Virus record (IMG/VR): IMGVR_UViG_2974586480_000001 | Direction: 5' to 3' (one strand) | From: a virus | Taxonomy: Duplodnaviria; Heunggongvirae; Uroviricota; Caudoviricetes | Length of the DNA stretch: 64,000 nt | Shown: positions 1-64,000 of the stretch, in pieces | Numbering within the stretch: the first letter of the stretch is position 1 | How the letters are laid out: each line of letters begins with the position of its first letter | Made by a program: the position numbers and the translations under genes | The notes under the pieces: generated by a model | What the model was told of the DNA's origin: nothing | Database searches by the model: none | The model's input: the letters and a program-made list of their open reading frames with translations, nothing else

Positions 1-519
1 ATCAAGAACAGCATTTTGTGTATCAACATGCGTGCTTAGGTTGGTAATCCTCTCTGCTAAAGCAGCATCCTCTGCAATCATAACCCTCTCAAGTTCTTGT
101 ATTGCAGCTGTTGTGTCACCAGAACTTACCTCAAGTTTTTCTATACGCTCTTTTACAGTAGCTGAAGCCCAGTCTTCAACTAATCTATAAGATAATGTTG
201 ACTTATCGTAGATAAGTTTCTGGAAGCTTCTCCAGACTTTACCATCAAAACTGTAATCGTTGTCGTTAGGTGTTTCAACATCCCACCAAGAGTTCTCATA
301 ATTGGCATCTGGATAGGCTCCGCTGGAGGGGTTCCACTTACCTTTATAGATCGAATTCTCTTTAGTAGCTACAGTTTCATCTGTTTTATAGAAAGCTTTT
401 GATATTTCACCAAGTTCCCTGTCAACACTCATCTTCATCATTTCTGGGGATTCGGTATCTATAAAACCAGGTTTGTAAGCATTCCCAGGAACCTTTCCAA
501 AATTTCTACTTGTACTCAT
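1..519 (-). CDS. Partial (N-terminal part) tail-fibre-like structural protein. The gene continues beyond the window start.
   Basis: Minus-strand ORF that opens at ATG 519..517, preceded by a GGAGG RBS, and is still open at position 1. It contains 'KGKWNPSSGAYPDANYENSWWDV', which parallels 'RGTWNPNSGAWPNPNGTNSVWDV' in the 1224-aa fibre. Confidence 0.5.
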   Translation of the reverse strand, partial: MSTSRNFGKVPGNAYKPGFIDTESPEMMKMSVDRELGEISKAFYKTDETVATKENSIYKGKWNPSSGAYPDANYENSWWDVETPNDNDYSFDGKVWRSFQKLIYDKSTLSYRLVEDWASATVKERIEKLEVSSGDTTAAIQELERVMIAEDAALAERITNLSTHVDTQNAVLD

Positions 520-549
520 GTACCCTCCTAAGAAAGGGGCCGAAGCCCC

Positions 550-1758
550 TTATTTACCAACCTTCTCATAGTCAACCATAAGTTTCCCAGACATTTGATC
601 TCGCTTGACGGCGTCTGGGTTTTTCTTTGCTACATCCTGAGCAAGAACACCTTCAGCCTTTCCTTTAAGACCAAGTTTCTTCTCAGCAGCGTCATTCCAC
701 TCCCACTTATAAGTTGTATCCTTACCCTTCTTCCCAGTCTTCTTAACCTTCTTCTTCAAAGAAGCATCAGACCAGCCCATAGAGCCCATCCCTTGCATAA
801 TACCACCAGCAGTAGAACCAAGGCCTAGCATTTGGTTGAACATACTTTGTTTACCTCCGGTTGAAGTCCCAGTTTGTGTACCTGATCCACCCATTCCACC
901 GATTGGGCCAACAACACCAAGTAATTTACTTAACTGATCCCACCCAGCTCCCTGCTGTCCAACCTTGTTAAACCAATCAACATCAGCCTGACCTTGTGCT
1001 TGGTTTTGTAGTATACCAGCACCTTGAAGTTGGTTTTGTAAAGCTTGGTTGTATATACTCCCAAGACCAGATTGAAGCTGACCAGAGCCAAGTCCGAGTT
1101 GACCAGCATTCTGACCACCTTGCATTTGGGTTGCAACGTTACCACCAGCAATTGTCATGGCTTTATTCATGGCATCTTGTATAGCTTGGTTTTGAATAGC
1201 AGCACTTCCTGAAGAAATAGCATCAGCAGCTTTACCCTTAGCAACACCTTCTGCTACCCCTGCACGAGAACTACCCATACTCCCAGCACCAACAGCCTGT
1301 TGGTTTACACCTTGAATTTCACCCTTCAGTTGCTCTCTGACATTTTTACCTAACTGATCAACTTGTGATTGAACCATATCACCTTGATAAAGTGATTTAG
1401 CTAAGTCGTTAATTTGATCTGATGAGATATTTAGTTTACCAGATGCTGCATCTTTAGCAGTATTTGCACCAACACCAATACCACCTAAACCTTCTTGTGA
1501 AGCTTGAGTTAGATTACCAGCCAACTGTTTAAAGTCTGATGATGAAATCATATCTTTAACAGCAGTTTGCATCTCCGGTGTTAAGTCTGCAAGTTTCTTG
1601 TCAATGAACTCTGCATTAATACCGCCTTGTGAATCAAAAAGTTTATCTGCGTTAGCAAGAATATCTTTTAGATATGGGATAGCTGTTTCCCAAGGTTTTG
1701 ACTCACTGGTACTTGTCTGTGAAGAGGAACTGCTCCCACCTCCAAATAGTTTTCCCAT
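550..1758 (-). CDS. Gly/Gln/Ala/Ser-rich low-complexity virion protein. Possibly an internal/ejection or tail protein.
   Basis: 402-aa ORF within the structural operon. It has a low-complexity Q/G/A-rich core and a Lys-rich C-terminus. Confidence 0.4.
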   Translation of the reverse strand: MGKLFGGGSSSSSQTSTSESKPWETAIPYLKDILANADKLFDSQGGINAEFIDKKLADLTPEMQTAVKDMISSSDFKQLAGNLTQASQEGLGGIGVGANTAKDAASGKLNISSDQINDLAKSLYQGDMVQSQVDQLGKNVREQLKGEIQGVNQQAVGAGSMGSSRAGVAEGVAKGKAADAISSGSAAIQNQAIQDAMNKAMTIAGGNVATQMQGGQNAGQLGLGSGQLQSGLGSIYNQALQNQLQGAGILQNQAQGQADVDWFNKVGQQGAGWDQLSKLLGVVGPIGGMGGSGTQTGTSTGGKQSMFNQMLGLGSTAGGIMQGMGSMGWSDASLKKKVKKTGKKGKDTTYKWEWNDAAEKKLGLKGKAEGVLAQDVAKKNPDAVKRDQMSGKLMVDYEKVGK

Positions 1759-1762
1759 AATG

Positions 1763-2209
1763 TCACTCCTTAATATACTCTAAATGATAGAGGTCGTATA
1801 GTGTACCATTTTTGGAAACAATACCATCCTCTCTGAAAAATTGTTTAAAGCCAATCATACGAAGAGCCCTAACAATATATGAAAAATCACCAGTAACTGT
1901 TGTATAAATTCTCTCGAACCCACAACCCTCAGTTAAATACCGTCTAAAAGCTCGTAGGATCGCCATAGAGCGATTTCTATTGCAGACAGGTATAAAGGCA
2001 TGGGTTTCAACAGAACTTCCCACAGGCTCGTACAGGAAGAATCCTAAGGCCTCCCCTGATCCAAGTGTTACGGATATCAAAGGTATTCGTTCCAGTTCAG
2101 TTAAAACCTCCTCAAGATTTACATCATCCGTCAGAAGAGGTGTTACCACCTCCTCCAAATCAATGTCACCTTTAAGCTCTGAAAGGGTTGTTTTCCTAAA
2201 AGTATACAT
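1763..2209 (-). CDS. hypothetical structural-module protein
   Basis: 148-aa ORF tightly packed between structural genes. Its stop overlaps the next start. Confidence 0.35.
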   Translation of the reverse strand: MYTFRKTTLSELKGDIDLEEVVTPLLTDDVNLEEVLTELERIPLISVTLGSGEALGFFLYEPVGSSVETHAFIPVCNRNRSMAILRAFRRYLTEGCGFERIYTTVTGDFSYIVRALRMIGFKQFFREDGIVSKNGTLYDLYHLEYIKE

Positions 2210-3915
2210 TACCTCAGTCCTTCTTGTATAAAATCTATATCATAACCAGTGAATGACCATGTACCACCAGATGAATCTACGAATTTAATAGCTGGGTATC
2301 TGTTGTTAGACCACGAATCAACCTTAACATCCTCTTCTATATTATAAACTTGATAACCATCCCAAGTTGGTGGGTTAGTCGAGTTCTCTGACCCTCCATA
2401 AAACACAAAAACCTCACCAGTTCCTGAGAATTGTGGAATTATGTGTCGTACCATTTTATAACGTCTTGTAGATTCAACAGCTTCATCCATGTCTAAGTGG
2501 GTTCTAACAAGTTCAGCAACAACTGGCCTTGGTTTATTTGTCTTTGTAACACTGTCATAGTCAGTGAACTCAGTACCTGTGTCTAATAAGTACAAACACT
2601 TGTCTTTACTTGCACAATAAATAACCCTTCTGATGAAATCCTTTCCGTATTCCTCCCACTGAACCTCTGCCCACTTGTCTGCATCCCACAAATCCTCACA
2701 TCCAGGTGGAATGATACTGTCGTCTGGAGGATTAGCCTCAGTACCGCACAATTGATCCCAACTCAGCGTACCAGTCTCGGGAGGAGGGGCCATATTAATA
2801 TCGTAGACTTGAGGTAGATCATAGAACGACCAAGTATCATACTCCCAGTTCCATACAGCAGCTTTGTTACAAGACCAGCCAGTTTTATCAGCACCTAAAG
2901 AACCAGTGCCAGCATAAGTTATCCAAATCTCTTTTCTTGAGGTATTTGAAAACACTTGAGTAGCTTGAGAGTTTATACCTGAAATTTCATTTATTAAAAA
3001 TTCTTTTAATCTCCCAGAAGCAACAGGTTTTCTAGAGGATCCATTGTGAATAAAGATGTCATCCTGTGCAACAACAAAGTGCTGACCTTCGAACTCTGCT
3101 ACACAATTTGGGGCTAATAGTCCAGAATCACTGAATAACTTTCTGAAGTTAAAGATAAACACACCACCTACATAATCCATTAAATAGGTATCTTTATCTG
3201 TATAGACCACAAAGCTATCCCTTAATGGGTGACCGTCTACAATTTTCCCAATTGAATCGGTTAGGTCGTTGAAACCACCATCTCTTTTGTCATCATCTTC
3301 AACCCAATCTGGTGGAAGTTCATTAACAAAAGATACATTAGACCACCTAACTCGTTGTGGAAGTTCAACTCCATTCTCAACCATATCTAATGCGATTAGG
3401 TAGTTTCTGAAAGCCCTGATCCTTCCACATCTCCAAGTCTTCTGAACACCATCCTTAGAAGGAACTCCCCAACCTGGAAGATTAACAAAGTAGTCATCTG
3501 TTGGCCTTAATCCCTGTGGATTATCCCCCTTATAGTTCATGATGATTGAATTAGAAAGAGATGTGTAGTACCACCGGTCTTCGGGGGATGCACCATACAC
3601 ATAAAAATCTTCTTGGCCTGGCGTCGAACTTAAATTCCGACTAATTTTGAAGTGAGAAATACCATCAACTTTGTAAATAGAGGTTGGTGTACCATAAATT
3701 ATTGAATTGGTATTGCTTTTCTGAAAAACACACAAAGGTGTTTCATCTGGCATATTCGTTGTTAAGACGGGGAGTGTACCCCCCATCTTTTCAATTCTTC
3801 CACCTACAAATCTTACATTGTTGGAAGTAGACCATGCCTCTGGTGGGAGTTCGAAAGGCGGTAAATCTTTTATAGTACCCACCTTACCAATCCCCCTAAC
3901 TCTAAACGTTGGCAT
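2209..3915 (-). CDS. putative tail or baseplate structural protein
   Basis: 568-aa ORF in the tail-fibre neighbourhood with no recognisable enzymatic motif. Confidence 0.4.
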   Translation of the reverse strand: MPTFRVRGIGKVGTIKDLPPFELPPEAWSTSNNVRFVGGRIEKMGGTLPVLTTNMPDETPLCVFQKSNTNSIIYGTPTSIYKVDGISHFKISRNLSSTPGQEDFYVYGASPEDRWYYTSLSNSIIMNYKGDNPQGLRPTDDYFVNLPGWGVPSKDGVQKTWRCGRIRAFRNYLIALDMVENGVELPQRVRWSNVSFVNELPPDWVEDDDKRDGGFNDLTDSIGKIVDGHPLRDSFVVYTDKDTYLMDYVGGVFIFNFRKLFSDSGLLAPNCVAEFEGQHFVVAQDDIFIHNGSSRKPVASGRLKEFLINEISGINSQATQVFSNTSRKEIWITYAGTGSLGADKTGWSCNKAAVWNWEYDTWSFYDLPQVYDINMAPPPETGTLSWDQLCGTEANPPDDSIIPPGCEDLWDADKWAEVQWEEYGKDFIRRVIYCASKDKCLYLLDTGTEFTDYDSVTKTNKPRPVVAELVRTHLDMDEAVESTRRYKMVRHIIPQFSGTGEVFVFYGGSENSTNPPTWDGYQVYNIEEDVKVDSWSNNRYPAIKFVDSSGGTWSFTGYDIDFIQEGLR

Positions 3916-3924
3916 AAAACCTCC

Positions 3925-4800
3925 TTATGCAGTTCTTTTCCACATACTGACACCGATATATGGATTTTGTGTATTGAAACCAATACCACCACCAGTTCCA
4001 ACAGTATTACCTTGGACTTTGTGGGTATGACCTGGAACAGTGTTTGTCCAAGCAGTTCCAACATCCTCACCATATTTGTGATGTTCATATGAGAATAACT
4101 CGTCATGGGCGGCCGCTTTTCCAAAAGGTTGTGAAGATGAAGCCCTTATTGCAACGCCACCATCGTGCTTGTGATCACCACCAGCTACTGTATCTAAATT
4201 CAACTGGTGAGTATGCTGAGGTAAGTTGTCAATAGTTAGAACAGTTGAGTACATACCACCTGTACCATTATTTACAAATGTCTTAGACTCGCTACGACCA
4301 TCCACACCAGTTCCAGTACCGATGGGGACTCTACCTTGTCCAAACTTCTCCCAAGTACCAAATCCAAGAATCACGGAGGGGTTTCGATCATCTACAGTGA
4401 AATAGATTGAATTGATAGGCCATGTTACATTATAAATAGAGGTTGTTAAATCTTTAATAAACTTCCATGAAACCGCATCACCATCCGCAGTTGGAGTGGC
4501 TAATCCAGTTAACTTTTTACCGTTAACGTTTATAGAACCGTCTACACGCATAGCCCCTTTCAGGATAACAGTATCAGTTTCAAATCCAATATTCTTATCG
4601 AAGTTATTCATTGAGTCTGCTGTTATTGTTAAAGCTTTGTTAAAACCTGGGAGTGTATTCTTCAGAACTTTTTTAACTAACCTGATATGATCATCACCCT
4701 CTTTGATCAAGTCATTTTTTCGAGGGAACTGATCATTCAGCTCTGGTATAAAATTTACATTACTTTCTACTGACATAGCCAGATCCTCCATTGTCTTCAA
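3925..4800 (-). CDS. tail fibre / tail-collar-domain-like protein
   Basis: 291 aa. The C-terminal part is Gly-rich with repeated HxH motifs (HTHQ, DHKHD, EHHKYG, GHTHK) typical of phage tail-collar fibre domains. Confidence 0.45.
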   Translation of the reverse strand: MKTMEDLAMSVESNVNFIPELNDQFPRKNDLIKEGDDHIRLVKKVLKNTLPGFNKALTITADSMNNFDKNIGFETDTVILKGAMRVDGSINVNGKKLTGLATPTADGDAVSWKFIKDLTTSIYNVTWPINSIYFTVDDRNPSVILGFGTWEKFGQGRVPIGTGTGVDGRSESKTFVNNGTGGMYSTVLTIDNLPQHTHQLNLDTVAGGDHKHDGGVAIRASSSQPFGKAAAHDELFSYEHHKYGEDVGTAWTNTVPGHTHKVQGNTVGTGGGIGFNTQNPYIGVSMWKRTA

Positions 4801-5050
4801 TACGGTCTGACAGCTTATCTAAAGCCTTCTCTACCGTGGCTAGTGCTTGATTGTTTAAGGCGACTTGCTTATCAAGCTTTTGAACAAGTTCTACCATTGT
4901 CTCTTGTTGAATAACAAACTGCTCTTGCCTTTTCTGACGATCCTTTAAAACCTCCACATCTGTGTATAGTTTAAAAGATGCCGCCGTAAGAGAAACAGCA
5001 AGAGCAGAAGATACACCAAGTAACCAGTTTTGAAATGTATTTTGTGGCAT
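4760..5050 (-). CDS. small membrane-anchored coiled-coil protein
   Basis: ATG at 5050 preceded by a GGAGGAGGAG RBS. An N-terminal hydrophobic helix is followed by a coiled coil. Confidence 0.4.
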   Translation of the reverse strand: MPQNTFQNWLLGVSSALAVSLTAASFKLYTDVEVLKDRQKRQEQFVIQQETMVELVQKLDKQVALNNQALATVEKALDKLSDRIEDNGGSGYVSRK

Positions 5051-5106
5051 CTCCTCCTCCTGTCTCACTAATTACCCCTCTGTGTTAACCTCTCATTGAA
5101 GCGGGA

Positions 5107-8100
5107 TTATACCTTTGGTTGATTCTCGTAATTACTAATTATTGCCTCTAACTTCTCCACCCTTTCAAGTAACTCTTGGTTAGCTTTCAGTGACAGTGAT
5201 AGAAGGTTCACCATGTCCAAGGTTTTAACAGGGTTTACTGGTTTACCATCCTTATCAAAAGTGCTTACTTGAGATGTGTATTGTGGATTTATTTCTTCAA
5301 TATCTTGAGCTATTACACCAATATCTACATGACCTTTTTCAGTATCTTTCCAATCATAAGATTTGAATTGAATCTTAGAAACTTCAGAAAGTGCCGATTT
5401 ATTAGATTTTGTAATATTTGTTTTTAAGTTAGCATCAGATTTAGCAGCAAAAGATGCTGTACACCAGTTAATCATGGTGTCATAACTTCCAAATACTGTT
5501 CCATGAAGTGTACCATTACCATCCATAGACCAACCAGTTGGGGCAATTAAAGTAGAATCATTTCTCAAAATCCAATACTTAGTGTACCCCGCACCATCAG
5601 TCATTGACAGCGCATGAGAAGTGAAGTCTGGATTATTAGAACAAAACATCCCATATGTAGCTTCCAACCCCCATTGTGAAGGTATAGAAGTATATCCACC
5701 AACAATAGAACGGAATGCACCATTTCCAACTGAAATACCTTCAGCATAAAGTGGTGTTTGACCAACGCCCGTCCATGCACGGTTTGCAGCTACGTAGTTA
5801 GCACGGAATCTGCCGGCAGCTGTGAAGAATCCATCAGAATCTGATCCACCATACCCCTTAGCTTCCCCACCTGCCCCATTACTCTGACAGAACCTGATAG
5901 TAGAAGTGCCCTGTGGCTTATATACCATCACAGCAAACTTTCCAGGTTCATGAAGTTCCAAAGAAGGGTTTCCTAAGTTCCTTACTTGATGATATTGACT
6001 TTCAGAACCACCATTTACAACAAGGCTGTTCATGTTAACAACACCATCTGACTTAACCCAGAATGGTTGGCTATTCCACACACCATTTATATACTTATTA
6101 ATACCAAGAGCCCCAGTAGATGGCTCTACCCCAACACCCCATGTTATACCATCTAAGGTAGTAGTAGGACTGAATTTAAGACCACCAGAGGATCCTACTC
6201 TAATATCATTAGTTGCTAGGCGTTTGTAACTAAGTATTTCGTTAACACCAAACTCCACAACCTTAGATGCACTAGCCTCGCCATGGGCTTGAGCACTAAT
6301 GTAAGGGGCACCACCTTCAGGTGTCTCTAATGCAAGCCAGTTTGTACTAGCCCTGTTTCTAGCAATTAATCCAACTTTTGAGTAAACTGATCCTTGTGTG
6401 GAGAGTGTTCCATCAGAGTTAAGTTGCATTACATTATTTTCACCATTAAGCCCTTGGTTCCATACAAGTGAGTTACCTTGAGCAAATGTGTGATACATAA
6501 CATTGGATTGATCTTGGAATGAGATAGATCTTTGATCATTAACTTTTATAGCGCTTTTCATATTAGCTACGATAAGTGAGCCAGTTAATGTTCCACCACT
6601 TATATTTAACTTCCCACTTAATGCAGAGTTAATTTCAGTAGTAGTCATTGTCCCAACATCAGCAGCAGTTGGTTTAAAAGCCGTATTATAATCCCGTTCC
6701 CAGTTAGTCCATGCACCAGCATTGTACTGCCCCCTTGACCACACTTCAGATGAGTTGTAAACAAAGTATCTTTGTGTTGGCCCGGCGGCAACTGTAACCA
6801 TCAAGGTTCCAGCTTTTTGCACAGGGTAATGGTTAGCAACAGTCGCTTTAGCGTTTGCGGGTTGACTGTAGAAACCAGATGTCTTCATGTTATCGAGGTC
6901 ATCAGTATCCTTCAAAGGGGTAATTGAAGGTAGAGCACCTGCAACCAAACTTTTAACATAATCAACTCTAGTCAACGCATTATTAACCGGATCCTGAGCA
7001 GCGTTCTGGTAAAAATTTTCACCTATAGCATTTCCGGTGTTTATTGTAAATTTCTTACCACCATGGGTGAATTCAGAACCGATATTCTTATTCATGTGTA
7101 GGATTACGCTATCAACAGTTGATCCATCTGTTTTTCTAGATCTAGATGAAAGGTACAAACCACCCTCGTACTCCCCAGCTACAGCTGTATTCTGTACGTT
7201 ACCAACCACACGAGCTAGTGAATCCCCAGAGTGTGGATCATATCTGTTTGCTGACCCAGCTCTGAAAGATAGTTCACCAACGGTGTATGAAACACCCACT
7301 GCTAGTGTGTCTCGGTATTTCTCTTTAGTAAGAGCTGTGTATGGATAATTTCCGTCATCCGCTGTTAAGCTATTGTGTCTGATGATACCACTTCTGTAAG
7401 TATTAACAGAATCCCAAACACCAGACGTAAACCATGGGCTCCAACCATCTGTGGCATTTGTCCAAGCACGAGTCACCTCTCTTGGTTCTGGAATACCTGA
7501 AATGGTTTGAGTGTATGTAAACTTCTGGATGGTCATGTTATCAAACGTACGTTGTTTGACTTCCATCAGACCGGTGTGAGATGAAGCAGTTCCTTGGTTA
7601 TCTACCCCATTCGCCCAACTACCCTCTACGGTGTAAACCCCAGTGGTTTTAGCTAAGTTAAAATCACGAACGTTACCTGTAGTTGTTAAAAGGTTAGGAC
7701 TTGTCCCAACACCAGTAGCCATACCACCTGTGTCTGGTTTGTTTGTACTATCGTACATTAACTTCCAGCTACTCCAAGCTCCACCTGACCAACGACGAGT
7801 ATATGTTTTATTATCGTTTGAAAAATATTCAACATACACGGGAGAGGTTGCAAGATTCTGGTAACGGTACATAAAACCTGTACCAGTTTGCCCATCTGGT
7901 AAGTTTAGTGTTGTACTGCTCCCTCGGATAGTCCCCATCTTACCACCATTCCAAGTGGTAGGGTTTGTATCCATGTCAGTGACCGTGAAAGCTTCTACTT
8001 CCCCAATACCAAATCCAGCAGGAGCTGCTCCAACATCTTCATTAGAGAGTGTTACAAACCCAGCCTTACCGTTTACAGATAGTACACCTATTCCAGATTC

Positions 8101-8781
8101 GATTTGCTGGTAAGTGGAAGTATCCTTCAGATAAAGAAGTCGATCACCCCAAACCCACTTGATGTTATTCCAAATTACTTCAATTTGACCTTCATTTAAT
8201 ACAACATCCCATACAGAGTTTGTCCCATTAGGGTTTGGCCATGCACCACTGTTAGGGTTCCATGTACCACGGTAAACCTGACCTTTAGCAAGCTCTTCTG
8301 CAATATCTTTTGTTGCTTGGTAATAAGCATTGGTTTCATTACGCATTGTCGTTACATCAATTACGGCCTGATTGACAATTGCAACAGAAGAATCAATGCT
8401 TATTTTAATTGTATCAATTTGAGATTTAACTAAATCAACATGATCTTTATCATTAGTAACTTGTTGTGCCATGTTTGTCATAATGACAAGTGTTGCATCC
8501 ATTTGATCAAGAGCTTCTTGAATCTTAGGATACTTGGCAATAAAGTCCGCGTACATAACACGGACTTCTAATGTCATCTGCTTGATTTGATCTAACTCAA
8601 GCATCATTTCTTGAGCAGAAGCTTCCAAAATAACAACTTGCTCGAACAATGTTTGGATCTGGTTAAGGTAGTCTTGGATTAGAGTAATACCAGCTACATC
8701 TTCATTAGTCCAACCATATTGAGTTACGTTGATATTTTCTTGAGACTCTGAAACACCATCCCCGTATAAACCAACACTCAT
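5107..8781 (-). CDS. tail fibre/tailspike with a C-terminal intramolecular chaperone (peptidase S74-like) domain
   Basis: 1224 aa with a strong RBS (GAGGAGGGAGAGG). The C-terminus 'SYDWKDTEKGHVDIGVIAQDIEEINPQY...LLSLSLKANQELLERVEKLEA' resembles the autocleaving chaperone tail of endosialidase/T5 pb1-type fibres. The N-terminal WNPxSGAWP motif is shared with the ORF at 1..519. Confidence 0.65.
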   Translation of the reverse strand: MSVGLYGDGVSESQENINVTQYGWTNEDVAGITLIQDYLNQIQTLFEQVVILEASAQEMMLELDQIKQMTLEVRVMYADFIAKYPKIQEALDQMDATLVIMTNMAQQVTNDKDHVDLVKSQIDTIKISIDSSVAIVNQAVIDVTTMRNETNAYYQATKDIAEELAKGQVYRGTWNPNSGAWPNPNGTNSVWDVVLNEGQIEVIWNNIKWVWGDRLLYLKDTSTYQQIESGIGVLSVNGKAGFVTLSNEDVGAAPAGFGIGEVEAFTVTDMDTNPTTWNGGKMGTIRGSSTTLNLPDGQTGTGFMYRYQNLATSPVYVEYFSNDNKTYTRRWSGGAWSSWKLMYDSTNKPDTGGMATGVGTSPNLLTTTGNVRDFNLAKTTGVYTVEGSWANGVDNQGTASSHTGLMEVKQRTFDNMTIQKFTYTQTISGIPEPREVTRAWTNATDGWSPWFTSGVWDSVNTYRSGIIRHNSLTADDGNYPYTALTKEKYRDTLAVGVSYTVGELSFRAGSANRYDPHSGDSLARVVGNVQNTAVAGEYEGGLYLSSRSRKTDGSTVDSVILHMNKNIGSEFTHGGKKFTINTGNAIGENFYQNAAQDPVNNALTRVDYVKSLVAGALPSITPLKDTDDLDNMKTSGFYSQPANAKATVANHYPVQKAGTLMVTVAAGPTQRYFVYNSSEVWSRGQYNAGAWTNWERDYNTAFKPTAADVGTMTTTEINSALSGKLNISGGTLTGSLIVANMKSAIKVNDQRSISFQDQSNVMYHTFAQGNSLVWNQGLNGENNVMQLNSDGTLSTQGSVYSKVGLIARNRASTNWLALETPEGGAPYISAQAHGEASASKVVEFGVNEILSYKRLATNDIRVGSSGGLKFSPTTTLDGITWGVGVEPSTGALGINKYINGVWNSQPFWVKSDGVVNMNSLVVNGGSESQYHQVRNLGNPSLELHEPGKFAVMVYKPQGTSTIRFCQSNGAGGEAKGYGGSDSDGFFTAAGRFRANYVAANRAWTGVGQTPLYAEGISVGNGAFRSIVGGYTSIPSQWGLEATYGMFCSNNPDFTSHALSMTDGAGYTKYWILRNDSTLIAPTGWSMDGNGTLHGTVFGSYDTMINWCTASFAAKSDANLKTNITKSNKSALSEVSKIQFKSYDWKDTEKGHVDIGVIAQDIEEINPQYTSQVSTFDKDGKPVNPVKTLDMVNLLSLSLKANQELLERVEKLEAIISNYENQPKV

Positions 8782-9413
8782 ACCTCTCCCTCCTCAAACA
8801 TTCTAACAACCAGAGTAGAACCATGCCACTCAGCCTCATCAAGTTGAGCATTAACATCATTGGCAGCATCAACAGCTTTTTGTGCCCAATAAACTTCTTG
8901 CTCATTATCACGCAAGAAAATTGATGCATGTCTCAATGCGAGATACAACATAACATCCGGTGCGATTATCAACGAGTATGGACAATCCGTTTCTACTTTC
9001 ATCTCTGGAATATCTCTGTTATAGATTACTTCAATTTGATCATTCTCTTGAAGTGTTGGGTAAGTGTACATTTTACTTCCAATTCTTGTGAAGTAATAAG
9101 GCTTCCCATCCTCACCCATATTCTCTTTTTTAAGTCTAGTAAATGTTTCTACATCAACCCTTGTGACTGCAAAACCATTCACTGTAAAATGTTTTACGCT
9201 CAGGAAATCATTCGGGATCTCCACCCATTCAGAGTCTTTGACAATGGTGCGTACAAAACGTGTTTCATAATATGGCAATCTCACCAAACGGGTGAACTGC
9301 TTCTCTGCAAAATTAATAAACATGGGGATATTATCAACTGTAGCACTGTCCTTTCTGTTTAACCATTTTTGGACGGCCACTTTTAAATCCCCATAGTTTG
9401 AGATCTCATTCAT
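8778..9413 (-). CDS. hypothetical virion/tail-associated protein
   Basis: 211-aa ORF whose stop overlaps the start of the fibre gene (ATGA). Confidence 0.4.
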   Translation of the reverse strand: MNEISNYGDLKVAVQKWLNRKDSATVDNIPMFINFAEKQFTRLVRLPYYETRFVRTIVKDSEWVEIPNDFLSVKHFTVNGFAVTRVDVETFTRLKKENMGEDGKPYYFTRIGSKMYTYPTLQENDQIEVIYNRDIPEMKVETDCPYSLIIAPDVMLYLALRHASIFLRDNEQEVYWAQKAVDAANDVNAQLDEAEWHGSTLVVRMFEEGEV

Positions 9414-9477
9414 GGTTAACTCCTTTCGTGTAACGTTACGATTATGTTAAAGTCTAAAAAAATGGTTTTCATTACGT

Positions 9478-9506
9478 GTAAAAAAGGCCACCCTAAGGCA
9501 GCCTTT
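9478..9506 (-). terminator. rho-independent terminator (minus strand)
   Basis: The minus-strand reading is AGGCTGCC-TTAGGGT-GGTGGCCT followed by TTTTTTT, directly after the stop of the 66-aa gene. Confidence 0.5.
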
Positions 9507-9511
9507 GTTAT

Positions 9512-9712
9512 TTACTTAGTTTTACCATCTTCATACACTTGTTTAATCTTCTGAACCCACTCATCATCATGAGGTGTTACAGTCGATTTTGCAATAGCTT
9601 CAGCAATCTTAAAGAATGCCCATTCAATCATAAGCTCAGATGCAAGTGTGGTTAGGAGTTTGACACCAAAGCTCATTACAGCTTTGATAAAAAGTCCAAT
9701 AATAAATTGCAT
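9512..9712 (-). CDS. small membrane protein
   Basis: 66-aa ORF with a hydrophobic segment, followed by a terminator. Confidence 0.35.
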   Translation of the reverse strand: MQFIIGLFIKAVMSFGVKLLTTLASELMIEWAFFKIAEAIAKSTVTPHDDEWVQKIKQVYEDGKTK

Positions 9713-9720
9713 AAAACCTC

Positions 9721-10284
9721 CTACTGCTCTGCTATTAATCTGACCCTTGTAATAGTAAAATCCCTATCCAAGGCTGTGAGAGAAACCGTTGCTCCGTTAG
9801 TTACAAACAACCCATTCTTATCAACACTGATTAGTGAGGTAAAGTTAAAGATGTCTGGTGCAGAATAATTATCTCTTCCATTTATATACTTCTCAACAAT
9901 ACCACCTGTAAAATCAACCTCTAAACTGCCAGAATTTGATGTGATTGGCCCTGAGAAAGAACCTTCAATTACAAGTTTCCAAAACAACGTCCGATCATCA
10001 TTAACACCAGCTACCATTTTATTTGCAGTTGTATCAAACATTGGTGCAAACGTACCATTAGTCTGAGGCGTAGCTTTTAGTAATGTTACTAGATTATACA
10101 CCGTTCCATTAGTGAGGGGTATGTTCACGCCTACCCAGTTCATTTCAGATTTAATTCTAGTTGTCTTTGTAATTAAAGTGCTTAGATTTGTTGTATTCTG
10201 ATTTACCTGTGTAATTGTTGGGTTTAATTTCAATGTTCTAACATCAAACATTGAATCACCATTATTAATTGTTGGTATGGACAT
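9721..10284 (-). CDS. hypothetical structural protein
   Basis: 187-aa ORF in the head-tail joining region, closely packed with neighbouring genes. Confidence 0.4.
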   Translation of the reverse strand: MSIPTINNGDSMFDVRTLKLNPTITQVNQNTTNLSTLITKTTRIKSEMNWVGVNIPLTNGTVYNLVTLLKATPQTNGTFAPMFDTTANKMVAGVNDDRTLFWKLVIEGSFSGPITSNSGSLEVDFTGGIVEKYINGRDNYSAPDIFNFTSLISVDKNGLFVTNGATVSLTALDRDFTITRVRLIAEQ

Positions 10285-10286
10285 AA

Positions 10287-10664
10287 TTACCCCGCTATCT
10301 CGTTAGTGTCTGTCCAGTTATTAGAATCCACCCAAACGGATTCACCATACCCAGGTTGTGGGATATGAGAACCCTCTACATATCCCAGGCACTCCCACCA
10401 AGGTATGTTTATAGGGGTGAAGGGTATACTTGTCATCTCAGGTTGATTAACATATTGGCTATAGTGAGCGAATATTTTATCTCTCCAAGAATTTGTGTAA
10501 CCATATTGAATTAGGTTCCAGTTAGCATTCTGTAAATCTTTAGAGAAAGCCATAATAGCCTTAGCTTTATTACATTTATGCTTAGATGCCCAGAACCTTT
10601 TGGCTTCCTCTGTTTTTATAGGATAATTCAATATAGTTAAATCTGTTGGTACATCTACAGCCAT
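10287..10664 (-). CDS. hypothetical structural protein
   Basis: 125-aa ORF downstream of the capsid gene. Confidence 0.4.
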   Translation of the reverse strand: MAVDVPTDLTILNYPIKTEEAKRFWASKHKCNKAKAIMAFSKDLQNANWNLIQYGYTNSWRDKIFAHYSQYVNQPEMTSIPFTPINIPWWECLGYVEGSHIPQPGYGESVWVDSNNWTDTNEIAG

Positions 10665-10671
10665 AAAACCT

Positions 10672-10706
10672 CCATAATAAAAAAGAGGAGGAGATTTCTC
10701 TCGCTC
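10672..10706 (-). terminator. rho-independent terminator after the capsid/Ig-like ORF (minus strand)
   Basis: The minus-strand reading is GAGGAG-CGAGAGAAAT-CTCCTC followed by CTTTT. Confidence 0.5.
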
Positions 10707-10717
10707 CTCTTCGGATA

Positions 10718-11047
10718 TTAAGCTACTGTTACGACAGATACCGCAGAATCGGTTGAACCTGCTGCATTAGTGAAGACTACTTTATAGTTCCCACTGTCGC
10801 CTACTTGAGCATTCGCCTTGCTAAAGGTCGCTACATTACCGGTGCCGGTTGCACCAGCGATGTTAGAAGCCCCCTTCATCCACTTCCAGCTATCAGCTTC
10901 ATCAGCTGTAGCGGTTAGGTTAAGAGTAGCCCCGACGGCCACACTAACCGGTGTTGCTGGTTGAGTGGTTACTACCGGAGGGGTTAGGGCTTTACCTTCA
11001 GAACGCCAGAAGCATATGGGTTGCGGTGACGCAGACCAACTTCCATT
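10718..11047 (-). CDS. Ig-like (Big_2-type) domain ORF in the -1 frame relative to the capsid gene. Candidate programmed-frameshift C-terminal extension (decoration domain).
   Basis: The -1 frame is open from 11047 and overlaps the last roughly 63 nt of the capsid ORF. It encodes ...GKALTPPVVTTQPATPVSVAVGATLNLTATADEADSWKW...GNYKVVFTNAAGSTDSAVSVVTVA, which is Ig-like. There is no independent ATG or RBS, since the track start is a GTG. Confidence 0.45.
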   Translation of the reverse strand, partial: NGSWSASPQPICFWRSEGKALTPPVVTTQPATPVSVAVGATLNLTATADEADSWKWMKGASNIAGATGTGNVATFSKANAQVGDSGNYKVVFTNAAGSTDSAVSVVTVA

Positions 11048-11916
11048 TCAATCATCCACTTCTCATAGCTACCGTCTTTAGCCAGTTTCTCACGGCTTGG
11101 TGCACGAAGAACCATCTGTGTCCAATCCGACGGATCGAAGAAGTAGATAGCATCTTGCGGCATGAAACGGTTAGGAATCAGTTTGAACTCTTGACCAAGC
11201 GGGTCAACCAGGGTGCTAACATGAAGGTTAACTTCAGTGTCAACGTTGGTAAACATACGCATACGGTTTGCACCAGCACCACTCTTCTCTTGCAGAGAGC
11301 TGAAGAAGGAAGCATGTTTCGGGTGGAACATGATGATGTTCGCACTAGAACCAGCCAGGTACAGTTGATAGGTAAGGTCAAACAGTTCAGCTTCGGTGAA
11401 TACACCAGATGCGGCAGAAGTTTTGTTAACAATTGCCCCAGTATCTGGGTCAGCTGCACCGGAAGCAGCAATCAGAGATTGGAAACCAGCAGTTTTACGA
11501 GCAGTGCTCGCATCACCATCAGCACGTACTTGTGCAGATAGCAGAATCACTTCCAAGTCACGCTTAATTTCCTTACCAGCTTTCTCCATCTGGTATTGCA
11601 GTTCGCGACCACGACCATAGTTGGCCAGCGCGTTAGCAGTATCAGAAACTTTTACAACCTTACGCAGAATCTGAGTAACGTTGGTTTTAACAGAGGTGTT
11701 AGCGGTAGTACCGTCAACAGCAGCAGCACCTTCAACAACTGCGTTCGAAGCATTCGGAGCAGCCAAGGTGTCAGTTTGCCATTGGAACAGAGTTTGCTGA
11801 ACAGCCTCTTTACCTACCATTGATACGAACGGGGTATCAGTTGGTGATAGGTTAGAGATCCAGTTGGCGAAAGATAGTTTTTTACCATTAAGGTCATACG
11901 AAGTTAATGTAGCCAT
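10984..11916 (-). CDS. major capsid protein
   Basis: 310-aa ORF directly downstream of the scaffold-like acidic protein and portal. It has a strong RBS, a terminator after it and an Ig-like ORF in the -1 frame. Confidence 0.65.
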   Translation of the reverse strand: MATLTSYDLNGKKLSFANWISNLSPTDTPFVSMVGKEAVQQTLFQWQTDTLAAPNASNAVVEGAAAVDGTTANTSVKTNVTQILRKVVKVSDTANALANYGRGRELQYQMEKAGKEIKRDLEVILLSAQVRADGDASTARKTAGFQSLIAASGAADPDTGAIVNKTSAASGVFTEAELFDLTYQLYLAGSSANIIMFHPKHASFFSSLQEKSGAGANRMRMFTNVDTEVNLHVSTLVDPLGQEFKLIPNRFMPQDAIYFFDPSDWTQMVLRAPSREKLAKDGSYEKWMIEMEVGLRHRNPYASGVLKVKP

Positions 11917-12057
11917 ATATTTATTTCTCCTCTACAGGTTTAAATAGGGATCCTAGTAAGAATCCCTTCTTGGGGTCGAATATTTATCAATCACATTTAC
12001 CCCACATACGATTATAAATAAGGATCATTTGTCAAATTCCATTACAGAAATTTAACA

Positions 12058-13125
12058 TTAATCTTCTAAAAAGTTAAACATACTATCAACATCTTTAGTA
12101 CCGAAGGATCCTTTCTCCAATTTCTTGATTAATTGGATCTTCTGTGGAGGAGTTGAAGTCTCCTGTTCTTTAGCATCTGCTTTAACAACTTTAGTCGGAG
12201 ATTTTACAGCTTTCTTAATCTTGGCAGTAATTGAAGTCTTTGTACTATCGAATTGTTTTGCTTTGAACAAAGCTTTGAATACCACTGGATCAACACAGTT
12301 CTGAATCTCTTCTGGGTTAGCACCATTGTCTACAGCGTAGTGCATGAGTTCTACATATAGATCTTGACTCCAACCTGGAATATCCCGAGCAAGTACAGCA
12401 GAGCATTCACGAGCCTTGGTTTGAACCAAAGCTTCTTCATCAGCACGTTTCTTATCTTGGATAACTTTCATAGCATCCTGTATTTCACGCTGGCGTACTT
12501 GGTACTTCTCAAGAAACTCTTTGTTATCAACATATGCAGCTGGGTCACTCTTCGCAAGACCCGCCCAATCGAACCCATCATAATCTTCGATGACACGATC
12601 TGCTTCAAGCTTGGCAAGTTCTAGGAAATCAGCAATTTCTTTTGATTGTGTTTCAAAAGCTACTCTAGCATCTTCAAATTCTTTACGCTCTGAAGATAGA
12701 GCTTCTGCATCTTTATAACCCTTAATAGCTTCAGCTAGGCTTACAGTTTCACCACCTGGCAGTGTTACCTCATATGCTTCATAGTCAACTGTTTCTTCTT
12801 CAGAATCATCGTCAGAGTCATCATCGCTTGAATCATCAGAGTCGGTGTCATCATTATCATCAGAATCTTTATCATCACCATCGGTATCATCAGAAGAATC
12901 TTCATCATCAATTTTATCAAAGTCAAACTCAGACTCTACTTCATGGTTTTCATCTTCAACATTATCAGCCTCAACCTCTTTAGTCGGTTCAGGTTTTGCA
13001 GCTTCTGGTTTAGTTGATTTATCAACAACACTAATATTGTCATCATCAAGGGAGAAGAAATCTACATTCTTCATATCCAAAACCATTTCATCAGCAACTA
13101 CAACTTCGTTAGTATCCATATTCAA
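12058..13125 (-). CDS. scaffolding protein
   Basis: 355 aa and extremely acidic, with D/E/S-rich runs, positioned between the portal and capsid genes. Confidence 0.6.
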   Translation of the reverse strand: MNMDTNEVVVADEMVLDMKNVDFFSLDDDNISVVDKSTKPEAAKPEPTKEVEADNVEDENHEVESEFDFDKIDDEDSSDDTDGDDKDSDDNDDTDSDDSSDDDSDDDSEEETVDYEAYEVTLPGGETVSLAEAIKGYKDAEALSSERKEFEDARVAFETQSKEIADFLELAKLEADRVIEDYDGFDWAGLAKSDPAAYVDNKEFLEKYQVRQREIQDAMKVIQDKKRADEEALVQTKARECSAVLARDIPGWSQDLYVELMHYAVDNGANPEEIQNCVDPVVFKALFKAKQFDSTKTSITAKIKKAVKSPTKVVKADAKEQETSTPPQKIQLIKKLEKGSFGTKDVDSMFNFLED

Positions 13126-13346
13126 TTCTCCTCAACTAGGTTAACATACTCTTGCAGCTTCTTTGTAAGTTCTTCGATAGCCTTAGTAAGCATGTATAAC
13201 TCTTCACGTCGTTCTTTCTCTTTGAAGTCGGTTCGAATTATATCAAGAGCAATATCTTTTTTAATTTCATCAAGTATAAAGGAGAGGGAGTCTTCCCCCT
13301 CCATTAATTGTTTTACTTTATAAATAATGTGTTTCATCTCAGGCAT
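13122..13346 (-). CDS. hypothetical small protein (head-assembly module)
   Basis: 74-aa ORF overlapping both neighbours between the portal and scaffold genes. Confidence 0.4.
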   Translation of the reverse strand: MPEMKHIIYKVKQLMEGEDSLSFILDEIKKDIALDIIRTDFKEKERREELYMLTKAIEELTKKLQEYVNLVEEN

Positions 13347-15439
13347 TATTTAATCCTCCCAAGATCAACAGCCCGTGCTTGTCTAGATTCCATCTGAGCT
13401 TCAATAAGCATTGTCTGACGTTTCAGCTCAATCTTCTGTTCTTCAAGCTCAAGTCTCAATCTTTCAAGCTCTAGTCGTTGTGCCTCTAGACTAACCTTGT
13501 CAGCAGATTCATCTTGCTTACTCAATGACTCTTCTTTACGCATTGTCATTTCATCAGCAGCTTTCTGTTGTTCAAACACCAACTTCTCACGTTCATTCTG
13601 AATATCAGACATAAGTTTCTGAGTCATGACCTGAGCATTCTTTACTTGCTCCATCATAAGTTGAAGCTGTGCTTGCTCTGCTGGGTTAGGTTGTGGTTCA
13701 GGTAGTTTATCCAACGGAGTAATGAAGTTCTCGACATCATACAGACCTAGGGACTCAAGAAGTTGAGAACCCATATGGTATGCATTATTGTCTTGGAAGA
13801 ACTTGTTCATCTGTGGAACTTGAGTGAAGGTCATCAACGCAGCTTGGATAGCAGCAGACCGTTCACGTCTTTCTCCATCACCAACAGCAACAGATACAAC
13901 CATCTCGGAACGGGGTGGAAGAGTCTTAGGGTCAATTGTTATAACACCTTGTGCAGTCTCTACTGGAATTGGCTTGGAACCATTTTGTCTAACAAGTTCA
14001 TAGATACCAAGCATCAGCTCCATCATACCACGTTGAGCAATGTTTCTTGCAACCATACGTAGTCTATTTTGTGCAGCAGTCATTACCATGTTAACAGTGG
14101 CTGTTGAGTTATCATTCTTGAAAACATTCGGATCAAGTCCTTGACCAACTCTGCTCACACCTGTCCGCATTTCTTTCTTAGACTCAGTGTATTCTAGCAA
14201 CTGCGTAATTCCATTTGGTAACTGATGATAATCCATTGGAGTTACTGCACCAAGGCTTTGCACTTCAACAACACCACCTGGTCTGTTGTTTAATAAGGAT
14301 TGTCTATCGTACGCACCCTTCACAGCCATATAGCGTCTAAAGTTCGCATTCATTACATTATCAATGATACCACGTACAAGGTTTGTATTTAAATCTTGAA
14401 TATCCTTGGTAATATCAAACACAGATTCACCCCAAATAGTTCCAGGAACTGGGAAAGGTGAGAATGTTTCGAACGGATGTTCAGACACTCGATTCACCTC
14501 TAGAATCTGAGTATGGATTGTGAATACTTGTAGTGTTTCTAAACGACCTGTTGCACATGATGTACGAATGTAATGTTCATATAGCCAAATCTTATCAGAG
14601 TGTTTATCACCTACACTTAATACATCACTTACGTTAAGAGGTGTTAGATTATTAACACGAGCATTTGCAATCACACCTGCTGTAATATCACTAGAGGCTG
14701 GGTTCATCTCCTCAACAATTTCCATTGGGAAACCCATCTTGATCAGTTGGTCTTTTGTCTTACGAACACGGTGTGCAATGTAGTTGGTATCACGGAGAGA
14801 AGTAGCAGTCGGTTCGATGATTACTTGCTCAAAAGGCACGTACTCTACCTTAACACCTTCAACCAGTTTTTCGTATTTAATAGAACCTGAGATCAAACCA
14901 TTATCATCTTCCTCAGAACTCATCTCTTGAATCTCACCTTCAATGTTCATTAGGTAAGTGTCAAACTCTTGTTGAGTCATCTCTGAGAAATCTTCTTCAA
15001 TAACATCTTTGTAACTTTGCCAGTATCTTTTAACGAACGAGTTACGAGTTACTAGACACTCTTTGAAAGCATCATTCAAAACATTGTAACCTTGGTTCTC
15101 ACGTAGCAAAATTTTATTAACCATTTTGGTTGCAGCAATAGATGCTACACCATCTTCTGAATTAACAGGAGCAAACTTAACTGCATCTGAACCTGAAGTA
15201 AATACACTCACTAACTCTTGTAGTGTACCATTCACAGACTCCCATACAGTTCTGTCCACCCATTTACTAGAACCTTTTTGTACAGGCTCTGGTAAGTTAC
15301 CATAGTAATAATCCCAACCCATACGGGTTCTCACTCCAAGCTCACCTTCATGATAACCAAGTGCATGGTTTTGATAGATACCAAGTTGAGCCTGGAGTTC
15401 TAGTAGTTTATCATCGCTTAGTTTTAAATTACCGTTCAT
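13346..15439 (-). CDS. portal protein
   Basis: 697-aa ORF immediately downstream of the large terminase, with an acidic coiled-coil C-terminus. Assignment rests on size and position. Confidence 0.65.
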   Translation of the reverse strand: MNGNLKLSDDKLLELQAQLGIYQNHALGYHEGELGVRTRMGWDYYYGNLPEPVQKGSSKWVDRTVWESVNGTLQELVSVFTSGSDAVKFAPVNSEDGVASIAATKMVNKILLRENQGYNVLNDAFKECLVTRNSFVKRYWQSYKDVIEEDFSEMTQQEFDTYLMNIEGEIQEMSSEEDDNGLISGSIKYEKLVEGVKVEYVPFEQVIIEPTATSLRDTNYIAHRVRKTKDQLIKMGFPMEIVEEMNPASSDITAGVIANARVNNLTPLNVSDVLSVGDKHSDKIWLYEHYIRTSCATGRLETLQVFTIHTQILEVNRVSEHPFETFSPFPVPGTIWGESVFDITKDIQDLNTNLVRGIIDNVMNANFRRYMAVKGAYDRQSLLNNRPGGVVEVQSLGAVTPMDYHQLPNGITQLLEYTESKKEMRTGVSRVGQGLDPNVFKNDNSTATVNMVMTAAQNRLRMVARNIAQRGMMELMLGIYELVRQNGSKPIPVETAQGVITIDPKTLPPRSEMVVSVAVGDGERRERSAAIQAALMTFTQVPQMNKFFQDNNAYHMGSQLLESLGLYDVENFITPLDKLPEPQPNPAEQAQLQLMMEQVKNAQVMTQKLMSDIQNEREKLVFEQQKAADEMTMRKEESLSKQDESADKVSLEAQRLELERLRLELEEQKIELKRQTMLIEAQMESRQARAVDLGRIK

Positions 15440-15450
15440 ATACTCTCCAG

Positions 15451-16953
15451 TTAATAGTTAAGGTTAAAGTTATCGCCTTCCCACATATCTTTATATGCAG
15501 AGTTGAATCCAGCGGCACCTTCACCTGCGCTCACACCTCTAGTTATCACAGATAGTGCTGAGTAACGCATAGCATCCAATGTGTCATCGAACTTCTTGAC
15601 AATCTTCCCATCCTTGCGATGATATCTTCTAAGTTCTTCGAATACTCGTCCACATGTCTTAAACACTTTGAAACGCCCAGTCTTCATTCGTTGTAGAATT
15701 TCCATAATACCTGGCTCTACAAAATTATTCTTTTTACCATCTGGGCCAATAGGGTTATAGAATGTATCAATCTGTGCATTCACACCAGCTTCTCTGTAAT
15801 ACTGGGCTACCGTCTTACCTGAACCTCTTTCAGTATTATCGGCATCGTGTGGTAGAATGACAGGGATCCAAGGCCCTCTGGCATTAATGGCAGTAGCGTG
15901 CATAGCAGGAACATCAGCGTTACCATGGTATGCATCATAAACATAAATCGTATCAGTAGCTCCATCATACGCAGTCCATACGGCAGCAGTATCGTGAGCA
16001 ATACCAATATCAACACCACAGACTCTACGCCAGTGGCTAGGAATATCTATAGGATCACAGGCTACATCTTTTTCGGACATGTCATAAATTAAACCTTCAC
16101 CCATCATCGGAATACCTCTTGATCTCATATCATGTTGCCACTCTGGGATTGATGCTAACAACTCTTTCTTCGTCTCTTCATCTAGGTGAGGAGCGTCATC
16201 CCATGTAGCGTTTTGAAAATACAGAACACCTTTATCATTTTTCATGAACAGGTCAACCAGTTCAGTCAATCCATTTTCTGGTGTTGCTGTGATAGTAATA
16301 AGACCTGCTGTTGTAGCAGTACGTGTAACACATTGGGAGTAGATCTTCATTGAGTTGAATGGATCTTCTTCATCTATCCAAATATAATCTACAGTTGCAC
16401 CCATCAATACGTGTTCACCTTGTTGTGTAGAACGGAATTCCAAAGTTGAGAATCCATCTTCAATTCCATTCTTATCGAAGTGACGAACCTTTGCAATCTT
16501 GATAATGTTTCCATCTTTCTCTAAATGATCGAAGTCAATATAATCTCTAGGTATTGCACCCGTTCCCAGTTCCTTTGTATCTTTACCGGACTCTGTTCCA
16601 AACAACTCTTTTTGTAGAACCTTTCTTGTGGAATCTCCGGTAATACCTACGCACCAGCATAGGATCGGCTTATCAAAGCGATGTCCCTCCCACCAATCGG
16701 GATACTTGCCCGTCAGGTGAAAAGCAACCTCAGCGGCCTCTGAGTAACTTTTCCCTACACGGTTGGCCGCGCAAAGGAATCGTCTTTTGAAATCTGCCGA
16801 AGCTTTATAAAACTTCTTCTGGAATTCATACGGGTCAAACTTATCTATCTTGTTATATCGATCATACTCATCACGCATCTCTAGAACTTCAAGGAGTTCC
16901 TCTTTTAAATCATCGGGAAGCTTTTCCCAATCCAAATCAGAAAGATCAAACAT
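15451..16953 (-). CDS. terminase large subunit
   Basis: 500 aa. There is a Walker-A-like 'AANRVGKS' motif near the N-terminus and an acidic nuclease-like C-terminal half. The gene sits upstream of the portal. Confidence 0.75.
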   Translation of the reverse strand: MFDLSDLDWEKLPDDLKEELLEVLEMRDEYDRYNKIDKFDPYEFQKKFYKASADFKRRFLCAANRVGKSYSEAAEVAFHLTGKYPDWWEGHRFDKPILCWCVGITGDSTRKVLQKELFGTESGKDTKELGTGAIPRDYIDFDHLEKDGNIIKIAKVRHFDKNGIEDGFSTLEFRSTQQGEHVLMGATVDYIWIDEEDPFNSMKIYSQCVTRTATTAGLITITATPENGLTELVDLFMKNDKGVLYFQNATWDDAPHLDEETKKELLASIPEWQHDMRSRGIPMMGEGLIYDMSEKDVACDPIDIPSHWRRVCGVDIGIAHDTAAVWTAYDGATDTIYVYDAYHGNADVPAMHATAINARGPWIPVILPHDADNTERGSGKTVAQYYREAGVNAQIDTFYNPIGPDGKKNNFVEPGIMEILQRMKTGRFKVFKTCGRVFEELRRYHRKDGKIVKKFDDTLDAMRYSALSVITRGVSAGEGAAGFNSAYKDMWEGDNFNLNY

Positions 16954-17088
16954 TGTAGCACCTCGTCGCTTCGTTGAAAATAAATAAGGAGCACCGAAAA
17001 CTCCTCATGACTGTTTATGGTTTTGTTGGTCTTACACTTACGTAGCCTTGGCTCAGTTTACACCAGCAACCCTCTCGGTTTTAAACAC

Positions 17089-17478
17089 TTACTCTTCAGA
17101 GTCAGATTCACTAAGTACCTTAGCTCTTTGAAGTAGCTGTTGTAACTTAGCATCCATCTCACCTTTCGTCATTCTCTTATCATCCATCTGTACCTCAATA
17201 GAAGCAGCCTTCGGATAGATAAGATCTGAAATTTTAGCTGCTGCCTTGAATCGTAACTCTGGCGGCATCTCAGGATCTTGCATAATATCCATTAGGATTT
17301 CTTCTGAACTCAAACCTGATTCTTGTCTGGAAGCAACACGATCCAACATCAGTTGAGTCATCTTGTTACGTGAACCTTTAGGTCTTCCACCACCAGGATT
17401 CCCAGGTTTAAAGTGGTTGAGTTTGTTGTGGTACAGTGGGTGCATTTCAGAGTCTTGGTTCTTTAGATCTTCTTCCAT
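17089..17478 (-). CDS. putative terminase small subunit
   Basis: 129-aa first gene of the minus-strand operon, with a 'GNPGGGRPKGS' DNA-binding-type motif and a strong RBS (AAAGGAGGAG). Confidence 0.45.
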   Translation of the reverse strand: MEEDLKNQDSEMHPLYHNKLNHFKPGNPGGGRPKGSRNKMTQLMLDRVASRQESGLSSEEILMDIMQDPEMPPELRFKAAAKISDLIYPKAASIEVQMDDKRMTKGEMDAKLQQLLQRAKVLSESDSEE

Positions 17479-17500
17479 ATTCTCCTCCTTTAGGTTTACT

Positions 17501-17562
17501 TATGAGGTTAAGTCATAAGGATGAGAGCCTTTACTATTTCTCTGTCCATGAATAACTTAACC
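17501..17562 (-). promoter_or_regulatory. Perfect 10-bp inverted repeat (GAGGTTAAGT ... ACTTAACCTC) in the leader of the late operon
   Basis: Seen directly in the sequence. The stem encloses about 42 nt and ends 10 nt before the RBS of the putative small terminase gene. Confidence 0.4.
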
Positions 17563-17629
17563 TCAGAGTCCCACCATCCTCACCGATTTCTCCTGTTTCA
17601 TCTATCGAAATCACTCAATACCTAAGTAG

Positions 17630-17860
17630 TCCATGACACTGGAAAACATTACAAATCTTTAACACTGGAGAAAACAATAGCCTTCATGCCATGTGATAGA
17701 GATCAATCAAACACTGGAAAGAAAAGGTATAAGTTATATGGCGAAGCCTTACCTTCATGGCTAGTCATAACATGCCCAGTCATATCACACTGAAGATAGT
17801 ACATGCCCGGACATTCCCTCATGCCCCTTGATACATGCCTACTCATACAGGGGTGATAGC
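17630..17860. repeat. iteron-like short direct repeats (ACACTGGAA x3, CATGCC x4)
   Basis: ACACTGGAAAA, ACACTGGAGAA and ACACTGGAAAG lie at about 17639, 17665 and 17713. Four ACATGCC/TCATGCC copies lie within 17761-17850. Confidence 0.45.
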
Positions 17861-18119
17861 TACCTTAGGATACCCTCTCTTTTATATCGTGATTTCGGGG
17901 TATAGGAGGTATAGCGTCCTCTCTCATTTTTAAAAAGGGGAAGTGGGTCAGCTCCACACGGCACCATGTTAGTGATTACTACGCCTGAAAACCTTTTGCC
18001 ACCTCATATCCAGAGTCACTCACCTCATTAGTATCAAGTGTAATCAAAGCCCGTACACTCATTCACCTGTATATCTATCCAGTGATAAGCCATGCCACAT
18101 ACTGTATGGAATCCCAGCT

Positions 18120-18245
18120 ATGTGTATATATCCAGTGTATACCCCTCCCCCTCCCCCTGCCCCATATGGATACCCGTACAATATATGCAAGGGCCATGCC
18201 ACCTTATGGTATACAGGACACCCCATACCCCATATGGTTTACCGT
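18120..18245. repeat. C-rich tract plus two CCCATATGG palindromic boxes
   Basis: CCCCTCCCCCTCCCCCTGCCCCATATGG and ACCCCATACCCCATATGG occur about 70 nt apart. Confidence 0.35.
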
Positions 18246-19048
18246 TAATTTATTTCTTGACAAGTGTATATGAATGGCCGCCCCGTCTCTCATAAGGCTA
18301 GTATCATGTGTAACAATCACCACACAATGACCCTCTCAAATGAGAATAGATATGATTAAGGTTTACTATCAAAGGCTCCGCCCATTGATAGAAATATTCT
18401 CTTAATGAGAATTATCCTTTCCTTCTGTTTTCAGTGTTTCTTTTGTATGAGGTAAACAGTTGCGCACGGTCTGATATTGTGCTAACGGCTCTCCCTTTCG
18501 TGCGCGTTAACATGCCTTGTCAATGAGAGTCAATAGGGATAAGAGATATATTATAGTTTTGCCTGAAACTATCCTGTTTTGTCTTGTGTACAAACTAATT
18601 TTAAGGCACCTAGAAAGCGATTAGAGCGATCCAATTATTTTAATGAGCCGTCATAGCCCCCTGTTTAAAGGGATTGATTCTAGACCCCTTACAGGCTGTA
18701 TTTAACATCTCATTAACAATCATTAATATCAGGTGATATCAATAGTTGGCACGGTTATTGTAACGCGCATATGCGATCATCTACCTATTGGGGCGGATTG
18801 CTGGGGCTAGATATGTATCAGGGATTTTTATCGTTATGAGTAAAATTATTTGTTGCATTGTTTTGTAGGTGTGTCATTCTATCCGTGTTCCCAGTGAACA
18901 CCGCTCTTTAAAAACTTACCTTGATACCTCTCACAAAGGTCTATCCTTTGTTGTGTGTAGGTCGCCTAGTTGATTAGCTCCCCTTGTAAGGCCGGAAGGC
19001 ATAGAGGAATGAAAGATAAGGTGTTCACGATAGCAGCGTTAAAAAGGG

Positions 19049-19077
19049 TTTGACAGTGTGAAAGGGTAAAGGTAAAG
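19049..19077 (+). promoter_or_regulatory. candidate sigma70-type promoter (TTGACA, 17-nt spacer, TAAAGT)
   Basis: A TTGACA at 19049, a 17-nt spacer and a TAAAGT -10-like hexamer, on the plus strand. Confidence 0.3.
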
Positions 19078-19084
19078 TGAGCAC

Positions 19085-20274
19085 ACTATCACGGAAGGTT
19101 ACACCGACCCAGACCGAAAGGTTAGCCGAAAGGCTGGAAGGGCACGGATAATCAGGCCGAAAGGCTGTGATAGATAGACAAGAGGTGAGAAGGCAGAATT
19201 GCCCAAAGCCATAGGCTAGTAACCTTTTGTTAGTCGGGACGGTGGCAAACCGTCTAAGGTAGAGGCAGAATTGCCCAAGAATACACCGGCGAACACCGCT
19301 TGACAGTCCGGCGAAAGCTAGACTAGAATGGCGGCAAGGGATAAGAAGTTGTCCCGAATATCTGGCCTAGTGCCATGCCAACGGCATCAATTGCTAAGGC
19401 GACTGCTCTTTAAAAAGTTGGTATCTGGATTCGCTGTAATTGGCAAGCATTCCTAAGGGATTAGCGAGCGATTACAAAAGGTGAAAAAAGATATTGACGA
19501 GAGCAAAGCAGCCCTGTAAAGTGGGCGGAATAGTGAGGGGGAACACTTTAACAACCCTATCGCCGATAATGTAAGCGATTAGCTCATTAACAATTTGGTA
19601 AATGATTTGTTGGCTGTATGCTGGCCATACCCAACAAGTAACGGTGGATTCAAAGCGGGTAATGTAAGGGTCAATCCTTGCACGTATCAGCCAAGATCTA
19701 AGCTGAAAATCAGAGCTTAAACCGGAATAATGCGAAACGGGACGGCGGGAGCTTAGTCTGAATCATAGTGGTGCCCATTGACAAAAGGGCCACTCCCTGA
19801 GGAAACGGATTAACATTAGGAAAGTTTAACGGCCCAAGGGGGCGGCTGTAATAGGTAGTGATCGAAGTGTGTAGCGATAAGCTGTAATCATTTGCCAGAC
19901 CACTGGAAAACTGTTTTCCTAGTTGGTTAGATCCTTAACAATTTGTAATCGGTAAAGCTAACGTGAGCGGGGTAATTGACCGCAAAATCGGTTGAGGCTG
20001 AGATCGTAAAAGCTGGGCTTAAACTGTCAGCGCCCGCTAAATCAAAACGACTCAAAAACGTCCGCAAAATGTAGCGACGATCAAAGCCAAGATAGTGAGC
20101 CGACGTGCTACCCTGAAAAGTAGCGCCCGATGATAAACAGGTGAAAACCGTTTAGGCAAAGGGAAGGATCTCTAACTGGAAAGATCAGATCCAGAGGTGG
20201 CAACTCTCCAAAAGTTGCAACGTGTTAACCTAGTCAAGGTTTGCACGTTAAAGCGCTGTAATTAACAGCGTTTT
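19085..20274 (+). ncRNA. Candidate large structured ncRNA. The region is ORF-free and GNRA-tetraloop rich, and is bounded by a promoter-like site and a plus-strand terminator.
   Basis: There is no ORF of 60 aa or more on either strand. There are many strand-specific hairpins with GAAA/GNRA loops (ACCGAAAGGT, GCCGAAAGGC, GGCCGAAAGGCT, GCGAAAGC), A-rich loops with perfect stems (GCAAC-tctccaaaa-GTTGC, GGAAAAC-tg-TTTTCC) and direct repeats (AGGCAGAATTGCCCAA x2). A terminator lies at 20254..20274. Confidence 0.4.
20254..20274 (+). terminator. rho-independent terminator
   Basis: CGCTGT-AATTA-ACAGCG followed by TTTT. Confidence 0.5.
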
Positions 20275-20317
20275 ATAGTGTAAATCCGTCAGCCATCAAG
20301 TTAAGAAGGAATACCAA

Positions 20318-20998
20318 ATGACCGCTATCACTCTGCAATCCCAAATGACCGCCGCTGAAGTCAAAGCCCGCATCGTGGAAGTCGGCGAGCATGAAAAGAT
20401 CTCCAAGGCCATGATCGCTCAAGTTGCGCTGGAATGTCTGGCCCATGCCGTCCAGCACGGCGATATCACCCTGACCACCGACCTGATCCAGAACGTGACC
20501 GCCGGCAACCGTACCGCCATCGTGCTGCTGTTCAAGGAAACCACCGCGTTTTCCTACAACCAAAAGGAAAAGGCTTTCGGCAAGAAAGACAAGGCCGATG
20601 CGGAAACCTTGGCAGAAAAGGAAAAGGCCCTGCAAACTTTCCTGACCAAATATCAGGGCAATATCTGGGCATGGTACGAAAAGACCAAAGAGGACAAGAT
20701 CGTTTCTGCCAAGTTTAACGAAAAGGCACTGATCAAGCAACTCGGGGCCTATCTGGCTGAAAAGGGTCTGTCCGCCTTTGACGACAATTTTCAGACCATT
20801 CTGGCCCGTGCTCAAGGCGCTGCCGTTCAAGAGCACCACAAGGCGACCCTGATCAATGCCCGTGTGGCCGAACTCATGGAAACCCTGAATCTGGACAAGG
20901 ACGTGGCGACCATGCAAGCCGAGAAAGATTACGACGCTGGCCGCCTGACCGCTACCGCCGCCAATGATCAACCGGCTGCCGAACAAGCCGCCGCCTAA
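20318..20998 (+). CDS. hypothetical protein encoded in a GC-rich compositional island
   Basis: 226 aa with an AAGGAA RBS. The local GC is roughly 58%, against roughly 43% elsewhere. A plus-strand terminator follows directly. The antisense 247-aa ORF is judged spurious. Confidence 0.55.
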   Translation: MTAITLQSQMTAAEVKARIVEVGEHEKISKAMIAQVALECLAHAVQHGDITLTTDLIQNVTAGNRTAIVLLFKETTAFSYNQKEKAFGKKDKADAETLAEKEKALQTFLTKYQGNIWAWYEKTKEDKIVSAKFNEKALIKQLGAYLAEKGLSAFDDNFQTILARAQGAAVQEHHKATLINARVAELMETLNLDKDVATMQAEKDYDAGRLTATAANDQPAAEQAAA

Positions 20999-21016
20999 GG
21001 GCAAGTGATAAAACAA

Positions 21017-21045
21017 AGGGCTGTTATTTTGCAGCCCTTGATTTT
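21017..21045 (+). terminator. rho-independent terminator
   Basis: AGGGCTG-TTATTTTG-CAGCCCT followed by TGATTTT. Confidence 0.55.
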
Positions 21046-21452
21046 ACATTTGTCAATATGTAGGGAAATTGTATGATGGATTATTAAGCCGTTAAAAGCG
21101 GCCACCTACAAGGGCAAGTCATAATTGCCCCCTGAGTCTCACATGTTGGGAGCTGGTGTCGTGTCCAGTCAAGGTTACATATACAAAACCACGTGGGTAA
21201 AGCAGGTTAGGATCCAAAGCGACTAACTACCCGTTATAAGCGGCGAAAGAGCGACGGAACTAGGCTTGGCTACCCGCCACCGGTCGGGGTGAACCGGTAC
21301 ACAAATTATTTACTACGGCGACGCGCGTGTTAAATAGGTATCAAAAATGAAATTGACAATTGAAAACGTTAATATAATTCTTGTCCGCCTGTTACCGCTG
21401 TTAACTGATAGCCAGATAGCCAGATTAAAAACAATAACCATAGGGCTTTGAT

Positions 21453-21965
21453 ATGGAAATAAAAACACGAAACCCTTTGAATGCGAACCCAAGGACGACT
21501 GTTATCACGTCCCCTAAATTTCCTGATAAAAAAGGGAGAATTATTCGTCAATTTCCTAAACCGAAACTGGTAGAATGCTGGTTTCGGGATGTCGGATTTG
21601 TGGTTATGCGACCCGATGAATTGATTGCAGTAAAGGACGATGGATCCCTTGAAACTGTAAAAGGGGATGAATCCAGATCGGTGCACGGTACTGGTGCGGC
21701 TGGTAATCGCCTTGCGGCATTCCTGAAATCAAAAAGAGAAAAGGAATTAGCCCAAGAGGTGGCCAAAAAGGAAAGAGCTCAATGGGCCGAGCCAATGAAA
21801 ACACCCACTAAACAATTATCTAAGAAGGCATCAAGGATAATTGAATCCGGTAAATCTGAGGATGAGATAAATTACCAATTGAGAATGAATCTCACTAAAG
21901 ATATGGGGGTGTCCCATAAGAAGGGGGCAAAAGTCAGGGTAAACGCCGAGCAGGTACAAAAATGA
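21453..21965 (+). CDS. hypothetical protein
   Basis: 170-aa ORF coupled (ATGA overlap) to the next ORF. Confidence 0.5.
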   Translation: MEIKTRNPLNANPRTTVITSPKFPDKKGRIIRQFPKPKLVECWFRDVGFVVMRPDELIAVKDDGSLETVKGDESRSVHGTGAAGNRLAAFLKSKREKELAQEVAKKERAQWAEPMKTPTKQLSKKASRIIESGKSEDEINYQLRMNLTKDMGVSHKKGAKVRVNAEQVQK

Positions 21966-22195
21966 TTCAAGTTTCCTTTCGTGTTCCAAATAACCTTTTA
22001 GTCCATATCAAAGACAACGGATCCCTAACAACGGATGGTGTAGAATTTAACACCGCAAAGGTTAGGGATAAGTTAGGTTTTGTTATTGGTTTCATTGCTC
22101 ACTTTGAATCGAGTGACGTTAAGAAGGTTATAAAAGTTGAGTCAATGTTAAAGAAGTCTGGCATTGATTATGTTACCAGAACGATAAAAGGATAA
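21962..22195 (+). CDS. hypothetical protein
   Basis: 77-aa ORF followed by a strong terminator. Confidence 0.45.
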   Translation: MIQVSFRVPNNLLVHIKDNGSLTTDGVEFNTAKVRDKLGFVIGFIAHFESSDVKKVIKVESMLKKSGIDYVTRTIKG

Positions 22196-22214
22196 CCAGT
22201 AGTTAAGATAAAGT

Positions 22215-22238
22215 GCCCGCCTTTGAGCGGGCTTTTTT
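22215..22238 (+). terminator. rho-independent terminator
   Basis: GCCCGC-CTTTGA-GCGGGC followed by TTTTTT. Confidence 0.7.
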
Positions 22239-22329
22239 ATTACCTATTTAGTTTCACCTGAAACAAGCGGCGGCGTCCTTTGGATAGCTGGCCGCTGTTT
22301 CGTCACCGTAGTAAAAGCGCCGGAAATTT

Positions 22330-22690
22330 CAGGGGGCCTGTGATGCCGCTACTGTTTTATGATTAGGTAATCTTTACAAAAAGTGAAACCTGCCAAATCT
22401 GAGATCAAAAATCAACCAAAAACCTAATGGTTCACTATAACGTTAACGAGACGTTAGGGAGTGAGTTATGAAGCTGTTGTTTTATGAGTAGATGATTTCT
22501 TAAATCGAGTAGAAATTTCAGAGCCGCGAACCCTTTTGTGGGTGAATCCATGTAAAATAAGCAACTTCCTATCCATGGAATAGGATTAACAAGCTCCTAT
22601 GTCGGGGCAAGGAAACCGGTATGCCGTACCACATGTTGTTGTTTAATTAGGTAGTTTTTAACCAAACGTGACTTTTAATAACCGGTCTGA
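22330..22690 (+). repeat. Three copies of a roughly 25-nt direct repeat (consensus CTGTTGTTTTATGAtTAGgTaaTtTtt) in an ORF-free 600-nt region
   Basis: Copies at about 22343, 22468 and 22632. Each carries a TATGAT/TATGAG/TTTAAT -10-like hexamer. Terminators lie at 22215 and 22796. Confidence 0.45.
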
Positions 22691-22745
22691 CCACATATGT
22701 TTCGATGTATAGTGGTGGGGTGTAGTTTGTCAGCGACAGGCTACA

Positions 22746-22826
22746 CCTCAAAGGGTATTCTATGAGTGCTCTTTGAGGTGATTCCCCTATGTTTAGCCCC
22801 GAAACAAGAGGAGTAGGGGCTTTTTT
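22746..22826 (+). terminator. Tandem hairpins with a terminal rho-independent terminator
   Basis: A perfect 8-bp stem CCTCAAAG...CTTTGAGG at 22746-22777, then GCCCC-gaaacaagaggagta-GGGGC followed by TTTTTT at 22796-22826. Confidence 0.5.
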
Positions 22827-22832
22827 CAAGGA

Positions 22833-23111
22833 TTGAATATGAAACGCTTTATCTTTACCGTTTCTTTACTTTTGTCAAGTGTTTTACATGCTGAGGCACA
22901 AGAAACAGTCTTTGTTCCATCATCTGAATGGAATCAAATGGTTGAAAAGTTGAAAAACTGTAAAGTTGCAGACGTTGATCTCGATGAAACACCTACAACT
23001 TATGGTTTTCAGTGTGAAGATTGGATGATTTACGCTGATACTGATATTGTTTCTGAAATTTCTATTGTGGAAATTGAAGGGATTATCTATTTACCAGATA
23101 ACCAGCGTTAA
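22833..23111 (+). CDS. secreted small protein (signal peptide)
   Basis: 92 aa with an N-terminal signal-like 'MNMKRFIFTVSLLLSSVLHAEAQ'. Confidence 0.45.
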   Translation: MNMKRFIFTVSLLLSSVLHAEAQETVFVPSSEWNQMVEKLKNCKVADVDLDETPTTYGFQCEDWMIYADTDIVSEISIVEIEGIIYLPDNQR

Positions 23112-23143
23112 GCTCCGGTTAAGCAGTATTCTTACAGGTTTTT

Positions 23144-23491
23144 ATGGAATTAAATTATTGTAATCGGGTAATAAAATCAAAATACCCGATGTTTGATGTG
23201 GTAAAAGCGTCACAAAATGGGCTGGGACAAATTCTTTGTGAAGGTCTGAGCGAACGAGAGTTCCATTCAGTCATGGTTAAACGTGGAAACATTCAAGCCT
23301 ATTGTCGTTTTGCAGATTTGAAACCAAAAACGAAAGTTGAACTATTTTATGACTACGATTGCAAGAACAAAATCGCAATTGACCCAGTGAGATCGGAAAT
23401 ACTCACTCAACTTTCTAGTAAAATTTTAGTAAAACGAGTTGTTAAGAAAAAGTTTCTGATAGGTATTGACGGATCAATACATATGTGTTAA
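23144..23491 (+). CDS. hypothetical protein
   Basis: 115-aa ORF. Confidence 0.4.
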   Translation: MELNYCNRVIKSKYPMFDVVKASQNGLGQILCEGLSEREFHSVMVKRGNIQAYCRFADLKPKTKVELFYDYDCKNKIAIDPVRSEILTQLSSKILVKRVVKKKFLIGIDGSIHMC

Positions 23492-23545
23492 AATAAATAA
23501 TTAAATAATAATATATTAATAAGAAGTAATAATAAGAATATATTA
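23492..23545. other. extremely AT-rich tract (possible DNA-unwinding element)
   Basis: AAATAAATAATTAAATAATAATATATTAATAAGAAGTAATAATAAGAATATATTA. Confidence 0.3.
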
Positions 23546-23747
23546 TCCACGATTACCGCCTGCCCTTGCTATTGCCCACTACCAAAACCGGATAGCAGGG
23601 GTGGGCACCTTCTTGCAGTGTAGAACCCGCCTAGAATCGCGTATATTCAATTACTACGGTGATGCTGGTGCTACCCCATTGTTTAGACCTTCTTGCCTCT
23701 CATAATCGGATTGAGAGGTTCTGGCATTTTAGGTGTTTTTTAACCTG

Positions 23748-23775
23748 CCCTTCTCGCCGGAAGGGTTTTTTAAAA
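23748..23775 (+). terminator. rho-independent terminator
   Basis: CCCTTC-TCGCCG-GAAGGG followed by TTTTTT. Confidence 0.55.
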
Positions 23776-23808
23776 AGTACCACAACTTAATTCAGTGGAG
23801 AAAATGAG

Positions 23809-24018
23809 ATGGATTTTATCATTGCCCTGTTGATGCTTCTTGTATTTAATTTCGGTAGTGAAATCCTCATAGGTTTTGGGGTGATGGGTGTGTTGTATGT
23901 GGTTAAACCCGATCAAACACTGAAACTTCTGAAAATAGTTGGTAAGTCTTTTCTTGGCCTTGCCCTCATTATCATTTTCTTTAAGGATTTTCTACCATGG
24001 CTATCGAACCTGCTGTAA
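23809..24018 (+). CDS. small membrane protein
   Basis: 69 aa and hydrophobic. Confidence 0.4.
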   Translation: MDFIIALLMLLVFNFGSEILIGFGVMGVLYVVKPDQTLKLLKIVGKSFLGLALIIIFFKDFLPWLSNLL

Positions 24019-24530
24019 TGGTGTGCCTTTTGCTCCTCCCTCCGATAGCATTAATCATCTTGTCTGTTTATGAACTCATTTCACACAGACTGTCGGAGAT
24101 AAAAAGGCTAAAAGCAGAAATTGAATTTGCTTGCTACCTTCTTAGAAAGTGGGGGTATCTCTCAGATAACTCCCATGAAAACATTGTAGGGTTGTGCAAA
24201 GAGGTTAAGTGGGATTTAGAAGAACTTGATCGTCGGAGAGATTATCTGTTTGGCCTTGTCCATCGGGCAGAGAGAATTAGAAAGGCTGAAAAAATTAAGA
24301 AGAAGGCTAAAGAATCTTTCAAAGAAGAAAACCAAACACAAAGAACTCCTCCGAAAAGACCTTCAACTGTACAAGAAATGCTCGGTCTGCGTAATGGTTT
24401 CTCCAAAGAGGAACTTAAAAAATCTTACAGGGCTTGGATGATGAAGAACCACCCTGACAAAAACCCGAATGCCGACGTTAAATTGATTCAAACTGTTAAT
24501 GATTGGTATGCAAAGGAGCGGGCAAGATGA
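23997..24530 (+). CDS. membrane-anchored J-domain (DnaJ-like) protein
   Basis: An N-terminal TM helix and a C-terminal 'KEELKKSYRAWMMKNHPDKNPNADVKLIQTVNDWYA' with the HPD motif. Confidence 0.6.
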   Translation: MAIEPAVMVCLLLLPPIALIILSVYELISHRLSEIKRLKAEIEFACYLLRKWGYLSDNSHENIVGLCKEVKWDLEELDRRRDYLFGLVHRAERIRKAEKIKKKAKESFKEENQTQRTPPKRPSTVQEMLGLRNGFSKEELKKSYRAWMMKNHPDKNPNADVKLIQTVNDWYAKERAR

Positions 24531-24796
24531 AAAAGTTTTTTATTTTTATGCTGGCCCTCGTTTCTTTTTCGGCGTTTAGCTGGGAAGGTTATGACTGGGA
24601 AGCTGGGAACTACGTCGAGATCACAGAAGAAGCCTATGTCTCTGAAGGGGATGAGGTAGAAATCTATGACTATTCGGCTGGTGAATATCGTTGGGTTCAA
24701 GTGACAGATGTTACTGAAACTGAAGAATCGGTTGAAGTAGAGGTCTATGACCAAACGGCTGACAAAACTCGTTACCTTGATATGGACAATGAATGA
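24527..24796 (+). CDS. small acidic secreted protein
   Basis: ATG at 24527 after an AAAGGAG RBS, a signal-like N-terminus and an acidic body. Confidence 0.45.
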   Translation: MKKFFIFMLALVSFSAFSWEGYDWEAGNYVEITEEAYVSEGDEVEIYDYSAGEYRWVQVTDVTETEESVEVEVYDQTADKTRYLDMDNE

Positions 24797-25554
24797 TGAA
24801 AAAGATACTGATTGCAGGCTTCATCGGCCTGTCAGCTCTGCTGGTTGGTGGTTGTGGTGATGGACTGACTGACAGGGAGGAATCCTGTCTCGCTGCCACT
24901 GGTAACATCGACTGCAAATCCGCAGCTGAGTTGGAGTTGGAAAAAGCCCGAATTCAAGCCAATGCCGATGTTCAAATCGCCAAAGCCCAAGGTATCATGA
25001 ACGGTGCCTCTGCCCCTATGCAATCAGAGGTAGCGCCCGGCCAGTACACGAATTACTACGGTGACGAGCGCTACGGCCAATGGAAACAGGATGGCACCTT
25101 CCAATTCAACGACCCGACTTCCAGCTGGGCCGAAAGCACCAACGCATTTCTGCTGGGTGCTGGCTTGGGGGGTTTGGCTGGCTACATGGCTACCAAAGCC
25201 GCCAGTCGTGGTGAATGGAAGAAATCCTATCCCAATGGCTATACCCCGAAAACCTACACCACCAAGACCTATATGGACAAAAGTGGTAAAACTATCAGCA
25301 AATCCGAATACGAACGTCGGGTTGCCCAGTCCAACAAAGACCGGATGAAATATCAGATGGAGCAGAACCGTAAGAAGTTCAACTCCAGCAAGCCACAAGT
25401 TGGATACAAACCCGCTGCCAAACCCACTATGGTAAAACCTGGGCAGCCTAATCCTCAGGTTAAGCACAACACTCCGGTACGTAAGCCGGTATACCAACCC
25501 AAAATGAAGCCCTTCAAGCCGAATTACGGCGGGAGCAGCAAGAAGCGTAAATAA
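24793..25554 (+). CDS. lipoprotein
   Basis: The lipobox 'LLVGGCGDG' follows a signal peptide. 253 aa. One copy of the TACTACGGTGAC motif lies inside the gene. Confidence 0.5.
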   Translation: MMKKILIAGFIGLSALLVGGCGDGLTDREESCLAATGNIDCKSAAELELEKARIQANADVQIAKAQGIMNGASAPMQSEVAPGQYTNYYGDERYGQWKQDGTFQFNDPTSSWAESTNAFLLGAGLGGLAGYMATKAASRGEWKKSYPNGYTPKTYTTKTYMDKSGKTISKSEYERRVAQSNKDRMKYQMEQNRKKFNSSKPQVGYKPAAKPTMVKPGQPNPQVKHNTPVRKPVYQPKMKPFKPNYGGSSKKRK

Positions 25555-25562
25555 CAAAACAA

Positions 25563-25597
25563 GGCCCCAGTAACTCCTTCTGGGGCTTTTTATTTTT
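25563..25597 (+). terminator. rho-independent terminator
   Basis: GGCCCCA-gtaactccttc-TGGGGC followed by TTTTTATTTTT. Confidence 0.6.
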
Positions 25598-25612
25598 AAA
25601 CAGGAGGTATTA

Positions 25613-26035
25613 ATGGATTTCGCATCAGCATTACTCTGTCTAACTTTGGCAATCTTTAAAGAAGCCGAGGGTGAAGGGTTAGAAAATATGCGAGTTGTTG
25701 GCGACGTAATTATCAACAGGGTTCAAAATGATCAGTTCCCAAAAGATGTATGTTCAGTTGTTCTTCAACGAAAACAATTCAGTTGGGCTAATGGTCTAAG
25801 AGATAGATCAATTGGTAGTTTGGTGGATGTTCAAGCTAATACCCTCCTGAAGATTGGAATGGATGATATTAGGTTGAATGCCTACAGAGATTCTGAAGCT
25901 GTAGCAAGATACGTTTTGTCAAAGGATTACAAAACAAAGTACAAGTTTTTGTACTTCTACAGTGGAAAGAAGCGCCCACATTGGGCCAAAAACAAACAGG
26001 GCCTCAAGAAGGGCCGAAACACTTTCGTGAGGTAA
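25613..26035 (+). CDS. cell-wall hydrolase (SleB/CwlJ Hydrolase_2-like). Candidate endolysin.
   Basis: 'IFKEAEGEGLENMRVVGDVIINRVQNDQFPKDVCSVVLQRKQFSW' matches the conserved ArtIyaEA...VILNRv...FP.tiC.Vv.Q..QFS pattern of SleB-type hydrolases. Confidence 0.6.
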   Translation: MDFASALLCLTLAIFKEAEGEGLENMRVVGDVIINRVQNDQFPKDVCSVVLQRKQFSWANGLRDRSIGSLVDVQANTLLKIGMDDIRLNAYRDSEAVARYVLSKDYKTKYKFLYFYSGKKRPHWAKNKQGLKKGRNTFVR

Positions 26036-26039
26036 GGAA

Positions 26040-26402
26040 ATGCGTAAATACAACCTGATTCGTAACGACCAAGCGCCGATGGATATCTTGGCTGAGAAGT
26101 TCAAAACCGACAGCAAGGATTACATTTTCTCCAAATATGATCCTGTTACTACCTACGACGTGGTGGTAGCAATCATTCCGGTAAGCTCGGTTGTTCAGAT
26201 CACCTCTGAAGAAATCGAGGCACCCAAGCGTAATTACAAGATTACCATGATGGGAGACAAGGTTGAACATGTGTGCGCTGAGTGTGCCGTCATCATGGAA
26301 GGTGACATGGTGTTCCTGAATTACGATGGTGACTACACCAGTTTTACTACGGTGACGCAGTTGCCTGTGAATAAAATCATCAAAACGGAAGTGGTGGATT
26401 AA
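26040..26402 (+). CDS. hypothetical protein
   Basis: 120-aa ORF containing one TACTACGGTGAC copy near its 3' end. Confidence 0.45.
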   Translation: MRKYNLIRNDQAPMDILAEKFKTDSKDYIFSKYDPVTTYDVVVAIIPVSSVVQITSEEIEAPKRNYKITMMGDKVEHVCAECAVIMEGDMVFLNYDGDYTSFTTVTQLPVNKIIKTEVVD

Positions 26403-26403
26403 C

Positions 26404-26544
26404 ATGAAAGCCCTTACAGTAATGTCAACCGCACTCAACTCCCTTGGTTTTGTTTTTGTTGTTGAACCTGTTGTATCGGGCTTTTGTGCTTTGATGGTTG
26501 TAGCATCAGTCACAACCTTTTTCTGCATTCTGGAGATGAAGTAA
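26404..26544 (+). CDS. small hydrophobic protein (47 aa), possibly holin-like
   Basis: An ATG one nt after the previous stop, encoding MKALTVMSTALNSLGFVFVVEPVVSGFCALMVVASVTTFFCILEMK. It is not in the ORF track because it is shorter than 60 aa. Confidence 0.3.
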   Translation: MKALTVMSTALNSLGFVFVVEPVVSGFCALMVVASVTTFFCILEMK

Positions 26545-27090
26545 ATGATGATCAAAAAGAAACTCAAAGAGTGGGGGCGGGAAGGGAATGCCTGCTTCCT
26601 GTGGATGTACTCGGAAACTTCCAGTGCCATCAAGGTGTTTGCACAATTCCGAAAGGATGGGATGATTGGTGCTCCAGGTGGTAAGGTGGAGAACGGGGAG
26701 AGTTTGGAACAAGGCCTGTTCCGTGAGGTGTATGAGGAAACGGGGATTGACATTCGACCGTATGCCCACTACATCGAGCTTTTGTGCACAATGTCTCGGA
26801 TTGGTAGCCAAAAGCACTCTCATGCCTATGCTCTCAAGGTTTCTGAGAAGGTTCTGTCTGATTTCCAGAAACACGCTGCCACCCGTGCAGGGTCTCATGC
26901 TGAGGAGAGCAACGGTTTTATCCTCCTACCGTTCAACTCATGGGGAACCTATCACAATGTGATGGGGCATAACTTCTCCTACTCTGCAAAAGAGGAACTT
27001 CAAGAACTCCTGAATCGTTCCTTTAATACATCTTTTGATGTTGGTCAGTGGGATGCACTTGTTTCTAAGGGTAATACTAAGGATAAGTAA
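26545..27090 (+). CDS. Nudix hydrolase
   Basis: Nudix box 'GGKVENGESLEQGLFREVYEETGI'. Confidence 0.7.
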   Translation: MMIKKKLKEWGREGNACFLWMYSETSSAIKVFAQFRKDGMIGAPGGKVENGESLEQGLFREVYEETGIDIRPYAHYIELLCTMSRIGSQKHSHAYALKVSEKVLSDFQKHAATRAGSHAEESNGFILLPFNSWGTYHNVMGHNFSYSAKEELQELLNRSFNTSFDVGQWDALVSKGNTKDK

Positions 27091-27173
27091 TAAGGAATAG
27101 TAATATTCCCCTCGGCCTTCGACCTTAGTAAGTGCAGTAATCAACCCACCCATTACAATATTTTGGTGGATTT

Positions 27174-27593
27174 ATGTCAGAAATAATTGGTTACTGGTTC
27201 ATGGTGAGCCTTGGAGTTTTACCTGCCGTGATAACCCTTTTGGTAATCTGTGAAGGCTATGCTGATAGTCAGGTAAAGAAAATCACAAGAGGGAGACACG
27301 GGGTAGATTTCTTAAAGTACAACCCAGAGTGGATGTCTGTTGTAATAATCATTGGATTGATTGAAGTACTCATCATGGTTATTGCAACACTGATAACTGT
27401 GTGCGAGGACTTGAAAAAGAATCTCTACGTTGACATGGTTGACTCCACCGCAGTTTTCTTTGCACCTGTTGCAGTTTGGGTGTTCTGGTTGATTGTGGCA
27501 TTTATGGTATTCCACGTAGGTGTAACCTTGTGGGGTAACTATCTCAATCTTTCGGATACTATATCTGACAAGGAGGGTGGAAAAAATGCTTGA
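27174..27593 (+). CDS. membrane protein, paralog 1 of a tandem triplet (IGYW family)
   Basis: N-terminal 'MSEIIGYWFMVSL'. It has multiple TM segments and overlaps the next paralog. Confidence 0.5.
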   Translation: MSEIIGYWFMVSLGVLPAVITLLVICEGYADSQVKKITRGRHGVDFLKYNPEWMSVVIIIGLIEVLIMVIATLITVCEDLKKNLYVDMVDSTAVFFAPVAVWVFWLIVAFMVFHVGVTLWGNYLNLSDTISDKEGGKNA

Positions 27594-28029
27594 TGTAATT
27601 GGCTACTGGTCGGTAGTATCCCTGATGATTGCACCCCTATTAGCGTTCCCCGTTATAGGGTTTACGTGGTATGTTGACTACGTTCTTCAAAAATATGCAG
27701 GATGGAGTCATCGACTGATTTGGTGGGAGAAACTCTGCGACAGAGATTTTACCGATTTGGAGATCTCGATAAGCATCGCCGGTTGTGCTATGGCAGTGAT
27801 TGAAGGCTTCGCCCTATTGATAACAACCATTCACTACATCGTCTCCGACGACAAGCAACATGACTACCTCGTACTAATCAAATGGATGGGTACTACTTTT
27901 GGCCCCACTTTTGGTCTGGTAGTGGCTGCTATAGCCGTTTTTATTGGGTTCCACCTTCTGTTGGTGGGTTATGCAAAATGCCTGAGCTTAAATGATAAAG
28001 TGAAGGCCAAGGAGAAGAAAGATGTTTGA
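27577..28029 (+). CDS. membrane protein, paralog 2 (IGYW family)
   Basis: N-terminal 'MLDVIGYWSVVSL'. It overlaps both neighbours. Confidence 0.5.
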   Translation: MEKMLDVIGYWSVVSLMIAPLLAFPVIGFTWYVDYVLQKYAGWSHRLIWWEKLCDRDFTDLEISISIAGCAMAVIEGFALLITTIHYIVSDDKQHDYLVLIKWMGTTFGPTFGLVVAAIAVFIGFHLLLVGYAKCLSLNDKVKAKEKKDV

Positions 28030-28432
28030 CATTATTGGTTACTGGGTTGCTGCAACCGTGTTCTGTGTTCCACCGTTCCTGCTGCTCGGCATGATTTTGC
28101 TGACCACGGCGAACACCCAAGTCCGTAAAGAGTCTGGTGGGAAGTTCAACATTCCGTTGTACAACAAGCTCCGTGACAGCGTGAATGACATTGACAATGT
28201 CTGGATCTCTGTCAGCATCGCAAGCTTCCCCTCGGCAATCTTGCTGTTGACTTTCGGCATTGATGGTTATCAACGTTGCAGCCTCGTTGGTTGGATTTCC
28301 AAAGCTTCTGAAGCGTTTTCAGGATTCTTTGGTGGCTTGGGGATGGTAGTGGTAGCCCTCATTGCAGTGAAGATGTTGGCCAAGCTGTATGCCAAATTCA
28401 TCATCCTTTCTGAGAAGGTTAAAACGCTGTAA
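28022..28432 (+). CDS. membrane protein, paralog 3 (IGYW family)
   Basis: N-terminal 'MFDIIGYWVAATVF'. Confidence 0.5.
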   Translation: MFDIIGYWVAATVFCVPPFLLLGMILLTTANTQVRKESGGKFNIPLYNKLRDSVNDIDNVWISVSIASFPSAILLLTFGIDGYQRCSLVGWISKASEAFSGFFGGLGMVVVALIAVKMLAKLYAKFIILSEKVKTL

Positions 28433-28597
28433 GAGCGATCTTAAACATGGGTAAGGTGGTTGCCTTGCCCATCATTAAGAATGCGTTCTAGTGCATTTCT
28501 GGAGGCCCTATGGGTTGGTTATTTGTGTTCTTGGTAGCTATCATTGTGATTTGCTATCGTTTCATGTTGTATGTACTCAAAGAATCGGAGAAATACG

Positions 28598-28867
28598 ATG
28601 AGTGAAAAAGTTGTTCGAATTATTGACCTGACCAAAGCTGGTAAGAGCCTTTTCACCGGCACTGATAGTGGTAAAAAGGTTGCTGACAAGTCGGATGTAC
28701 GTGGTTTGGTTCGACTGGAAATTAAGTCGGATAAAAAGCTTCTGGTTACTTCATCCTTCTTCTCCGGCCTTCTTAGCAAGGTTGATATGAAGAACTCTGA
28801 AGTTCACTACATCGGCCTGTCTGATCAGAGCAAATGCGAACTGAAACGGGCTCTTAAAGGGCTCTAA
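28598..28867 (+). CDS. hypothetical protein
   Basis: ATG at 28598 after a GGAGAAA RBS. 89 aa. Confidence 0.45.
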   Translation: MSEKVVRIIDLTKAGKSLFTGTDSGKKVADKSDVRGLVRLEIKSDKKLLVTSSFFSGLLSKVDMKNSEVHYIGLSDQSKCELKRALKGL

Positions 28868-28875
28868 GGATTAGC

Positions 28876-29172
28876 ATGTCAAATAAGTTCTGGAAATGTT
28901 ACAAGGACAACATTGGGGTTTTGAAAATTCGATTCCCCAAAGTTTTTAATCATGAGAATCCAATGATTCTTAAAGTGGGGGTTCATCGTGATCTCAATGA
29001 AAAGACTGGTATATCTTGTACTGCTCTTCGCCGCATCCTTGCTTGTTGGACTTCTCGCGTTGAGTATCGCAAAGTGGGTGCTCGCGGTGGTTATCGGGTT
29101 GATCTTGATGGCAATCCTGTGGAAGAGATTTCTGAAGCTCACGTAGAGCGATTCAAGGCATCGTTGAGATAG
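28876..29172 (+). CDS. ProQ/FinO-domain RNA-binding protein
   Basis: '[21 protein letters not shown]...[42 protein letters not shown]' parallels E. coli ProQ 'FP.CF...ARPLKIGIFQDL...LRSALRLYTSSWRYL...[21 protein letters not shown]'. Confidence 0.65.
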   Translation: [98 protein letters not shown]

Positions 29173-29258
29173 CTATTAAGTGACAAATTCAAAGGCTGCT
29201 TAGGAAACTGAGTGGCCTTTTTAATTTTTACTGTCAGCGATCAAAAAGAGAGTCAATC

Positions 29259-29915
29259 ATGAGCGAAGTTAATATGGTTTCCATCACTGTTACCCAAGGT
29301 CTGCGTGAACGTAAAGTCCTCCGTGACCGTATCAGCCGCTCCATCAACGAAGGTGTCTTCGTGTCGGTGGTGGAAGGTGAGGCTAAACGCCCCGCCAGCA
29401 AGGCTTATCGTGACCTCGAATCCCTGAAGGCCACCATCCAATCCTCCACGGATTCGGTGAATGGCCTGATCAATCGTTACAATGCAATTGTGGATGCACT
29501 CATCGCATCCAACGCATCTACTACGGTGACGATTGCCAACAAGGCCATGACCGTTGCAGCCGCCATTGAGCGTCGCAACAGTTTTGAAATGAGCCTCAAC
29601 TTCCTGAACGCCATCCAGAACCAACATAACCGTTGTGTGACAGAGGTAAACACCAAGCAGGTTGTTCTGGATCGTGCTATCGAAAGCCGTATCCTTAACA
29701 ACAAAACTGATTCCATGGATGCTGCACAAGTGCAACAAGTCTCCGTGGATGCAAAAACTGTGTTGGATCGTGAGTCCAAGCCGGAAGTGTACGATCCGAT
29801 GAAGAACGCTGAGAACCTCAAAGGTCTCCGCAGCGAAGCAGAGGCTTTCATGGATGAGTTGGAAACTCAACTGAACATCGTGAACGCCACCACCATGATC
29901 TCCGTACCTGCCTGA
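29259..29915 (+). CDS. hypothetical protein
   Basis: 218 aa with an RBS. It contains one TACTACGGTGAC copy. The antisense 270-aa ORF is judged spurious. Confidence 0.5.
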   Translation: MSEVNMVSITVTQGLRERKVLRDRISRSINEGVFVSVVEGEAKRPASKAYRDLESLKATIQSSTDSVNGLINRYNAIVDALIASNASTTVTIANKAMTVAAAIERRNSFEMSLNFLNAIQNQHNRCVTEVNTKQVVLDRAIESRILNNKTDSMDAAQVQQVSVDAKTVLDRESKPEVYDPMKNAENLKGLRSEAEAFMDELETQLNIVNATTMISVPA

Positions 29916-30700
29916 GGGATTCAGGATCCGGCGATTACCTCCGCAGAATGAAAAGAGTAGCCCTGTGCCCATGTACATAATGGATTCTCCGTATCCAGAT
30001 GCACTCTGACAAAAGGTAATAGTTCGTGGTATTGAGGGGTAGTGCACCTCGGACATAAGCACCATTGTTGGTCGTACGATGAGCCTTACATCGCTAAAGA
30101 AAGGCCCCCAATTAGAGTTGTACTGGTCAATAAGGCAAATACCTATTAGGAGCTTGGACAGATCTAGGTAAGTGGGCCTTTGCCGAATAGATTTACACTA
30201 ATTAGTGCAACTCTAATTGTGGTTAATCCCCCTAAGCGGTGGGCAGTAGTTGCAAGTTGTTGTAGTTGAGCACACGCTTACGTCATACATTCCTCCTTGA
30301 GCTGTACTGGTCTGCAACACCCAGTAACCGAGAGGCACTCGGAACCACAATACTTGAGCCTTACAAGTCTAAAGAAAGGTAAACGCTTGGTATAGCGAAC
30401 AAGTTGAATTATGTTCCCTTGGGAGAGGGTTTCTCCCGCTAACTTACATGATTATCTGTCGGTAGATAGATACCTGTAGCATTCGACTGATAATCGAACA
30501 CGCTGAGGATACGAATTCAGATGTCAAGAATTCAGACTTCAAGTTACAGAGCTGAGAATTCAGATTGTGAGCAGTTAGTTTTTAGAAGTAAGATTTCCTT
30601 TAAATCCAAGGTAAAACGTTTTACGGGGATTACATAACCCCAAACTTGTACGCTTGGCTGCTATGTCAAGCAATCTTTTCTCTGAAGAGAGTTTATAGAA
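29916..30700. promoter_or_regulatory. 785-nt ORF-poor region with direct repeats, EcoRI-containing iterons and a 14-bp perfect palindrome
   Basis: TGAGCCTTACAnnnCTAAAGAAAGG occurs twice (30079 and 30347). GTACTGGTC occurs twice. (A)GAATTCAGA occurs three times within 30510-30575. The palindrome is GTAAAACGTTTTAC at 30611-30624. There are several hairpins. Confidence 0.4.
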
Positions 30701-30940
30701 ATGATACATTCAAACACTACTTACTTTGTCAAGTTTGTAATCACCAATGGTTACAGTGAAGCTGTAAACTTTTTGGATCAATCTAAATACATCTTTGGTC
30801 GAAAGCTCGATCACTGTGGTTTGGAAGGATTGACTGCAATTTCTATAGGCCCTTACTCAAATCCGCAGGAAGCCACTGATGCAAGTAACGAAGTGGTAAA
30901 TCTTGCAAACAGGATGGGTATCAATCTGAGGGATCTGTGA
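30701..30940 (+). CDS. hypothetical protein
   Basis: 79-aa ORF coupled to the next gene (overlap). Confidence 0.4.
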   Translation: MIHSNTTYFVKFVITNGYSEAVNFLDQSKYIFGRKLDHCGLEGLTAISIGPYSNPQEATDASNEVVNLANRMGINLRDL

Positions 30941-31395
30941 TGAAAAGAGTTCTCTTATGGTTAATGTTTTTTCTGTCTTGGTCGGTAGCTGCCTCTGAGG
31001 CTTCTATCATTTTTGGTGGTGTGAGTTACCACTTCAACCGGCAATATGAGTATCACGAAACCAACCCCTCAATTGGTATCGAATACAAAGGTTTCTCGGC
31101 GATATATGTTGCCCAGAACAGCGTGGAAAAGAAATCTATTCAACTCACTTACACCCACAATTTCATCGAAGAGTCGTGGTATAGTGTAGGGGTTCGTGCA
31201 GGTTTCGCTTCTGGTTACAAACAGGGTGATTGGTATGCGGATGGTAAGAAGTATGTCCGATCCATGGATTTAGGAAACGGGATTGTCCCATATGCAGCCT
31301 TAGAGGTTGGTTTGGTGACACCAATCCCTAACCTTAATTTTATGGTGGATGTTAACCCGCAAGTGGTCATCTTTGGTTTCAAATATAACCTGTAG
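30937..31395 (+). CDS. putative outer-membrane beta-barrel protein
   Basis: Signal peptide 'MMKRVLLWLMFFLSWSVAASEA', alternating aromatic/hydrophobic strands and a C-terminal '...FGFKYNL'. Confidence 0.4.
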   Translation: MMKRVLLWLMFFLSWSVAASEASIIFGGVSYHFNRQYEYHETNPSIGIEYKGFSAIYVAQNSVEKKSIQLTYTHNFIEESWYSVGVRAGFASGYKQGDWYADGKKYVRSMDLGNGIVPYAALEVGLVTPIPNLNFMVDVNPQVVIFGFKYNL

Positions 31396-31403
31396 GTAAA
31401 GAA

Positions 31404-32027
31404 ATGGGTAAATATTTACTGATCATTTTTACTTTCCTTTCATCTCTCACTTTGTCGGGTTGTAGTGACCCTGATGGGACTGATTACATCCGCCAGCCTC
31501 ATTTCAACTCGAAAGAGCGTGAGGTGTACAATGCTTATTACGACCAGCGTAATGCCTCTTTCAAATACACTCAGTTTTTGAGTGAGGTTATGAACGCTCG
31601 TACCAAGGCAAACAACGTACCGGCTGGCTTCTTCTGTGATTCAGTGGACTTGCTCCAGATTGCAGATTACCGTGCAACGAAGCACAATGACCGTGGTAAC
31701 TCCAATGGCACCAACACCAAGAATCTTTCACAGATGTACGTGGAGATTTATGGTGAAGATCCTTGTGGTTTTTCCAAGTCTATTAAAACTCCCAAAGCCA
31801 TTGCAGCAACACCAGTTGTAGTACCTATGGCGGGTAAAGGTAATGTACTGTCGCCGGATATGTATGACAAGTTGATCGAGGCTGCCAAATCCTGTGCACG
31901 TTCTCGTCAGCACCTCATTTCTGTAACCTCTGAGAAGGAATACCTTACTCAGGAGGATTATGATGAGGTTATGAAATCCGTCATGTCCTGTAAGAAGTTC
32001 GAGTTGGAATCTCAGCTTCAAAAGTGA
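31404..32027 (+). CDS. lipoprotein
   Basis: Lipobox 'LTLSGCSDP'. 207 aa. Confidence 0.5.
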   Translation: MGKYLLIIFTFLSSLTLSGCSDPDGTDYIRQPHFNSKEREVYNAYYDQRNASFKYTQFLSEVMNARTKANNVPAGFFCDSVDLLQIADYRATKHNDRGNSNGTNTKNLSQMYVEIYGEDPCGFSKSIKTPKAIAATPVVVPMAGKGNVLSPDMYDKLIEAAKSCARSRQHLISVTSEKEYLTQEDYDEVMKSVMSCKKFELESQLQK

Positions 32028-32036
32028 CAAACTCAA

Positions 32037-32065
32037 GGCTGTTCGATAAGAGCAGCCTTTTTGAT
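32037..32065 (+). terminator. rho-independent terminator
   Basis: AAGGCTG-ttcgataagag-CAGCCTT followed by TTTT. Confidence 0.55.
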
Positions 32066-32094
32066 TGTCATAAACCATTGCAAGGAATAATACG

Positions 32095-32469
32095 ATGAAC
32101 AACGCTGAAACTCTGAAGAAAATCATCTCCGAAAAATCCGCCATCATCAAGGCGAAGAAGAAAGCGGCTCGTGCCCTCAGCAGCCGCATGATCAGCAACA
32201 AGATGCTCCGTGTAGGCCTGGCTGAAGGTCTGAAGGTGATGAAGGACGATCTCAAGCAAGCAGATCGTGATGGCAACTTCGAGCTGGCATCCTCCATCCG
32301 CCTCACCATCAACAGCTCCCGTCTCGAGATGAAGAACCTGCTCGGCAGCTGGAATCTGGCTAAGAGTATGCGCAACTCCGTTCAGAAAGGTCTCGACGCC
32401 CTGAAGGACGAGATCCGTGTACTGGATGCCGCATGGGAAGATGCCAAGGCTGAAGAGGCTGCGGCTTAA
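32095..32469 (+). CDS. coiled-coil protein
   Basis: 124 aa, with a strong RBS and a charged helical sequence. Confidence 0.5.
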   Translation: MNNAETLKKIISEKSAIIKAKKKAARALSSRMISNKMLRVGLAEGLKVMKDDLKQADRDGNFELASSIRLTINSSRLEMKNLLGSWNLAKSMRNSVQKGLDALKDEIRVLDAAWEDAKAEEAAA

Positions 32470-32483
32470 CCATGATGTCACTG

Positions 32484-32510
32484 TGGGCTTGTAATGAGCC
32501 CACTTTAAGA
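32484..32510 (+). terminator. terminator-like hairpin
   Basis: GTGGGCT-tgtaatg-AGCCCAC followed by TTT. Confidence 0.4.
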
Positions 32511-32643
32511 AGGGTTAGGGCATGTAGCTCAGTGGATAGAGCAGTTGGCCCAAACCTGTGTACCCTGTGGGGGTAACTACTGCAAACCTTTTGAACAACC
32601 AATTGGTCGTAGGTTCGAATCCTACCTAGTCCTAGCCCTTCTT
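32508..32643 (+). ncRNA. tRNA-like RNA with a roughly 50-nt insertion at the anticodon-loop position, enclosed by a 13-bp terminal helix (Y-RNA/YrlA-like tRNA mimic candidate)
   Basis: There is a canonical D-arm (GCTC-AGTGGATA-GAGC) and T-arm (GTAGG-TTCGAAT-CCTAC). A short variable loop (TGGTC) is present. The anticodon stem GTTGG/CCAAT flanks a 50-nt insert (cccaaacctgtgtaccctgtgggggtaactactgcaaaccttttgaacaa). The acceptor-like stem is imperfect, but the flanks AAGAAGGGTTAGG and CCTAGCCCTTCTT pair over 13 bp. No CCA is encoded. Confidence 0.45.
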
Positions 32644-32657
32644 AAAGGTTATATAAA

Positions 32658-33032
32658 ATGCTTCAACGTTTTGTTGTTAATATGGCAAACTCACTGCCAA
32701 CCATTCTTTGGATGTACGCTGGTAGTCTGGTTGTTAGTGCAGTAACATTCTCATGGGCAGAAGGTAGAACTCTGCTCGATGGTCTTTGGTGGAGCTGTGC
32801 AACGGCTTTAACCATTGGTTACGGGGACATTGCCCCTGTAACAAATCTTGGAAAGTTCATAGGGTTGATCTTTGCCCACTTCTGGGTGCTGGTAACAATC
32901 CCGTTTGTCGTCGCAAACATAATCGTAAAGGTTATCAGAGATGATGACGCTTTTACTAACGATGAACAAGAGCTTATCAAGAGTCAGTTGTCTGAAATCT
33001 GTGAAGCTTTAAAAAGGAAAGGTGATCTATGA
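32658..33032 (+). CDS. Kcv-like minimal potassium channel (2TM/P-loop)
   Basis: Selectivity filter 'TALTIGYGDIAP' flanked by two hydrophobic helices. 124 aa. Confidence 0.65.
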   Translation: MLQRFVVNMANSLPTILWMYAGSLVVSAVTFSWAEGRTLLDGLWWSCATALTIGYGDIAPVTNLGKFIGLIFAHFWVLVTIPFVVANIIVKVIRDDDAFTNDEQELIKSQLSEICEALKRKGDL

Positions 33033-33580
33033 AGATCGTCCTGAAACATGGCATCATTGCCTCTGTGGTGATGGCTGCGATGACTGGCTGTTCTCCTGAA
33101 CCTGATACCACTGTAACCACGGTAACTTCTGTTGAAGAGTGCGTACAAAGCTCTCTCGGAACCACCGATGAGTGCCAAGCCACTTGGGATCAGGCCAAGC
33201 AAGAGAATGCCAAAGTAGGCCCTCGATTCGAAGATTCGGGGGATTGTTCTTCAGAGTTTGGTAAGTGTGAGCAATACGTTGTTCAGAACTCTGATGGAAC
33301 CACATCTAACGTCTTCATTCCAATGATGATGGGTATGATGATGGGTAACATGATGTCCAACAACGGATCTCACATTACCCCTCAGCCGCTTTATCGTAGT
33401 GAATCTGATCGGAAAGATGGCCGGTCGGGCTTCGTTGCTGCATCTGGTGTCTACGTAAACAAGGGCTCTTCTCAAGTTAGCTCTCGTTCCGTAGTAGCCA
33501 AGTCACCGACCTCGGTTTCCCGTGGTGGGTTCGGTAGCATCGGTGGTCGTTCAGGTGGTGGTTTCTCTTCTGGGAGTTAA
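33029..33580 (+). CDS. DUF1190 (YgiB/YjfM-like) lipoprotein
   Basis: Lipobox 'AMTGCSPE'. The 'DC..EFGKCEQ', 'FIPMMMGMMMG' and 'VSRGGFG' motifs parallel E. coli YgiB. The next gene is coupled by ATGA. Confidence 0.55.
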   Translation: MKIVLKHGIIASVVMAAMTGCSPEPDTTVTTVTSVEECVQSSLGTTDECQATWDQAKQENAKVGPRFEDSGDCSSEFGKCEQYVVQNSDGTTSNVFIPMMMGMMMGNMMSNNGSHITPQPLYRSESDRKDGRSGFVAASGVYVNKGSSQVSSRSVVAKSPTSVSRGGFGSIGGRSGGGFSSGS

Positions 33581-33582
33581 AG

Positions 33583-34791
33583 ATGGAACGTGTGCAAGTA
33601 CCCAAGGTTCGGCCTGACTGGAAAGAGCAGGTAGTGAGAGATGGTATGCTGTGGGCAGATACTGAAGATGGCCCGTATTGGTTTGAAGCCATGCAACAAC
33701 CAGTGTACTATAAATTCAGGGAAGTTGAAATAGACTCTCTGATGAAAGGTGGCGAGGTAATTCACCAAGCCATCCTTGAAGTCCTCACGAACCTCCTGAG
33801 CGATGGTGTTGAGAAAGAGTATGCTGAGAAATGGCGTAAAGCCTTCGGCCTCTCTGAGAAGTTATGGGATTTGGTCAAATACTCGTTCAACATTTCTGAT
33901 GAATGGGAATTCTTTGGCCGGTTCGACTTCTTAATGACCAGCCATGGCCCCAAGGTTTTGGAATACAACGCAGATACCCCGACAACTCTCATTGAGAGTG
34001 CGGTGTGTCAGTGGAACTGGTTTCAAGACATGGGCTTCGAGAAAGGTAGTCAGTTCAACAACATCCACGAGGGGTTGGTAAATCGTTGGAAAGAGCTCAA
34101 CGAGTTGAACAATCTCCGTGGCTCGGTAAACTTCGTCTCGGTCAACTTGATCGATGATGTGGCCACCTTGTGTTACATTGCAGAGACTTGCCGAGAGGCA
34201 GGCCTGGAAGTCCGTGTATTCCCTGTAGAAGATATTCAGTTTGATGAAGATAAAAAGGTGTTTCTCGATAATGAGGGGAATGTCTTGGAAAACTGCTTCA
34301 AGCTGTATCCTTGGGAGTGGATGATTCACGAGAAATTCAGTGAGCATCTGAGCACGGCTCCTACACGTTGGATGGAACCTGAATGGAAGTTGTTGGTGTC
34401 TAACAAGGCGATCCTCGCTCTGTTGTGGGATTACTACGGTGACACTTCGCATCCGGTTGTTAAATACCTGATGCCAACTTACATGGAAGGTGATTTCGGT
34501 GATTGGGATGGCAGTTGGGTAAGCAAACCCACCTTGAGCCGTGAGGGATCTGATGTCAAAATCATCAAGATTCACCAAGGTCAAGAAGAAGTCCTGTACT
34601 TCCACACCGGAATGTACTCCGAGGAATCTCGGGTGTATCAAAAGTTTATCCAATCTTTGACCTTTGAAGGATGCGTCCCAATGTTAGGTGTTTGGATGGC
34701 TGGCCCAGAAGCAGTTGGGCTCGGTATCCGTGAAGATGATTCACTGATTACCAAGAATAACAGCCGGTTCATACCGCACGTTTGGGAGTAA
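33583..34791 (+). CDS. glutathionylspermidine-synthetase-family (YgiC/YjfC-like) ATP-grasp amidoligase
   Basis: 'LLVSNKAILALLWDYYGDTSHPVVKYLMPTY' matches the GspS-family signature 'lsNKailplLWelfp.hpnLLpayf'. 402 aa. It pairs with the DUF1190 gene as in the E. coli ygiBC operon. Confidence 0.65.
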   Translation: MERVQVPKVRPDWKEQVVRDGMLWADTEDGPYWFEAMQQPVYYKFREVEIDSLMKGGEVIHQAILEVLTNLLSDGVEKEYAEKWRKAFGLSEKLWDLVKYSFNISDEWEFFGRFDFLMTSHGPKVLEYNADTPTTLIESAVCQWNWFQDMGFEKGSQFNNIHEGLVNRWKELNELNNLRGSVNFVSVNLIDDVATLCYIAETCREAGLEVRVFPVEDIQFDEDKKVFLDNEGNVLENCFKLYPWEWMIHEKFSEHLSTAPTRWMEPEWKLLVSNKAILALLWDYYGDTSHPVVKYLMPTYMEGDFGDWDGSWVSKPTLSREGSDVKIIKIHQGQEEVLYFHTGMYSEESRVYQKFIQSLTFEGCVPMLGVWMAGPEAVGLGIREDDSLITKNNSRFIPHVWE

Positions 34792-34799
34792 TAAGCTAA

Positions 34800-34837
34800 A
34801 AGGTTTGTAGCAGTTTTTGCTGCGAACCTTTTGTCAT
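34800..34837 (+). terminator. compound hairpin terminator
   Basis: AAAGGTT-tgtaGCAGtttttGCTGCg-AACCTTT followed by TG. Confidence 0.45.
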
Positions 34838-35766
34838 TGTTACTCGGAGAAAGAGTTATGAATATTATAGAACTCCCATCTGGTGGCGAGTTTATCCGGT
34901 TGAACTGGAATCGATCCAAGTTTACAGGTATAATACCTGTATCCTCAACTACTTCCACTCTCCATTATGACGGAATGGTGCTTAATCTCACCATTAGTGC
35001 ATCAGACTTTAACCGAATGATGGATGAACAGGAAAGCTCCGATTCTCAAGCCGAATTTCTCAACAATGTGATGCAAAACTATTCACTCACTGGTGAGTTC
35101 TATACAGAATTGAACACAAGTGAAATGTCACACCTACAACACACCTCGTGGAAAACAGAAATTTCTAAAGTAACGACTCCGAAATCAGGTGTAAAAGTTT
35201 GGTGTTCAACATTAGTAATATCTTCTTTTTTGATTAATCAGAAAGGAACTCAAGTTACTAAAACTGTACAGTTTATCAAACGACATGTAATCGACAAGTG
35301 CAAGAGCTATGAAACTATGAAAGGGTTTCTTCTTGAAACCCTGCACGAGGATATTAAATCGGTAACACCTACTTACGATTACAAACAGCGTTGGAACCAC
35401 CATCAGGATCGTAGAGAGTTTCCAGCTTTCTGGGCATTTGAAATTAAAGGAATAATAATTCCTATCTATGACTCTGCCTATGTTTATAAAAGCAGCAGTG
35501 TCCACGGTGCAGCCTTGGCTGTAGAGCTAAGTCGATATGGTAATGTTGCACAGTTTGATAATGCCCTGAGGCAAGTTGAAGTTCAAGCCCATGCAAGGTT
35601 ACAGGCAGCACGAATCATAGCTATGGGCCCACATATTTGCAAACTCTTGCAGAATTCAGCCCATTTACGTGAGTATGCAAAAGTAGCCATGTCATTCAAT
35701 CGTGAAACCTACCTACAAAGGGCGGAGTCTGCTCAACGTAGTGCAGAGTTTTTACTAAAAGGTTAA
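34831..35766 (+). CDS. hypothetical protein
   Basis: 311-aa ORF. Confidence 0.45.
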   Translation: MSLLLGERVMNIIELPSGGEFIRLNWNRSKFTGIIPVSSTTSTLHYDGMVLNLTISASDFNRMMDEQESSDSQAEFLNNVMQNYSLTGEFYTELNTSEMSHLQHTSWKTEISKVTTPKSGVKVWCSTLVISSFLINQKGTQVTKTVQFIKRHVIDKCKSYETMKGFLLETLHEDIKSVTPTYDYKQRWNHHQDRREFPAFWAFEIKGIIIPIYDSAYVYKSSSVHGAALAVELSRYGNVAQFDNALRQVEVQAHARLQAARIIAMGPHICKLLQNSAHLREYAKVAMSFNRETYLQRAESAQRSAEFLLKG

Positions 35767-35833
35767 GTAATACGTTAAAGGGTTTTGATATGGTGTATAT
35801 TAAAATCCTTTGTCATTATTACTGGAGGCAATT

Positions 35834-36091
35834 ATGTCTACTGAAATTAAATTTGAAAACAAGGTTAATCTTGAATTGTTTAAAAACCTTGTTATCGGTG
35901 CAAAGTTCATGTTGGATACGCAGGCTGAACCTCATAAAAATAAGGTTTACATGAAGGTTTCAAACCTGTATGAAAACAGCCGAGATCTTTATCTGAAAAA
36001 CTCGGTAAACATCCTTACCGGATCTGCCATTGAAATTACCCCAAGTAGCAAGGTTATTCCGGTAGATTTAGATATTACCGTGTTCAAGTAA
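35834..36091 (+). CDS. hypothetical protein
   Basis: ATG at 35834 after a GGAGG RBS. 85 aa. Confidence 0.45.
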   Translation: MSTEIKFENKVNLELFKNLVIGAKFMLDTQAEPHKNKVYMKVSNLYENSRDLYLKNSVNILTGSAIEITPSSKVIPVDLDITVFK

Positions 36092-36102
36092 AAGTTAAGT
36101 GG

Positions 36103-36150
36103 GGGATGCCGTTCGGTCATAGGCGGTTGCGACCGTATCCCCTGTCCAAG
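36103..36150 (+). other. nested hairpin element (GGGGAT...ATCCCC enclosing CGGTC...GACCG) followed by a U-rich tail
   Basis: Seen in the sequence. It may be a terminator or a structured RNA element upstream of tRNA-Met. Confidence 0.3.
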
Positions 36151-36477
36151 TAATCTTTTGTCAGAGATTTGGGAAGTTGGCTTAGAAGCAGCCATCTTTT
36201 AAAGAGTGGGACAAAGACCGGAGACAAACATTCTGTGGGTGGGTGGAGGTAGAAGCTGTGCCTCTTTATGCTTTAAGACGATGGGTAAAATCCTACAATG
36301 ATAAGCCCCAAAGTTTGCAACCTTGAAACAGATAAAGAAAGCAGCACGAAAGCTGTAGGTTCGTTCATGGTGTAGGTTCTGGCGAAGTTCATAGGCACCC
36401 CGTAAATGGTAAGGCTGAAGATCCCTTTGGCGTAGTAGCACACCACTTCTCTGAACAAAAGATTATTTAAAAATTAC

Positions 36478-36552
36478 GGCCCCTTAGCTCAGTGGTAGAG
36501 CGATTGCCTCATAAGCGATTGGTCGCTGGTTCGAAACCAGTAGGGGTCACCA
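36478..36552 (+). tRNA. tRNA-Met/Ile2 (anticodon CAT)
   Basis: Full cloverleaf. Acceptor GGCCCCT/AGGGGTC. D-arm GCTC-AGTGGTA-GAGC. Anticodon arm ATTGC-CTCATAA-GCGAT. T-arm GCTGG-TTCGAAA-CCAGT. CCA is encoded. Confidence 0.85.
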
Positions 36553-36602
36553 CATTAAGAATCATTACAGCAATATAAAAACTTTCAATTGGTGAAAAAG
36601 AT

Positions 36603-36797
36603 ATGATTCTGTCTAAAATAAAAGAAGTGGAAAACTATTCAAAGAGACTTCAATCTCTTGAAAATCAGTGCTTTCACTGCGGTTTTACTTGGACTGTATT
36701 AACAGCTTTTTGGATTTATAATAAACATTTAAAGAGACGACTCCCTGTATGCCCTAATTGTGAGTCTGGTGTAATAGTCCACATTCCGAGTAAATAA
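36603..36797 (+). CDS. zinc-ribbon protein
   Basis: 64 aa with 'CFHCG' ... 'CPNCESG'. Confidence 0.4.
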   Translation: MILSKIKEVENYSKRLQSLENQCFHCGFTWTVLTAFWIYNKHLKRRLPVCPNCESGVIVHIPSK

Positions 36798-36959
36798 AAT
36801 GAAACCATATGGACACAAGGGGAGTATTTTCGGTCAAGCATTTCGCCTTGAGAACATTGACCGGAAGCGTCCTTATTATGATGCACTCCTAAGAGCTGGA
36901 AAGAAGCGGGCTCGACAAGAGGGTAAGAAGCAATCCAAAGCTATACAAGAGGATTAGTT

Positions 36960-37460
36960 ATGAGCGGATATCTGAGTCATGATAAAGCACTGGAAATGAT
37001 GAAACGTGGTGCCAAGGTTGCACACTCATCTTTTACCAGTGATGAATACCTTTACATCTCAGATGAAATCATCCGTGATGAAAATGGATACCATTTCGAA
37101 AAAGGGTTTCAAGACCGTAAGGATTGGGATCCAGAGTGGTTTGTGGTTGGTTGGATTGAAGCCACCGAAGATTCTCGCAAGTATTCTTACACCGAGAAAA
37201 ACTCCCCACTCATCATGAGCACTCACGGGATAGCTGAGATTGTTGAAATCGACTTCAGTAAAGCAATCCGTGATATGGTCTCAGGTGAAATTGCTTGTCA
37301 GGTCACCTACACAGTCTCCAATACGTGGGATCCATCAGAATTTTATGTAGGATATTGGGGTAAAGATTTCCTCGATAAGTCCTATAGTCCCCCTAATACC
37401 TGCAATTGCCCTTGCCACAAAAGTGGCGGAAAGGTGATGCACATTGTAGCCTGTTGCTGA
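36960..37460 (+). CDS. hypothetical protein with a Cys-rich C-terminus
   Basis: 166 aa ending in 'NTCNCPCHKSGGKVMHIVACC'. Confidence 0.45.
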   Translation: MSGYLSHDKALEMMKRGAKVAHSSFTSDEYLYISDEIIRDENGYHFEKGFQDRKDWDPEWFVVGWIEATEDSRKYSYTEKNSPLIMSTHGIAEIVEIDFSKAIRDMVSGEIACQVTYTVSNTWDPSEFYVGYWGKDFLDKSYSPPNTCNCPCHKSGGKVMHIVACC

Positions 37461-37467
37461 GGTATAT

Positions 37468-37671
37468 ATGGATTTCTTTGAGATTTTTACTAAAGTCTTT
37501 GTAATGCTTTTTTGCGCAATTATTTCTTTATTTATTGCAATAGTTCCGCCATCTTGGGTAAATGATAGAACTGGAAATTCATTCTTAGCTTTATTGACAT
37601 TTTTATTTTCTTTGTCAACGGCTTCCTCTCTATTGATCTATGCTGTACATTGGTTAAAATACAATTTTTAG
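37468..37671 (+). CDS. small membrane protein
   Basis: 67 aa and hydrophobic. Confidence 0.4.
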   Translation: MDFFEIFTKVFVMLFCAIISLFIAIVPPSWVNDRTGNSFLALLTFLFSLSTASSLLIYAVHWLKYNF

Positions 37672-37682
37672 AGGGTTTTATT

Positions 37683-37880
37683 ATGAAAAAGCGTTTCGTT
37701 TCTCCCCGTTCCAAAAACCATAACCAATTGGTGAAGGTTCTCGATCAGAACTTCCGTGGTTCTTTTGTTGAGGTTGTTTCCACCGGTAAGCGGTTTTACT
37801 GCAACCCTGCAAACCTCCACAAGATCACCAACAAAGATCTTTTGTCGAAAGATAAAGGTTACAATCATCACTGCCCCTAA
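37683..37880 (+). CDS. small basic protein
   Basis: ATG at 37683 after a GAGGG RBS. 65 aa. Confidence 0.4.
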   Translation: MKKRFVSPRSKNHNQLVKVLDQNFRGSFVEVVSTGKRFYCNPANLHKITNKDLLSKDKGYNHHCP

Positions 37881-37907
37881 GAAATCACTACGGTGACGGA
37901 GAAAGAT

Positions 37908-46104: not shown

Positions 46105-47028
46105 ATGAAAGTACCGTTTACTCGTTTTCAATCTTTGCTTAATGAGAATCCCAAAAACTGTCTACCCACTCTGAAGGAACATGGAGATAAATGGTGCGTT
46201 GTTACTGAGAAGATTCATGGTTCCAACCTGAGTCTTTACTTTACCAACGAGGGTATTCGGTTCGCTTCTCGTAACCAAGTCCTCCCTGAAGATACCAACT
46301 TCATGAACCTGAGCCGCTTCTTCACTCCTGAAAAGATGGATAAGCTGCACAAGGAAGTCCAGAACTTCTTGGATCTGGGTGGTTTCGAGACCCTTGTTAT
46401 CCGTGGTGAGATCTTCGGTGGCCATGATGCTGCTGGTGTTAAGCCGGTTCAGACTGCCATCCGTTATGATGGGGACATTCAGTTCCGAGTGTTTGCTGTT
46501 GAGTGTGATGGTGAGCACCTCTATTGGCCTGGCGTTATTGCCGTATCAAATGATTTGGAACTTCCTTTGGTTCCAGTAATTGCTGAAGGCCCTCTGTCTG
46601 AAATGTACCAACTGGAAGTGGAAGTTCCTAGTGTTCTTTGCTCCAATAAGGACATTCAAGAAGGGTTCTGCTTCCGTGTTGAGAACGAAGTTGAAGGTGA
46701 AGCACCTATTATACTGAAGCGTCGATCTGAGAAGTTTGCTGAAGTGAAAAACACCAAGGCAATCACTGAGAAGACTCTGGATCCTGCTGTCCTGAACCTG
46801 ATTGGTAAGATTGGTGATTACATCACCCCTCAGCGACTATCCAATGTCAACAGCCACTTCGGTTTTGATTCCATGAGGAACTTCGGTCAGCTCCATGCTG
46901 CCTTTATCGAAGATGTCAAGAAGGACTCTATGAACGAGTTGGGTCTTGATGAAGACGCATGGAAAGTTGTACGGAAAGAAGTTGGTTTCCGCGCTGTTCC
47001 TCTGATCAAAGAACTTCTGAGTGGTTAA
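46105..47028 (+). CDS. ATP-dependent RNA ligase, Rnl2-like
   Basis: Nucleotidyltransferase motif I 'TEKIHGSN' (KxHGxN, as in T4 Rnl2 'KIHGTN'). 307 aa. Confidence 0.6.
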   Translation: MKVPFTRFQSLLNENPKNCLPTLKEHGDKWCVVTEKIHGSNLSLYFTNEGIRFASRNQVLPEDTNFMNLSRFFTPEKMDKLHKEVQNFLDLGGFETLVIRGEIFGGHDAAGVKPVQTAIRYDGDIQFRVFAVECDGEHLYWPGVIAVSNDLELPLVPVIAEGPLSEMYQLEVEVPSVLCSNKDIQEGFCFRVENEVEGEAPIILKRRSEKFAEVKNTKAITEKTLDPAVLNLIGKIGDYITPQRLSNVNSHFGFDSMRNFGQLHAAFIEDVKKDSMNELGLDEDAWKVVRKEVGFRAVPLIKELLSG

Positions 47029-47044
47029 TATTAAAAATAGTTAG

Positions 47045-47224
47045 AAGGTTAAAATGGGTAAATTGGTAATTGATTTCATCGTCCTTGGAGCTGGTTTTGG
47101 CCTTGGATATTGGTTTGCAGTTTCTAACTACTTCTCCAATGAGGTGAAGAGTAAAACTGTTCGTGTCGGTGATCGTTTTTTCAAGGTCACTAAAGTTGAA
47201 ATGACTGAAAAAGAAGCCGAGTAA
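47045..47224 (+). CDS. small membrane protein (about 59 aa)
   Basis: MGKLVIDFIVLGAGFGLGYWFAV... It falls below the ORF-track cutoff. Coordinates are approximate. Confidence 0.25.
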   Translation, partial: KVKMGKLVIDFIVLGAGFGLGYWFAVSNYFSNEVKSKTVRVGDRFFKVTKVEMTEKEAE

Positions 47225-47252
47225 TTTACTACGGTGACAAGAGGAATATAAG

Positions 47253-48107
47253 ATGCGTTACGCTGCTTTTGGTTATAAAAAAGGTTCTCCGGTAAGCAAC
47301 GATGTGACTATCTATGATGGTCAGGCTGGTTGCTGGGGTGTTCTGGCAGGGAACCACACTGTGGGGACGAATGTGATCAACCAAATCCACTTCGACCTGG
47401 AGTTGTCCCGTTTCCGCAATGGTGCATGGGATGCCCTGAAACCGAAGGGTATGTCCGACGAAGAGTTTGCCGAAAAGGCATTCGAGGCAATCAACGAAGG
47501 TTATCTGGACTACCGTTTCGAGATGAAAACTGGTTCTTCTGGTACTTCAAGCCTCCACCTGATCGTTGACAATCTCAGCGAAAAGCTTCGCCAACGTACC
47601 ATGTGGATCCTGTTTACTTTCCGTAGCATGATCCAGTACGTAACCAATGCTGGTAACGCAGCTTACCTCATTGCCGACATGAAGATGTCTATGACACTCC
47701 GTGAAAAGATCATCCTGTCCCAGATCTTCTACCGTGGTTCTGGTGATCTCGGGTCTGGTTTCAATGGGGAAGTATTCCTCTACAACTCCGGTGGTTGTGT
47801 CCTGTACACCCCTCACGTCACCATCGCTGATATCCGAGCCCTCCTTCGTGGCGGGAAGTATTACGAACTCGACAAGGTTTCCAAGGAGACTTGGTCTGTT
47901 GGTGGTGGTTACAAGTCGGATCAGAACGTTCAAAACATTGCCTGTGCAATGAATACCGGAAAATCCTCACCTGATCGGGATATTGAATCCCTGAGCAGCA
48001 TCATCCGCAATTCCGCATGGTTGGAGTATAACAACCGGAAAGGTTGCCTGAAAGAGGGTCAACTCCGCAAGTTTATCCGCTGGTTGAAATACTACAAAAA
48101 GGGCTGA
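47253..48107 (+). CDS. hypothetical protein
   Basis: 284 aa. TACTACGGTGAC sits at -27 to -15 of the ATG. Confidence 0.5.
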   Translation: MRYAAFGYKKGSPVSNDVTIYDGQAGCWGVLAGNHTVGTNVINQIHFDLELSRFRNGAWDALKPKGMSDEEFAEKAFEAINEGYLDYRFEMKTGSSGTSSLHLIVDNLSEKLRQRTMWILFTFRSMIQYVTNAGNAAYLIADMKMSMTLREKIILSQIFYRGSGDLGSGFNGEVFLYNSGGCVLYTPHVTIADIRALLRGGKYYELDKVSKETWSVGGGYKSDQNVQNIACAMNTGKSSPDRDIESLSSIIRNSAWLEYNNRKGCLKEGQLRKFIRWLKYYKKG

Positions 48108-48210
48108 TACCATGGACGATAAGCTGTCTAAAAAGCGTCAAGAGGATGCAAAGAAGGCATGGGACAAACGGGTGGAGGGTCATACCTCCCCTAAAAAGAA
48201 GGAGTAACCG

Positions 48211-49083
48211 ATGTCTGTTAAGATCAAATTCATATTCGATGGTTTGGATCCAGAAGGATATGGTGCTATCCGTGACATTTGTTATGGGAGCATGATGAAC
48301 GGTGCACGTTATAGCTTCCCCTCCCTATCCCTTGTTGGTAATATTTTCGGATCGATTTCATCTTCGAACGGAAACTGGAACAACGCCTTTGTTAAATCTG
48401 TAAGATCTTACTCTCCTGATGTTGATGGGAGACACAACCCAATTGAGTTAGAAGAGGAGGTTTGGGAGAGAATGAAGTTGGTGGCTGAGTCCAATAAAGA
48501 AGTATTTTGGCCAGTCACTTTCGGCGAAGAGGAAAAAGATGGAAAATTCTTTGAAGTATCTCTTGACTGCCCTGCTGATCAATTCTGGTTTTGCATAAAC
48601 ACTATCCGGTGTGTGCACGACACGTACATCTGCAACACAGACTTCTTTCCACAAGTTTCTGAAATAGTAGGTGTTTGGAAGGCTCTTCTCATTTTTGGGG
48701 GATACCGGTTCAACAAGGTTTGGAATGAGTCAAAAATTCGTGTCAGCCCTGTTGAAAGACCATCTTGGACTTGTATCTGGTCTCCATGTTTTGCTAACAA
48801 AGATTTTGTTACAACTCTTCTGAAATCACCAGAAAGCCTTTGTAATAAGTTGGAGCCTTTGAGAGCTGATGACAAAGACCTTGTCACCGTCTCCCGAATG
48901 GCTCTTGGTTTTGAAGAGGAGGAGTGGAATGACGAAGATCCTCGTTGGGAGGGGCCTATGACAGCTCTGTTTCAAGAAGGGTTTGACAAAAAACGCCACA
49001 GTTTGACATTCTCTGAAACTCTTCAGGCTCTCGAAGTGACTGACGAAGAGATTGAAAAGCTCCGTAAATTCATTTTTATTTAG
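48211..49083 (+). CDS. hypothetical protein, member of a 3-gene paralog family (DQxF..IR motif)
   Basis: 'CPADQFWFCINTIRCVHDTY' parallels 'GDQMFHVLSSIRNIEHYY' (49892) and 'ADQVFACLSVIRNIISYN' (50689). Confidence 0.5.
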   Translation: MSVKIKFIFDGLDPEGYGAIRDICYGSMMNGARYSFPSLSLVGNIFGSISSSNGNWNNAFVKSVRSYSPDVDGRHNPIELEEEVWERMKLVAESNKEVFWPVTFGEEEKDGKFFEVSLDCPADQFWFCINTIRCVHDTYICNTDFFPQVSEIVGVWKALLIFGGYRFNKVWNESKIRVSPVERPSWTCIWSPCFANKDFVTTLLKSPESLCNKLEPLRADDKDLVTVSRMALGFEEEEWNDEDPRWEGPMTALFQEGFDKKRHSLTFSETLQALEVTDEEIEKLRKFIFI

Positions 49084-49091
49084 GAAATACA

Positions 49092-49490
49092 ATGACTAAA
49101 GAAGTTCTGGTTGCCACCTACGGCTCTCTTCGGAGTGGCCAAGCTAATTACCACGTAAACTCCCGAGCAGGGGGTGAAAGTATTGGTGAGGGTTGGACTT
49201 GCAAAGAGTATCAACTTGGCCGATACCGTGGTGCTTACTTTCCGGTGGTTACTCTGGGTAATCCGGTGTCCCAAGTACGTGTCGAAGTGTTTAAAACCAC
49301 TGAAGATGGCCTCCATGGCCCTTACGATGCGCTGGAGGGTTTTCCTAGCTTCTACAATCGCACCCAAGTTCCGGTGCGTATGGATGATGGTACGGAAGTC
49401 ATGGCGTGGATTTATCACATCGAACGAAATGATGTTGCCAGTGAAGTGGTAAAACACGGTGACTGGGTTAAACATCTGGACAACATGTGA
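49092..49490 (+). CDS. gamma-glutamyl cyclotransferase (GGCT/AIG2-like)
   Basis: N-terminal 'LVATYGSLRSGQANYH' (YGSL motif). 132 aa. Confidence 0.6.
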   Translation: MTKEVLVATYGSLRSGQANYHVNSRAGGESIGEGWTCKEYQLGRYRGAYFPVVTLGNPVSQVRVEVFKTTEDGLHGPYDALEGFPSFYNRTQVPVRMDDGTEVMAWIYHIERNDVASEVVKHGDWVKHLDNM

Positions 49491-49550
49491 GTTTCATCAA
49501 GGGTGCTCTACGAGTGCCCTTCTTAAAAATCACACCAACAAGGGGTTAAT

Positions 49551-49892
49551 ATGAAAGCCGAAGAAAAAGAGTTTTTGGAAAAACAGATTGAGTGGGAAGT
49601 GAAAAGTTCCACCTTTATCAGTAAACAGCTGAAGGATCTGAAAGAGTTGGTTAAGGCCAATGCTGCCAACAGCCGTCTCCTTAAAGAGACTATCGCAACC
49701 ATCTCTCGGGCAACTGCAAATCGTGAAGGTGGTAGCCTCTCTACAGCAGCTGTCCAGCAGGCCCTCATCAGCGCAAAACGCCAAAGCGTGAATCTGCAAA
49801 GCCGTCGTGAAGATCTGAAGAAAAAACTTCGCCAAGGTCGTATCATGAAGAACGCTTTTGAGCAAGCCTTGGGGAATAGCGAGGTTAAGTAA
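49551..49892 (+). CDS. coiled-coil protein
   Basis: 113 aa and charged/helical. Confidence 0.4.
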   Translation: MKAEEKEFLEKQIEWEVKSSTFISKQLKDLKELVKANAANSRLLKETIATISRATANREGGSLSTAAVQQALISAKRQSVNLQSRREDLKKKLRQGRIMKNAFEQALGNSEVK

Positions 49893-50692
49893 TGATCCGG
49901 TACAAAATCCATGGTGTGAGTGGGCATGTGATTTCAGTTCATGATCACTGCTTCCGAGGACTTTCTGTCCACACACCCATGTACTACCTGCATGACTGGT
50001 ATGTAGATGGAAAGGATGATCTGGATGAAGATGCTGAAGAAATTTTTGACAATGTGAGGAACAATGTCGATTTTGTTGAGTATACACTGGACAAGTCGAA
50101 CAATTTGTCAAAAGACATTCTTGAAATTGTTGAAAATGTAAGCTGGATTAAGGAAATTACGACTGTAGTAGAGAACCGGAATAAGTACCACTTCTTGGTA
50201 AGTGGTGATGCACCTGGGGATCAAATGTTTCATGTGTTGTCCTCCATAAGGAACATTGAGCATTATTACGGTGAGTCATTTTTGAGACACCGTAACGGTC
50301 TTAACCCTTACCAAGCTTTCATTATGTCAATGTATGTAGTGTCTAACATTGATTTCAGAGGAAACCCTGTATACTCTGGTTTCAACTCTGGCAATGATTA
50401 TATGTGGGCCAACTTTGACACAACTACTAAAAAATCAGTACGTAGTGTCATAGAAAATGGCCCCCGTTGGTATCTTCCCAGACGTTCTGTTAATTACTGT
50501 CATCAAAAACTGGATTTCATTCCAGAGGTACGGGGAGTCTCACGTGAAGACCCTGACTCTATAGAGTGGACATCTAGTTTGAACAAGCAATTGTTTCGGT
50601 CTTTTGAGATTCCATCAACAGAGGGTGAAGAACCTGAAGTTTTTGAGAGTCCTAAAGAGTTGGCAGACTATATCTTGAGGTTAATTGTATGA
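49892..50692 (+). CDS. hypothetical protein, paralog family member 2
   Basis: 266 aa, sharing the DQxF..IRN motif. Confidence 0.5.
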   Translation: MIRYKIHGVSGHVISVHDHCFRGLSVHTPMYYLHDWYVDGKDDLDEDAEEIFDNVRNNVDFVEYTLDKSNNLSKDILEIVENVSWIKEITTVVENRNKYHFLVSGDAPGDQMFHVLSSIRNIEHYYGESFLRHRNGLNPYQAFIMSMYVVSNIDFRGNPVYSGFNSGNDYMWANFDTTTKKSVRSVIENGPRWYLPRRSVNYCHQKLDFIPEVRGVSREDPDSIEWTSSLNKQLFRSFEIPSTEGEEPEVFESPKELADYILRLIV

Positions 50693-51657
50693 GTGTTAGC
50701 TTCTATTATGATGTAGTGGACAATGGTAATATCTATCGTGTGCACAAGTCGTCAGCCTGCTTCGGTGGGCTGGCTTCTCATGTTGCCGGAGAAAGAACTG
50801 GGTGGAGAATTGTAGATCAAACAGGTTCTCGTATTTTCAACAGATCCGAGATGGCCCCTCAACTCATAAACAAAATCGTCAATCTCGATACCGATGAGAT
50901 TGTTTATGATGTAATGTCATCCCTCTCTCGAAGCAACAATATGTACATCCTTGGCATGACTCAGATGTACTCTTTACCTGTTTTAAAAATTCGTCTGAGG
51001 AATCTCTTTTCGGATTTTGTTATGATCCAGAAAGAGATTCCATGGATGGAACCACTATCCTTTGATTTTAAAAATATGAGCGTGAATGTCAATACGAACT
51101 TCCCTGCTGATCAGGTATTTGCCTGTCTGAGTGTGATTCGTAACATCATCTCATATAATTATCCACACTATCTAGTATTCTTGAGGAAAGGTTTTAGTCG
51201 AAAAGATTCCTTCATCTTGTCTCAGAATTTCAAATTGGTTAGAGATGCTTTTGGATCAGAGCACCTCTCTATCATCCCTCCGTGTGACTACATGATGTGT
51301 CATCATGGTTTGATGCGAGACGTAGATGTTGAAAACCTCTTCAATGGAGTTTCTTTCTTTAAGCAAGTGGATATGAAGAATAGTGGCGGATATTTGAAAT
51401 ATATCAATGACTCTCGGAGCCTTGCCGGTGTGCGTGATACATCGCAGATCGACGAACTTTTCAGAGTGTTTGGTGCAGAAATTCGCCATTATCCAAACTC
51501 CGCCAACTTTCTTGATCCGTTGGCAGATGGGGATTATATTTTTGATTCGGATACCAGAGATTCAATCATTGAGTCTTCGGATATTTCGAATGAACAAGTC
51601 CAAGAGGCTTTCGAATCTTGGGTAAATATTTTAAACGAGGTTAATACAAATGGATAA
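50689..51657 (+). CDS. hypothetical protein, paralog family member 3
   Basis: 322 aa, sharing the motif. It overlaps its neighbours. Confidence 0.5.
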   Translation: MSVSFYYDVVDNGNIYRVHKSSACFGGLASHVAGERTGWRIVDQTGSRIFNRSEMAPQLINKIVNLDTDEIVYDVMSSLSRSNNMYILGMTQMYSLPVLKIRLRNLFSDFVMIQKEIPWMEPLSFDFKNMSVNVNTNFPADQVFACLSVIRNIISYNYPHYLVFLRKGFSRKDSFILSQNFKLVRDAFGSEHLSIIPPCDYMMCHHGLMRDVDVENLFNGVSFFKQVDMKNSGGYLKYINDSRSLAGVRDTSQIDELFRVFGAEIRHYPNSANFLDPLADGDYIFDSDTRDSIIESSDISNEQVQEAFESWVNILNEVNTNG

Positions 51658-52462
51658 TCAGCTGAAATTCGCCACCGACGCAGAACTTTTTGTGCGGGAC
51701 TCCAAGACCGGCCTTCTGACCAGCGTTGCTGGCCTTCTGGGTGCGGACAAGTACAACAAGCGTATCCTCACCGAGGATGTTCGCATCCAAGAGGATAACG
51801 TTCTCTTGGAGTTTGATATCAACCCCCACACTGAGTCGGAAATGTTCCTGAAAAACATCTCCTCTGCCATGGATCTGTCTCGTGGAGAGGCAGAGAAGCT
51901 GGGGTTCGAGGTGGTGGATCGTGTGTGTAGCCATATCTACACTGCACAGGAGCTGGAAACCTTCCACAAGGATGCATTCGTGTTTGGGTGTGACCCAGAC
52001 TTCAATGCCCTGAGTGGTGAAATGAACCCCAAACCTCAGGCAAAAAATGCCGGCCTCCGCACCGCAGGTGCCCACGTACACATTGGTTACAGCGACCTCC
52101 GTCCAGTGACCTTCCAAGATCAACAGGTCTTGGGTGTCATGTGTGATTACTTCCTCGGCCTCCCCTCCCTTCTGTTGGATACCGGTGAGGATGCGATTCG
52201 TCGTCGTGAACTCTACGGCAAGGCTGGGTCTGTCCGCTTCAAACCCTACGGTATCGAGTATCGTACCCTCAGCAACTTCTGGGTATTCGATGAAGTCAAC
52301 CGATCTTTCGTATGGGAACAGGCCAATAAGGCTTTTGAAGCCATGGCTGGTGACTTCATGGCACTCGTTCGTACCGTGGATCCGTTGGATGTTCAGAATG
52401 TCATCAACAATGGTGACACCGCGATGGCCCAACAGTACGTCAAACTTCTGAAACTGGCATAA
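51650..52462 (+). CDS. Amidoligase_2 (COOH-NH2 ligase, GCS2-like) family protein, short paralog
   Basis: 'TDAELFV', 'GAHVHIGY' and 'YGIEYRTLSNFW' match the GxExE...HVHvg...EfRqf pattern. The antisense 411-aa ORF is judged spurious. Confidence 0.5.
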   Translation: MDNQLKFATDAELFVRDSKTGLLTSVAGLLGADKYNKRILTEDVRIQEDNVLLEFDINPHTESEMFLKNISSAMDLSRGEAEKLGFEVVDRVCSHIYTAQELETFHKDAFVFGCDPDFNALSGEMNPKPQAKNAGLRTAGAHVHIGYSDLRPVTFQDQQVLGVMCDYFLGLPSLLLDTGEDAIRRRELYGKAGSVRFKPYGIEYRTLSNFWVFDEVNRSFVWEQANKAFEAMAGDFMALVRTVDPLDVQNVINNGDTAMAQQYVKLLKLA

Positions 52463-52471
52463 GGAGTTTTT

Positions 52472-53077
52472 ATGTCTCTGGCAAGTGATTTCAATATGTA
52501 TTACAGCGAGACCTTTGTCGGATTCCAGACTCCGAATGGGCTCGTACCTCTCTATGTACATGCTGTTAGTTTCGACAGTAATGCCAATATCGACTTCGAT
52601 ACCCACGACCCCAATGCCATGGAGCACCTGATGTTCCATGTCCATGACATCGTGGATCATCCAGAAGAAGGTATCACCTACAGCAGCAACTCCCGTCGTG
52701 TGTCTATCAATGATCTGGTTCTGGATATGCCAAAACTGGGTTATTATGACATTCCTGGCGAAGGCCGTGTGTGGTTGTCGTATAACCCACAGCGTAGCAC
52801 GAAGAAAGGTTTTACTTTCCGACGTACTACTTGGCGTGGTGATAGCAATCGTCGTCGTCTCAACCTTGTCCGACAAGTATTCTCAGACACTCGTTCGGAC
52901 TTCGAACGTAACTTCCACTTCGTCCGTGATCGTGGTTTTCAACGTATCATGTACAAGGGGTTGAACGTAGGACGACTGAATCCTGACAACGATATCCGTC
53001 TCCACCCAGAAGCTGGGTATTTGCGTGAGATTGTTCAAGCTGGACTGGGGGTTCAAGATGCCAATAACGCCTCCTAA
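52472..53077 (+). CDS. hypothetical protein
   Basis: 201-aa ORF inside the amidoligase cluster. Confidence 0.45.
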   Translation: MSLASDFNMYYSETFVGFQTPNGLVPLYVHAVSFDSNANIDFDTHDPNAMEHLMFHVHDIVDHPEEGITYSSNSRRVSINDLVLDMPKLGYYDIPGEGRVWLSYNPQRSTKKGFTFRRTTWRGDSNRRRLNLVRQVFSDTRSDFERNFHFVRDRGFQRIMYKGLNVGRLNPDNDIRLHPEAGYLREIVQAGLGVQDANNAS

Positions 53078-54365
53078 TGGGCGAATGTCATTGTCTGAAA
53101 TCCTCAGGGCTTCTAACCAAGTTCTGGGGACTTCTCGGGCAGATCGCCAAGACTTTGGAACAATTGCCCGTGTAGTCAACGAACCTTTGTGGTTTCAAGA
53201 TGATTGGCGGGATATGGGTTTAAGACCGGACGAGCCCCCACCATCCCCTCCACCACCTCCTGCTCCACAGCCTGAAGAGGATGTTGATGCAGCGGTAGAA
53301 GGGCCACACGACGATTCAGAAAGTTTTGGATTTGATGGTGAGGTTTCTTGGGAGGGTGTTGAAGCTCGTGCAGCGGAGGGGATTTCTCTCAGACGAACCT
53401 CTCCGACACCGGCTTTCGAAGTCCAGTTCAACAACAGCCTTGCAAGCTCAATGCAAACCTTGGCAGCGGGTGGGATCAGACGTGCTCGCCCTGTCAGGGG
53501 TAACCCCGTACAAGAACAAACATTCGACAGTGAAGAGGAATTCGAAATGCGTACTGTTGGGAGCATCGTAGGCCGTGAGCCTGATGTATCTACCGTCACC
53601 CCCCACCAACTTGTGTTGGGGATCAATCGGGTTGGTGTGGAAATTGAAGTGGAGCGGTTTAATAACCGTCGTGCAAGACTTCGTTACTGGAACCTCGTGT
53701 CCGATGGTTCACTCCGTAACAACGGTCAAGAGTTTACCTTCCGAGGGGCTCTTGGTGGTAAGGATGCGTTCGATGCAATCTCCGAAATCGACACCCTTCT
53801 GTATCAGGCAAACCCTGAACTGAATATCCGGTGTTCTACCCACGTCCATGTGGATGTTCGCGACATGACTGTACCTCAGTTGAAACGGATGATTCTGGCC
53901 TACGCCTTCTATGAATCATTCCTGTTCAACCAATCTGGTCGTCATCGGATGAAGTCCAACTTCTGTATGCCGCTGTGTATTGCAGAAGGTCTGACCCATA
54001 TCCTTATGGATTACTGGGGGAATACAGATGCAGACTTTATCTTTAACGTCACTGATCGTTGGGATAAATACTCTGCCATCAACCTGATTCCCATCCGTTC
54101 TTACGGTTCTGTGGAATTTCGTATCGCTGAAGGCAAGTCGAAGAGTGGTCAGCTCCTTCGCCTTGTTAACCGGTTCCTTGCTCTCAAGGAGATTGCGGTA
54201 GAGAAGGATATGTCTGATCGTGAGTTTCTGGACTTCCTCCGTGAAACGGATTACCGGATGATTTTCCGCAAGGGTATTCGTCGTCAGGTGGCCTTCACTG
54301 AAGAGGATATCCAGACCGGTTGGATTATTGCCAACGACATCGCCACTCTTGGCAAAATGCGCTAA
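53058..54365 (+). CDS. Amidoligase_2 (COOH-NH2 ligase) family enzyme with a Pro-rich N-terminal linker
   Basis: 'VGVEIEVERF', 'LVSDGSL', 'CSTHVHVDVR' and 'GSVEFRIAEG'. ATG at 53058 after a GGGGGT RBS. The N-terminus has 'PPPSPPPPPAPQP'. Confidence 0.6.
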   Translation: MPITPPNGRMSLSEILRASNQVLGTSRADRQDFGTIARVVNEPLWFQDDWRDMGLRPDEPPPSPPPPPAPQPEEDVDAAVEGPHDDSESFGFDGEVSWEGVEARAAEGISLRRTSPTPAFEVQFNNSLASSMQTLAAGGIRRARPVRGNPVQEQTFDSEEEFEMRTVGSIVGREPDVSTVTPHQLVLGINRVGVEIEVERFNNRRARLRYWNLVSDGSLRNNGQEFTFRGALGGKDAFDAISEIDTLLYQANPELNIRCSTHVHVDVRDMTVPQLKRMILAYAFYESFLFNQSGRHRMKSNFCMPLCIAEGLTHILMDYWGNTDADFIFNVTDRWDKYSAINLIPIRSYGSVEFRIAEGKSKSGQLLRLVNRFLALKEIAVEKDMSDREFLDFLRETDYRMIFRKGIRRQVAFTEEDIQTGWIIANDIATLGKMR

Positions 54366-54410
54366 TGGCCCTTAGGGGCCTTTTAAAATGGTTACATAAG
54401 AGGAAATAGT

Positions 54411-56951
54411 ATGTGCGGAATCGTTCTGATGGGTTGTAAGTACCCTGGTGCCCGTGATGTTGATTTGTTTGAGCAACTGTTGTTTGCGGACACCTTCCGT
54501 GGGCCTCATTCGACTGGTGTACACAGCCTGTTCCAGTTGGAAGACAAAGGCCCTGTTATCACTGAAACCCAAAAGAAGCAATTGGATGGCCCAGCCTTCA
54601 TTGCCTCCAACCTTTGGCCACTCGTGTCAGAAAGACGTGTGCCTGGCGCTACCGCCAACTCGGTTCTGATCAAGCGCCCTTTCTGCATGATCGGCCACAA
54701 CCGTTGGGCCACCAAGGGTGGTATCAACGATGCGAACGCTCATCCGTTTAACCATGGGCATATCACCATGGTTCATAACGGTACTCTCCGCAATCAAGCC
54801 CTCCTTCCAGATCATGCAAAGTTCGAAGTTGACAGTGATAACGTTGCTTATGCACTTTCTGTTTGGGGTGTTGAAAAGACTGTTCAAAACCTGAACGGTG
54901 CTTTCACCCTGATTTGGCACGATGCGAACCTGCAAACCGTCAACATCATCCGTAACAGCGAACGTCCATTCCACTTGGCACGTACCTCTGCTGGTGATTG
55001 GTTTGGCGCTTCTGAGGAATCCATGTTGAAGTGGATCCTTTCTCGTCAAAAGGTTCCTGTTACTGTAGCAGAATCTTTCGAGTGTGAAGTTGGTGTTCAG
55101 TACATCTTCGATGTGTCAACTGGCAAATTCTTGCCTAAGGAGAATGTGAAGCACGAGCTTCCTACCTTTCGCACGACTTTCTACCAAGGCTTCTCGCAAG
55201 GCGCTTCGTCGTATTATGATGATGAGTACGACTACGACACTTGGTGGAACGAACGGGGAACACGACACAGCACCAACACCGAGACGCGGCAAGCGCAACA
55301 AGCGCGGTCGTCGACGTCGGTAAGCACTACAGATGCCGCAAAGCGTCGTGAAATGAATAATCTCCTGTGGGAACATGGGATTACCCAGCGCATCGGAGAT
55401 CGTGTCAATTTCACCTCTACCGACTTTCAGAGCTATCCTAAAAATTCTCCGTATGGCGAAATGGTCGGATACCTCGACACCAAGGAGTATGTAGGGACTA
55501 TCAGCCATGGTGTTGAAAAGAAACTGTACAACCAGTTTCAGGAATATCGTGGTGAAATTGTTAAGGCTGTTGTCGAAGATGGCACCCTCTACGTAACTAT
55601 TTCCAAGCCAATGCTCTTGGAGTCGATCATCGAACCTCGCGAGGATGGTGAACCCAATGGGAACATTGCCCTCATCGAATACCCCAACGTTGGAACTCGT
55701 TTTGAGTACAAAATCACCCATATCAACATGACAACCCGAACTTGGTCTGGTCAAACAGCCACTGGGATTGATGTGTATGGTGATTGGTTCCATCGTTACT
55801 CAGGTATGGAGGTTGGTGATGTGTGGTCTGGTCGGTCTGTAGTCCGTGTGGATAACCGTTATCGGATGGCAGATTGTATCAAGGTCTCTGGTAAAGAGGG
55901 GTTGGAAGGTGAGATTAAAGAGGGGGATAAGGTGAAATTCCGAATCACTTCTTTGAATCTTGGTACAACCTCTTTTGAAGGCATGACCGTCAAGGGTAAT
56001 CAGAAGGTCTCGGGTTCGATTCCAACTAACCTCTCCATGGCTCTTGGGGAAGAGTTTGAGGGTGGCGTCTACATTGCTTTTAATGACAAAAGCTTTCGTG
56101 TCAACAACGTATGCCGCCCAGGGACTGTGTCCAACCAAGAACTTCTTGCATCCATTGCCGATCTGGTGGTAGATGATGAGAAGGTAAACACCACCGCTAC
56201 CGGTGAGCGATTCACTGCAAAAAAGTGGGAGGAGAGTCTGGTTTCAACCTGCTGCGCTTGTTCCTCTCCAATCTCCTTCGATGATATGAAGGATGCAGTT
56301 ATCATCAGCGGGTACTCATTCTGCAAAGAATGTAAGGATTTGGATCCCCCTTTTGATGGGGTAGTCATCAATCATCCAGTAGCTGTTGCGGAGAATTGGT
56401 TTGACTGCCCAGAATGCGATATGCGTAAGCATATGGTTGTAAAATCAAAAAACAGCAATCTGTGCATCACTTGTGAAGGTAAAAAGTCACGAGTGACACG
56501 TCCAATCCTTTCAGTATCTGTGACTTCCAATCGTGCCCGTCTCGATAGTGATATGGGGAAAGAGGTTGAGTTTGTCATAACCCAACTGGCAACAGGCCCT
56601 GCATTCTGGGGCAAAACCAGAACTGATATCGCAGTTAGTGGTGTTATCCCCGAAGACGTTGTTGCCCACGTTGGTGAGATATGGAAAGGGGTTATCTCTC
56701 ACAAATTTGTTGACGGTTCCTATCGAATCGAAAACATAAAAAAGCGGTCTACATCTGAAGTGGTTCGAAGTATCAGCGATAACCGTGACATCAAAACACT
56801 TCCTAACGGAGCTTCTATCAAGAAAGATCTGTGGGACAAGATGTGCAACTGCAAGCATTGTTCCAACCCAATTCCTTGGGACGACGCTGATTTGGTAACA
56901 TTTGTAGGTGGTGTACCTGTGTGCAAAACCTGTGAAAAAGTTTTAATTTGA
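54411..56951 (+). CDS. class-II glutamine amidotransferase (Ntn hydrolase) fused to a large C-terminal region with multiple zinc ribbons
   Basis: Begins 'MCGIV' (N-terminal nucleophile Cys). 'FRGPHSTGVHS' and 'IGHNRWATKGGINDANAHPF' parallel GlmS '[20 protein letters not shown]'. The C-terminus has CxxC pairs (CCACSS...CKECK, CPECD...CITCEG, CNCKHC...CKTCEK). 846 aa. Confidence 0.7.
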   Translation: MCGIVLMGCKYPGARDVDLFEQLLFADTFRGPHSTGVHSLFQLEDKGPVITETQKKQLDGPAFIASNLWPLVSERRVPGATANSVLIKRPFCMIGHNRWATKGGINDANAHPFNHGHITMVHNGTLRNQALLPDHAKFEVDSDNVAYALSVWGVEKTVQNLNGAFTLIWHDANLQTVNIIRNSERPFHLARTSAGDWFGASEESMLKWILSRQKVPVTVAESFECEVGVQYIFDVSTGKFLPKENVKHELPTFRTTFYQGFSQGASSYYDDEYDYDTWWNERGTRHSTNTETRQAQQARSSTSVSTTDAAKRREMNNLLWEHGITQRIGDRVNFTSTDFQSYPKNSPYGEMVGYLDTKEYVGTISHGVEKKLYNQFQEYRGEIVKAVVEDGTLYVTISKPMLLESIIEPREDGEPNGNIALIEYPNVGTRFEYKITHINMTTRTWSGQTATGIDVYGDWFHRYSGMEVGDVWSGRSVVRVDNRYRMADCIKVSGKEGLEGEIKEGDKVKFRITSLNLGTTSFEGMTVKGNQKVSGSIPTNLSMALGEEFEGGVYIAFNDKSFRVNNVCRPGTVSNQELLASIADLVVDDEKVNTTATGERFTAKKWEESLVSTCCACSSPISFDDMKDAVIISGYSFCKECKDLDPPFDGVVINHPVAVAENWFDCPECDMRKHMVVKSKNSNLCITCEGKKSRVTRPILSVSVTSNRARLDSDMGKEVEFVITQLATGPAFWGKTRTDIAVSGVIPEDVVAHVGEIWKGVISHKFVDGSYRIENIKKRSTSEVVRSISDNRDIKTLPNGASIKKDLWDKMCNCKHCSNPIPWDDADLVTFVGGVPVCKTCEKVLI

Positions 56952-56960
56952 GGATTTTAG

Positions 56961-57182
56961 ATGACAGAAATGAGTGAAGTAAAAAGTCTGCGGCTTGAAC
57001 AGCCTGTGGTGGTGCGTAAAGTGCCGATGACTGCACAGGGCTGCAATATGCTGAGAGCAATCCGAGATTACCAGATGGCAGAATATGCTGCTCGTGGTGA
57101 TAACGTAGAGATTCCGTTTCCGGTGGCCATCCACCTGATGATGCGTGAATTCTGCGCAATGAAGAACATCACTGTTCATTGA
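56961..57182 (+). CDS. hypothetical small protein
   Basis: 73-aa ORF with an RBS. Confidence 0.4.
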   Translation: MTEMSEVKSLRLEQPVVVRKVPMTAQGCNMLRAIRDYQMAEYAARGDNVEIPFPVAIHLMMREFCAMKNITVH

Positions 57183-57260
57183 TAAGTTAAAGGGGTTAGG
57201 AAACTGACCCCTTTGCCATTCTCACTGAATGTTTCATAAATGTTAATTAGAGGTTACACA

Positions 57261-58442
57261 ATGTCTACTATCCGTATTTACCCTTATGGCCCTTCTGAAT
57301 CTGCTCGAACCTTGAAGGAAGGCCTTTCTGAAACCTTCCCGAACACAGCAGTTCTTCGCCGTGAGGGGAGTCGTTACCGTCCGCGTGAAGGTCACTTCCT
57401 CATCAACTATGGTTCCAGTGAAGTGAACATGGACATGCGTGGTTTGAACGTGTTCAACCGCCCTGAGCATATCCGTAATGCCTCCAACAAAATCCGTGCC
57501 TTCGAGGCTTTCGCTGCTGCGGGAATCCCGACTGTAGATTGGACTACTGATCGGAACATGGCAGAGGGTTGGATGAATGACAACCAAGTTATCTACGCCA
57601 GAACTCGACTTCAAGGCCATTCTGGTGAGGGGATTGTGGTATGTTCTCGCCAGAACGTCGAAGGTATGGGTAACACCTTCCCTGTCGGTAACAACCTTGT
57701 AAACGCTCCGTTGTATACCAAGGGTGTGACCGGAAACCGTAACGAGGTTCGTGTCCATGTCGCCTTTGGTCGTGTGATTCTGGAGCAAAAGAAGAAGCGT
57801 GTTGAGGGTTACAGGGATCTCCCCAACTACTCCAATGTAGTTCGTAACCACAGCACTGGGTGGATCTACGCAACTGAAGATCTGAACATCCCTCAAGAGG
57901 TTCGTGATACAGCAGTCCGTGCTGTAGCCGCGTTGAACTTGGATTTTGGTGCTGTTGACATTGTTTACAAAGGTCGTACTCGTTTTGAGGTTTACGTACT
58001 CGAAGTCAACACTGCCCCTGGCCTGTCAGGTGAGTCCTCTCGTGTAGCTTATGTTCGTGCTTTTACGGATCGTATCAACGGTGTGGAACCTGCCGAAACC
58101 CCAGAACCTGCCGTTGTGGCAAACCAAGAACCAGTTGTGGCTCAGGAGGCCAACCATGTTCAAGAAGTTCAACCTGCCGTTGTGGAAGAAGTACAAGTTG
58201 CACCTGCCGCAGTTCAACGATCTGCCAGTCAACCTCGAACTGCCGAACGACCCCAACGACCCAATGCCCAAGAAGCACGTTCTGCACTGATTGAAGGGCA
58301 CTTCTATGTAGTTCACCACACTCCGTCCGAGACTCGTATGGTGGTTGTATACCAGAACTCCGAGATGTGGCCCTGCGGTGTGGAGATGGGTATCCCTCCG
58401 ACCGAATGTCGGATCATCCGTGAAATCAATATCGAAGACTGA
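57261..58442 (+). CDS. ATP-grasp ligase (RimK-like) with a low-complexity P/V/A/Q/E-rich C-terminal region
   Basis: 'LNLDFGAVDIVYKGRTRFEVYVLEVNTAPGL' is typical of the ATP-grasp C-terminal half. The tail reads 'EPAETPEPAVVANQEPVVAQEANHVQEVQPAVVEEVQVAPAAVQ'. Confidence 0.65.
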   Translation: MSTIRIYPYGPSESARTLKEGLSETFPNTAVLRREGSRYRPREGHFLINYGSSEVNMDMRGLNVFNRPEHIRNASNKIRAFEAFAAAGIPTVDWTTDRNMAEGWMNDNQVIYARTRLQGHSGEGIVVCSRQNVEGMGNTFPVGNNLVNAPLYTKGVTGNRNEVRVHVAFGRVILEQKKKRVEGYRDLPNYSNVVRNHSTGWIYATEDLNIPQEVRDTAVRAVAALNLDFGAVDIVYKGRTRFEVYVLEVNTAPGLSGESSRVAYVRAFTDRINGVEPAETPEPAVVANQEPVVAQEANHVQEVQPAVVEEVQVAPAAVQRSASQPRTAERPQRPNAQEARSALIEGHFYVVHHTPSETRMVVVYQNSEMWPCGVEMGIPPTECRIIREINIED

Positions 58443-58450
58443 GGTATTTA

Positions 58451-58666
58451 ATGGCTTACACAGTTTTAGATTATACCAACTACAAAGGGGATCGCAAAAA
58501 GAGAGCTGTGATCCCTCTTAAAGTTCGGTTTGAATCCAACAACGAATACCATGGTGCCTCTTGGATTCTTGAGGCATATGATGTAAACAAGCGTCGTGTT
58601 CGTAGTTTTGATATCAAACAAATCCATAACCCAGAAGTCTTGGAGAATATAGACTTCACAAAGTAG
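58451..58666 (+). CDS. hypothetical small protein
   Basis: 71 aa. Confidence 0.4.
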   Translation: MAYTVLDYTNYKGDRKKRAVIPLKVRFESNNEYHGASWILEAYDVNKRRVRSFDIKQIHNPEVLENIDFTK

Positions 58667-58675
58667 GTTAAATTT

Positions 58676-59479
58676 ATGAAATCTAAATTTCAAGTTTTCG
58701 TACAGGGTATGGCCATCAACACCAGTATTTTTCAATTCTCTGGTGGTGAGTACCAAGTTAACCTTGACAAGTTGGTTATTGCAGGGAACAATCCTGTAAA
58801 AGCTCACATACAAGCTTTCATCTTGGATGGAGATATCATGCCATTGGCACTGATTGTGGATGCACTCCGTGGGGTATACGGGGATTGCTCTATCTCTTTA
58901 GACCTCCCGTACCTTCCCTACGCTCGCCAAGACCGTGTAATGAACAGCGGTGAAGCCTTGTCCTGCAAGGTATTCTGTGACATGATCAACGGACTTGGTT
59001 TCTCCAATGTCTATATCAATGATTGCCACAGTGATGTTGGTCTGGCTTTGATCAAAAATGTAACCAATATCCCGTTGCAACTTCCAACGGAATATGCGTA
59101 CATTCTGAATCCACTTCACAAGCCGTACGATGCTATCGTAGCCCCAGATGCCGGTGCCTTGAAGAAGTCTTACAAGGTTGCCCAATCCTATCATATACCT
59201 GAACTCATCAGAGCAGATAAAACCCGAGATGTGACCAATGGTGTCATCACAGGCACTGTGGTGTATGGTGACGTTGAAGGTAAACGCCTCATTGTGTGTG
59301 ATGACATCTGCGATGGTGGTATGACCTTCATCAAACTGGGTGAAGAACTGCGTAAACAGGGGGCAAAGTCAATCGACCTTCATGTTACCCATGGGATTTT
59401 CAGTAAAGGTAAAACTGAACTTCTCAAACTGTACAACAACGTAACTGCAACCTTCGATTATGAGGAGATGTTCAAATGA
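58676..59479 (+). CDS. ribose-phosphate pyrophosphokinase (PRPP synthetase)-like, candidate Adps of a NARP1-type pathway
   Basis: 'LPYLPYARQDR' (Prs signature) and the PRPP-binding loop 'RLIVCDDICDGGMTF'. 267 aa, shorter than cellular PrsA. Confidence 0.6.
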   Translation: MKSKFQVFVQGMAINTSIFQFSGGEYQVNLDKLVIAGNNPVKAHIQAFILDGDIMPLALIVDALRGVYGDCSISLDLPYLPYARQDRVMNSGEALSCKVFCDMINGLGFSNVYINDCHSDVGLALIKNVTNIPLQLPTEYAYILNPLHKPYDAIVAPDAGALKKSYKVAQSYHIPELIRADKTRDVTNGVITGTVVYGDVEGKRLIVCDDICDGGMTFIKLGEELRKQGAKSIDLHVTHGIFSKGKTELLKLYNNVTATFDYEEMFK

Positions 59480-59685
59480 TGATTTATTTTATTGGGGTTT
59501 GTATTTCTTTGGCACTTTTTACTTACTTCATAGCACAAGGTGAAAAGAATGGTAAAATAGATGCTGATGATTTCTTCAACACCCTCATGATCATTGGACT
59601 TTCCGCTGTGTGGTTTGTTACTTGGCCACTCCTCATTCTTGCTATCTCCATAAAGATTGGCAAGGATTTCTTTAAGAGGTTTTAA
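59476..59685 (+). CDS. small membrane protein
   Basis: 69 aa and hydrophobic. Confidence 0.35.
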   Translation: MMIYFIGVCISLALFTYFIAQGEKNGKIDADDFFNTLMIIGLSAVWFVTWPLLILAISIKIGKDFFKRF

Positions 59686-59686
59686 T

Positions 59687-59911
59687 ATGCCACTTTGGAT
59701 GTATGTGTCAGGTTTCCTGATAACGCTGATTGTCGTAGCAACTGTGATAGTCATAAAGGACGAAACAGAAGTTGTGATGAAGGATTTCAGTAGCCTCTGG
59801 GCTCTCTTTTTGTGTGCAGTATGGCCAATTGCTTGGTCTTTGTTCATGATTGATGTGCTCTTCACCATGCTTGTAGTGGCTATAAAATATCTGGTTGAGA
59901 GGTTTAAATGA
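59687..59911 (+). CDS. small membrane protein
   Basis: ATG at 59687 after an AAGAGG RBS. 74 aa. Confidence 0.35.
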   Translation: MPLWMYVSGFLITLIVVATVIVIKDETEVVMKDFSSLWALFLCAVWPIAWSLFMIDVLFTMLVVAIKYLVERFK

Positions 59912-60168
59912 GTGGGATTCTACTGGGCATCCTCTATATTGTTATAGGGTTGATCGCTGCGACTTGTTATCAAGTTGTAATAAGGTTCTACCAAAATGGA
60001 ATGTTGTATGATGAAGATTCTATCATATCTTTCATTGTTGCAATATTTTGGCCAGCCGCCATACCAGCAACTGTATTGACATGGTTGTTCAGCAATATTG
60101 TTTGCAATTTCAATGATGTATCTGAAAAGATATATAATAAACTCTCCAGTAAAAAGGATTCAAAATGA
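59908..60168 (+). CDS. small membrane protein
   Basis: 86 aa and hydrophobic. Confidence 0.35.
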   Translation: MSGILLGILYIVIGLIAATCYQVVIRFYQNGMLYDEDSIISFIVAIFWPAAIPATVLTWLFSNIVCNFNDVSEKIYNKLSSKKDSK

Positions 60169-61814
60169 GCTTTTCTGCCACCGCCGCTGATGCCTATAAA
60201 GTCTCTCACAAAGGTTTTATGGAGCCTGGCACCAATCGTATCTACTCCAACTTCACGGCCCGCAACTTCAAGCATATGCCGATTCCTGCACACCTGAAGG
60301 ATAACAAAATCGTTTGGTTTGGTATCCAAGCATATGTTACTGAGAAGCTGGTGAATAAGTGGAACTCCACTTTCTTCAAAAAACCCAAAGATGCCGTGTG
60401 TCGCCGTCTTGCACGTCGATTCAACACCTTCTTCGGACAAGACAAGGTAAATGTCAAGCATTTTGAAGAACTGCATGACTTGGGCTACCTTCCTATCCAC
60501 ATCAAATCCTTGCCAGAAGGTTCTGTTGTTCCGGCCAAAGTTGCACTGATGACCATCACCAACACTGATGATCGTTTTGGCTGGTTGACCAATTATCTGG
60601 AAACACAAATCAGTTCTGATCTGTGGAAACCTGCCACCGTTGCAACTATCGCCCGTGCTTATCGCAAACTGTGTGACAAGTATGCAATGGAAACCGTTGG
60701 TAGCACTGACGGTGTCGAGTTCCAGTGCCATGACTTCTCCATGCGTGGTATGTCTGGTGAAGAGGATGCAGAACGTTGTGGCCCTGGCCATCTTCTGTTC
60801 TTCAAGGGTACTGACACCCTCCCAGCAGTAGACCGTATCGAGGATTACTACGGTGTCGATGCTGAGAAGTTCTTTATCGGTACTTCTGTACCAGCATCTG
60901 AGCACTCTCTGGCATCTCTGGGGTATGCTGTTCGTGGTGAACTGGAAGCCTTCCGTAAATGGATGACTGTGGATTATCCAACAGGCATTGTGAGTTTGGT
61001 GTCCGATACCACTGATTACTGGAAAGTTTTGAGCGAGTATGCACCAGCTCTCAAGGATAACATTCTGGCCCGTAAGCCAGATGAACTCGGTCTGTGCAAG
61101 GTCGTGTTCCGTCCTGACTCTGGTAATCCAGCTGACATCCTCTGTGGTCATGAGTACATTGAGATCACTGATGAAAAGGATTTCTACTGGCACTACTGCA
61201 ACACCACTCAGGATGACACCTTCGTGAAAATCGGAGAAGAGTTCTTTGAGCTGTCTTGGGATATTCACTGGGCCGATGGATACAGTGAATATGAAGGTTT
61301 CACCATTGGTAACAAGGTTGATCCTCGTGTCATCAAGGGTTCTGTAGAACTTCTGTGGGACACTTTCGGGGGTACTATCACTGAGAAGGGTTATAAGATG
61401 TTAGATTCTCACGTAGGTCTGATCTATGGCGACTCTATCACCCTTGCTGTTGCAGAAGACATCTTCAAGCGACTCAAGAAGAAAGGTTTTGCCTCCCTGA
61501 ACGTTGTTTTGGGCATCGGTTCTTATACCTATAACTACCTGACCCGTGACTCTGCTGGTATGGCTATCAAAGCCACCTATGCAGAGGTGAACGGTAAGCC
61601 GGTAGTCCTGTCCAAAGATCCTGTTACTGATGATGGCACCAAGAAATCTGCCAAAGGTCTGATTCGTGTAGAACGTCAGAACGGAACTTTTGTTCAGTTT
61701 GATGAGCAAACCTCTGAACAGGAAAAAGTGGGAGCCCTCGAAACCATCCTCTTTAATGGTGCCCAGTTTAATCTGAAAACTTGGGATACCATTATCGAAA
61801 CTGCAAACGCTTAA
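60165..61814 (+). CDS. nicotinamide phosphoribosyltransferase (NAMPT/NadV)-like, candidate Namat
   Basis: N-terminal 'ADAYKVSHKGF' (the DSYKxSH hallmark of the NAMPT family). 549 aa. The antisense 426-aa ORF is judged spurious. Confidence 0.65.
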   Translation: MSFSATAADAYKVSHKGFMEPGTNRIYSNFTARNFKHMPIPAHLKDNKIVWFGIQAYVTEKLVNKWNSTFFKKPKDAVCRRLARRFNTFFGQDKVNVKHFEELHDLGYLPIHIKSLPEGSVVPAKVALMTITNTDDRFGWLTNYLETQISSDLWKPATVATIARAYRKLCDKYAMETVGSTDGVEFQCHDFSMRGMSGEEDAERCGPGHLLFFKGTDTLPAVDRIEDYYGVDAEKFFIGTSVPASEHSLASLGYAVRGELEAFRKWMTVDYPTGIVSLVSDTTDYWKVLSEYAPALKDNILARKPDELGLCKVVFRPDSGNPADILCGHEYIEITDEKDFYWHYCNTTQDDTFVKIGEEFFELSWDIHWADGYSEYEGFTIGNKVDPRVIKGSVELLWDTFGGTITEKGYKMLDSHVGLIYGDSITLAVAEDIFKRLKKKGFASLNVVLGIGSYTYNYLTRDSAGMAIKATYAEVNGKPVVLSKDPVTDDGTKKSAKGLIRVERQNGTFVQFDEQTSEQEKVGALETILFNGAQFNLKTWDTIIETANA

Positions 61815-61828
61815 CCAAGTGGTGAGGT

Positions 61829-61996
61829 ATGATTACTATTCTGATATGGGCGTTGGTTATCCTCCAACTTGGATGCCTTATTTACGCTCTTGTAAAAGGT
61901 AAAAATCCCTGGGAAGTCCTTGGAGGGTTCAGTATCTGGGGAGTAATTCCGGTGCTGATTTTGGACATGATTAGCCGCTCATTGGCAAGCCCCTAA
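61829..61996 (+). CDS. small membrane protein (55 aa)
   Basis: ATG at 61829 after a GTGAGG RBS. Hydrophobic. It falls below the ORF-track cutoff. Confidence 0.3.
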   Translation: MITILIWALVILQLGCLIYALVKGKNPWEVLGGFSIWGVIPVLILDMISRSLASP

Positions 61997-62002
61997 GGAG
62001 GG

Positions 62003-62527
62003 TTGGTGTCCCGTGTAATGATATCCAGTGATCTCCACTTAGGCCACAGAAATGTAACTAAGTGGAGGTCTCAATTCTCATCTGTAGAAGAACATGATGA
62101 GTATATTATCGACCGTCACATAAAAACTCTTGGTAAAAGGGATATCTGGGTGTGTCTTGGGGATGTCTGTTTTGATCGAAACAAGCTTCATCGGTTAAAC
62201 AGTATCTCTTGCGAGAAGAAGGTTCTGATACTAGGAAACCACTGTACAGAGCACCTTTCAGTTCTGGATTTTTTAGAAGTATTTGATGAAATTCATTCGT
62301 TGAAAAAAGGTTCTCACAATGGTGTAAAATATTGGCTATCTCATGCCCCTATTCACGAAGAAGAGTTGCGTGGTAAAATTAACATTCATGGACACATGCA
62401 TGAGCGTGTTTTAAAGGGTGGTCGATATATAAACGCCTGTCTTGAACACACAGAGTATGAACCTGTGTGGCTACAAGATCTTCTCATCCGTGGAGGTTTT
62501 CTTGATAACAAGGGTAATAAACGGTGA
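62003..62527 (+). CDS. metallophosphoesterase (calcineurin-like)
   Basis: 'SDLHLGH', 'GDVCFD' and 'GNHC' motifs. 174 aa. Confidence 0.55.
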   Translation: MVSRVMISSDLHLGHRNVTKWRSQFSSVEEHDEYIIDRHIKTLGKRDIWVCLGDVCFDRNKLHRLNSISCEKKVLILGNHCTEHLSVLDFLEVFDEIHSLKKGSHNGVKYWLSHAPIHEEELRGKINIHGHMHERVLKGGRYINACLEHTEYEPVWLQDLLIRGGFLDNKGNKR

Positions 62528-62598
62528 TTGGGAAATAATCTCAAATTTAATTGATATAAATACCAGTGATATAGAAGTCACTGTTGTGGAGTTTGAAT

Positions 62599-62898
62599 AT
62601 GGTAAAACAAAAAACTAACATTGTTGTCGCAATCCGTGACTATAATATCGACGGTGTATTTGAGGGGTTTATTGGTGATAAGCCTTTTGAAGTGGAGCTG
62701 GATTCCATCAACACCAAAACCACAGAATATGTAGGTGGGTTCTTCTATAAGGATGATGGCGTTGTCACTGACATGAAGCCTACCAGCAAGATGAACGTAT
62801 CTTTCCGTGGTGACAAGGGTCGTTTTGTATCCTACAAAGCTCTCCCGAAAAAGTACAATTTTATCAAAACCGTTGTAGAAAATCTTCCTAACATCTAA
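62599..62898 (+). CDS. hypothetical protein
   Basis: ATG at 62599 after a GTGGAG RBS. 99 aa. Confidence 0.4.
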   Translation: MVKQKTNIVVAIRDYNIDGVFEGFIGDKPFEVELDSINTKTTEYVGGFFYKDDGVVTDMKPTSKMNVSFRGDKGRFVSYKALPKKYNFIKTVVENLPNI

Positions 62899-63038
62899 GG
62901 AGTTTGTATGTCTTTTATTCTTGGCGTTGTAGTTGGTCTGGGTCTTGCTTATGCTGGCCTTGTTTATGCAATGAACACTGGTCGTGTGTTCAAACTGAAT
63001 GGGGTTGATTGCAATATCAACGTCCTGTAAGGAGTTTC

Positions 63039-63797
63039 ATGATACGAAAGACCCTGAGTATACCATTTAAATCCAGAGTATTTTTTGTATCAGATTTGCA
63101 TGGGGAGATTGACAACCTCCTCATTGCATTAGAGAAACTCCGGTTTAAATTTGGTGAAGATTATCTTATTTGTGGTGGAGATCTGATAGATCGTGGAAGT
63201 GATAGTTTTAAAACTGCCTCTTTCTTCCTGACAGATAAGACTGGATCATTTCATACTGTTCGTGGTAATCATGACCAGTTTGCCATAGAGGCTCCAAAGT
63301 CAATCCCTATCTGGAACATGAATGGTGGGGAGTGGGCTACAGAATCCATGAGCTGGGATCAGCTTGAAGGTTTTGGTGAATCTATGTCAAAACTGCCATA
63401 CGTGATCGAAATAGAATTTCTAGGGAAGCGGATTGGGGTAGTTCATGCTGAGGTTCCACCTGAGTACACTACTTGGGATTCCTTCCTAAAAGATCTAGAG
63501 GAAAATCCTGTTGCAAGACAACGATCTATCTGGTCTAGAGATATTTTGTACGGAAGAGTCGGTAATGACTTTGAAAAAACTCTACTTGGTATAGATCACC
63601 TAGTTCACGGTCACACTGTCGTTGATTATCCGACAATAATTGGCAATCGTCATTACATTGATACTGGACATGTTTTTGGTCAATACTTGACTATTGCAGA
63701 GTTCATAGGTGATGATTCATTTGTTTACTATCGTCTTGACTATGAAGATAAAAGGTTATCAGTGTTTGAAGACTGGGATCTAGACATAGTTAAGTAA
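63039..63797 (+). CDS. Ser/Thr protein phosphatase-family metallophosphoesterase (lambda-PPase/ApaH-like)
   Basis: 'VSDLHGE', 'GGDLIDRGSDS' and 'RGNHDQ' motifs. ATG at 63039 after an AAGGAG RBS. Confidence 0.6.
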   Translation: MIRKTLSIPFKSRVFFVSDLHGEIDNLLIALEKLRFKFGEDYLICGGDLIDRGSDSFKTASFFLTDKTGSFHTVRGNHDQFAIEAPKSIPIWNMNGGEWATESMSWDQLEGFGESMSKLPYVIEIEFLGKRIGVVHAEVPPEYTTWDSFLKDLEENPVARQRSIWSRDILYGRVGNDFEKTLLGIDHLVHGHTVVDYPTIIGNRHYIDTGHVFGQYLTIAEFIGDDSFVYYRLDYEDKRLSVFEDWDLDIVK

Positions 63798-63865
63798 ATA
63801 ATAATTAGAGGTTTATAAAGATGGTTAAATGTTTTGCTATTCTCAAAAAGAATTTGAGGTATGAA

Positions 63866-64000
63866 TGTCTGGAAAGAAGTACGGTAATAAAGAGGTTATT
63901 GGCGATTCGGCATGTCCGTCTTGCACAGCAAGAGGTCATGACCGTACCGGTAATCACCTCCAGCATTGGATAAATCACGACACCGAAGAACAATGGGTGT
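63866..64000 (+). CDS. N-terminal part of a zinc-finger protein (CPSC...H...H). Possibly a primase/helicase-type N-terminus. Truncated by the window end.
   Basis: An ORF still open at the window end, beginning MSGKKYGNKEVIGDSACPSCTARGHDRTGNHLQHW. Confidence 0.3.

Follow-up and report, generated by a model that had tools for sequence, protein, structure and literature searches.

The 2.8-kb gap at positions 17479–20317 of the window (the whole 64,000-nucleotide stretch of viral DNA that was analysed) is a divergent control region separating the two arms of a phage genome. Its right-hand 1.25 kb (19050–20317) is probably the untranslated leader of the early operon, structured and serving to load host Nus factors for antitermination. 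This right part is noncoding and very probably transcribed on the plus strand, and it is most likely a fresh variant of the known boxA mechanism and not a free-standing giant RNA. The anatomy described below, the enrichment of boxA elements with their bias in strand and position, their identity to the boxA of host rRNA (rrn) operons, the covariation of the hairpins, and the lack of conserved ORFs and of any known RNA family are direct observations.

A Noncoding Junction between Divergent Arms

The region is 100% identical to that of Aeromonas phage 4_4572 (Lahexavirus, Grimontviridae) and is flanked by gp085 (17089–17478, minus strand) and gp086 (20318–20998, plus strand). Gaps of 1.7–2.8 kb occur at the same junction in six of six relatives examined. 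Useful intermediates (L096–L098) came from a protein search combined with contig look-up in IMG/VR; searching IMG/VR with two small flanking proteins gave almost no relatives, and a TerL search there returned only distant loci and two Privateervirus-like contigs.

The gap had been described in the first-pass annotation as free of ORFs of 60 aa or more, and essentially it is, with the exception of two plus-strand ORFs of 63 and 67 aa (18082–18295); 18296–20272 is devoid of ORFs that reach 60 aa. Phages LAh_8 and LAh_9 carry an annotated ORF of ~100 aa over a C-rich tract, which is split in 4_4572, and neither this ORF nor the two at 18082–18295 looks like a real gene. Hidden protein genes were rejected: translated similarity to L097 and L098 is spread over several frames and both strands, indels in the alignment with these two are not multiples of three, and no in-frame ORF conserved among relatives was found in the right part. 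The translated matches between homologous regions thus show no conserved coding frame, and the small "hypothetical" ORFs and the "ABC transporter" annotated here in related records are probably wrong.

The constant-length, sequence-conserved portion of the gap is its left half (17479 to ~19050), and an earlier suggestion that this half is a regulatory region is borne out by a predicted late promoter and by elements conserved across genera. The promoter, GTAATG-N16-ACTA on the minus strand at 17627–17652, lies ~150 nt upstream of gp085; nowhere else in the 64-kb window is the late-promoter consensus of phage 7-11 matched perfectly. That consensus, GTAAtg-(16)-aCTA, was measured in 7-11 (PMC8948821), whose gene 1, the homologue of gp085, possesses a late promoter of this type. 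Read by the phage sigma factor, the gp085 promoter would drive the packaging and structural arm. A CCAGTGT-containing repeat occurs three times on the minus strand at 17636–17724 (ACACTGGARAA on the plus strand; repeat-family search and direct reading); the CCAGTGT motif is also repeated in the 7-11 junction and sits in the spacer of late-promoter-like sites. The ~150-nt element at 17800–17951, to which no strand was assigned (GGATAYCCTC...GGTA..GGAGG...AAAAGGGGGAAGTGGGT), has an nhmmer match to Proteus phage P59 (E = 7e-6) and can be aligned with P59, IMG/VR contig L012 and 7-11. The C-rich tract (18143–18165, no strand assigned) is an indel hot spot among Lahexaviruses, and the LAh_8 and LAh_9 ORFs annotated over it lack conservation. 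The LAh_6 record was opened at this tract. Further right, a plus-strand hairpin of 9 bp with a long loop (18461–18506) sits in a block whose conservation extends over three clades; all its alignment cells are paired, L098 has one G-C to C-G swap, and its G-U pairs are compatible with the plus strand alone.

Tandem Early Promoters and the First Early Gene

Three sigma-70-like early promoters are predicted on the plus strand of the right part. P1 (TTGACA-17-TAAAGT, 19050–19078), a site already noticed in the first-pass annotation and present as described, is invariant in four Lahexaviruses. P2 (TTGACA-18-TAGAAT, 19300–19329) matches the consensus at 11 of 12 positions; both hexamers are invariant, and the hairpin in its spacer (19304–19326) is variable with one compensatory pair. 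P3 (TTGACG-17-TAAAGT, 19494–19522) belongs to a cassette with 85% identity to the first promoter of L097. In every related junction the first strong sigma-70-like site lies ~1500–1620 nt from the start of the gp001 homologue. In 7-11, whose homologous junction is an ORF-free 2802 nt, three annotated sigma-70 promoters precede gene 151, each at least 1150 nt away from it, and two of them were validated by primer extension (PMC8948821). Because its position equals that of the validated early-promoter region of 7-11, ~1.15 kb upstream of the first early gene, we read the right part as an early-operon 5′ leader. The consensus matches and the homology with 7-11 suggest that P1–P3 are transcribed. 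Early transcripts of 7-11-like phages must pass terminators over tens of kilobases, by an antitermination strategy that, in the words of the 7-11 authors, "remains to be defined" (PMC8948821).

A consensus scan called no plus-strand terminator-like site in 19050–20317. The leader is richer in G (26.5%) than in C (20%), and the plus strand is purine-rich from ~19000 onward. Near its 3′ end, folding places a plus-strand cluster of four hairpins (20134–20279) with the strongest z-scores of the region (−3.4 to −5, plus strand), and this cluster is invariant in four Lahexaviruses. The last of them (20253–20271) has a stem of 6–7 bp with 3–4 G-C pairs, is followed by UUUUAU, and is terminator-like. 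The rho-independent terminator proposed earlier at 20254–20274 therefore has its hairpin and U run, but was not called by the scan. It could end a separate transcript before gp086. At the same position L097 and L098, the nearest relatives outside the genus, have a sigma-70-like promoter (TTGACT/TTGACA-17-TACAGT). Next on the plus strand comes the first early gene, gp086, with its Shine-Dalgarno sequence (AGAAGGAA; 20304–20998 together; ORF call and homologues). In BUCT695, L097 and L098 a homologue of gp086 (PHROG 1448) is likewise the first gene beyond the gap, and neither Pfam nor PHROGs gave an informative annotation for gp086 or gp087. In Lahexavirus gp086 is without a promoter of its own, and hence would be reached by read-through.

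boxA Elements of the Host rrn Type

The published gamma-proteobacterial boxA consensus is GYTCTTTAANA (PMC5725501). In the 128 kb of strand searched it has perfect matches at 18903 and 19405 alone, both on the plus strand; when up to two mismatches to GCTCTTTAACAA are allowed there are 13 matches, six of them on the plus strand of 18708–19941. The two perfect copies, boxA-1 (18903–18913) and boxA-2 (19405–19415), both read GCTCTTTAAAA. boxA-2 lies 76 nt past the −10 element of P2, is preceded by two small hairpins, and equals the host rrn boxA at 14 of 16 bases. boxA-3 (GCTCATTAACA, 19582–19592, plus strand) has one mismatch and lies 60 nt past the −10 element of P3; counted together with the flank (GCTCATTAACAATTTG), its match to the host rrn boxA is 15 of 16 bases. 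Both boxA-2 and boxA-3 align with a perfect boxA in L097 and L098. In the alignment, a hairpin at 19897–19927 is followed by boxA-4 (GATCCTTAACA, 19930–19940, two mismatches; the unit spans 19897–19940 on the plus strand), and conservation of the block TTGGTTAGAYCYTTAACAAT extends to all three clades. Of the four copies, two are therefore degenerate, one of them at a conserved T. Hairpins flank each boxA. No strong promoter was found within 150 nt upstream of boxA-1; in relatives a weaker promoter lies 25–35 nt upstream of the first boxA.

The same enrichment is seen outside the genus. Of nine related junction sequences, seven, representing five of seven lineages, contain a perfect boxA. The nine sequences hold 14 perfect copies on the early-gene strand, against 0.14 expected; the other strand has one, and the maximum in 500 shuffles of the junctions was two. 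The relatives carry 1–3 copies apiece, each 18–91 nt downstream of a sigma-70-like promoter. Counted by taxon, rrn-type boxA elements follow early promoters in Lahexavirus, Libingvirus, Crifsvirus and Privateervirus (Grimontviridae) and in two uncultured relatives. In Aeromonas rrn leaders the element reads GCTCTTTAACAATTTG and is followed by boxC, and L097 and L098 are identical to it over 17–19 nt; the boxA of the E. coli rrnB leader, checked directly, is tgctctttaacaattt. A boxC-like TGTGTGGG comes after boxA in L097 and L098 and is absent from 4_4572. Capture of a host rrn leader was rejected, as the similarity is confined to the 17–19 nt of boxA. No boxA within one mismatch was found in 7-11, Vibrio phage Vp_R1 and phiEco32, so boxA is confined to part of the group and cannot be what 7-11 uses for antitermination. 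We found no report of boxA in these phages in the literature searched.

Local Hairpins Maintained by Compensatory Change

The right part folds more stably on the plus strand (−404 kcal/mol) than on the minus strand (−339 kcal/mol). Minimum free energy (MFE) z-scores are −1.9 to −3.5 on the plus strand in 19000–19500, −2.5 to −5 on both strands in 20000–20300, and ~0 in the middle. Directly downstream of P1 are three plus-strand hairpins with GAAA or GCAA loops (19112–19171). The tandem GAAA-loop hairpins of the first-pass annotation were found again at 19112–19123, 19124–19135 and 19155–19166, as were its direct repeats, an exact 16-nt AGGCAGAATTGCCCAA at 19191 and 19263. Its "dozens" of GNRA hairpins shrink to three with a stem of at least 4 bp, but the plus-strand bias holds: once 3-bp stems are also admitted, the plus strand has eight and the minus strand none, against 3.2 ± 1.8 in shuffles. 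At 19113/19122 an A-U pair becomes G-C while the loop changes from GAAA to GCAA, retaining GNRA, and a C to U change at 19158 yields a G-U pair that is possible on the plus strand alone.

Covariation also marks a branched plus-strand stem (19173–19235) with an inner hairpin (19192–19203), followed by a hairpin at 19237–19255. The inner hairpin has two compensatory pairs, one-sided changes across 19173–19255 give G-U or G-C pairs, and an entire 10-nt hairpin (19207–19216) is missing from the LAh phages. Directly after boxA-3 stands a 14-bp plus-strand hairpin (19605–19639) in which, within Lahexavirus, G-C at 19612/19632 is replaced by A-U, a compensatory change; its place in L097 and L098 is taken by a strong but unrelated hairpin. 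Two further plus-strand hairpins, one with the loop YTGACAMAA (19767–19794) and one of 5 bp (20107–20124), are paired in all cells across three clades, each with two pairs altered on both sides.

Within Lahexavirus, five pairs are altered on both sides and 99.9% of cells are paired, a score reached by 2 of 500 shuffles and by none of the slid controls; the sample amounts effectively to two haplotypes in Lahexavirus plus two outside clades, and single-hairpin tests taken alone are nonsignificant (63–167 of 500 shuffles). Between the leaders of L097 and L098, ten pairs are altered on both sides with pairing kept and none is broken, against 2.0 kept and 3.4 broken in column-shuffled controls. The MFE of this sister leader was −295 against −238 kcal/mol, and the minus strand fits worse. 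Alignment with related junctions, a check for conserved structure that had been proposed at the outset, thus shows local hairpins kept by compensatory changes. A global 1.2-kb fold was rejected, as the long-range pairs of the MFE and alifold predictions lack covariation and the local hairpins alone were retained. Also discarded was a helix between the boxA-4 region and 20155–20183 (−25.8 kcal/mol, z about −3 in the window), which is absent in L097 and L098. Across genera the leaders range from ~100 to 1240 nt, with no significant similarity by blastn, nhmmer or Smith-Waterman against shuffles. The leader appears to combine fast sequence evolution with constrained structure.

A Proposed Antitermination Leader

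The early operon would extend over at least 44 kb of the plus strand, tRNA genes included. Host sigma-70 RNA polymerase would initiate at the tandem promoters P1 (19050), P2 (19300) and P3 (19494), and the nascent RNA would expose rrn-type boxA elements at 19405, 19582 and 19930, each with a stable hairpin before or after it; the fourth copy, at 18903, lies upstream of P1. By analogy with rRNA operons, lambdoid nut sites and CRISPR leaders, boxA would serve as the site at which host NusB/NusE(S10) binds and NusA, NusG and SuhB are recruited, and on this footing we infer Nus binding and antitermination at the leader. A polymerase so loaded would resist Rho, and could then traverse the long leader and, further into the early operon, its terminators and tRNA genes. 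The hairpins, the excess of G over C and the 5′-proximal GNRA hairpins would shield the RNA from Rho and from 5′-end-dependent decay. Complexes of the rrn type act mainly against Rho. Their benefit at intrinsic terminators, such as that at 21016–21039, would be of uncertain extent.

The boxA elements cover ~50 nt, and ~800 nt of further hairpin-rich RNA (19600–20317) are unaccounted for by boxA. It is conceivable, if unlikely, that the leader is an abundant, stable multi-hairpin RNA whose boxA modules reprogramme the polymerase in cis and also sequester NusB/NusE in trans. If so, the host rRNA antitermination machinery would be diverted to the phage by a new class of phage regulatory RNA, which would hint at how sigma-encoding virulent podophages get processive early transcription without an N-like protein.

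Alternative Explanations

The first-pass annotation had envisaged a stand-alone structured RNA of ~1.2 kb, running from P1 to the hairpin at 20253–20271 and acting in trans like GOLLD, ROOL or HEARO. The likeness to those RNAs lies in a long, ORF-free, phage-borne sequence with many GNRA-loop hairpins, and the noncoding character and covarying plus-strand hairpins were upheld. A family match and a single promoter-to-terminator unit were not. No Rfam covariance model reached its gathering score anywhere in the window; within 17300–20500 neither GOLLD, ROOL, HEARO, OLE, raiA, group I/II introns nor any other Rfam 15 family gave a relevant hit at E ≤ 10 (best scores 18–20 bits, against cut-offs of 42–100), and the leaders of relatives had no match of relevance at E ≤ 0.1. 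The terminator-like hairpin with its short U run would mark the end of such an RNA, Lahexavirus, L097 and 7-11 all retain a length of ~1.1–1.25 kb despite sequence divergence, and in L097 and L098 the downstream gene has its own promoter after the leader, so that the leader could be a separate unit there. Against this, three internal promoters and four boxA elements point to a modular leader, z-scores fall to ~0 in mid-region, and a conserved multi-domain architecture and supported long-range helices are lacking: long-range pairs show no supporting covariation, and the single helix of this kind that was tested lacks conservation. Moreover, the terminator is uncalled by the scan and not conserved outside the genus, gp086 of Lahexavirus needs read-through, and between genera the leader is not conserved, varying from ~100 to 1240 nt with no similarity detected. 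We consider a stand-alone RNA improbable; the lack of an Rfam match, the modularity, the non-conservation and the position seen in 7-11 lead us to prefer a cis-acting early-operon 5′ leader.

The right part might instead serve at the DNA level, as an origin, a packaging or terminal-repeat region, or a first-entering spacer for transcription-driven genome entry, with the hairpins incidental or acting as DNA structures; both the role and this view of the hairpins seem to us quite improbable. The equivalent junction of phiEco32 does contain the physical genome ends (193-nt direct repeats), at 1696 nt from the gp001 homologue, and the spacing between gp001 and the first early promoter varies little from genus to genus. 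Genome termini, however, cannot be located from sequence alone, the phiEco32 repeat is the sole verified case, and the conserved part of constant length is the left half (17479 to ~19050), outside the leader. DNA cruciforms would equally be preserved by compensatory changes, but one-sided changes at 19158, 19178 and 19250 give G-U pairs that are valid in plus-strand RNA alone, the covariation fits the minus strand less well, and the GNRA loops occur on the plus strand alone. Highly unlikely, in our judgement, is a boxA decoy, in which an abundant leader would titrate host NusB/NusE, starve rRNA operons and aid host shut-off. Four copies of a motif equal to the host rrn boxA, placed behind three predicted strong promoters on a long, stable, hairpin-rich RNA that could accumulate, would suit this purely inferential reading. 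Two of the four copies are off consensus, though, and the 1–3 copies of relatives stand directly after promoters, as cis action predicts. The study of 7-11, a different phage, reports no shut-off of sigma-70-dependent host transcription, a measurement that did not extend to rRNA (PMC8948821).

Relation to Known Antitermination Systems

The antitermination leader proposed here resembles that of rRNA operons, in which tandem promoters P1 and P2 are followed by boxB, boxA and boxC, giving a NusB/E/A/G-SuhB-S4 antitermination complex. Shared are predicted tandem strong sigma-70 promoters with G+C-rich sequence past the −10 element, a boxA equal to that of Aeromonas and E. coli rrn, which follows a promoter at a distance of tens of nucleotides and has a hairpin immediately before it, the boxC core that L097 and L098 carry after boxA, and a long predicted downstream transcript with untranslated RNA genes (tRNAs). 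The phage has four boxA elements over 1 kb, whereas rrn has one per leader; it adds ~800 nt of hairpin-rich RNA before a protein-coding operon; in 4_4572 it is without boxC; and its Nus binding is predicted. Lambdoid nut sites combine boxA and boxB and are used by the phage N protein with host Nus factors. Here too boxA is near the early promoters of a phage transcript and would permit read-through of terminators to distal early genes. In contrast to the nut system, the phage is a virulent podophage encoding its own sigma factor, and its boxA is of the full rrn type in several cassettes where lambda has the shorter form CGCTCTTA; no N-like protein was identified, which does not establish absence, as N proteins are small and divergent.

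Elements of the same consensus stand upstream of CRISPR arrays (Stringer et al. 2020, PMC7665894) and in the suhB 5′ UTR (Baniulyte et al. 2017, PMC5725501), where boxA likewise opens an unusually long untranslated RNA and prevents premature Rho termination; those are single chromosomal copies, and the present ones are viral, multi-copy and multi-promoter. A close parallel in layout is 7-11 (promoters 151-2 and 151-3; Lavysh et al. 2022, PMC8948821), a phage of the same family with the same ~2.8-kb divergent junction, sigma-70 promoters equally distant from the gp001 homologue, and a ~1.15-kb ORF-free leader before a first early gene of similar size, but with no detectable similarity between the leaders and no consensus boxA. 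The boxA cassettes supply a concrete, mutationally testable hypothesis for early antitermination in 7-11-like phages. If it is true, virulent phages would join lambdoid prophages, rRNA operons and CRISPR leaders as users of boxA/Nus antitermination.

Identity and Layout of the Junction

The 2,839 nt of the junction (17479–20317), which lies between gp085 on the minus strand and gp086, the first early gene, on the plus strand, match Aeromonas phage 4_4572 (MK813943.1; Lahexavirus, Grimontviridae) at 100% identity and phages LAh_9, LAh_8, and LAh_6 at 94.7%–96.6%. The 4_4572 record has no annotation within this region, which separates a leftward arm (gp085, a homologue of gene 1 of Salmonella phage 7-11; large terminase, portal, and head genes) from the hypothetical early genes of a rightward arm. 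The first-pass annotation had reported no ORF of 60 aa or more here; the junction is indeed nearly ORF-free, but two overlapping plus-strand ORFs of 63 and 67 aa lie at 18082–18295. No conserved reading frame was found in the right part, the proposed leader (19050–20317). The C-rich tract CCCCTCCCCCTCCCCCTGCCCC (18138–18206) is an indel hot spot, at which the LAh_6 record opens and contains an N; the annotated ORFs of LAh_8 and LAh_9 that span it are not kept in 4_4572. The 'ABC transporter' annotations inside the equivalent ORF-poor junctions of LAh_6 (record L004, 27–257) and phiEco32 (record L104, 945–1640) look like spurious gene calls.

An ORF-poor junction of 1.7–2.8 kb occupies the same place in Cronobacter phage GAP52, Aeromonas phage BUCT695, Proteus phage P59, Vibrio phage Vp_R1, an IMG/VR contig, and 7-11, whose long intergenic region had already been pointed out (PMC4331800). 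The 7-11 junction is 2,802 nt long, and the three sigma-70 promoters that its record places before gene 151 lie at least 1,150 nt upstream of that gene; primer extension confirms two of the gene 151 promoters as strong early promoters (PMC8948821). In every Grimontviridae junction examined (seven phages), the start of the gp001 homologue is ~1,500–1,620 nt from the first strong sigma-70-like site (17478 to ~19050 in the window), and the first early gene lies anywhere from ~100 nt (P59) to 1,240 nt (4_4572) beyond the promoters. Because of this shared layout and the early promoters of 7-11, the right part of the junction fits best as the early operon's 5' leader.

With gp086 as the query, a protein search led to uncultured relatives at 66%–68% identity, namely contigs L096 and L097, which are equivalent (Logan SRR22000209 and SRR22000208), and L098 (SRR21285876). 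These have 1.65–1.9 kb without a called gene upstream of the gp086 homologue. Compared with the window, L097 and L098 show ~70% nucleotide identity in the coding gene, and their leaders can be aligned in blocks only; the leader architecture is that of Lahexavirus, making the contigs usable for covariation work. Two hypervariable patches interrupt an otherwise near-identical region (18635–18694, 28 substitutions in 60 nt; 18859–18882, ten in 24 nt). Both set 4_4572 and LAh_9 apart from LAh_8 and LAh_6, and L097 is similar to the 4_4572 version of the first.

Promoters and Conserved Elements

The promoter-like TTGACA-17-TAAAGT site noted in the first pass is present at 19050–19078 (P1), and further plus-strand sites lie at 19300–19329 (P2, 11 of 12 matches) and 19494–19522 (P3). 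G+C-rich sequence (GGCGGCA or GGGCGG) directly follows the −10 element at each (19079–19090, 19330–19340, and 19523–19535) and at the promoters of L097, L098, and BUCT695, and is conserved across clades. In this it is similar to the discriminator of rrn promoters, also G+C-rich, and it may couple early transcription to the growth state of the host.

To the left, the sole perfect window match to the late-promoter consensus of 7-11 is GTAATG-N16-ACTA on the minus strand (17627–17652), which precedes the gene 1 homologue just as it does in 7-11. An element of ~150 nt (17800–17951), which includes GGATAYCC and AAAAGGGGGAAGTGGGT, is conserved across genera in 4_4572, P59, the IMG/VR contig L012, and 7-11; packaging, terminus, or origin signals are candidate roles. 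A second block (18425–18520), ~540 nt upstream of P1 and conserved in Lahexavirus, L097, and L098, holds a 9-bp G+C-rich hairpin (18461–18506) with one G-C to C-G swap.

rrn-Type boxA Motifs

Conserved blocks of the leader include the promoter cassettes and the motif GCTCTTTAACAA(T/C)TTG, which is identical to the boxA of rrn operons; boxA was verified in the Escherichia coli rrnB leader, and Aeromonas rrn leaders carry GCTCTTTAACAATTTG and then TGTGTGGG. When both strands of the window are scanned with the consensus GYTCTTTAANA (PMC5725501), exactly two perfect copies are seen, one at 18903 and one at 19405; both are plus-strand sites within the junction. Copies with one and two mismatches lie at 19582 and 19930, the latter conserved in all three clades compared (Lahexavirus, L097, and L098). 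Nine junction sequences together have 14 perfect copies on the early-gene strand, where dinucleotide shuffles predict 0.14; the opposite strand has one. Each boxA of the relatives is 18–91 nt downstream of a sigma-70-like promoter. Consensus boxA is absent from the junctions of 7-11, Vp_R1, and phiEco32. The host rrn leader is matched at boxA alone, and a captured rrn fragment is therefore ruled out.

RNA Structure of the Proposed Leader

A structured noncoding RNA of ~1.2 kb, of the GOLLD, ROOL, or HEARO kind or novel, had been proposed to run from promoter to terminator. No Rfam 15 family (GOLLD, ROOL, HEARO, OLE, raiA, and introns included) matches the region, either at gathering score or at E-values up to 10, and searches of the corresponding regions in relatives were negative too. 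The three tandem GAAA hairpins are real, as is the direct repeat (16 nt, exact); the "dozens" of GNRA hairpins reduce to three strict ones. Lowering the stem requirement to 3 bp or more gives eight GNRA hairpins on the plus strand and zero on the minus (shuffles, 3.2 ± 1.8), and folding z-scores are clearly negative at 19000–19500 and 20000–20300 only.

Within Lahexavirus the leader is mostly ~99% identical, and the information comes from a divergent patch (19100–19320) and a few other sites. The hairpin at 19112–19123 changes an A-U pair to G-C and its loop from GAAA to GCAA, that at 19192–19203 has two compensatory pairs, and 19311/19318 and 19612/19632 are one compensatory pair each; one-sided changes yield G-U pairs, workable on the plus strand only. 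In the local helices 99.9% of cells pair, with five pairs altered on both sides, a score matched by two of 500 shuffles and by no slid control. Three cross-clade hairpins are fully paired with one to two compensatory pairs each, none significant alone at three to four distinct sequences apiece. As an independent test, local structure predicted from L097 alone was scored on L098 (86.6% identity): ten pairs are altered on both sides yet still paired and none is broken, compared to 2.0 kept and 3.4 broken in column-shuffled controls. The L097/L098 leader folds at −295 kcal/mol versus −238 in such controls, and the minus strand fits worse. Long-range pairs have no support. Together, the Lahexavirus and L097/L098 pairing tests indicate that the leader carries many selected local hairpins.

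A Proposed Modular Early-Control Region

The most economical reading of these data is a modular early-control region rather than a single ornate RNA: host-type promoters in tandem, with hairpins and an rrn-type boxA after each, within a long, G-rich, hairpin-rich untranslated leader. A stand-alone RNA terminated at 20271 is a less probable rival. The proposed plus-strand terminator exists as a hairpin with UUUUAU (20253–20271), but a terminator scan gave no call there, and in L097 and L098 a promoter occupies its position before gp086. That the motifs act as a NusB/E decoy is likewise a less probable alternative, as are roles at the DNA level; the left physical terminus of phiEco32, with its verified 193-nt terminal repeat, is located in the equivalent junction, 1,696 nt from the gp001 homologue.

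Inside the early operon, Rfam calls two plus-strand tRNAs, 32518–32633 and 38528–38644 (46.8 and 49.2 bits), each with a ~49–52-nt insertion in the anticodon-loop region and no ARAGORN call; these may be intron-containing phage tRNA genes. Directly after gp086 there is a bidirectional terminator-like hairpin (21016–21039), and then a plus-strand promoter-like site (21050–21077).

In rrn operons, lambdoid nut sites, and CRISPR leaders, boxA RNA is a binding site for NusB/NusE that nucleates an elongation complex resistant to Rho (PMC7665894, PMC5725501). Antitermination of this type is well known; the literature searched contains no report of it in these virulent, sigma-encoding podophages, and the authors of the 7-11 study noted the need for antitermination there, by a strategy "that remains to be defined" (PMC8948821). 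Under the modular reading, the leader boxA would bind NusB/NusE and bring about antitermination. The Rho-resistant complex would protect the 1.2-kb untranslated leader, of which 19600–20317 was counted as 800 nt free of boxA, and would help polymerase across the early operon, which spans at least 44 kb and includes tRNA genes as well as terminator-like sites, for example the one after gp086.

Follow-up and report, generated by a model that had tools for sequence, protein, structure and literature searches.

A strand-biased 12-base word in the genome of Aeromonas phage 4_4572 as a probable variant of the sites nicked in phage tf and related phages

Background

Why should a word of twelve bases recur some ten times in a phage genome, almost always on the same DNA strand and both within and between genes? 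The question is raised by a stretch of 64,000 nucleotides (the window), which is positions 38916-102915 of the record NC_048773, the genome of Aeromonas phage 4_4572 (Lahexavirus); a record position is the window position plus 38,915, and positions below are those of the window unless marked otherwise. A first-pass annotation had listed ten copies of the word, TACTACGGTGAC, and had offered several roles for it, naming a phage-specific promoter first and a nicking-endonuclease site among the others.

The presence of site-specific nicks in the packaged DNA of phages was recognised as early as the 1960s, in T5. The nicks of T5/BF23 (R/GCGCRGG) and of the phiKMV-like phages (CGACN5CCTA/CTCCGG) are the same phenomenon as that proposed here for 4_4572, namely site-specific, single-strand, ligatable breaks in virion DNA. 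These lineages are unrelated to 4_4572, as are their recognition sequences, and a scan of the 4_4572 genome gave 0 phiKMV-type and 0/2 T5-type matches.

A different word is nicked in phages closer to 4_4572. In the Pseudomonas phage tf, 14 nicks have been mapped, all on the top strand (14:0) and 11 of them in the genome's left half (PMC3517423); a LUZ24-like phage shows eight pile-ups of read ends at GTACTATGAC (PMC3634792), and Rembedalsseter has 13 single-strand drops in coverage at WACTRTGAC (PMC11780129). A survey of Rembedalsseter's 250 closest genomes found the tf-type motif enriched only in a cluster of 61 Pseudomonas phages, in which, unlike in 4_4572, the sites show no intergenic enrichment (PMC11780129).

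Results and discussion

The repeated word and its copies

The repetition of TACTACGGTGAC is confirmed as a genuine feature of the genome. The window holds ten copies at no more than one mismatch, nine of them on the + strand, against 0.13 expected, and none of 100 dinucleotide shuffles of the window reached ten. In the whole 4_4572 genome the motif core, as TACTACGG, ACTACGGTG and TACTACGGTG, ranks first among the 8-, 9- and 10-mers under a third-order Markov model, and the 11-mer ACTACGGTGAC occurs exactly six times on the + strand, where 0.01 are expected. The whole-genome count that had been suggested as a check bears the claim out, with 11 copies at up to one mismatch (nine on +, two on -); the copy outside the window, exact and on the - strand at record 32759, lies inside the minus-strand structural gene gp064. 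T directly precedes the word in 8/10 copies and G directly follows it in 8/10, a flank bias that had already been described, and no conserved sequence was found past 13-16 nt at the copies, nor any conserved flank or secondary-structure context beyond about 3 nt. The word itself has no mention in the literature searched, which reports only its form in Salmonella phage 7-11, and that in the tf paper alone (PMC3517423).

All ten listed copies are present, with a single error of coordinate: the copy placed at 34433 begins at 34432. Five lie between genes. The variant TACTACGGCGAC (T>C in GTG) at 21311..21322 (+) stands 130 nt upstream of gp087 and has the terminator of gp086 and a sigma70-like promoter on its upstream side; it is also kept in LAh_8 and is possibly a weak or decayed site, its predicted nick falling between 21317 and 21318 (+). 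The exact copy at 22302..22313, on the - strand and likewise kept in LAh_8, sits in the 640 nt that separate gp088 from gp089. It follows a strong + strand intrinsic terminator (22215-22232) at a distance of about 70 nt downstream, and its predicted nick, on the - strand, falls between 22307 and 22306. TACTACGGTGAT at 23652..23663 (+), in which the last base is changed from C to T and which precedes gp091 by 145 nt, is the same variant that LAh_8 carries (predicted nick between 23658 and 23659, +). The copy at 37886..37897 (+), CACTACGGTGAC, begins with CAC and holds the 11-mer core whole; its GTG is the start of an ORF at 37893-38519, and the nick would fall between 37892 and 37893 (+). The exact copy at 47227..47238 (+) would be nicked between 47233 and 47234 (+). 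These last two were rightly said to lie near start codons, being 10 nt before the ATG of gp118 at 37908 and 14 nt before that of gp131 at 47253, respectively.

The remaining five, all on the + strand, lie in genes. Exact copies occur at 25054..25065 within gp094 (translated YYGD; predicted nick between 25060 and 25061, +), at 26345..26356 in the 3' end region of gp096, 47 nt before the next start codon (TTVT; predicted nick between 26351 and 26352, +), at 29519..29530 within gp105 (TTVT; predicted nick between 29525 and 29526, +), where the LAh_8 equivalent ends in ..GAT, and at 34432..34443 within gp112, a glutathionylspermidine synthase (YYGD; predicted nick between 34438 and 34439, +). The variant TACTACGGTGTC at 60846..60857, within the nicotinamide phosphoribosyltransferase gene gp149 (YYGV; predicted nick between 60852 and 60853, +), has A>T at a position where tf tolerates A or C, and is possibly a weak site. 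By the RefSeq CDS coordinates the first base of the word is also the first of a codon in the copies at 25054, 34432 and 60846, and those at 26345 and 29519 are offset by 2; the use of two reading frames, and the conclusion that conservation is at the level of the nucleotides and not of the protein, were correctly noted.

The strand split of 9:2 in the genome has a binomial p of 0.065, and both - strand copies are exact and run counter to a strict one-strand rule. All nine + copies fall within record 60.2-99.8 kb, beginning just past the long intergenic region, and the gap between successive copies widens away from that region (Spearman 0.88, p=0.004). No + copy falls in the + strand replication block of 30 kb. 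The copies are scattered 1-14 kb apart, without operator-like clustering. Their intergenic share, 5/10 against 13% non-coding sequence (p=0.006), together with the two copies that stand 10-14 nt before start codons, would be compatible with some part in gene expression.

The word in related phages

The motif core is the most over-represented word in LAh_8 as it is in 4_4572. In Aeromonas phage BUCT695 the top 10-mer is the same word, as TACTACGGTGCC, with a strand split of 6:1 for the 12-mer at up to one mismatch, and the motif is also enriched in Aeromonas phage APT65, where ACTACGGTGAC splits 4:0. The sites are non-syntenic among the three Aeromonas-phage genera that carry the motif, the sigma factors of which are just 46-57% identical. 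In Salmonella phage 7-11 the top word is aACTACTGTGACg, its copies split 12:1 between the strands; six copies of tTACTACTRTGACg, on one strand only (6:0), occur in Photobacterium phage PhCF1.2, and Proteus phages carry gACTACTGTGACg. The form found in these last three, ACTACTGTGAC, includes TACT/RTGMC and, in an ungapped alignment, differs from ACTACGGTGAC by one base, T for G. Except for the 7-11 form given in the tf paper (PMC3517423), these sites of 7-11, Proteus Privateervirus and PhCF1.2 were previously unreported. They have the same 11-12-nt frame, flanks, strand rule and early-end gradient as those of 4_4572, in phages of the same or a sister family that carry the same conserved HNH-like gene, and the Proteus phages hold both forms on the same strand. 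T-type sites are absent from both strands of 4_4572, with no exact TACTRTGMC anywhere in the genome, and G-type sites are absent from 7-11, so that the cognate and non-cognate forms are exclusive.

The early-end gradient is present in 7-11, BUCT695, PhCF1.2 and tf. In 4_4572, 10/11 copies are co-oriented with the local genes, and the first-pass annotation had described nine of them in this way; 'on one DNA strand' is the better wording, because in tf, 7-11 and BUCT695 the sites keep to the same DNA strand within the oppositely transcribed structural arm, which fits a property of the DNA strand and not a transcript signal.

Likeness to the mapped nick sites

The core TACGGTGAC falls short of the full tf consensus TACTRTGMC, matching it at 8/9 positions with G at position 4; the eight shared bases (TAC-GTGAC) are common to the sites of tf and LUZ24-like phages (Krylovvirus/Bruynoghevirus), whether given as TACT/RTGMC or as WACTRTGAC. 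Both kinds tolerate A or C at position 8 (GTGAC in 4_4572, GTGCC in BUCT695), are followed by G, occur inside and outside genes, and lie for the most part on the coding strand of the early arm, densely at the early or left end. They differ in the base 5' of the cut, G at the predicted cut in 4_4572 and T in the tf type, in the two other-strand copies of 4_4572 against none in tf, in the intergenic enrichment, and in length, the 4_4572 motif being the longer, a conserved word of 12-13 nt that has (T)TAC as a fixed prefix. The genomes also differ, 4_4572 having 103 kb and an Aeromonas host where the tf-type phages have about 45 kb, and the nicks are mapped in the latter and predicted in 4_4572. 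The tf variant TACC GTGAC (TACCGTGAC), changed at the very position of the 4_4572 G, is left un-nicked (PMC3517423), which makes the 4_4572 motif a specificity variant and not a substrate of the tf enzyme; the G-form requires a changed specificity of the enzyme, which we assume.

The resemblance extends to the phages themselves. About 20 tf ORFs, spurious opposite-strand ORFs being discounted, have BLASTP homologues in 4_4572, BUCT695, APT65 and 7-11, among them primase/helicase (46%), DNA polymerase, exonucleases, endonuclease I, terminase (42%), portal, capsid and an amidoligase/ATP-grasp cassette, and tf and the 4_4572 family share a two-arm genome layout. These homologies indicate that 4_4572 is evolutionarily related to phages with mapped nicks, and its motif appears to be a novel instance of a kind of nick site already known.

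A proposed nicking system and its rivals

We consider it probable that a strand-specific nicking system encoded by the phage, homologous to that of tf and the LUZ24-like phages, recognises (T)TACTACGGTGAC(G) as its site. Among the roles first suggested for the word, a nicking-endonuclease site is the one that homology to the mapped sites strongly supports. By analogy with tf TACT^RTGMC, one phosphodiester bond, that marked in TACTACG^GTGAC, would be cut, probably at a late stage of infection, and the packaged DNA would carry ligatable nicks on essentially one strand, dense at the early-gene end; the Aeromonas phages would represent a variant of specificity in which the base 5' of the cut is G in place of T. 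Physical nicking in 4_4572, the position of the cut and the identity of the nickase are all inferred, and the ten copies provide exact coordinates at which the predicted nicks can be looked for. The evidence indicates that the tf-type system extends, its specificity altered at one base, to the much larger C3-morphotype phages that infect Aeromonas, Salmonella and Proteus. In sequencing or engineering such phages, strand breaks should be expected at the sites, with effects on the coverage of long reads, on library preparation and on where genome ends appear to lie.

The role listed first, that of a promoter, is very improbable, also if the motif is only a portion of one; host RNA polymerase, aided by the ECF-type sigma factor gp046 or some other factor of the phage, would use it to drive middle genes of the + arm. 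That 4_4572 encodes a sigma factor, that five copies are intergenic with two right before start codons, and that the copies follow the local genes would all suit a promoter; half of them nevertheless lie deep within genes, those in the structural arms of tf, 7-11 and BUCT695 are oriented against transcription, and the sister motif occurs in the records of tf and Lyrsu01, neither of which has an annotated sigma gene. No -10 or -35 partner was found at a fixed distance from the copies. In T4 MotA-box-type promoters the box lies at -30 and a sigma70 -10 element follows 11-13 bp downstream; TAnnnT-like hexamers downstream of the ten copies stand at inconsistent distances. The sigma homologues of phiEco32 (gp36) and 7-11, which belong to the same phage lineage as 4_4572, do use short, conserved, low-copy words, but these are of another sequence (AATGTA / TGATGTTATA) and are clustered upstream of the structural arm, and no AATGTA/TGATGT-like element, of the phiEco32 gp36 type found about 10 bp upstream of middle and late starts, is present in the motif. 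The phage-sigma promoters of 4_4572 are likely to be a separate cluster of GGCATGT(A/T) upstream of its structural arm, a word with four copies at the expected place of late promoters and nowhere else on that strand.

A site for a sequence-specific phage protein that binds without cutting, organising packaging or ejection of the leading end, for example, or acting as a roadblock or repressor of early transcription, would account for a long (12-13 bp), asymmetric and conserved word that is dense at the early end and enriched between genes. It is nonetheless unlikely: in three related phages the word's one-base variant undergoes physical nicking, the analysis turned up no candidate for the binding protein, and the wide spacing of the sites is unlike that of clustered operators. 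An RNA-level signal in early transcripts, read as UACUACGGUGAC and serving, for example, in RNA processing, cleavage or translation, draws on the 10/11 copies in sense transcripts, the two copies adjoining ribosome-binding sites, and the RNA ligase and 'RNA-binding protein' that 4_4572 encodes. The rule across the family is one DNA strand and not the sense strand, however, conserved flanks and secondary-structure context are lacking beyond about 3 nt, and the direct evidence in relatives is of breaks in DNA, leaving this reading with very little probability. We give hardly any credence to the reading in which the motif marks module boundaries as the target, or the footprint, of some mobile or recombination element, for instance a homing endonuclease. 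Lahexavirus genomes do differ by inserted endonuclease genes, and nicks can stimulate recombination, but indel breakpoints between 4_4572 and LAh_8 lie 24-7052 nt from the motif, with 11/13 scored sites more than 400 nt off, the conserved sequence is confined to 13-16 nt, and homing sites are usually single, not ten per genome.

A candidate nickase

For the proposed nicking system, the most likely enzyme would be gp019, encoded outside the window at record 9744-10082. This HNH-like protein of the family phrog_4590 is small and highly conserved, and gives a specific candidate. It and its homologues are the best conserved of the proteins shared with tf, with 55-63% BLAST identity between tf and each of the four phages against 25-47% for the other shared proteins, and they occur throughout the clade, in 250 phage records. 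The family has an H..N..N motif, in which H60, N74 and N83 are invariant in 60 homologues. Matches to HNH profiles are weak: that to Pfam HNH (E=0.006) is below the cut-off, four HNH or EndoVII PHROGs match at E of 1e-4 to 4e-5, and a sequence search of the PDB gave no match. A structural model (pLDDT 66.6) has a beta-beta-alpha core of strands 56-60 and 75-79 and helix 80-85, with pLDDT 73-84 there, and its top Foldseek matches in the PDB are HNH nucleases, an HNH nicking endonuclease being first, at a weak best E of 0.22. In Kuravirus SU10 the HNH-like gene is present, yet there are just 2-3 sites without enrichment, so that a genome with the gene need not be rich in sites.

It is possible, and we suggest it tentatively, that the nick motif and phrog_4590 form one co-evolving system of site and enzyme across Bruynoghevirus, Krylovvirus, Kuravirus, Grimontviridae, Lahexavirus and Aquaneticvirus, in which the cut-adjacent base has switched, being T in the phages of Pseudomonas, Salmonella and Photobacterium, G in those of Aeromonas and both in those of Proteus. 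Were this so, a nickase would be named for the tf/LUZ24-type nicks, for which the literature searched gives none, and a natural specificity series would be available for testing the role of nicks in phage genomes. Residue 31 of phrog_4590 is Lys in the four phages examined with G-type sites and Gly in the five with T-type sites only, and may track the switch between T and G.

Distribution of the motif in the genome

The window is 100% identical (Megablast) to Aeromonas phage 4_4572 (NC_048773/MK813943; 102,915 bp; genus Lahexavirus), which is related to Salmonella phage 7-11 and Cronobacter phage GAP52; phages of the 7-11/GAP52 type are podophages that have prolate heads and two convergent gene arms. 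Adding 38,915 to a window position gives the position in the record. The minus strand carries the structural arm (window 1-17,478). Beyond 2.8 kb of ORF-free sequence between the divergent arms (17479-20317), the plus strand carries the other, long arm, whose genes are early, metabolic and replicative and include that of the ECF-type sigma factor gp046. The ORF-free region holds sigma70-like promoters on the plus strand (19050-19078, 19300-19329 and 19494-19522), an exact 16-mer repeat, AGGCAGAATTGCCCAA, at 19191 and 19263, and CCGAAAGG repeats near 19110-19170. Early transcripts would begin with a leader of roughly 1 kb, and the physical genome ends may lie here too, because the records of 7-11 and of Aeromonas phage BUCT695 begin in the equivalent region.

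The first-pass annotation had reported ten copies of a strand-biased 12-mer, all of which were found where it placed them, save that the copy given as 34433 begins at 34432. At ≤1 mismatch the window contains 10 matches, against 0.13 expected from shuffling, and a recount on the whole genome, rebuilt from the record and the window, gave 11 copies at the same threshold, nine on the plus strand and two on the minus strand. The two minus-strand copies are exact and do not sit easily with the strand bias. One of these, at record 32759, is in the structural gene gp064, outside the window; the other, at window 22302, is the only inverted copy in the early region and follows a strong intrinsic terminator (22215-22232) at a distance of about 70 nt. 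All nine plus-strand copies fall within 60.2-99.8 kb of the record, the first of them shortly after the ORF-free region, and the intervals between them widen steadily along the arm from 1.3-2.3 kb at first to 9-14 kb at the last (Spearman 0.88, p=0.004). In a scan of all words against a third-order Markov expectation, the top 8-, 9- and 10-mers of the genome were TACTACGG, ACTACGGTG and TACTACGGTG. The motif is real and highly non-random.

Three of the copies within genes read YYGD/YYGV and two read TTVT, as had been claimed, and five copies are intergenic in a stretch of which 13% is non-coding (p=0.006). Two reading frames together with intergenic copies rule out a repeated protein motif (YYGD) as the cause, and the motif is therefore conserved at the nucleotide level, as the first reading had it. 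About 8 of its 12 bases are complementary to the 3' region of the 16S rRNA, which we take to be coincidental. The GTG within the copy at 37886 opens an ORF (37893-38519) in frame with gp118, and the annotators of the Lahexavirus relative LAh_8 chose the GTG start of this ORF (208 aa); the ATG of gp118 at 37908 has a better ribosome-binding site (GGAG) than the GTG of the motif.

The motif in related phages

Relatives across several genera were found via the sigma factor, and their complete or half genomes were put through the same unbiased word scan. BUCT695 (Libingvirus; sigma factor 57% identical) carries TACTACGGTGCC, six copies to one by strand, with the core TACTACGGTG as its top 10-mer; four copies are in the first 18 kb of the early arm and two within the oppositely transcribed structural arm. 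Aeromonas phage APT65 (Aquaneticvirus) has ACTACGGTGAC four times to none, all on the early-gene strand. The top word of 7-11 (NC_015938), by a wide margin, is aACTACTGTGACg, twelve copies to one by strand; the twelve lie on the minus strand between 27711 and 88031 and are crowded at the early end, with positions that begin 97.9, 96.8, 95.7, 94.6, 93.1 and 88.9 % of the genome. Photobacterium phage PhCF1.2 contains tTACTACTRTGACg six times to none, all on one strand, and Lyrsu01, a P. syringae phage resembling Pseudomonas phage tf, has TACTGTGAC, with at least 11 TACTRTGMC on one strand and 0 on the other. In SU10 (Kuravirus) there are two identical copies of ttttagTACTATGACgc and no enrichment.

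Ungapped alignment places the Aeromonas form, ACTAC-G-GTGAC, one base apart from that of the other phages, ACTAC-T-GTGAC; this superseded, after the analysis of 7-11, a first alignment to tf with a 3-nt insertion (TACT+ACG+GTGAC). Conservation is family-wide with a one-base switch, and the forms exclude one another: 4_4572 has 0 T-type sites on either strand and 7-11 has 0 G-type sites, the pattern expected if an enzyme and its sites co-evolve. The Proteus phages P59 and Privateer hold both, five T-form copies (gACTACTGTGACg; word ACTACTGTGAC) and two of the G-form (ACTACGGTGAC), on the same strand (Privateer 26006 and 32005; P59 12276-44728). Motif positions are not syntenic between genera, and each genome therefore maintains the word independently. 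An IMG/VR scan with the 14-mer TTACTACGGTGACG was uninformative, returning at least 119 single chance matches and no multi-copy contigs.

Relation to mapped single-strand nicks

The T-form contains TACTRTGMC, at which breaks have been mapped in three independent studies (PMC3517423, PMC3634792, PMC11780129). Glukhov et al. located 14 ligatable nicks at TACT/RTGMC in the Pseudomonas putida phage tf, all in the top strand, 11 of the 14 in the left half and each present in >90% of molecules (PMC3517423); the sites are annotated in the tf record. Essoh et al. observed pile-ups of read ends at eight GTACTATGAC sites in the LUZ24-like phage P1-14Or01 (PMC3634792), and Dougherty et al., using Nanopore reads of phage Rembedalsseter, described 13 single-strand coverage drops at WACTRTGAC, a word whose enrichment, in the 250 genomes nearest to that of Rembedalsseter, they reported as confined to a 61-member cluster of Pseudomonas phages; their paper names no nickase and describes the function of the nicks as unknown (PMC11780129). 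Among the papers covered by a full-text search for the motif words, that of 7-11 included, only the tf paper contained them, and the 4_4572 genome paper makes no mention of any motif, nick or promoter.

The copies in 7-11 contain the exact tf nick site, and at 7-11 57083 and 83740 the annotated start codon of a gene is the RTG within the motif, as at the tf sites sci1, sci4 and sci11. The tf record has the same two-arm layout as 4_4572, and by BLASTP the two have about 20 genes in common, among them primase/helicase, both parts of the DNA polymerase, 5'-3' exonuclease, endonuclease I, terminase, portal and capsid, together with a COOH-NH2 ligase/amidoligase/GATase/ATP-grasp cassette; the lineage carrying the Aeromonas motif therefore shares its ancestry with the phages in which nicks are proven. 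The motif also has the peculiar distribution of tf-type nick sites, although the Pseudomonas cluster lacks the intergenic enrichment of 4_4572, where two copies stand 10-14 nt from start codons. Copies in the structural arms of tf, 7-11 and BUCT695 hold to the same DNA strand despite reversed transcription, which argues for a property of the DNA strand and against an RNA signal.

A candidate nicking enzyme

The protein most conserved between 4_4572 and tf is gp019 (112 aa; record 9744-10082, outside the window), with homologues tf_29, 7-11 gp068 and BUCT695 gp068. By BLAST, tf_29 is 55-63% identical to its homologues in four phages, where other shared proteins reach 25-47%, and gp019 shares 61-82% identity with the other four in a multiple alignment. 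One His and two Asn are invariant in an HNH-like arrangement. The match to Pfam HNH is below threshold (E=0.006), four HNH or endonuclease VII PHROGs are matched at about 1e-4, and the protein's own family, phrog_4590, is listed as of unknown function. A PDB sequence search with the family gave no match; an AlphaFold model (pLDDT 66.6, core 73-84) shows the expected order of two strands and a helix, and the Foldseek PDB list is mostly HNH nucleases, headed by an HNH nicking endonuclease, none being significant (best E=0.22). Homologues occur in 250 phage records over Bruynoghevirus, Kuravirus, Grimontviridae and Aeromonas phages, and in 453 metagenomic clusters. We regard gp019 as the candidate nickase for the motif, with the terminase nuclease, the endonuclease I homologue and the flap exonuclease as alternatives.

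Residue 31 of the family is Lys in four phages with G-type sites (4_4572, APT65, BUCT695 and P59) and Gly in five with T-type sites only (7-11, SU10, PhCF1.2, tf and Lyrsu01), a correlation that is confounded by phylogeny; the Proteus phages, with both forms, have Lys-31 as in the Aeromonas phages. Metagenomic homologues show G/K/S at this position, and a covariation check over ±10 kb around three of them, P0009 and P0019 (Lys) and P0026 (Ser), found 0-1 candidate site per locus (aACTACCGTGACg; CTCTACGGTGACg; none); with sites so sparse around the HNH gene, the check was under-powered. The metagenomic contig SRR18474599_35261, from a relative whose HNH-like protein has Lys-31, has a single aACTACCGTGACg near the gene and on its strand (7470-7480); it may represent a third motif variant (C), one site being too few to judge.

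Interpretation and alternative roles

The best reading of the motif is that it belongs to the tf/LUZ24-type nick-site family as a new, specificity-shifted member, which widens that family to take in Lahexavirus and its relatives. A phage-encoded nicking enzyme would recognise (T)TACTACGGTGAC(G) and, by analogy with tf, cleave immediately 3' of the G in TACTACG, so that the nicks in virion DNA would fall on essentially one strand. For 4_4572 we infer the physical nick, its position and its timing, the last being carried over from phiKF77, for which late nicking and early repair are given in the tf paper (PMC3517423). Speculatively, nicks in the non-template strand of the early genes would spare the first round of host transcription, with which we consider the inverted copy at 22302, downstream of a terminator, to be in line. 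The T5-type and phiKMV-type nick consensus sequences are absent from the genome or at chance level. As a phenomenon the motif is not categorically new; it widens a poorly understood form of nicking to a much larger group of phages, and it offers precise coordinates for testing as well as a concrete enzyme candidate.

A phage promoter, one of the options first proposed, is not supported, the likely promoters of the phage sigma factor being another motif. The phiEco32 sigma element is AATGTA centred at −11.5 (PMC12276001), and the sigma promoters predicted in 7-11 are four copies of tgTGATGTtata upstream of the structural arm (PMC4331800). The minus strand of 4_4572 has GGCATGT(A/T) at four places (window 17769, 17800, 17832 and 18509), all in the ORF-free stretch upstream of the structural arm, and the plus strand has it only once; the minus-strand cluster is the obvious counterpart of the published promoters, and it resembles phage-sigma late promoters. 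Around the 12-mer itself, neither a partner hexamer nor a downstream -10 element of a MotA-type or extended promoter recurs at a constant distance. Nor does it mark junctions of modules, indels or mobile elements, since the breakpoints between 4_4572 and LAh_8 (97-98% identical) miss the copies. The two exact wrong-strand copies, the significant intergenic enrichment with its two copies close to start codons, and SU10, which retains the HNH-like gene with hardly any sites, lead us to keep a modest probability on a DNA-binding role without cutting or a role linked to expression.

Other features of the genome

The next most over-represented strand-biased word is CAGACAGG(T), with seven copies on the plus strand and two on the minus strand of the whole genome; those in the window (1983 and 39988 on the plus strand, 28816 and 51122 on the minus strand) are scattered in no obvious context. 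RefSeq annotates a 117-nt 'tRNA-Leu' at window 32518-32634, ARAGORN finds in the window only tRNA-Met (36478-36552) and tRNA-Cys (39945-40018), and the 4_4572 genome paper gives eight 'pseudo tRNA' genes. LAh_8 is distinguished from 4_4572, at LAh_8 16494-17093, 20846-21307 and 21694-22902, by inserted endonuclease genes and by a glutathionylspermidine synthase split in two; about 4.8 kb matching window 56659-61495 is absent from its record.

Follow-up and report, generated by a model that had tools for sequence, protein, structure and literature searches.

A run of genes for amide-bond ligases, a glutamine amidotransferase and a gamma-glutamyl cyclotransferase (GGCT) raises the question of what a phage would make, or modify, with such enzymes. 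The run lies in a 64,000-nucleotide stretch of DNA (the window) that is 100% identical to MK813943, Aeromonas phage 4_4572. A preliminary description had placed five classes of gene here, starting at position 48211. All five were found on the plus strand where it had placed them, and profile searches confirmed the GGCT, amidoligase-superfamily, class-II glutamine amidotransferase and ATP-grasp assignments. The left end of the cassette is at 47253 rather than 48211, because a further gene, g131, belongs to it. The cassette comprises 8-12 genes in ~11 kb, about one-tenth of the genome (Table 1).

Table 1. Genes of the cassette, with positions in the window and the evidence for each assignment
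Feature	Coordinates	Strand	Evidence
g131, PADQ paralog, 284 aa	47253..48107	+	family profile 1e-8; Foldseek
g133, PADQ paralog, 290 aa	48211..49083	+	blastp, jackhmmer, family profile
GGCT, AIG2/GGACT-like gamma-glutamyl(amine) cyclotransferase, 132 aa	49092..49490	+	PF06094, phrog_2520
g135, lineage-specific helical ORF, 113 aa	49551..49892	+	position only
g136, PADQ paralog, 266 aa	49892..50692	+	blastp, jackhmmer
g137, PADQ paralog, 322 aa	50689..51657	+	blastp, jackhmmer with g133, g136
COOH-NH2 ligase type 2, GS/GCS-fold, 270 aa	51650..52462	+	PF14395, phrog_3815
g139, phrog_4877, 201 aa	52472..53077	+	phrog_4877 2e-29
Amidoligase_2, GS/GCS-fold, 426 aa	53085..54365	+	PF12224, phrog_7469
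Ntn (class-II) glutamine amidotransferase, 846 aa	54411..56951	+	GATase_6
DUF7195 small protein, 73 aa	56961..57182	+	PF23825 5e-35
RimK-family-like ATP-grasp ligase, 393 aa	57261..58442	+	PF08443, phrog_2599

Relationship to the phiEco32-type cassette

The cassette is the Lahexavirus copy of one first noted in phiEco32. The two have in common their enzyme families, gene order, position upstream of primase/helicase genes and restriction to phages: COOH-NH2_lig, Amidoligase_2, an amidotransferase with an N-terminal Cys and an ATP-grasp ligase stand in a fixed order, accompanied by an accessory that cleaves gamma-glutamyl bonds. The phiEco32-type context is presumably the source from which Pfam PF14395 and PF12224 were described. 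The copy in this phage differs in having four paralogs of the PADQ family instead of two, in carrying three extra repeats and three zinc ribbons in the amidotransferase, and in the terminal modules tethered to its ligases. GGCT, which in other phages lies 3' of the ATP-grasp gene, has moved upstream among the PADQ genes, and g135 is an additional ORF. No homologue of g135 was found in 86 related loci, nor any match in Pfam or PHROG; its position, with a stop codon that overlaps the start of g136 by 1 nt, suggests that it belongs to the cassette.

The core order (COOH-NH2 ligase, phrog_4877 protein, Amidoligase_2, class-II amidotransferase, RimK-like ATP-grasp) is shared by Kuravirus, Bruynoghevirus, 7-11-like phages, Zobellviridae and one crAss-like phage, where it lies within the replication module. 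Among 68 complete loci, Amidoligase_2 and the amidotransferase are present in 68 and the phrog_4877 protein and the ATP-grasp ligase in 67. Same-order homologues in hundreds of phages indicate that the cassette genes are genuine, not open reading frames that arose by chance. Counted by its COOH-NH2 ligase, the cassette occurs in 316 phage records and in IMG/VR on at least 579 contigs. Cellular genomes are nearly free of it, with 36 loci in 185,579 species genomes, nearly all on contigs of metagenome-assembled genomes, many of them phage-genome-sized. Where isolate hosts can be identified, most are Gram-negative, and most of the recognised carriers are presumably podoviruses.

The suggestion that this gene complement might be undescribed did not hold. 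The genes are present in order in Kuravirus SU10, Bruynoghevirus PaP3 and UFV-P2, SE131 and BUCT695, with synteny checked directly in SU10, PaP3, SE131 and BUCT695, and GGCT, paired PADQ paralogs, a ~72-aa DUF7195 protein and a zinc-ribbon-tailed amidotransferase all occur in those relatives. PMC10580990 and PMC11318856 trace the cassette to the computational work of Iyer et al. (2009). The general class proposed earlier, a peptide or small-metabolite amide-bond system known from computational prediction, was correct, as was the statement that it had not been characterised experimentally: a full-text literature search found no experimental characterisation of the cassette. The window itself is ordinary, being a known, computationally described system in an already deposited genome.

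The enzyme core

Two proteins had been assigned to Amidoligase_2. The assignment stands for the 426-aa protein (PF12224 6e-8; phrog_7469 3e-66), while the 270-aa protein belongs to COOH-NH2_lig, a sister family in the same superfamily (PF14395 2e-10; phrog_3815 2e-94). In the latter, the metal- and ATP-binding residues are intact (D10, E12, E54, H142, H144, E203 and R205, all invariant alignment columns). The Amidoligase_2 protein retains ExExE and HxH motifs, as read from the sequence; its catalytic part, aa 155-426, follows a lineage-specific N-terminal module of ~45 aa on a poly-Pro and acidic linker, and the poly-Pro segment seen earlier is PPPSPPPPPAPQP at aa 51-63. No solved structure was found for either ligase. 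Between them, wherever it occurs in the complete loci, stands the phrog_4877 protein, which has conserved D6, Y11 and an RxPxRQWKKG-type motif and no match in Pfam or PDB.

For the 846-aa amidotransferase, the expected class-II domain behind an MCGIV start was found (GATase_6 7e-16 on aa 91-190), and the "three or four" zinc ribbons (CxxC...CxxC) proved to be exactly three, at aa 614/638, 666/685 and 814/838. A ~65-aa repeat occurs three times (about aa 425-495, 504-575 and 714-785; z 6.6-15), and the conserved part of the protein is the amidotransferase domain with its extension, aa 1-395. The N-terminal Cys aligns, as do the GlmS residues R73, W74, T76 and H97-N98-G99; the protein shares with GlmS the N-terminal Ntn glutaminase domain and glutamine-binding residues but lacks the SIS isomerase domains, and with GlmS models it reaches 34-39 bits, where the cut-offs are 381-418 (TIGR01135, 34 against 418; NF001484, 39 against 381). 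GlmS, its product name in RefSeq, is a misannotation. Other weak matches were to EgtC, PurF and AsnB, all, like GlmS, far below family cut-offs.

The RimK-like ATP-grasp ligase with a low-complexity tail was likewise borne out (PF08443 2e-4; phrog_2599 2e-97). Alignment with homologues favours a start at 57261 over 57240, giving a core at aa 1-273, a low-complexity linker and a C-terminal module of ~55 aa. The E-x-N motif is kept, as read from the protein, and the best solved structure is PDB 7qyr, an alpha-L-glutamate ligase (3e-5). An assignment to RimK proper was rejected (TIGR00768 4e-14, 52.5 bits against a cut-off of 143.4; PRK10446, 23.5 against 331); on these scores, the similarity to RimK is at the superfamily level only.

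Accessory genes

The AIG2-like GGCT was readily confirmed (PF06094 6e-18; phrog_2520 2e-36), and has a YGSL motif and the conserved LEG glutamate. GGCT and Peptidase_C26 (gamma-glutamyl hydrolase/PuuD family) are near-exclusive alternatives, a pattern newly seen here: across 86 loci, 42 have GGCT only, 33 have C26 only and 2 have both (Fisher p 3.5e-13, with phylogeny ignored). GGCT is usually accompanied by PADQ paralogs, and DUF7195, whose alignment may, in our own reading, form a strand-helix-helix, is conserved only in GGCT-type cassettes, between the amidotransferase and the ATP-grasp gene (22 of 68 complete loci). C26-type cassettes are without PADQ and DUF7195, yet the whole enzyme core is retained.

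The PADQ family lacks a Pfam entry, evolves fast and is always found immediately 5' of the COOH-NH2 ligase, in a copy number that is lineage-specific. The three mutual paralogs reported earlier, g133, g136 and g137, are truly paralogous, but the count was one short. By blastp, g133 matches g136 at 6e-3 and g136 matches g137 at 2e-5; by jackhmmer, g133 matches g136 at 3e-17 and g137 at 2e-13. A PADQ family profile matches g133 at 3e-32, g133 itself being in the source alignment, and one built without g131 matches g131, the fourth copy, at E 1e-8. No match to g131 was found in Pfam or PHROG. It also belongs to the family by fold: a Foldseek search of BFVD with the g137 model returned the 284-aa protein of the same phage (E 1.3e-3, prob 0.99). 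Jackhmmer also linked g136 to both ~300-aa ORFs of BUCT695 and SE131 and to SU10 gp089. Near-invariant positions in g137 are G12, C24, R151, N152 and G234, and its reading frame overlaps its two flanking genes by 4 and 8 nt. PADQ is a phage-only partner family.

A proposed glutamate-centred pathway

Every enzyme family in the cassette has characterised members that use glutamate or glutamine, among them GS, GCS, PuuA and PafA; RimK, MptN, CofF and LysX; GlmS-type glutaminase; and GGACT. All five enzymes retain their catalytic residues, in support of a pathway; these were aligned for the amidotransferase (Cys1 and the glutamine pocket) and the COOH-NH2 ligase, and read from the sequences for the other three. 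The reading tentatively preferred here, in which belief falls a little short of doubt, is a short glutamate-centred pathway with a transient gamma-glutamyl group that is later removed. One GS-fold ligase would join the gamma-carboxyl of glutamate to an amino group on a small acceptor molecule (for example a polyamine, a short peptide or an amino acid), with glutamate serving as a temporary protecting or handle group. A free carboxylate would then gain an amino acid, probably glutamate, through the ATP-grasp ligase, and a carboxylate would be converted to an amide by the second GS-fold ligase, with ammonia supplied by the amidotransferase. Finally, GGCT would release the gamma-glutamyl group as 5-oxoproline, freeing the finished amine. 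This order of steps is conjectural. PADQ, the ~200-aa protein and DUF7195 would be non-catalytic partners in specificity, scaffolding or regulation, the pathway would be expressed together with the replication genes, and its product would probably be a small molecule.

Additional support comes from the alternation of GGCT and C26, which suggests that breaking a gamma-glutamyl bond is an obligatory step. Pairing of a ligase with either a C26 hydrolase or GGCT is the known logic of transient gamma-glutamyl protection, as with the GS-fold or ATP-grasp ligases of PuuA/PuuD (putrescine), BtrJ/BtrG (butirosin side chain) and LysX/LysW. The resemblance is one of logic only; the phage enzymes are not orthologues and have no oxidase, ACP or LysW-like carrier beside them. 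The gamma-glutamyl cycle with glutathione synthesis (GshA GS-fold, GshB ATP-grasp, GGCT/ChaC) and ergothioneine synthesis (EgtA with EgtC) use the same combination of folds, namely a GCS-like ligase, an ATP-grasp ligase, an Ntn amidohydrolase or amidotransferase and a cyclotransferase, but the cassette has two GS-fold ligases, not one, its scores all lie far under the family cut-offs, and there is no evidence of a thiol substrate. Retention of the amidotransferase in both GGCT and C26 cassettes argues that it is not merely a redundant gamma-glutamyl peptidase, and it is more likely to be a true ammonia donor.

Several points count against such a pathway. Iyer et al. and the Pfam authors reportedly saw in the amidotransferase a thiol peptidase, not a supplier of ammonia. 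GGCT-type and C26-type cassettes may simply be two clades, and a catalytic signature is missing from three of the conserved components. Zinc ribbons, tethered mini-domains and fast-diverging paralogs are also more characteristic of systems whose targets are macromolecules. A more specific version, a virus-specific multi-step pathway that passes through gamma-glutamyl-protected intermediates to an amino-acid or dipeptide amide with a free amine, or to a polyamine conjugate, with PADQ as a new GGCT-specific fold that sets acceptor specificity, is distinctly doubtful.

Alternative explanations

A possible but rather unlikely alternative is protein tagging or editing, in which the ligases would place glutamate or short glutamyl chains on proteins of the phage or its host, at lysines or at C-termini. 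PADQ proteins would be target adaptors or pseudo-ligases, and GGCT, C26 or the amidotransferase would be erasers. Pupylation (PafA/Dop with Pup) and RimK glutamylation of S6 have GS-fold ligases and RimK-like ATP-grasp enzymes in common with the cassette, and the closest solved ATP-grasp is RimK. In a published study, the amidoligase and amidotransferase of a Bruynoghevirus were hit in two lines during directed evolution. The zinc ribbons and mini-domains would fit this alternative, as would the rapid evolution of PADQ (21-28% identity over partial length, against 40-58% for the cassette enzymes) and its four copies here. However, the cassette has no proteasome or RimA/RimB context, and the RimK model score lies below its cut-off. 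No Pup-like small protein with a C-terminal GGQ/GGE was found among the cassette families of six phages, and no cassette protein has a conserved acidic C-terminus (six phages; DUF7195 alignment). The usual substrates of GGCT and C26 enzymes are small molecules, and the C26-type cassette keeps its full enzyme core without the would-be adaptors.

Remodelling of the cell wall is improbable. Peptidoglycan stem-peptide precursors would be altered at gamma-D-Glu, mDAP or D-Ala-D-Ala, or by amidation, so as to block superinfection or time lysis. This is a standing prediction that PMC10580990 and PMC11318856 credit to Iyer et al. (2009). The ATP-grasp ligase has weak matches to D-Ala-D-Ala ligase, but these fall well under the Ddl cut-off. 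Gamma-glutamyl and amidated carboxylates do occur in stem peptides, and the mostly Gram-negative hosts and presumed prevalence of podoviruses would suit this model. The core, however, is without a Mur-ligase, MurT/GatD, transpeptidase or membrane-associated component, and it sits with replication genes.

Modification of nucleic acid, as an amino-acid-derived adduct on phage DNA or tRNA, is very improbable. The cassette adjoins primase/helicase and nucleotide-metabolism genes, the phage has 20 tRNA genes and RNA ligase 2, and some lineages have zinc ribbons in the amidotransferase, but only 26 of the 81 amidotransferases compared carry them. No base-hydroxymethylase, kinase or transglycosylase accompanies the cassette as a partner, the 45-kb carriers lack any further genes for modification, and published native nanopore sequencing of a tf-group phage found nicks and no base modification, the cassette being known for tf.

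Scarcely credible is the earlier suggestion of a joint pathway to a nucleotide-peptide conjugate with the Prs-like (58676-59479; PF14572) and NAMPT-like (60165-61814; PF04095, PF18127) genes: the first starts only 234 nt downstream of the ATP-grasp gene on the same strand, but just 5 of 68 complete loci have the pair within 10 kb of the cassette; it is absent from the vicinity in Kuravirus and Bruynoghevirus, and in SE131 it lies upstream, ~10 genes away. By Pfam signature and gene proximity, the pair matches the NARP1 pattern of a Prs-family gene with a Nampt gene within 10 genes in a phage, and is probably an independent module of that kind. The NARP1 paper describes Adps and Namat as an NAD+ reconstitution operon for counter-defence, present in 4.3% of phages.

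Implications

Podoviruses (enterobacterial, Pseudomonas, Vibrio and marine) carry the cassette, as does a crAss-like gut phage, and the carriers include therapy phages (Bruynoghevirus). Under the preferred glutamate-centred pathway, knockout of GGCT or C26 should leave the intermediate trapped. The five-gene core, the interchangeable accessories and the PADQ family could guide work on the tractable phages phiEco32, SU10 and LUZ24. If the more specific free-amine amide pathway were true, its product would be a widespread phage-encoded secondary metabolite, synthesised while the phage replicates and serving host takeover or counter-defence.

Distribution and gene order of the cassette

Over 48211-58442 the sequence matches Aeromonas phage 4_4572 (MK813943 / NC_048773; Lahexavirus; 102.9 kb) with 100% identity, position 1 of the window being record position 38916 of that phage, and identity to phages LAh_6, LAh_8 and LAh_9 is 97-99%. 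The preliminary description of this amide-ligase cassette had suggested that its gene complement might be undescribed, a suggestion that did not survive a wider search. The COOH-NH2 ligase, one of two GS-fold ligases in the cassette, was found by tblastn in 316 phage records, among them phages of Pseudomonas (121), Escherichia (94), Vibrio, Aeromonas, Proteus, Salmonella and Cronobacter, and one crAss-like gut phage. Since this ligase is present in at least 579 IMG/VR contigs but at only 36 loci in 185,579 species genomes, nearly all of them on MAG contigs and many of phage-genome size, the family is essentially phage-restricted.

Synteny in related phages was also found. The annotated regions of Kuravirus SU10, Bruynoghevirus PaP3 and Libingvirus BUCT695 carry the same string: two ~300-aa unknown proteins, the COOH-NH2 ligase, a ~200-aa unknown protein, Amidoligase_2, a zinc-ribbon amidotransferase, a ~72-aa protein, an ATP-grasp ligase, a GGCT and a primase/helicase. 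A published table lists this string for the LUZ24-like phage UFV-P2 too, and Moazamivirus SE131 has it apart from GGCT, of which a scan found none within 10 kb. Variants occur in Zobellviridae CW02 and in crAss-like cr108_1 (L004, 5679-12735), where the order is rearranged to ATP-grasp, two ~300-aa unknowns, Peptidase_C26, ligase, amidotransferase and amidoligase, the cassette lying in the replication module with primase on one side and uracil-DNA glycosylase on the other.

For a quantitative survey, ORFs were called in 86 related loci, followed by iterative searches; 68 of these loci have full flanks. Amidoligase_2 and the amidotransferase are present in all 68, the ATP-grasp ligase and the ~200-aa phrog_4877 protein in 67 each, and DUF7195, a 73-aa protein, in 22, and a single gene order is almost always kept. 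Based on these counts and the nearly constant order, the phrog_4877 protein, previously ignored, is a core member of the cassette. Few of its polar residues are conserved (D6, Y11 and an RxPxRQWKKG motif), and its family has no known match, including in the PDB by sequence or profile search.

Features of the cassette and its surroundings, with supporting matches
Feature	Coordinates	Strand	Matches
Nudt16-like Nudix hydrolase, early region	26545-27090	+	
Second amide-ligase module	32658-34791	+	
AAA/STAND-like ATPase, early region	38726-39937	+	
DUF2828/DUF7788 protein, early region	41005-42396	+	
SPFH/Band-7 protein, early region	42575-43465	+	
T4 Rnl2-type RNA ligase	46105-47028	+	RNA_ligase 1.5e-19; T4_Rnl2_C
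PADQ paralog g131	47253-48107	+	
COOH-NH2 ligase	51650-52462	+	PF14395 2e-10; phrog_3815 2e-94
Amidoligase_2	53085-54365	+	PF12224 6e-8
N-terminal module and linker of Amidoligase_2	53085-53550	+	
Amidotransferase	54411-56951	+	GATase_6 7e-16
Beta-rich repeats of amidotransferase	55683-56765	+	
DUF7195 protein	56961-57182	+	
RimK-like ATP-grasp ligase	57261-58442	+	
C-terminal module and linker of ATP-grasp	58080-58442	+	
GGCT	49092-49490	+	PF06094 6e-18
WYL-like 71-aa protein	58451-58666	+	WYL domain, weak (1e-4)
Prs-like gene	58676-59479	+	PF14572, PF00156, PF13793
NAMPT-like gene	60165-61814	+	PF04095, PF18127

Enzymes of the cassette

Domain calls were checked against Pfam, PHROG, NCBIfam and the PDB, and every assignment was borne out, including the RimK-like nature of the ATP-grasp ligase; NCBIfam gave sub-threshold matches only. 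One refinement concerns the ligases described as two Amidoligase_2 proteins: the one with the poly-Pro linker is indeed Amidoligase_2, whereas the other belongs to COOH-NH2_lig. Neither has a match among PDB structures by sequence or profile search. The five cassette enzymes are catalytically intact and their order is fixed. Amidoligase_2 carries an N-terminal module of ~45 aa on a poly-Pro and acidic linker, and the ATP-grasp ligase a C-terminal module of ~55 aa on a low-complexity linker. PaP3 and CW02 have shorter homologues that lack both modules, and this suggests that the modules could serve for docking in a multi-protein assembly.

The 846-aa amidotransferase begins with MCGIV and has a class-II domain in which R73, W74, T76 and H97-N98-G99 align with E. 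coli GlmS, as does D123 by inspection. These aligned residues show the pocket for L-glutamine or a gamma-glutamyl group to be intact. Identity as GlmS was rejected, as no SIS domains were found in the protein and its scores with GlmS models are ten-fold under the cut-off. The C-terminal half contains exactly three CxxC...CxxC zinc ribbons, where three or four had been proposed, interleaved with three beta-rich repeats of ~65 aa (aa ~425-785; pairwise z 6.6-15.3). The repeat stretch has no match in Pfam or in the SE131, BUCT695, SU10 and PaP3 homologues compared. Zinc ribbons are not a universal trait of these amidotransferases, being carried by only 26 of 81. The RefSeq product names of the amidotransferase and the ATP-grasp ligase are misleading; for the latter, "Ribosomal protein S6 glutaminyl transferase" was rejected on a score far below the RimK cut-offs.

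The PADQ family

The three similar proteins upstream of the COOH-NH2 ligase are real paralogs, here called PADQ, and the count rises to four with g131, which is recovered by a family profile built without it (E 1e-8) and by a structure search. This fourth paralog places the start of the cassette ~1 kb to the left of that first proposed. Scanned in full with HMMER, 1.84 billion representatives yielded only 60 relatives, none with a Pfam domain, and word-indexed protein searches found almost nothing. The AlphaFold2 model of paralog g137, from 49 sequences, is confident (pLDDT 84.5, pTM 0.86); Foldseek found nothing in the PDB, nor did sequence or profile searches. Comparison of PADQ or the phrog_4877 family with the cassette enzymes by hhalign was likewise negative, a result of little weight because the positive control, the two GS-fold ligases, reached only E 0.018. 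The near-invariant PADQ positions (G12, C24, R151, N152 and G234) are unlike a ligase site. A likeness of DUF7195 to the RN helix of PADQ was discarded, as the motif resemblance is not significant.

PADQ proteins diverge rapidly relative to their neighbours. Cassette enzymes share 40-58% identity with those of SE131 and BUCT695, whereas PADQ shares 21-28% with BUCT695 over half its length and is alignable with SE131 over 30-51 residues only. PADQ is detectable in 40 of the 86 loci, and all 53 hits lie immediately upstream of the COOH-NH2 ligase, with which the paralogs are translationally coupled by overlaps of 4 nt and 8 nt.

Genomic setting

The cassette genes lie within a long early/middle block that continues into primase/helicase, DNA polymerase and nucleotide-metabolism genes. 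Promoter and terminator counts did not exceed chance and were not used to set operon boundaries, and PADLOC gave no defence-system match. The RNA ligase gene is immediately upstream of the cassette, and 20 tRNA genes occur elsewhere in the genome. The WYL-like gene is kept 3' of the ATP-grasp gene in SE131 and BUCT695, and occurs in only 6 of 86 loci. The second amide-ligase module, separate from the cassette, encodes an Ion_trans_2 K+-channel-like protein (124 aa), a DUF1190 protein (183 aa) and a GSP_synth ligase (402 aa) of the glutathionylspermidine-synthase family (6e-104); it resembles the ygiB-ygiC and yjfM-yjfC pairs of E. coli.

The Prs-like and NAMPT-like genes, four genes apart, had been raised as conceivable partners of the cassette in a nucleotide-conjugate pathway. 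Such a pathway is unlikely, given that just 5 of 68 full-flank loci have the pair near the cassette. Its domains (PF14572; PF04095 with PF18127) and gene proximity match the definition of NARP1, the Adps/Namat NAD+ reconstitution counter-defence carried by 4.3% of phages, and the pair would fit NARP1 rather than PRPP/NMN synthesis.

Proposed function

The extra upstream gene of cassettes lacking GGCT encodes a ~210-aa Peptidase_C26 (3e-20 to 3e-12), of the gamma-glutamyl hydrolase/PuuD family. Among the 86 loci, 42 have GGCT only, 33 C26 only, two have both, and nine, several of them truncated, have neither (Fisher's exact p 3.5e-13, uncorrected for phylogeny). A gamma-glutamyl-cleaving accessory is drawn from either of two unrelated folds, and the amidotransferase is kept in both versions.

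GS/GCS-fold ligases join an activated carboxylate, usually the glutamate gamma-carboxyl, to an amine; a terminal carboxylate is where RimK-family ATP-grasp enzymes attach L-glutamate; and GGACT and C26 enzymes cleave gamma-glutamyl-amine bonds in small molecules. The gamma-glutamyl group serves as a temporary protecting group in PuuA/PuuD (ligase and C26) and BtrJ/BtrG (ATP-grasp and GGCT), and LysX/LysW applies the same logic on a carrier protein. We tentatively propose that the cassette would gamma-glutamylate the amine of a small acceptor, that the ATP-grasp ligase would extend a carboxylate, that the second GS-fold ligase would amidate a carboxylate with ammonia from the amidotransferase, and that the gamma-glutamyl group would be removed last. 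The pathway as a whole has somewhat less than an even chance of being correct.

The main alternative is that proteins are tagged with glutamyl groups, PADQ serving as adaptors. While fast-evolving PADQ paralogs, zinc ribbons and tethered mini-domains favour this model, there is no Pup-like tag and no conserved acidic C-terminus of the kind that RimK or LysX uses as acceptor, and C26-type cassettes do without PADQ; 39 of the 40 PADQ loci lack C26. We consider protein tagging unlikely. Cell-wall remodelling has little support and is improbable, and nucleic-acid modification, also with little support, is more improbable still. According to two later papers (PMC10580990, PMC11318856), the sole functional proposal is that of Iyer et al. 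2009, who suggested either a cell-wall modification that blocks superinfection or secondary metabolite synthesis. Two independent lines from a directed-evolution study of a Bruynoghevirus carried missense changes affecting the amidoligase and the amidotransferase. A full-text literature search found no experimental work on the cassette, in agreement with the preliminary description, which was right in kind and wrong on novelty and on the Prs/NAMPT link. The cassette is a known kind of phage system, as yet uncharacterised, for which modest new leads come from the alternation of GGCT and C26, from the ~200-aa protein as a universal member and from defining PADQ as a family.
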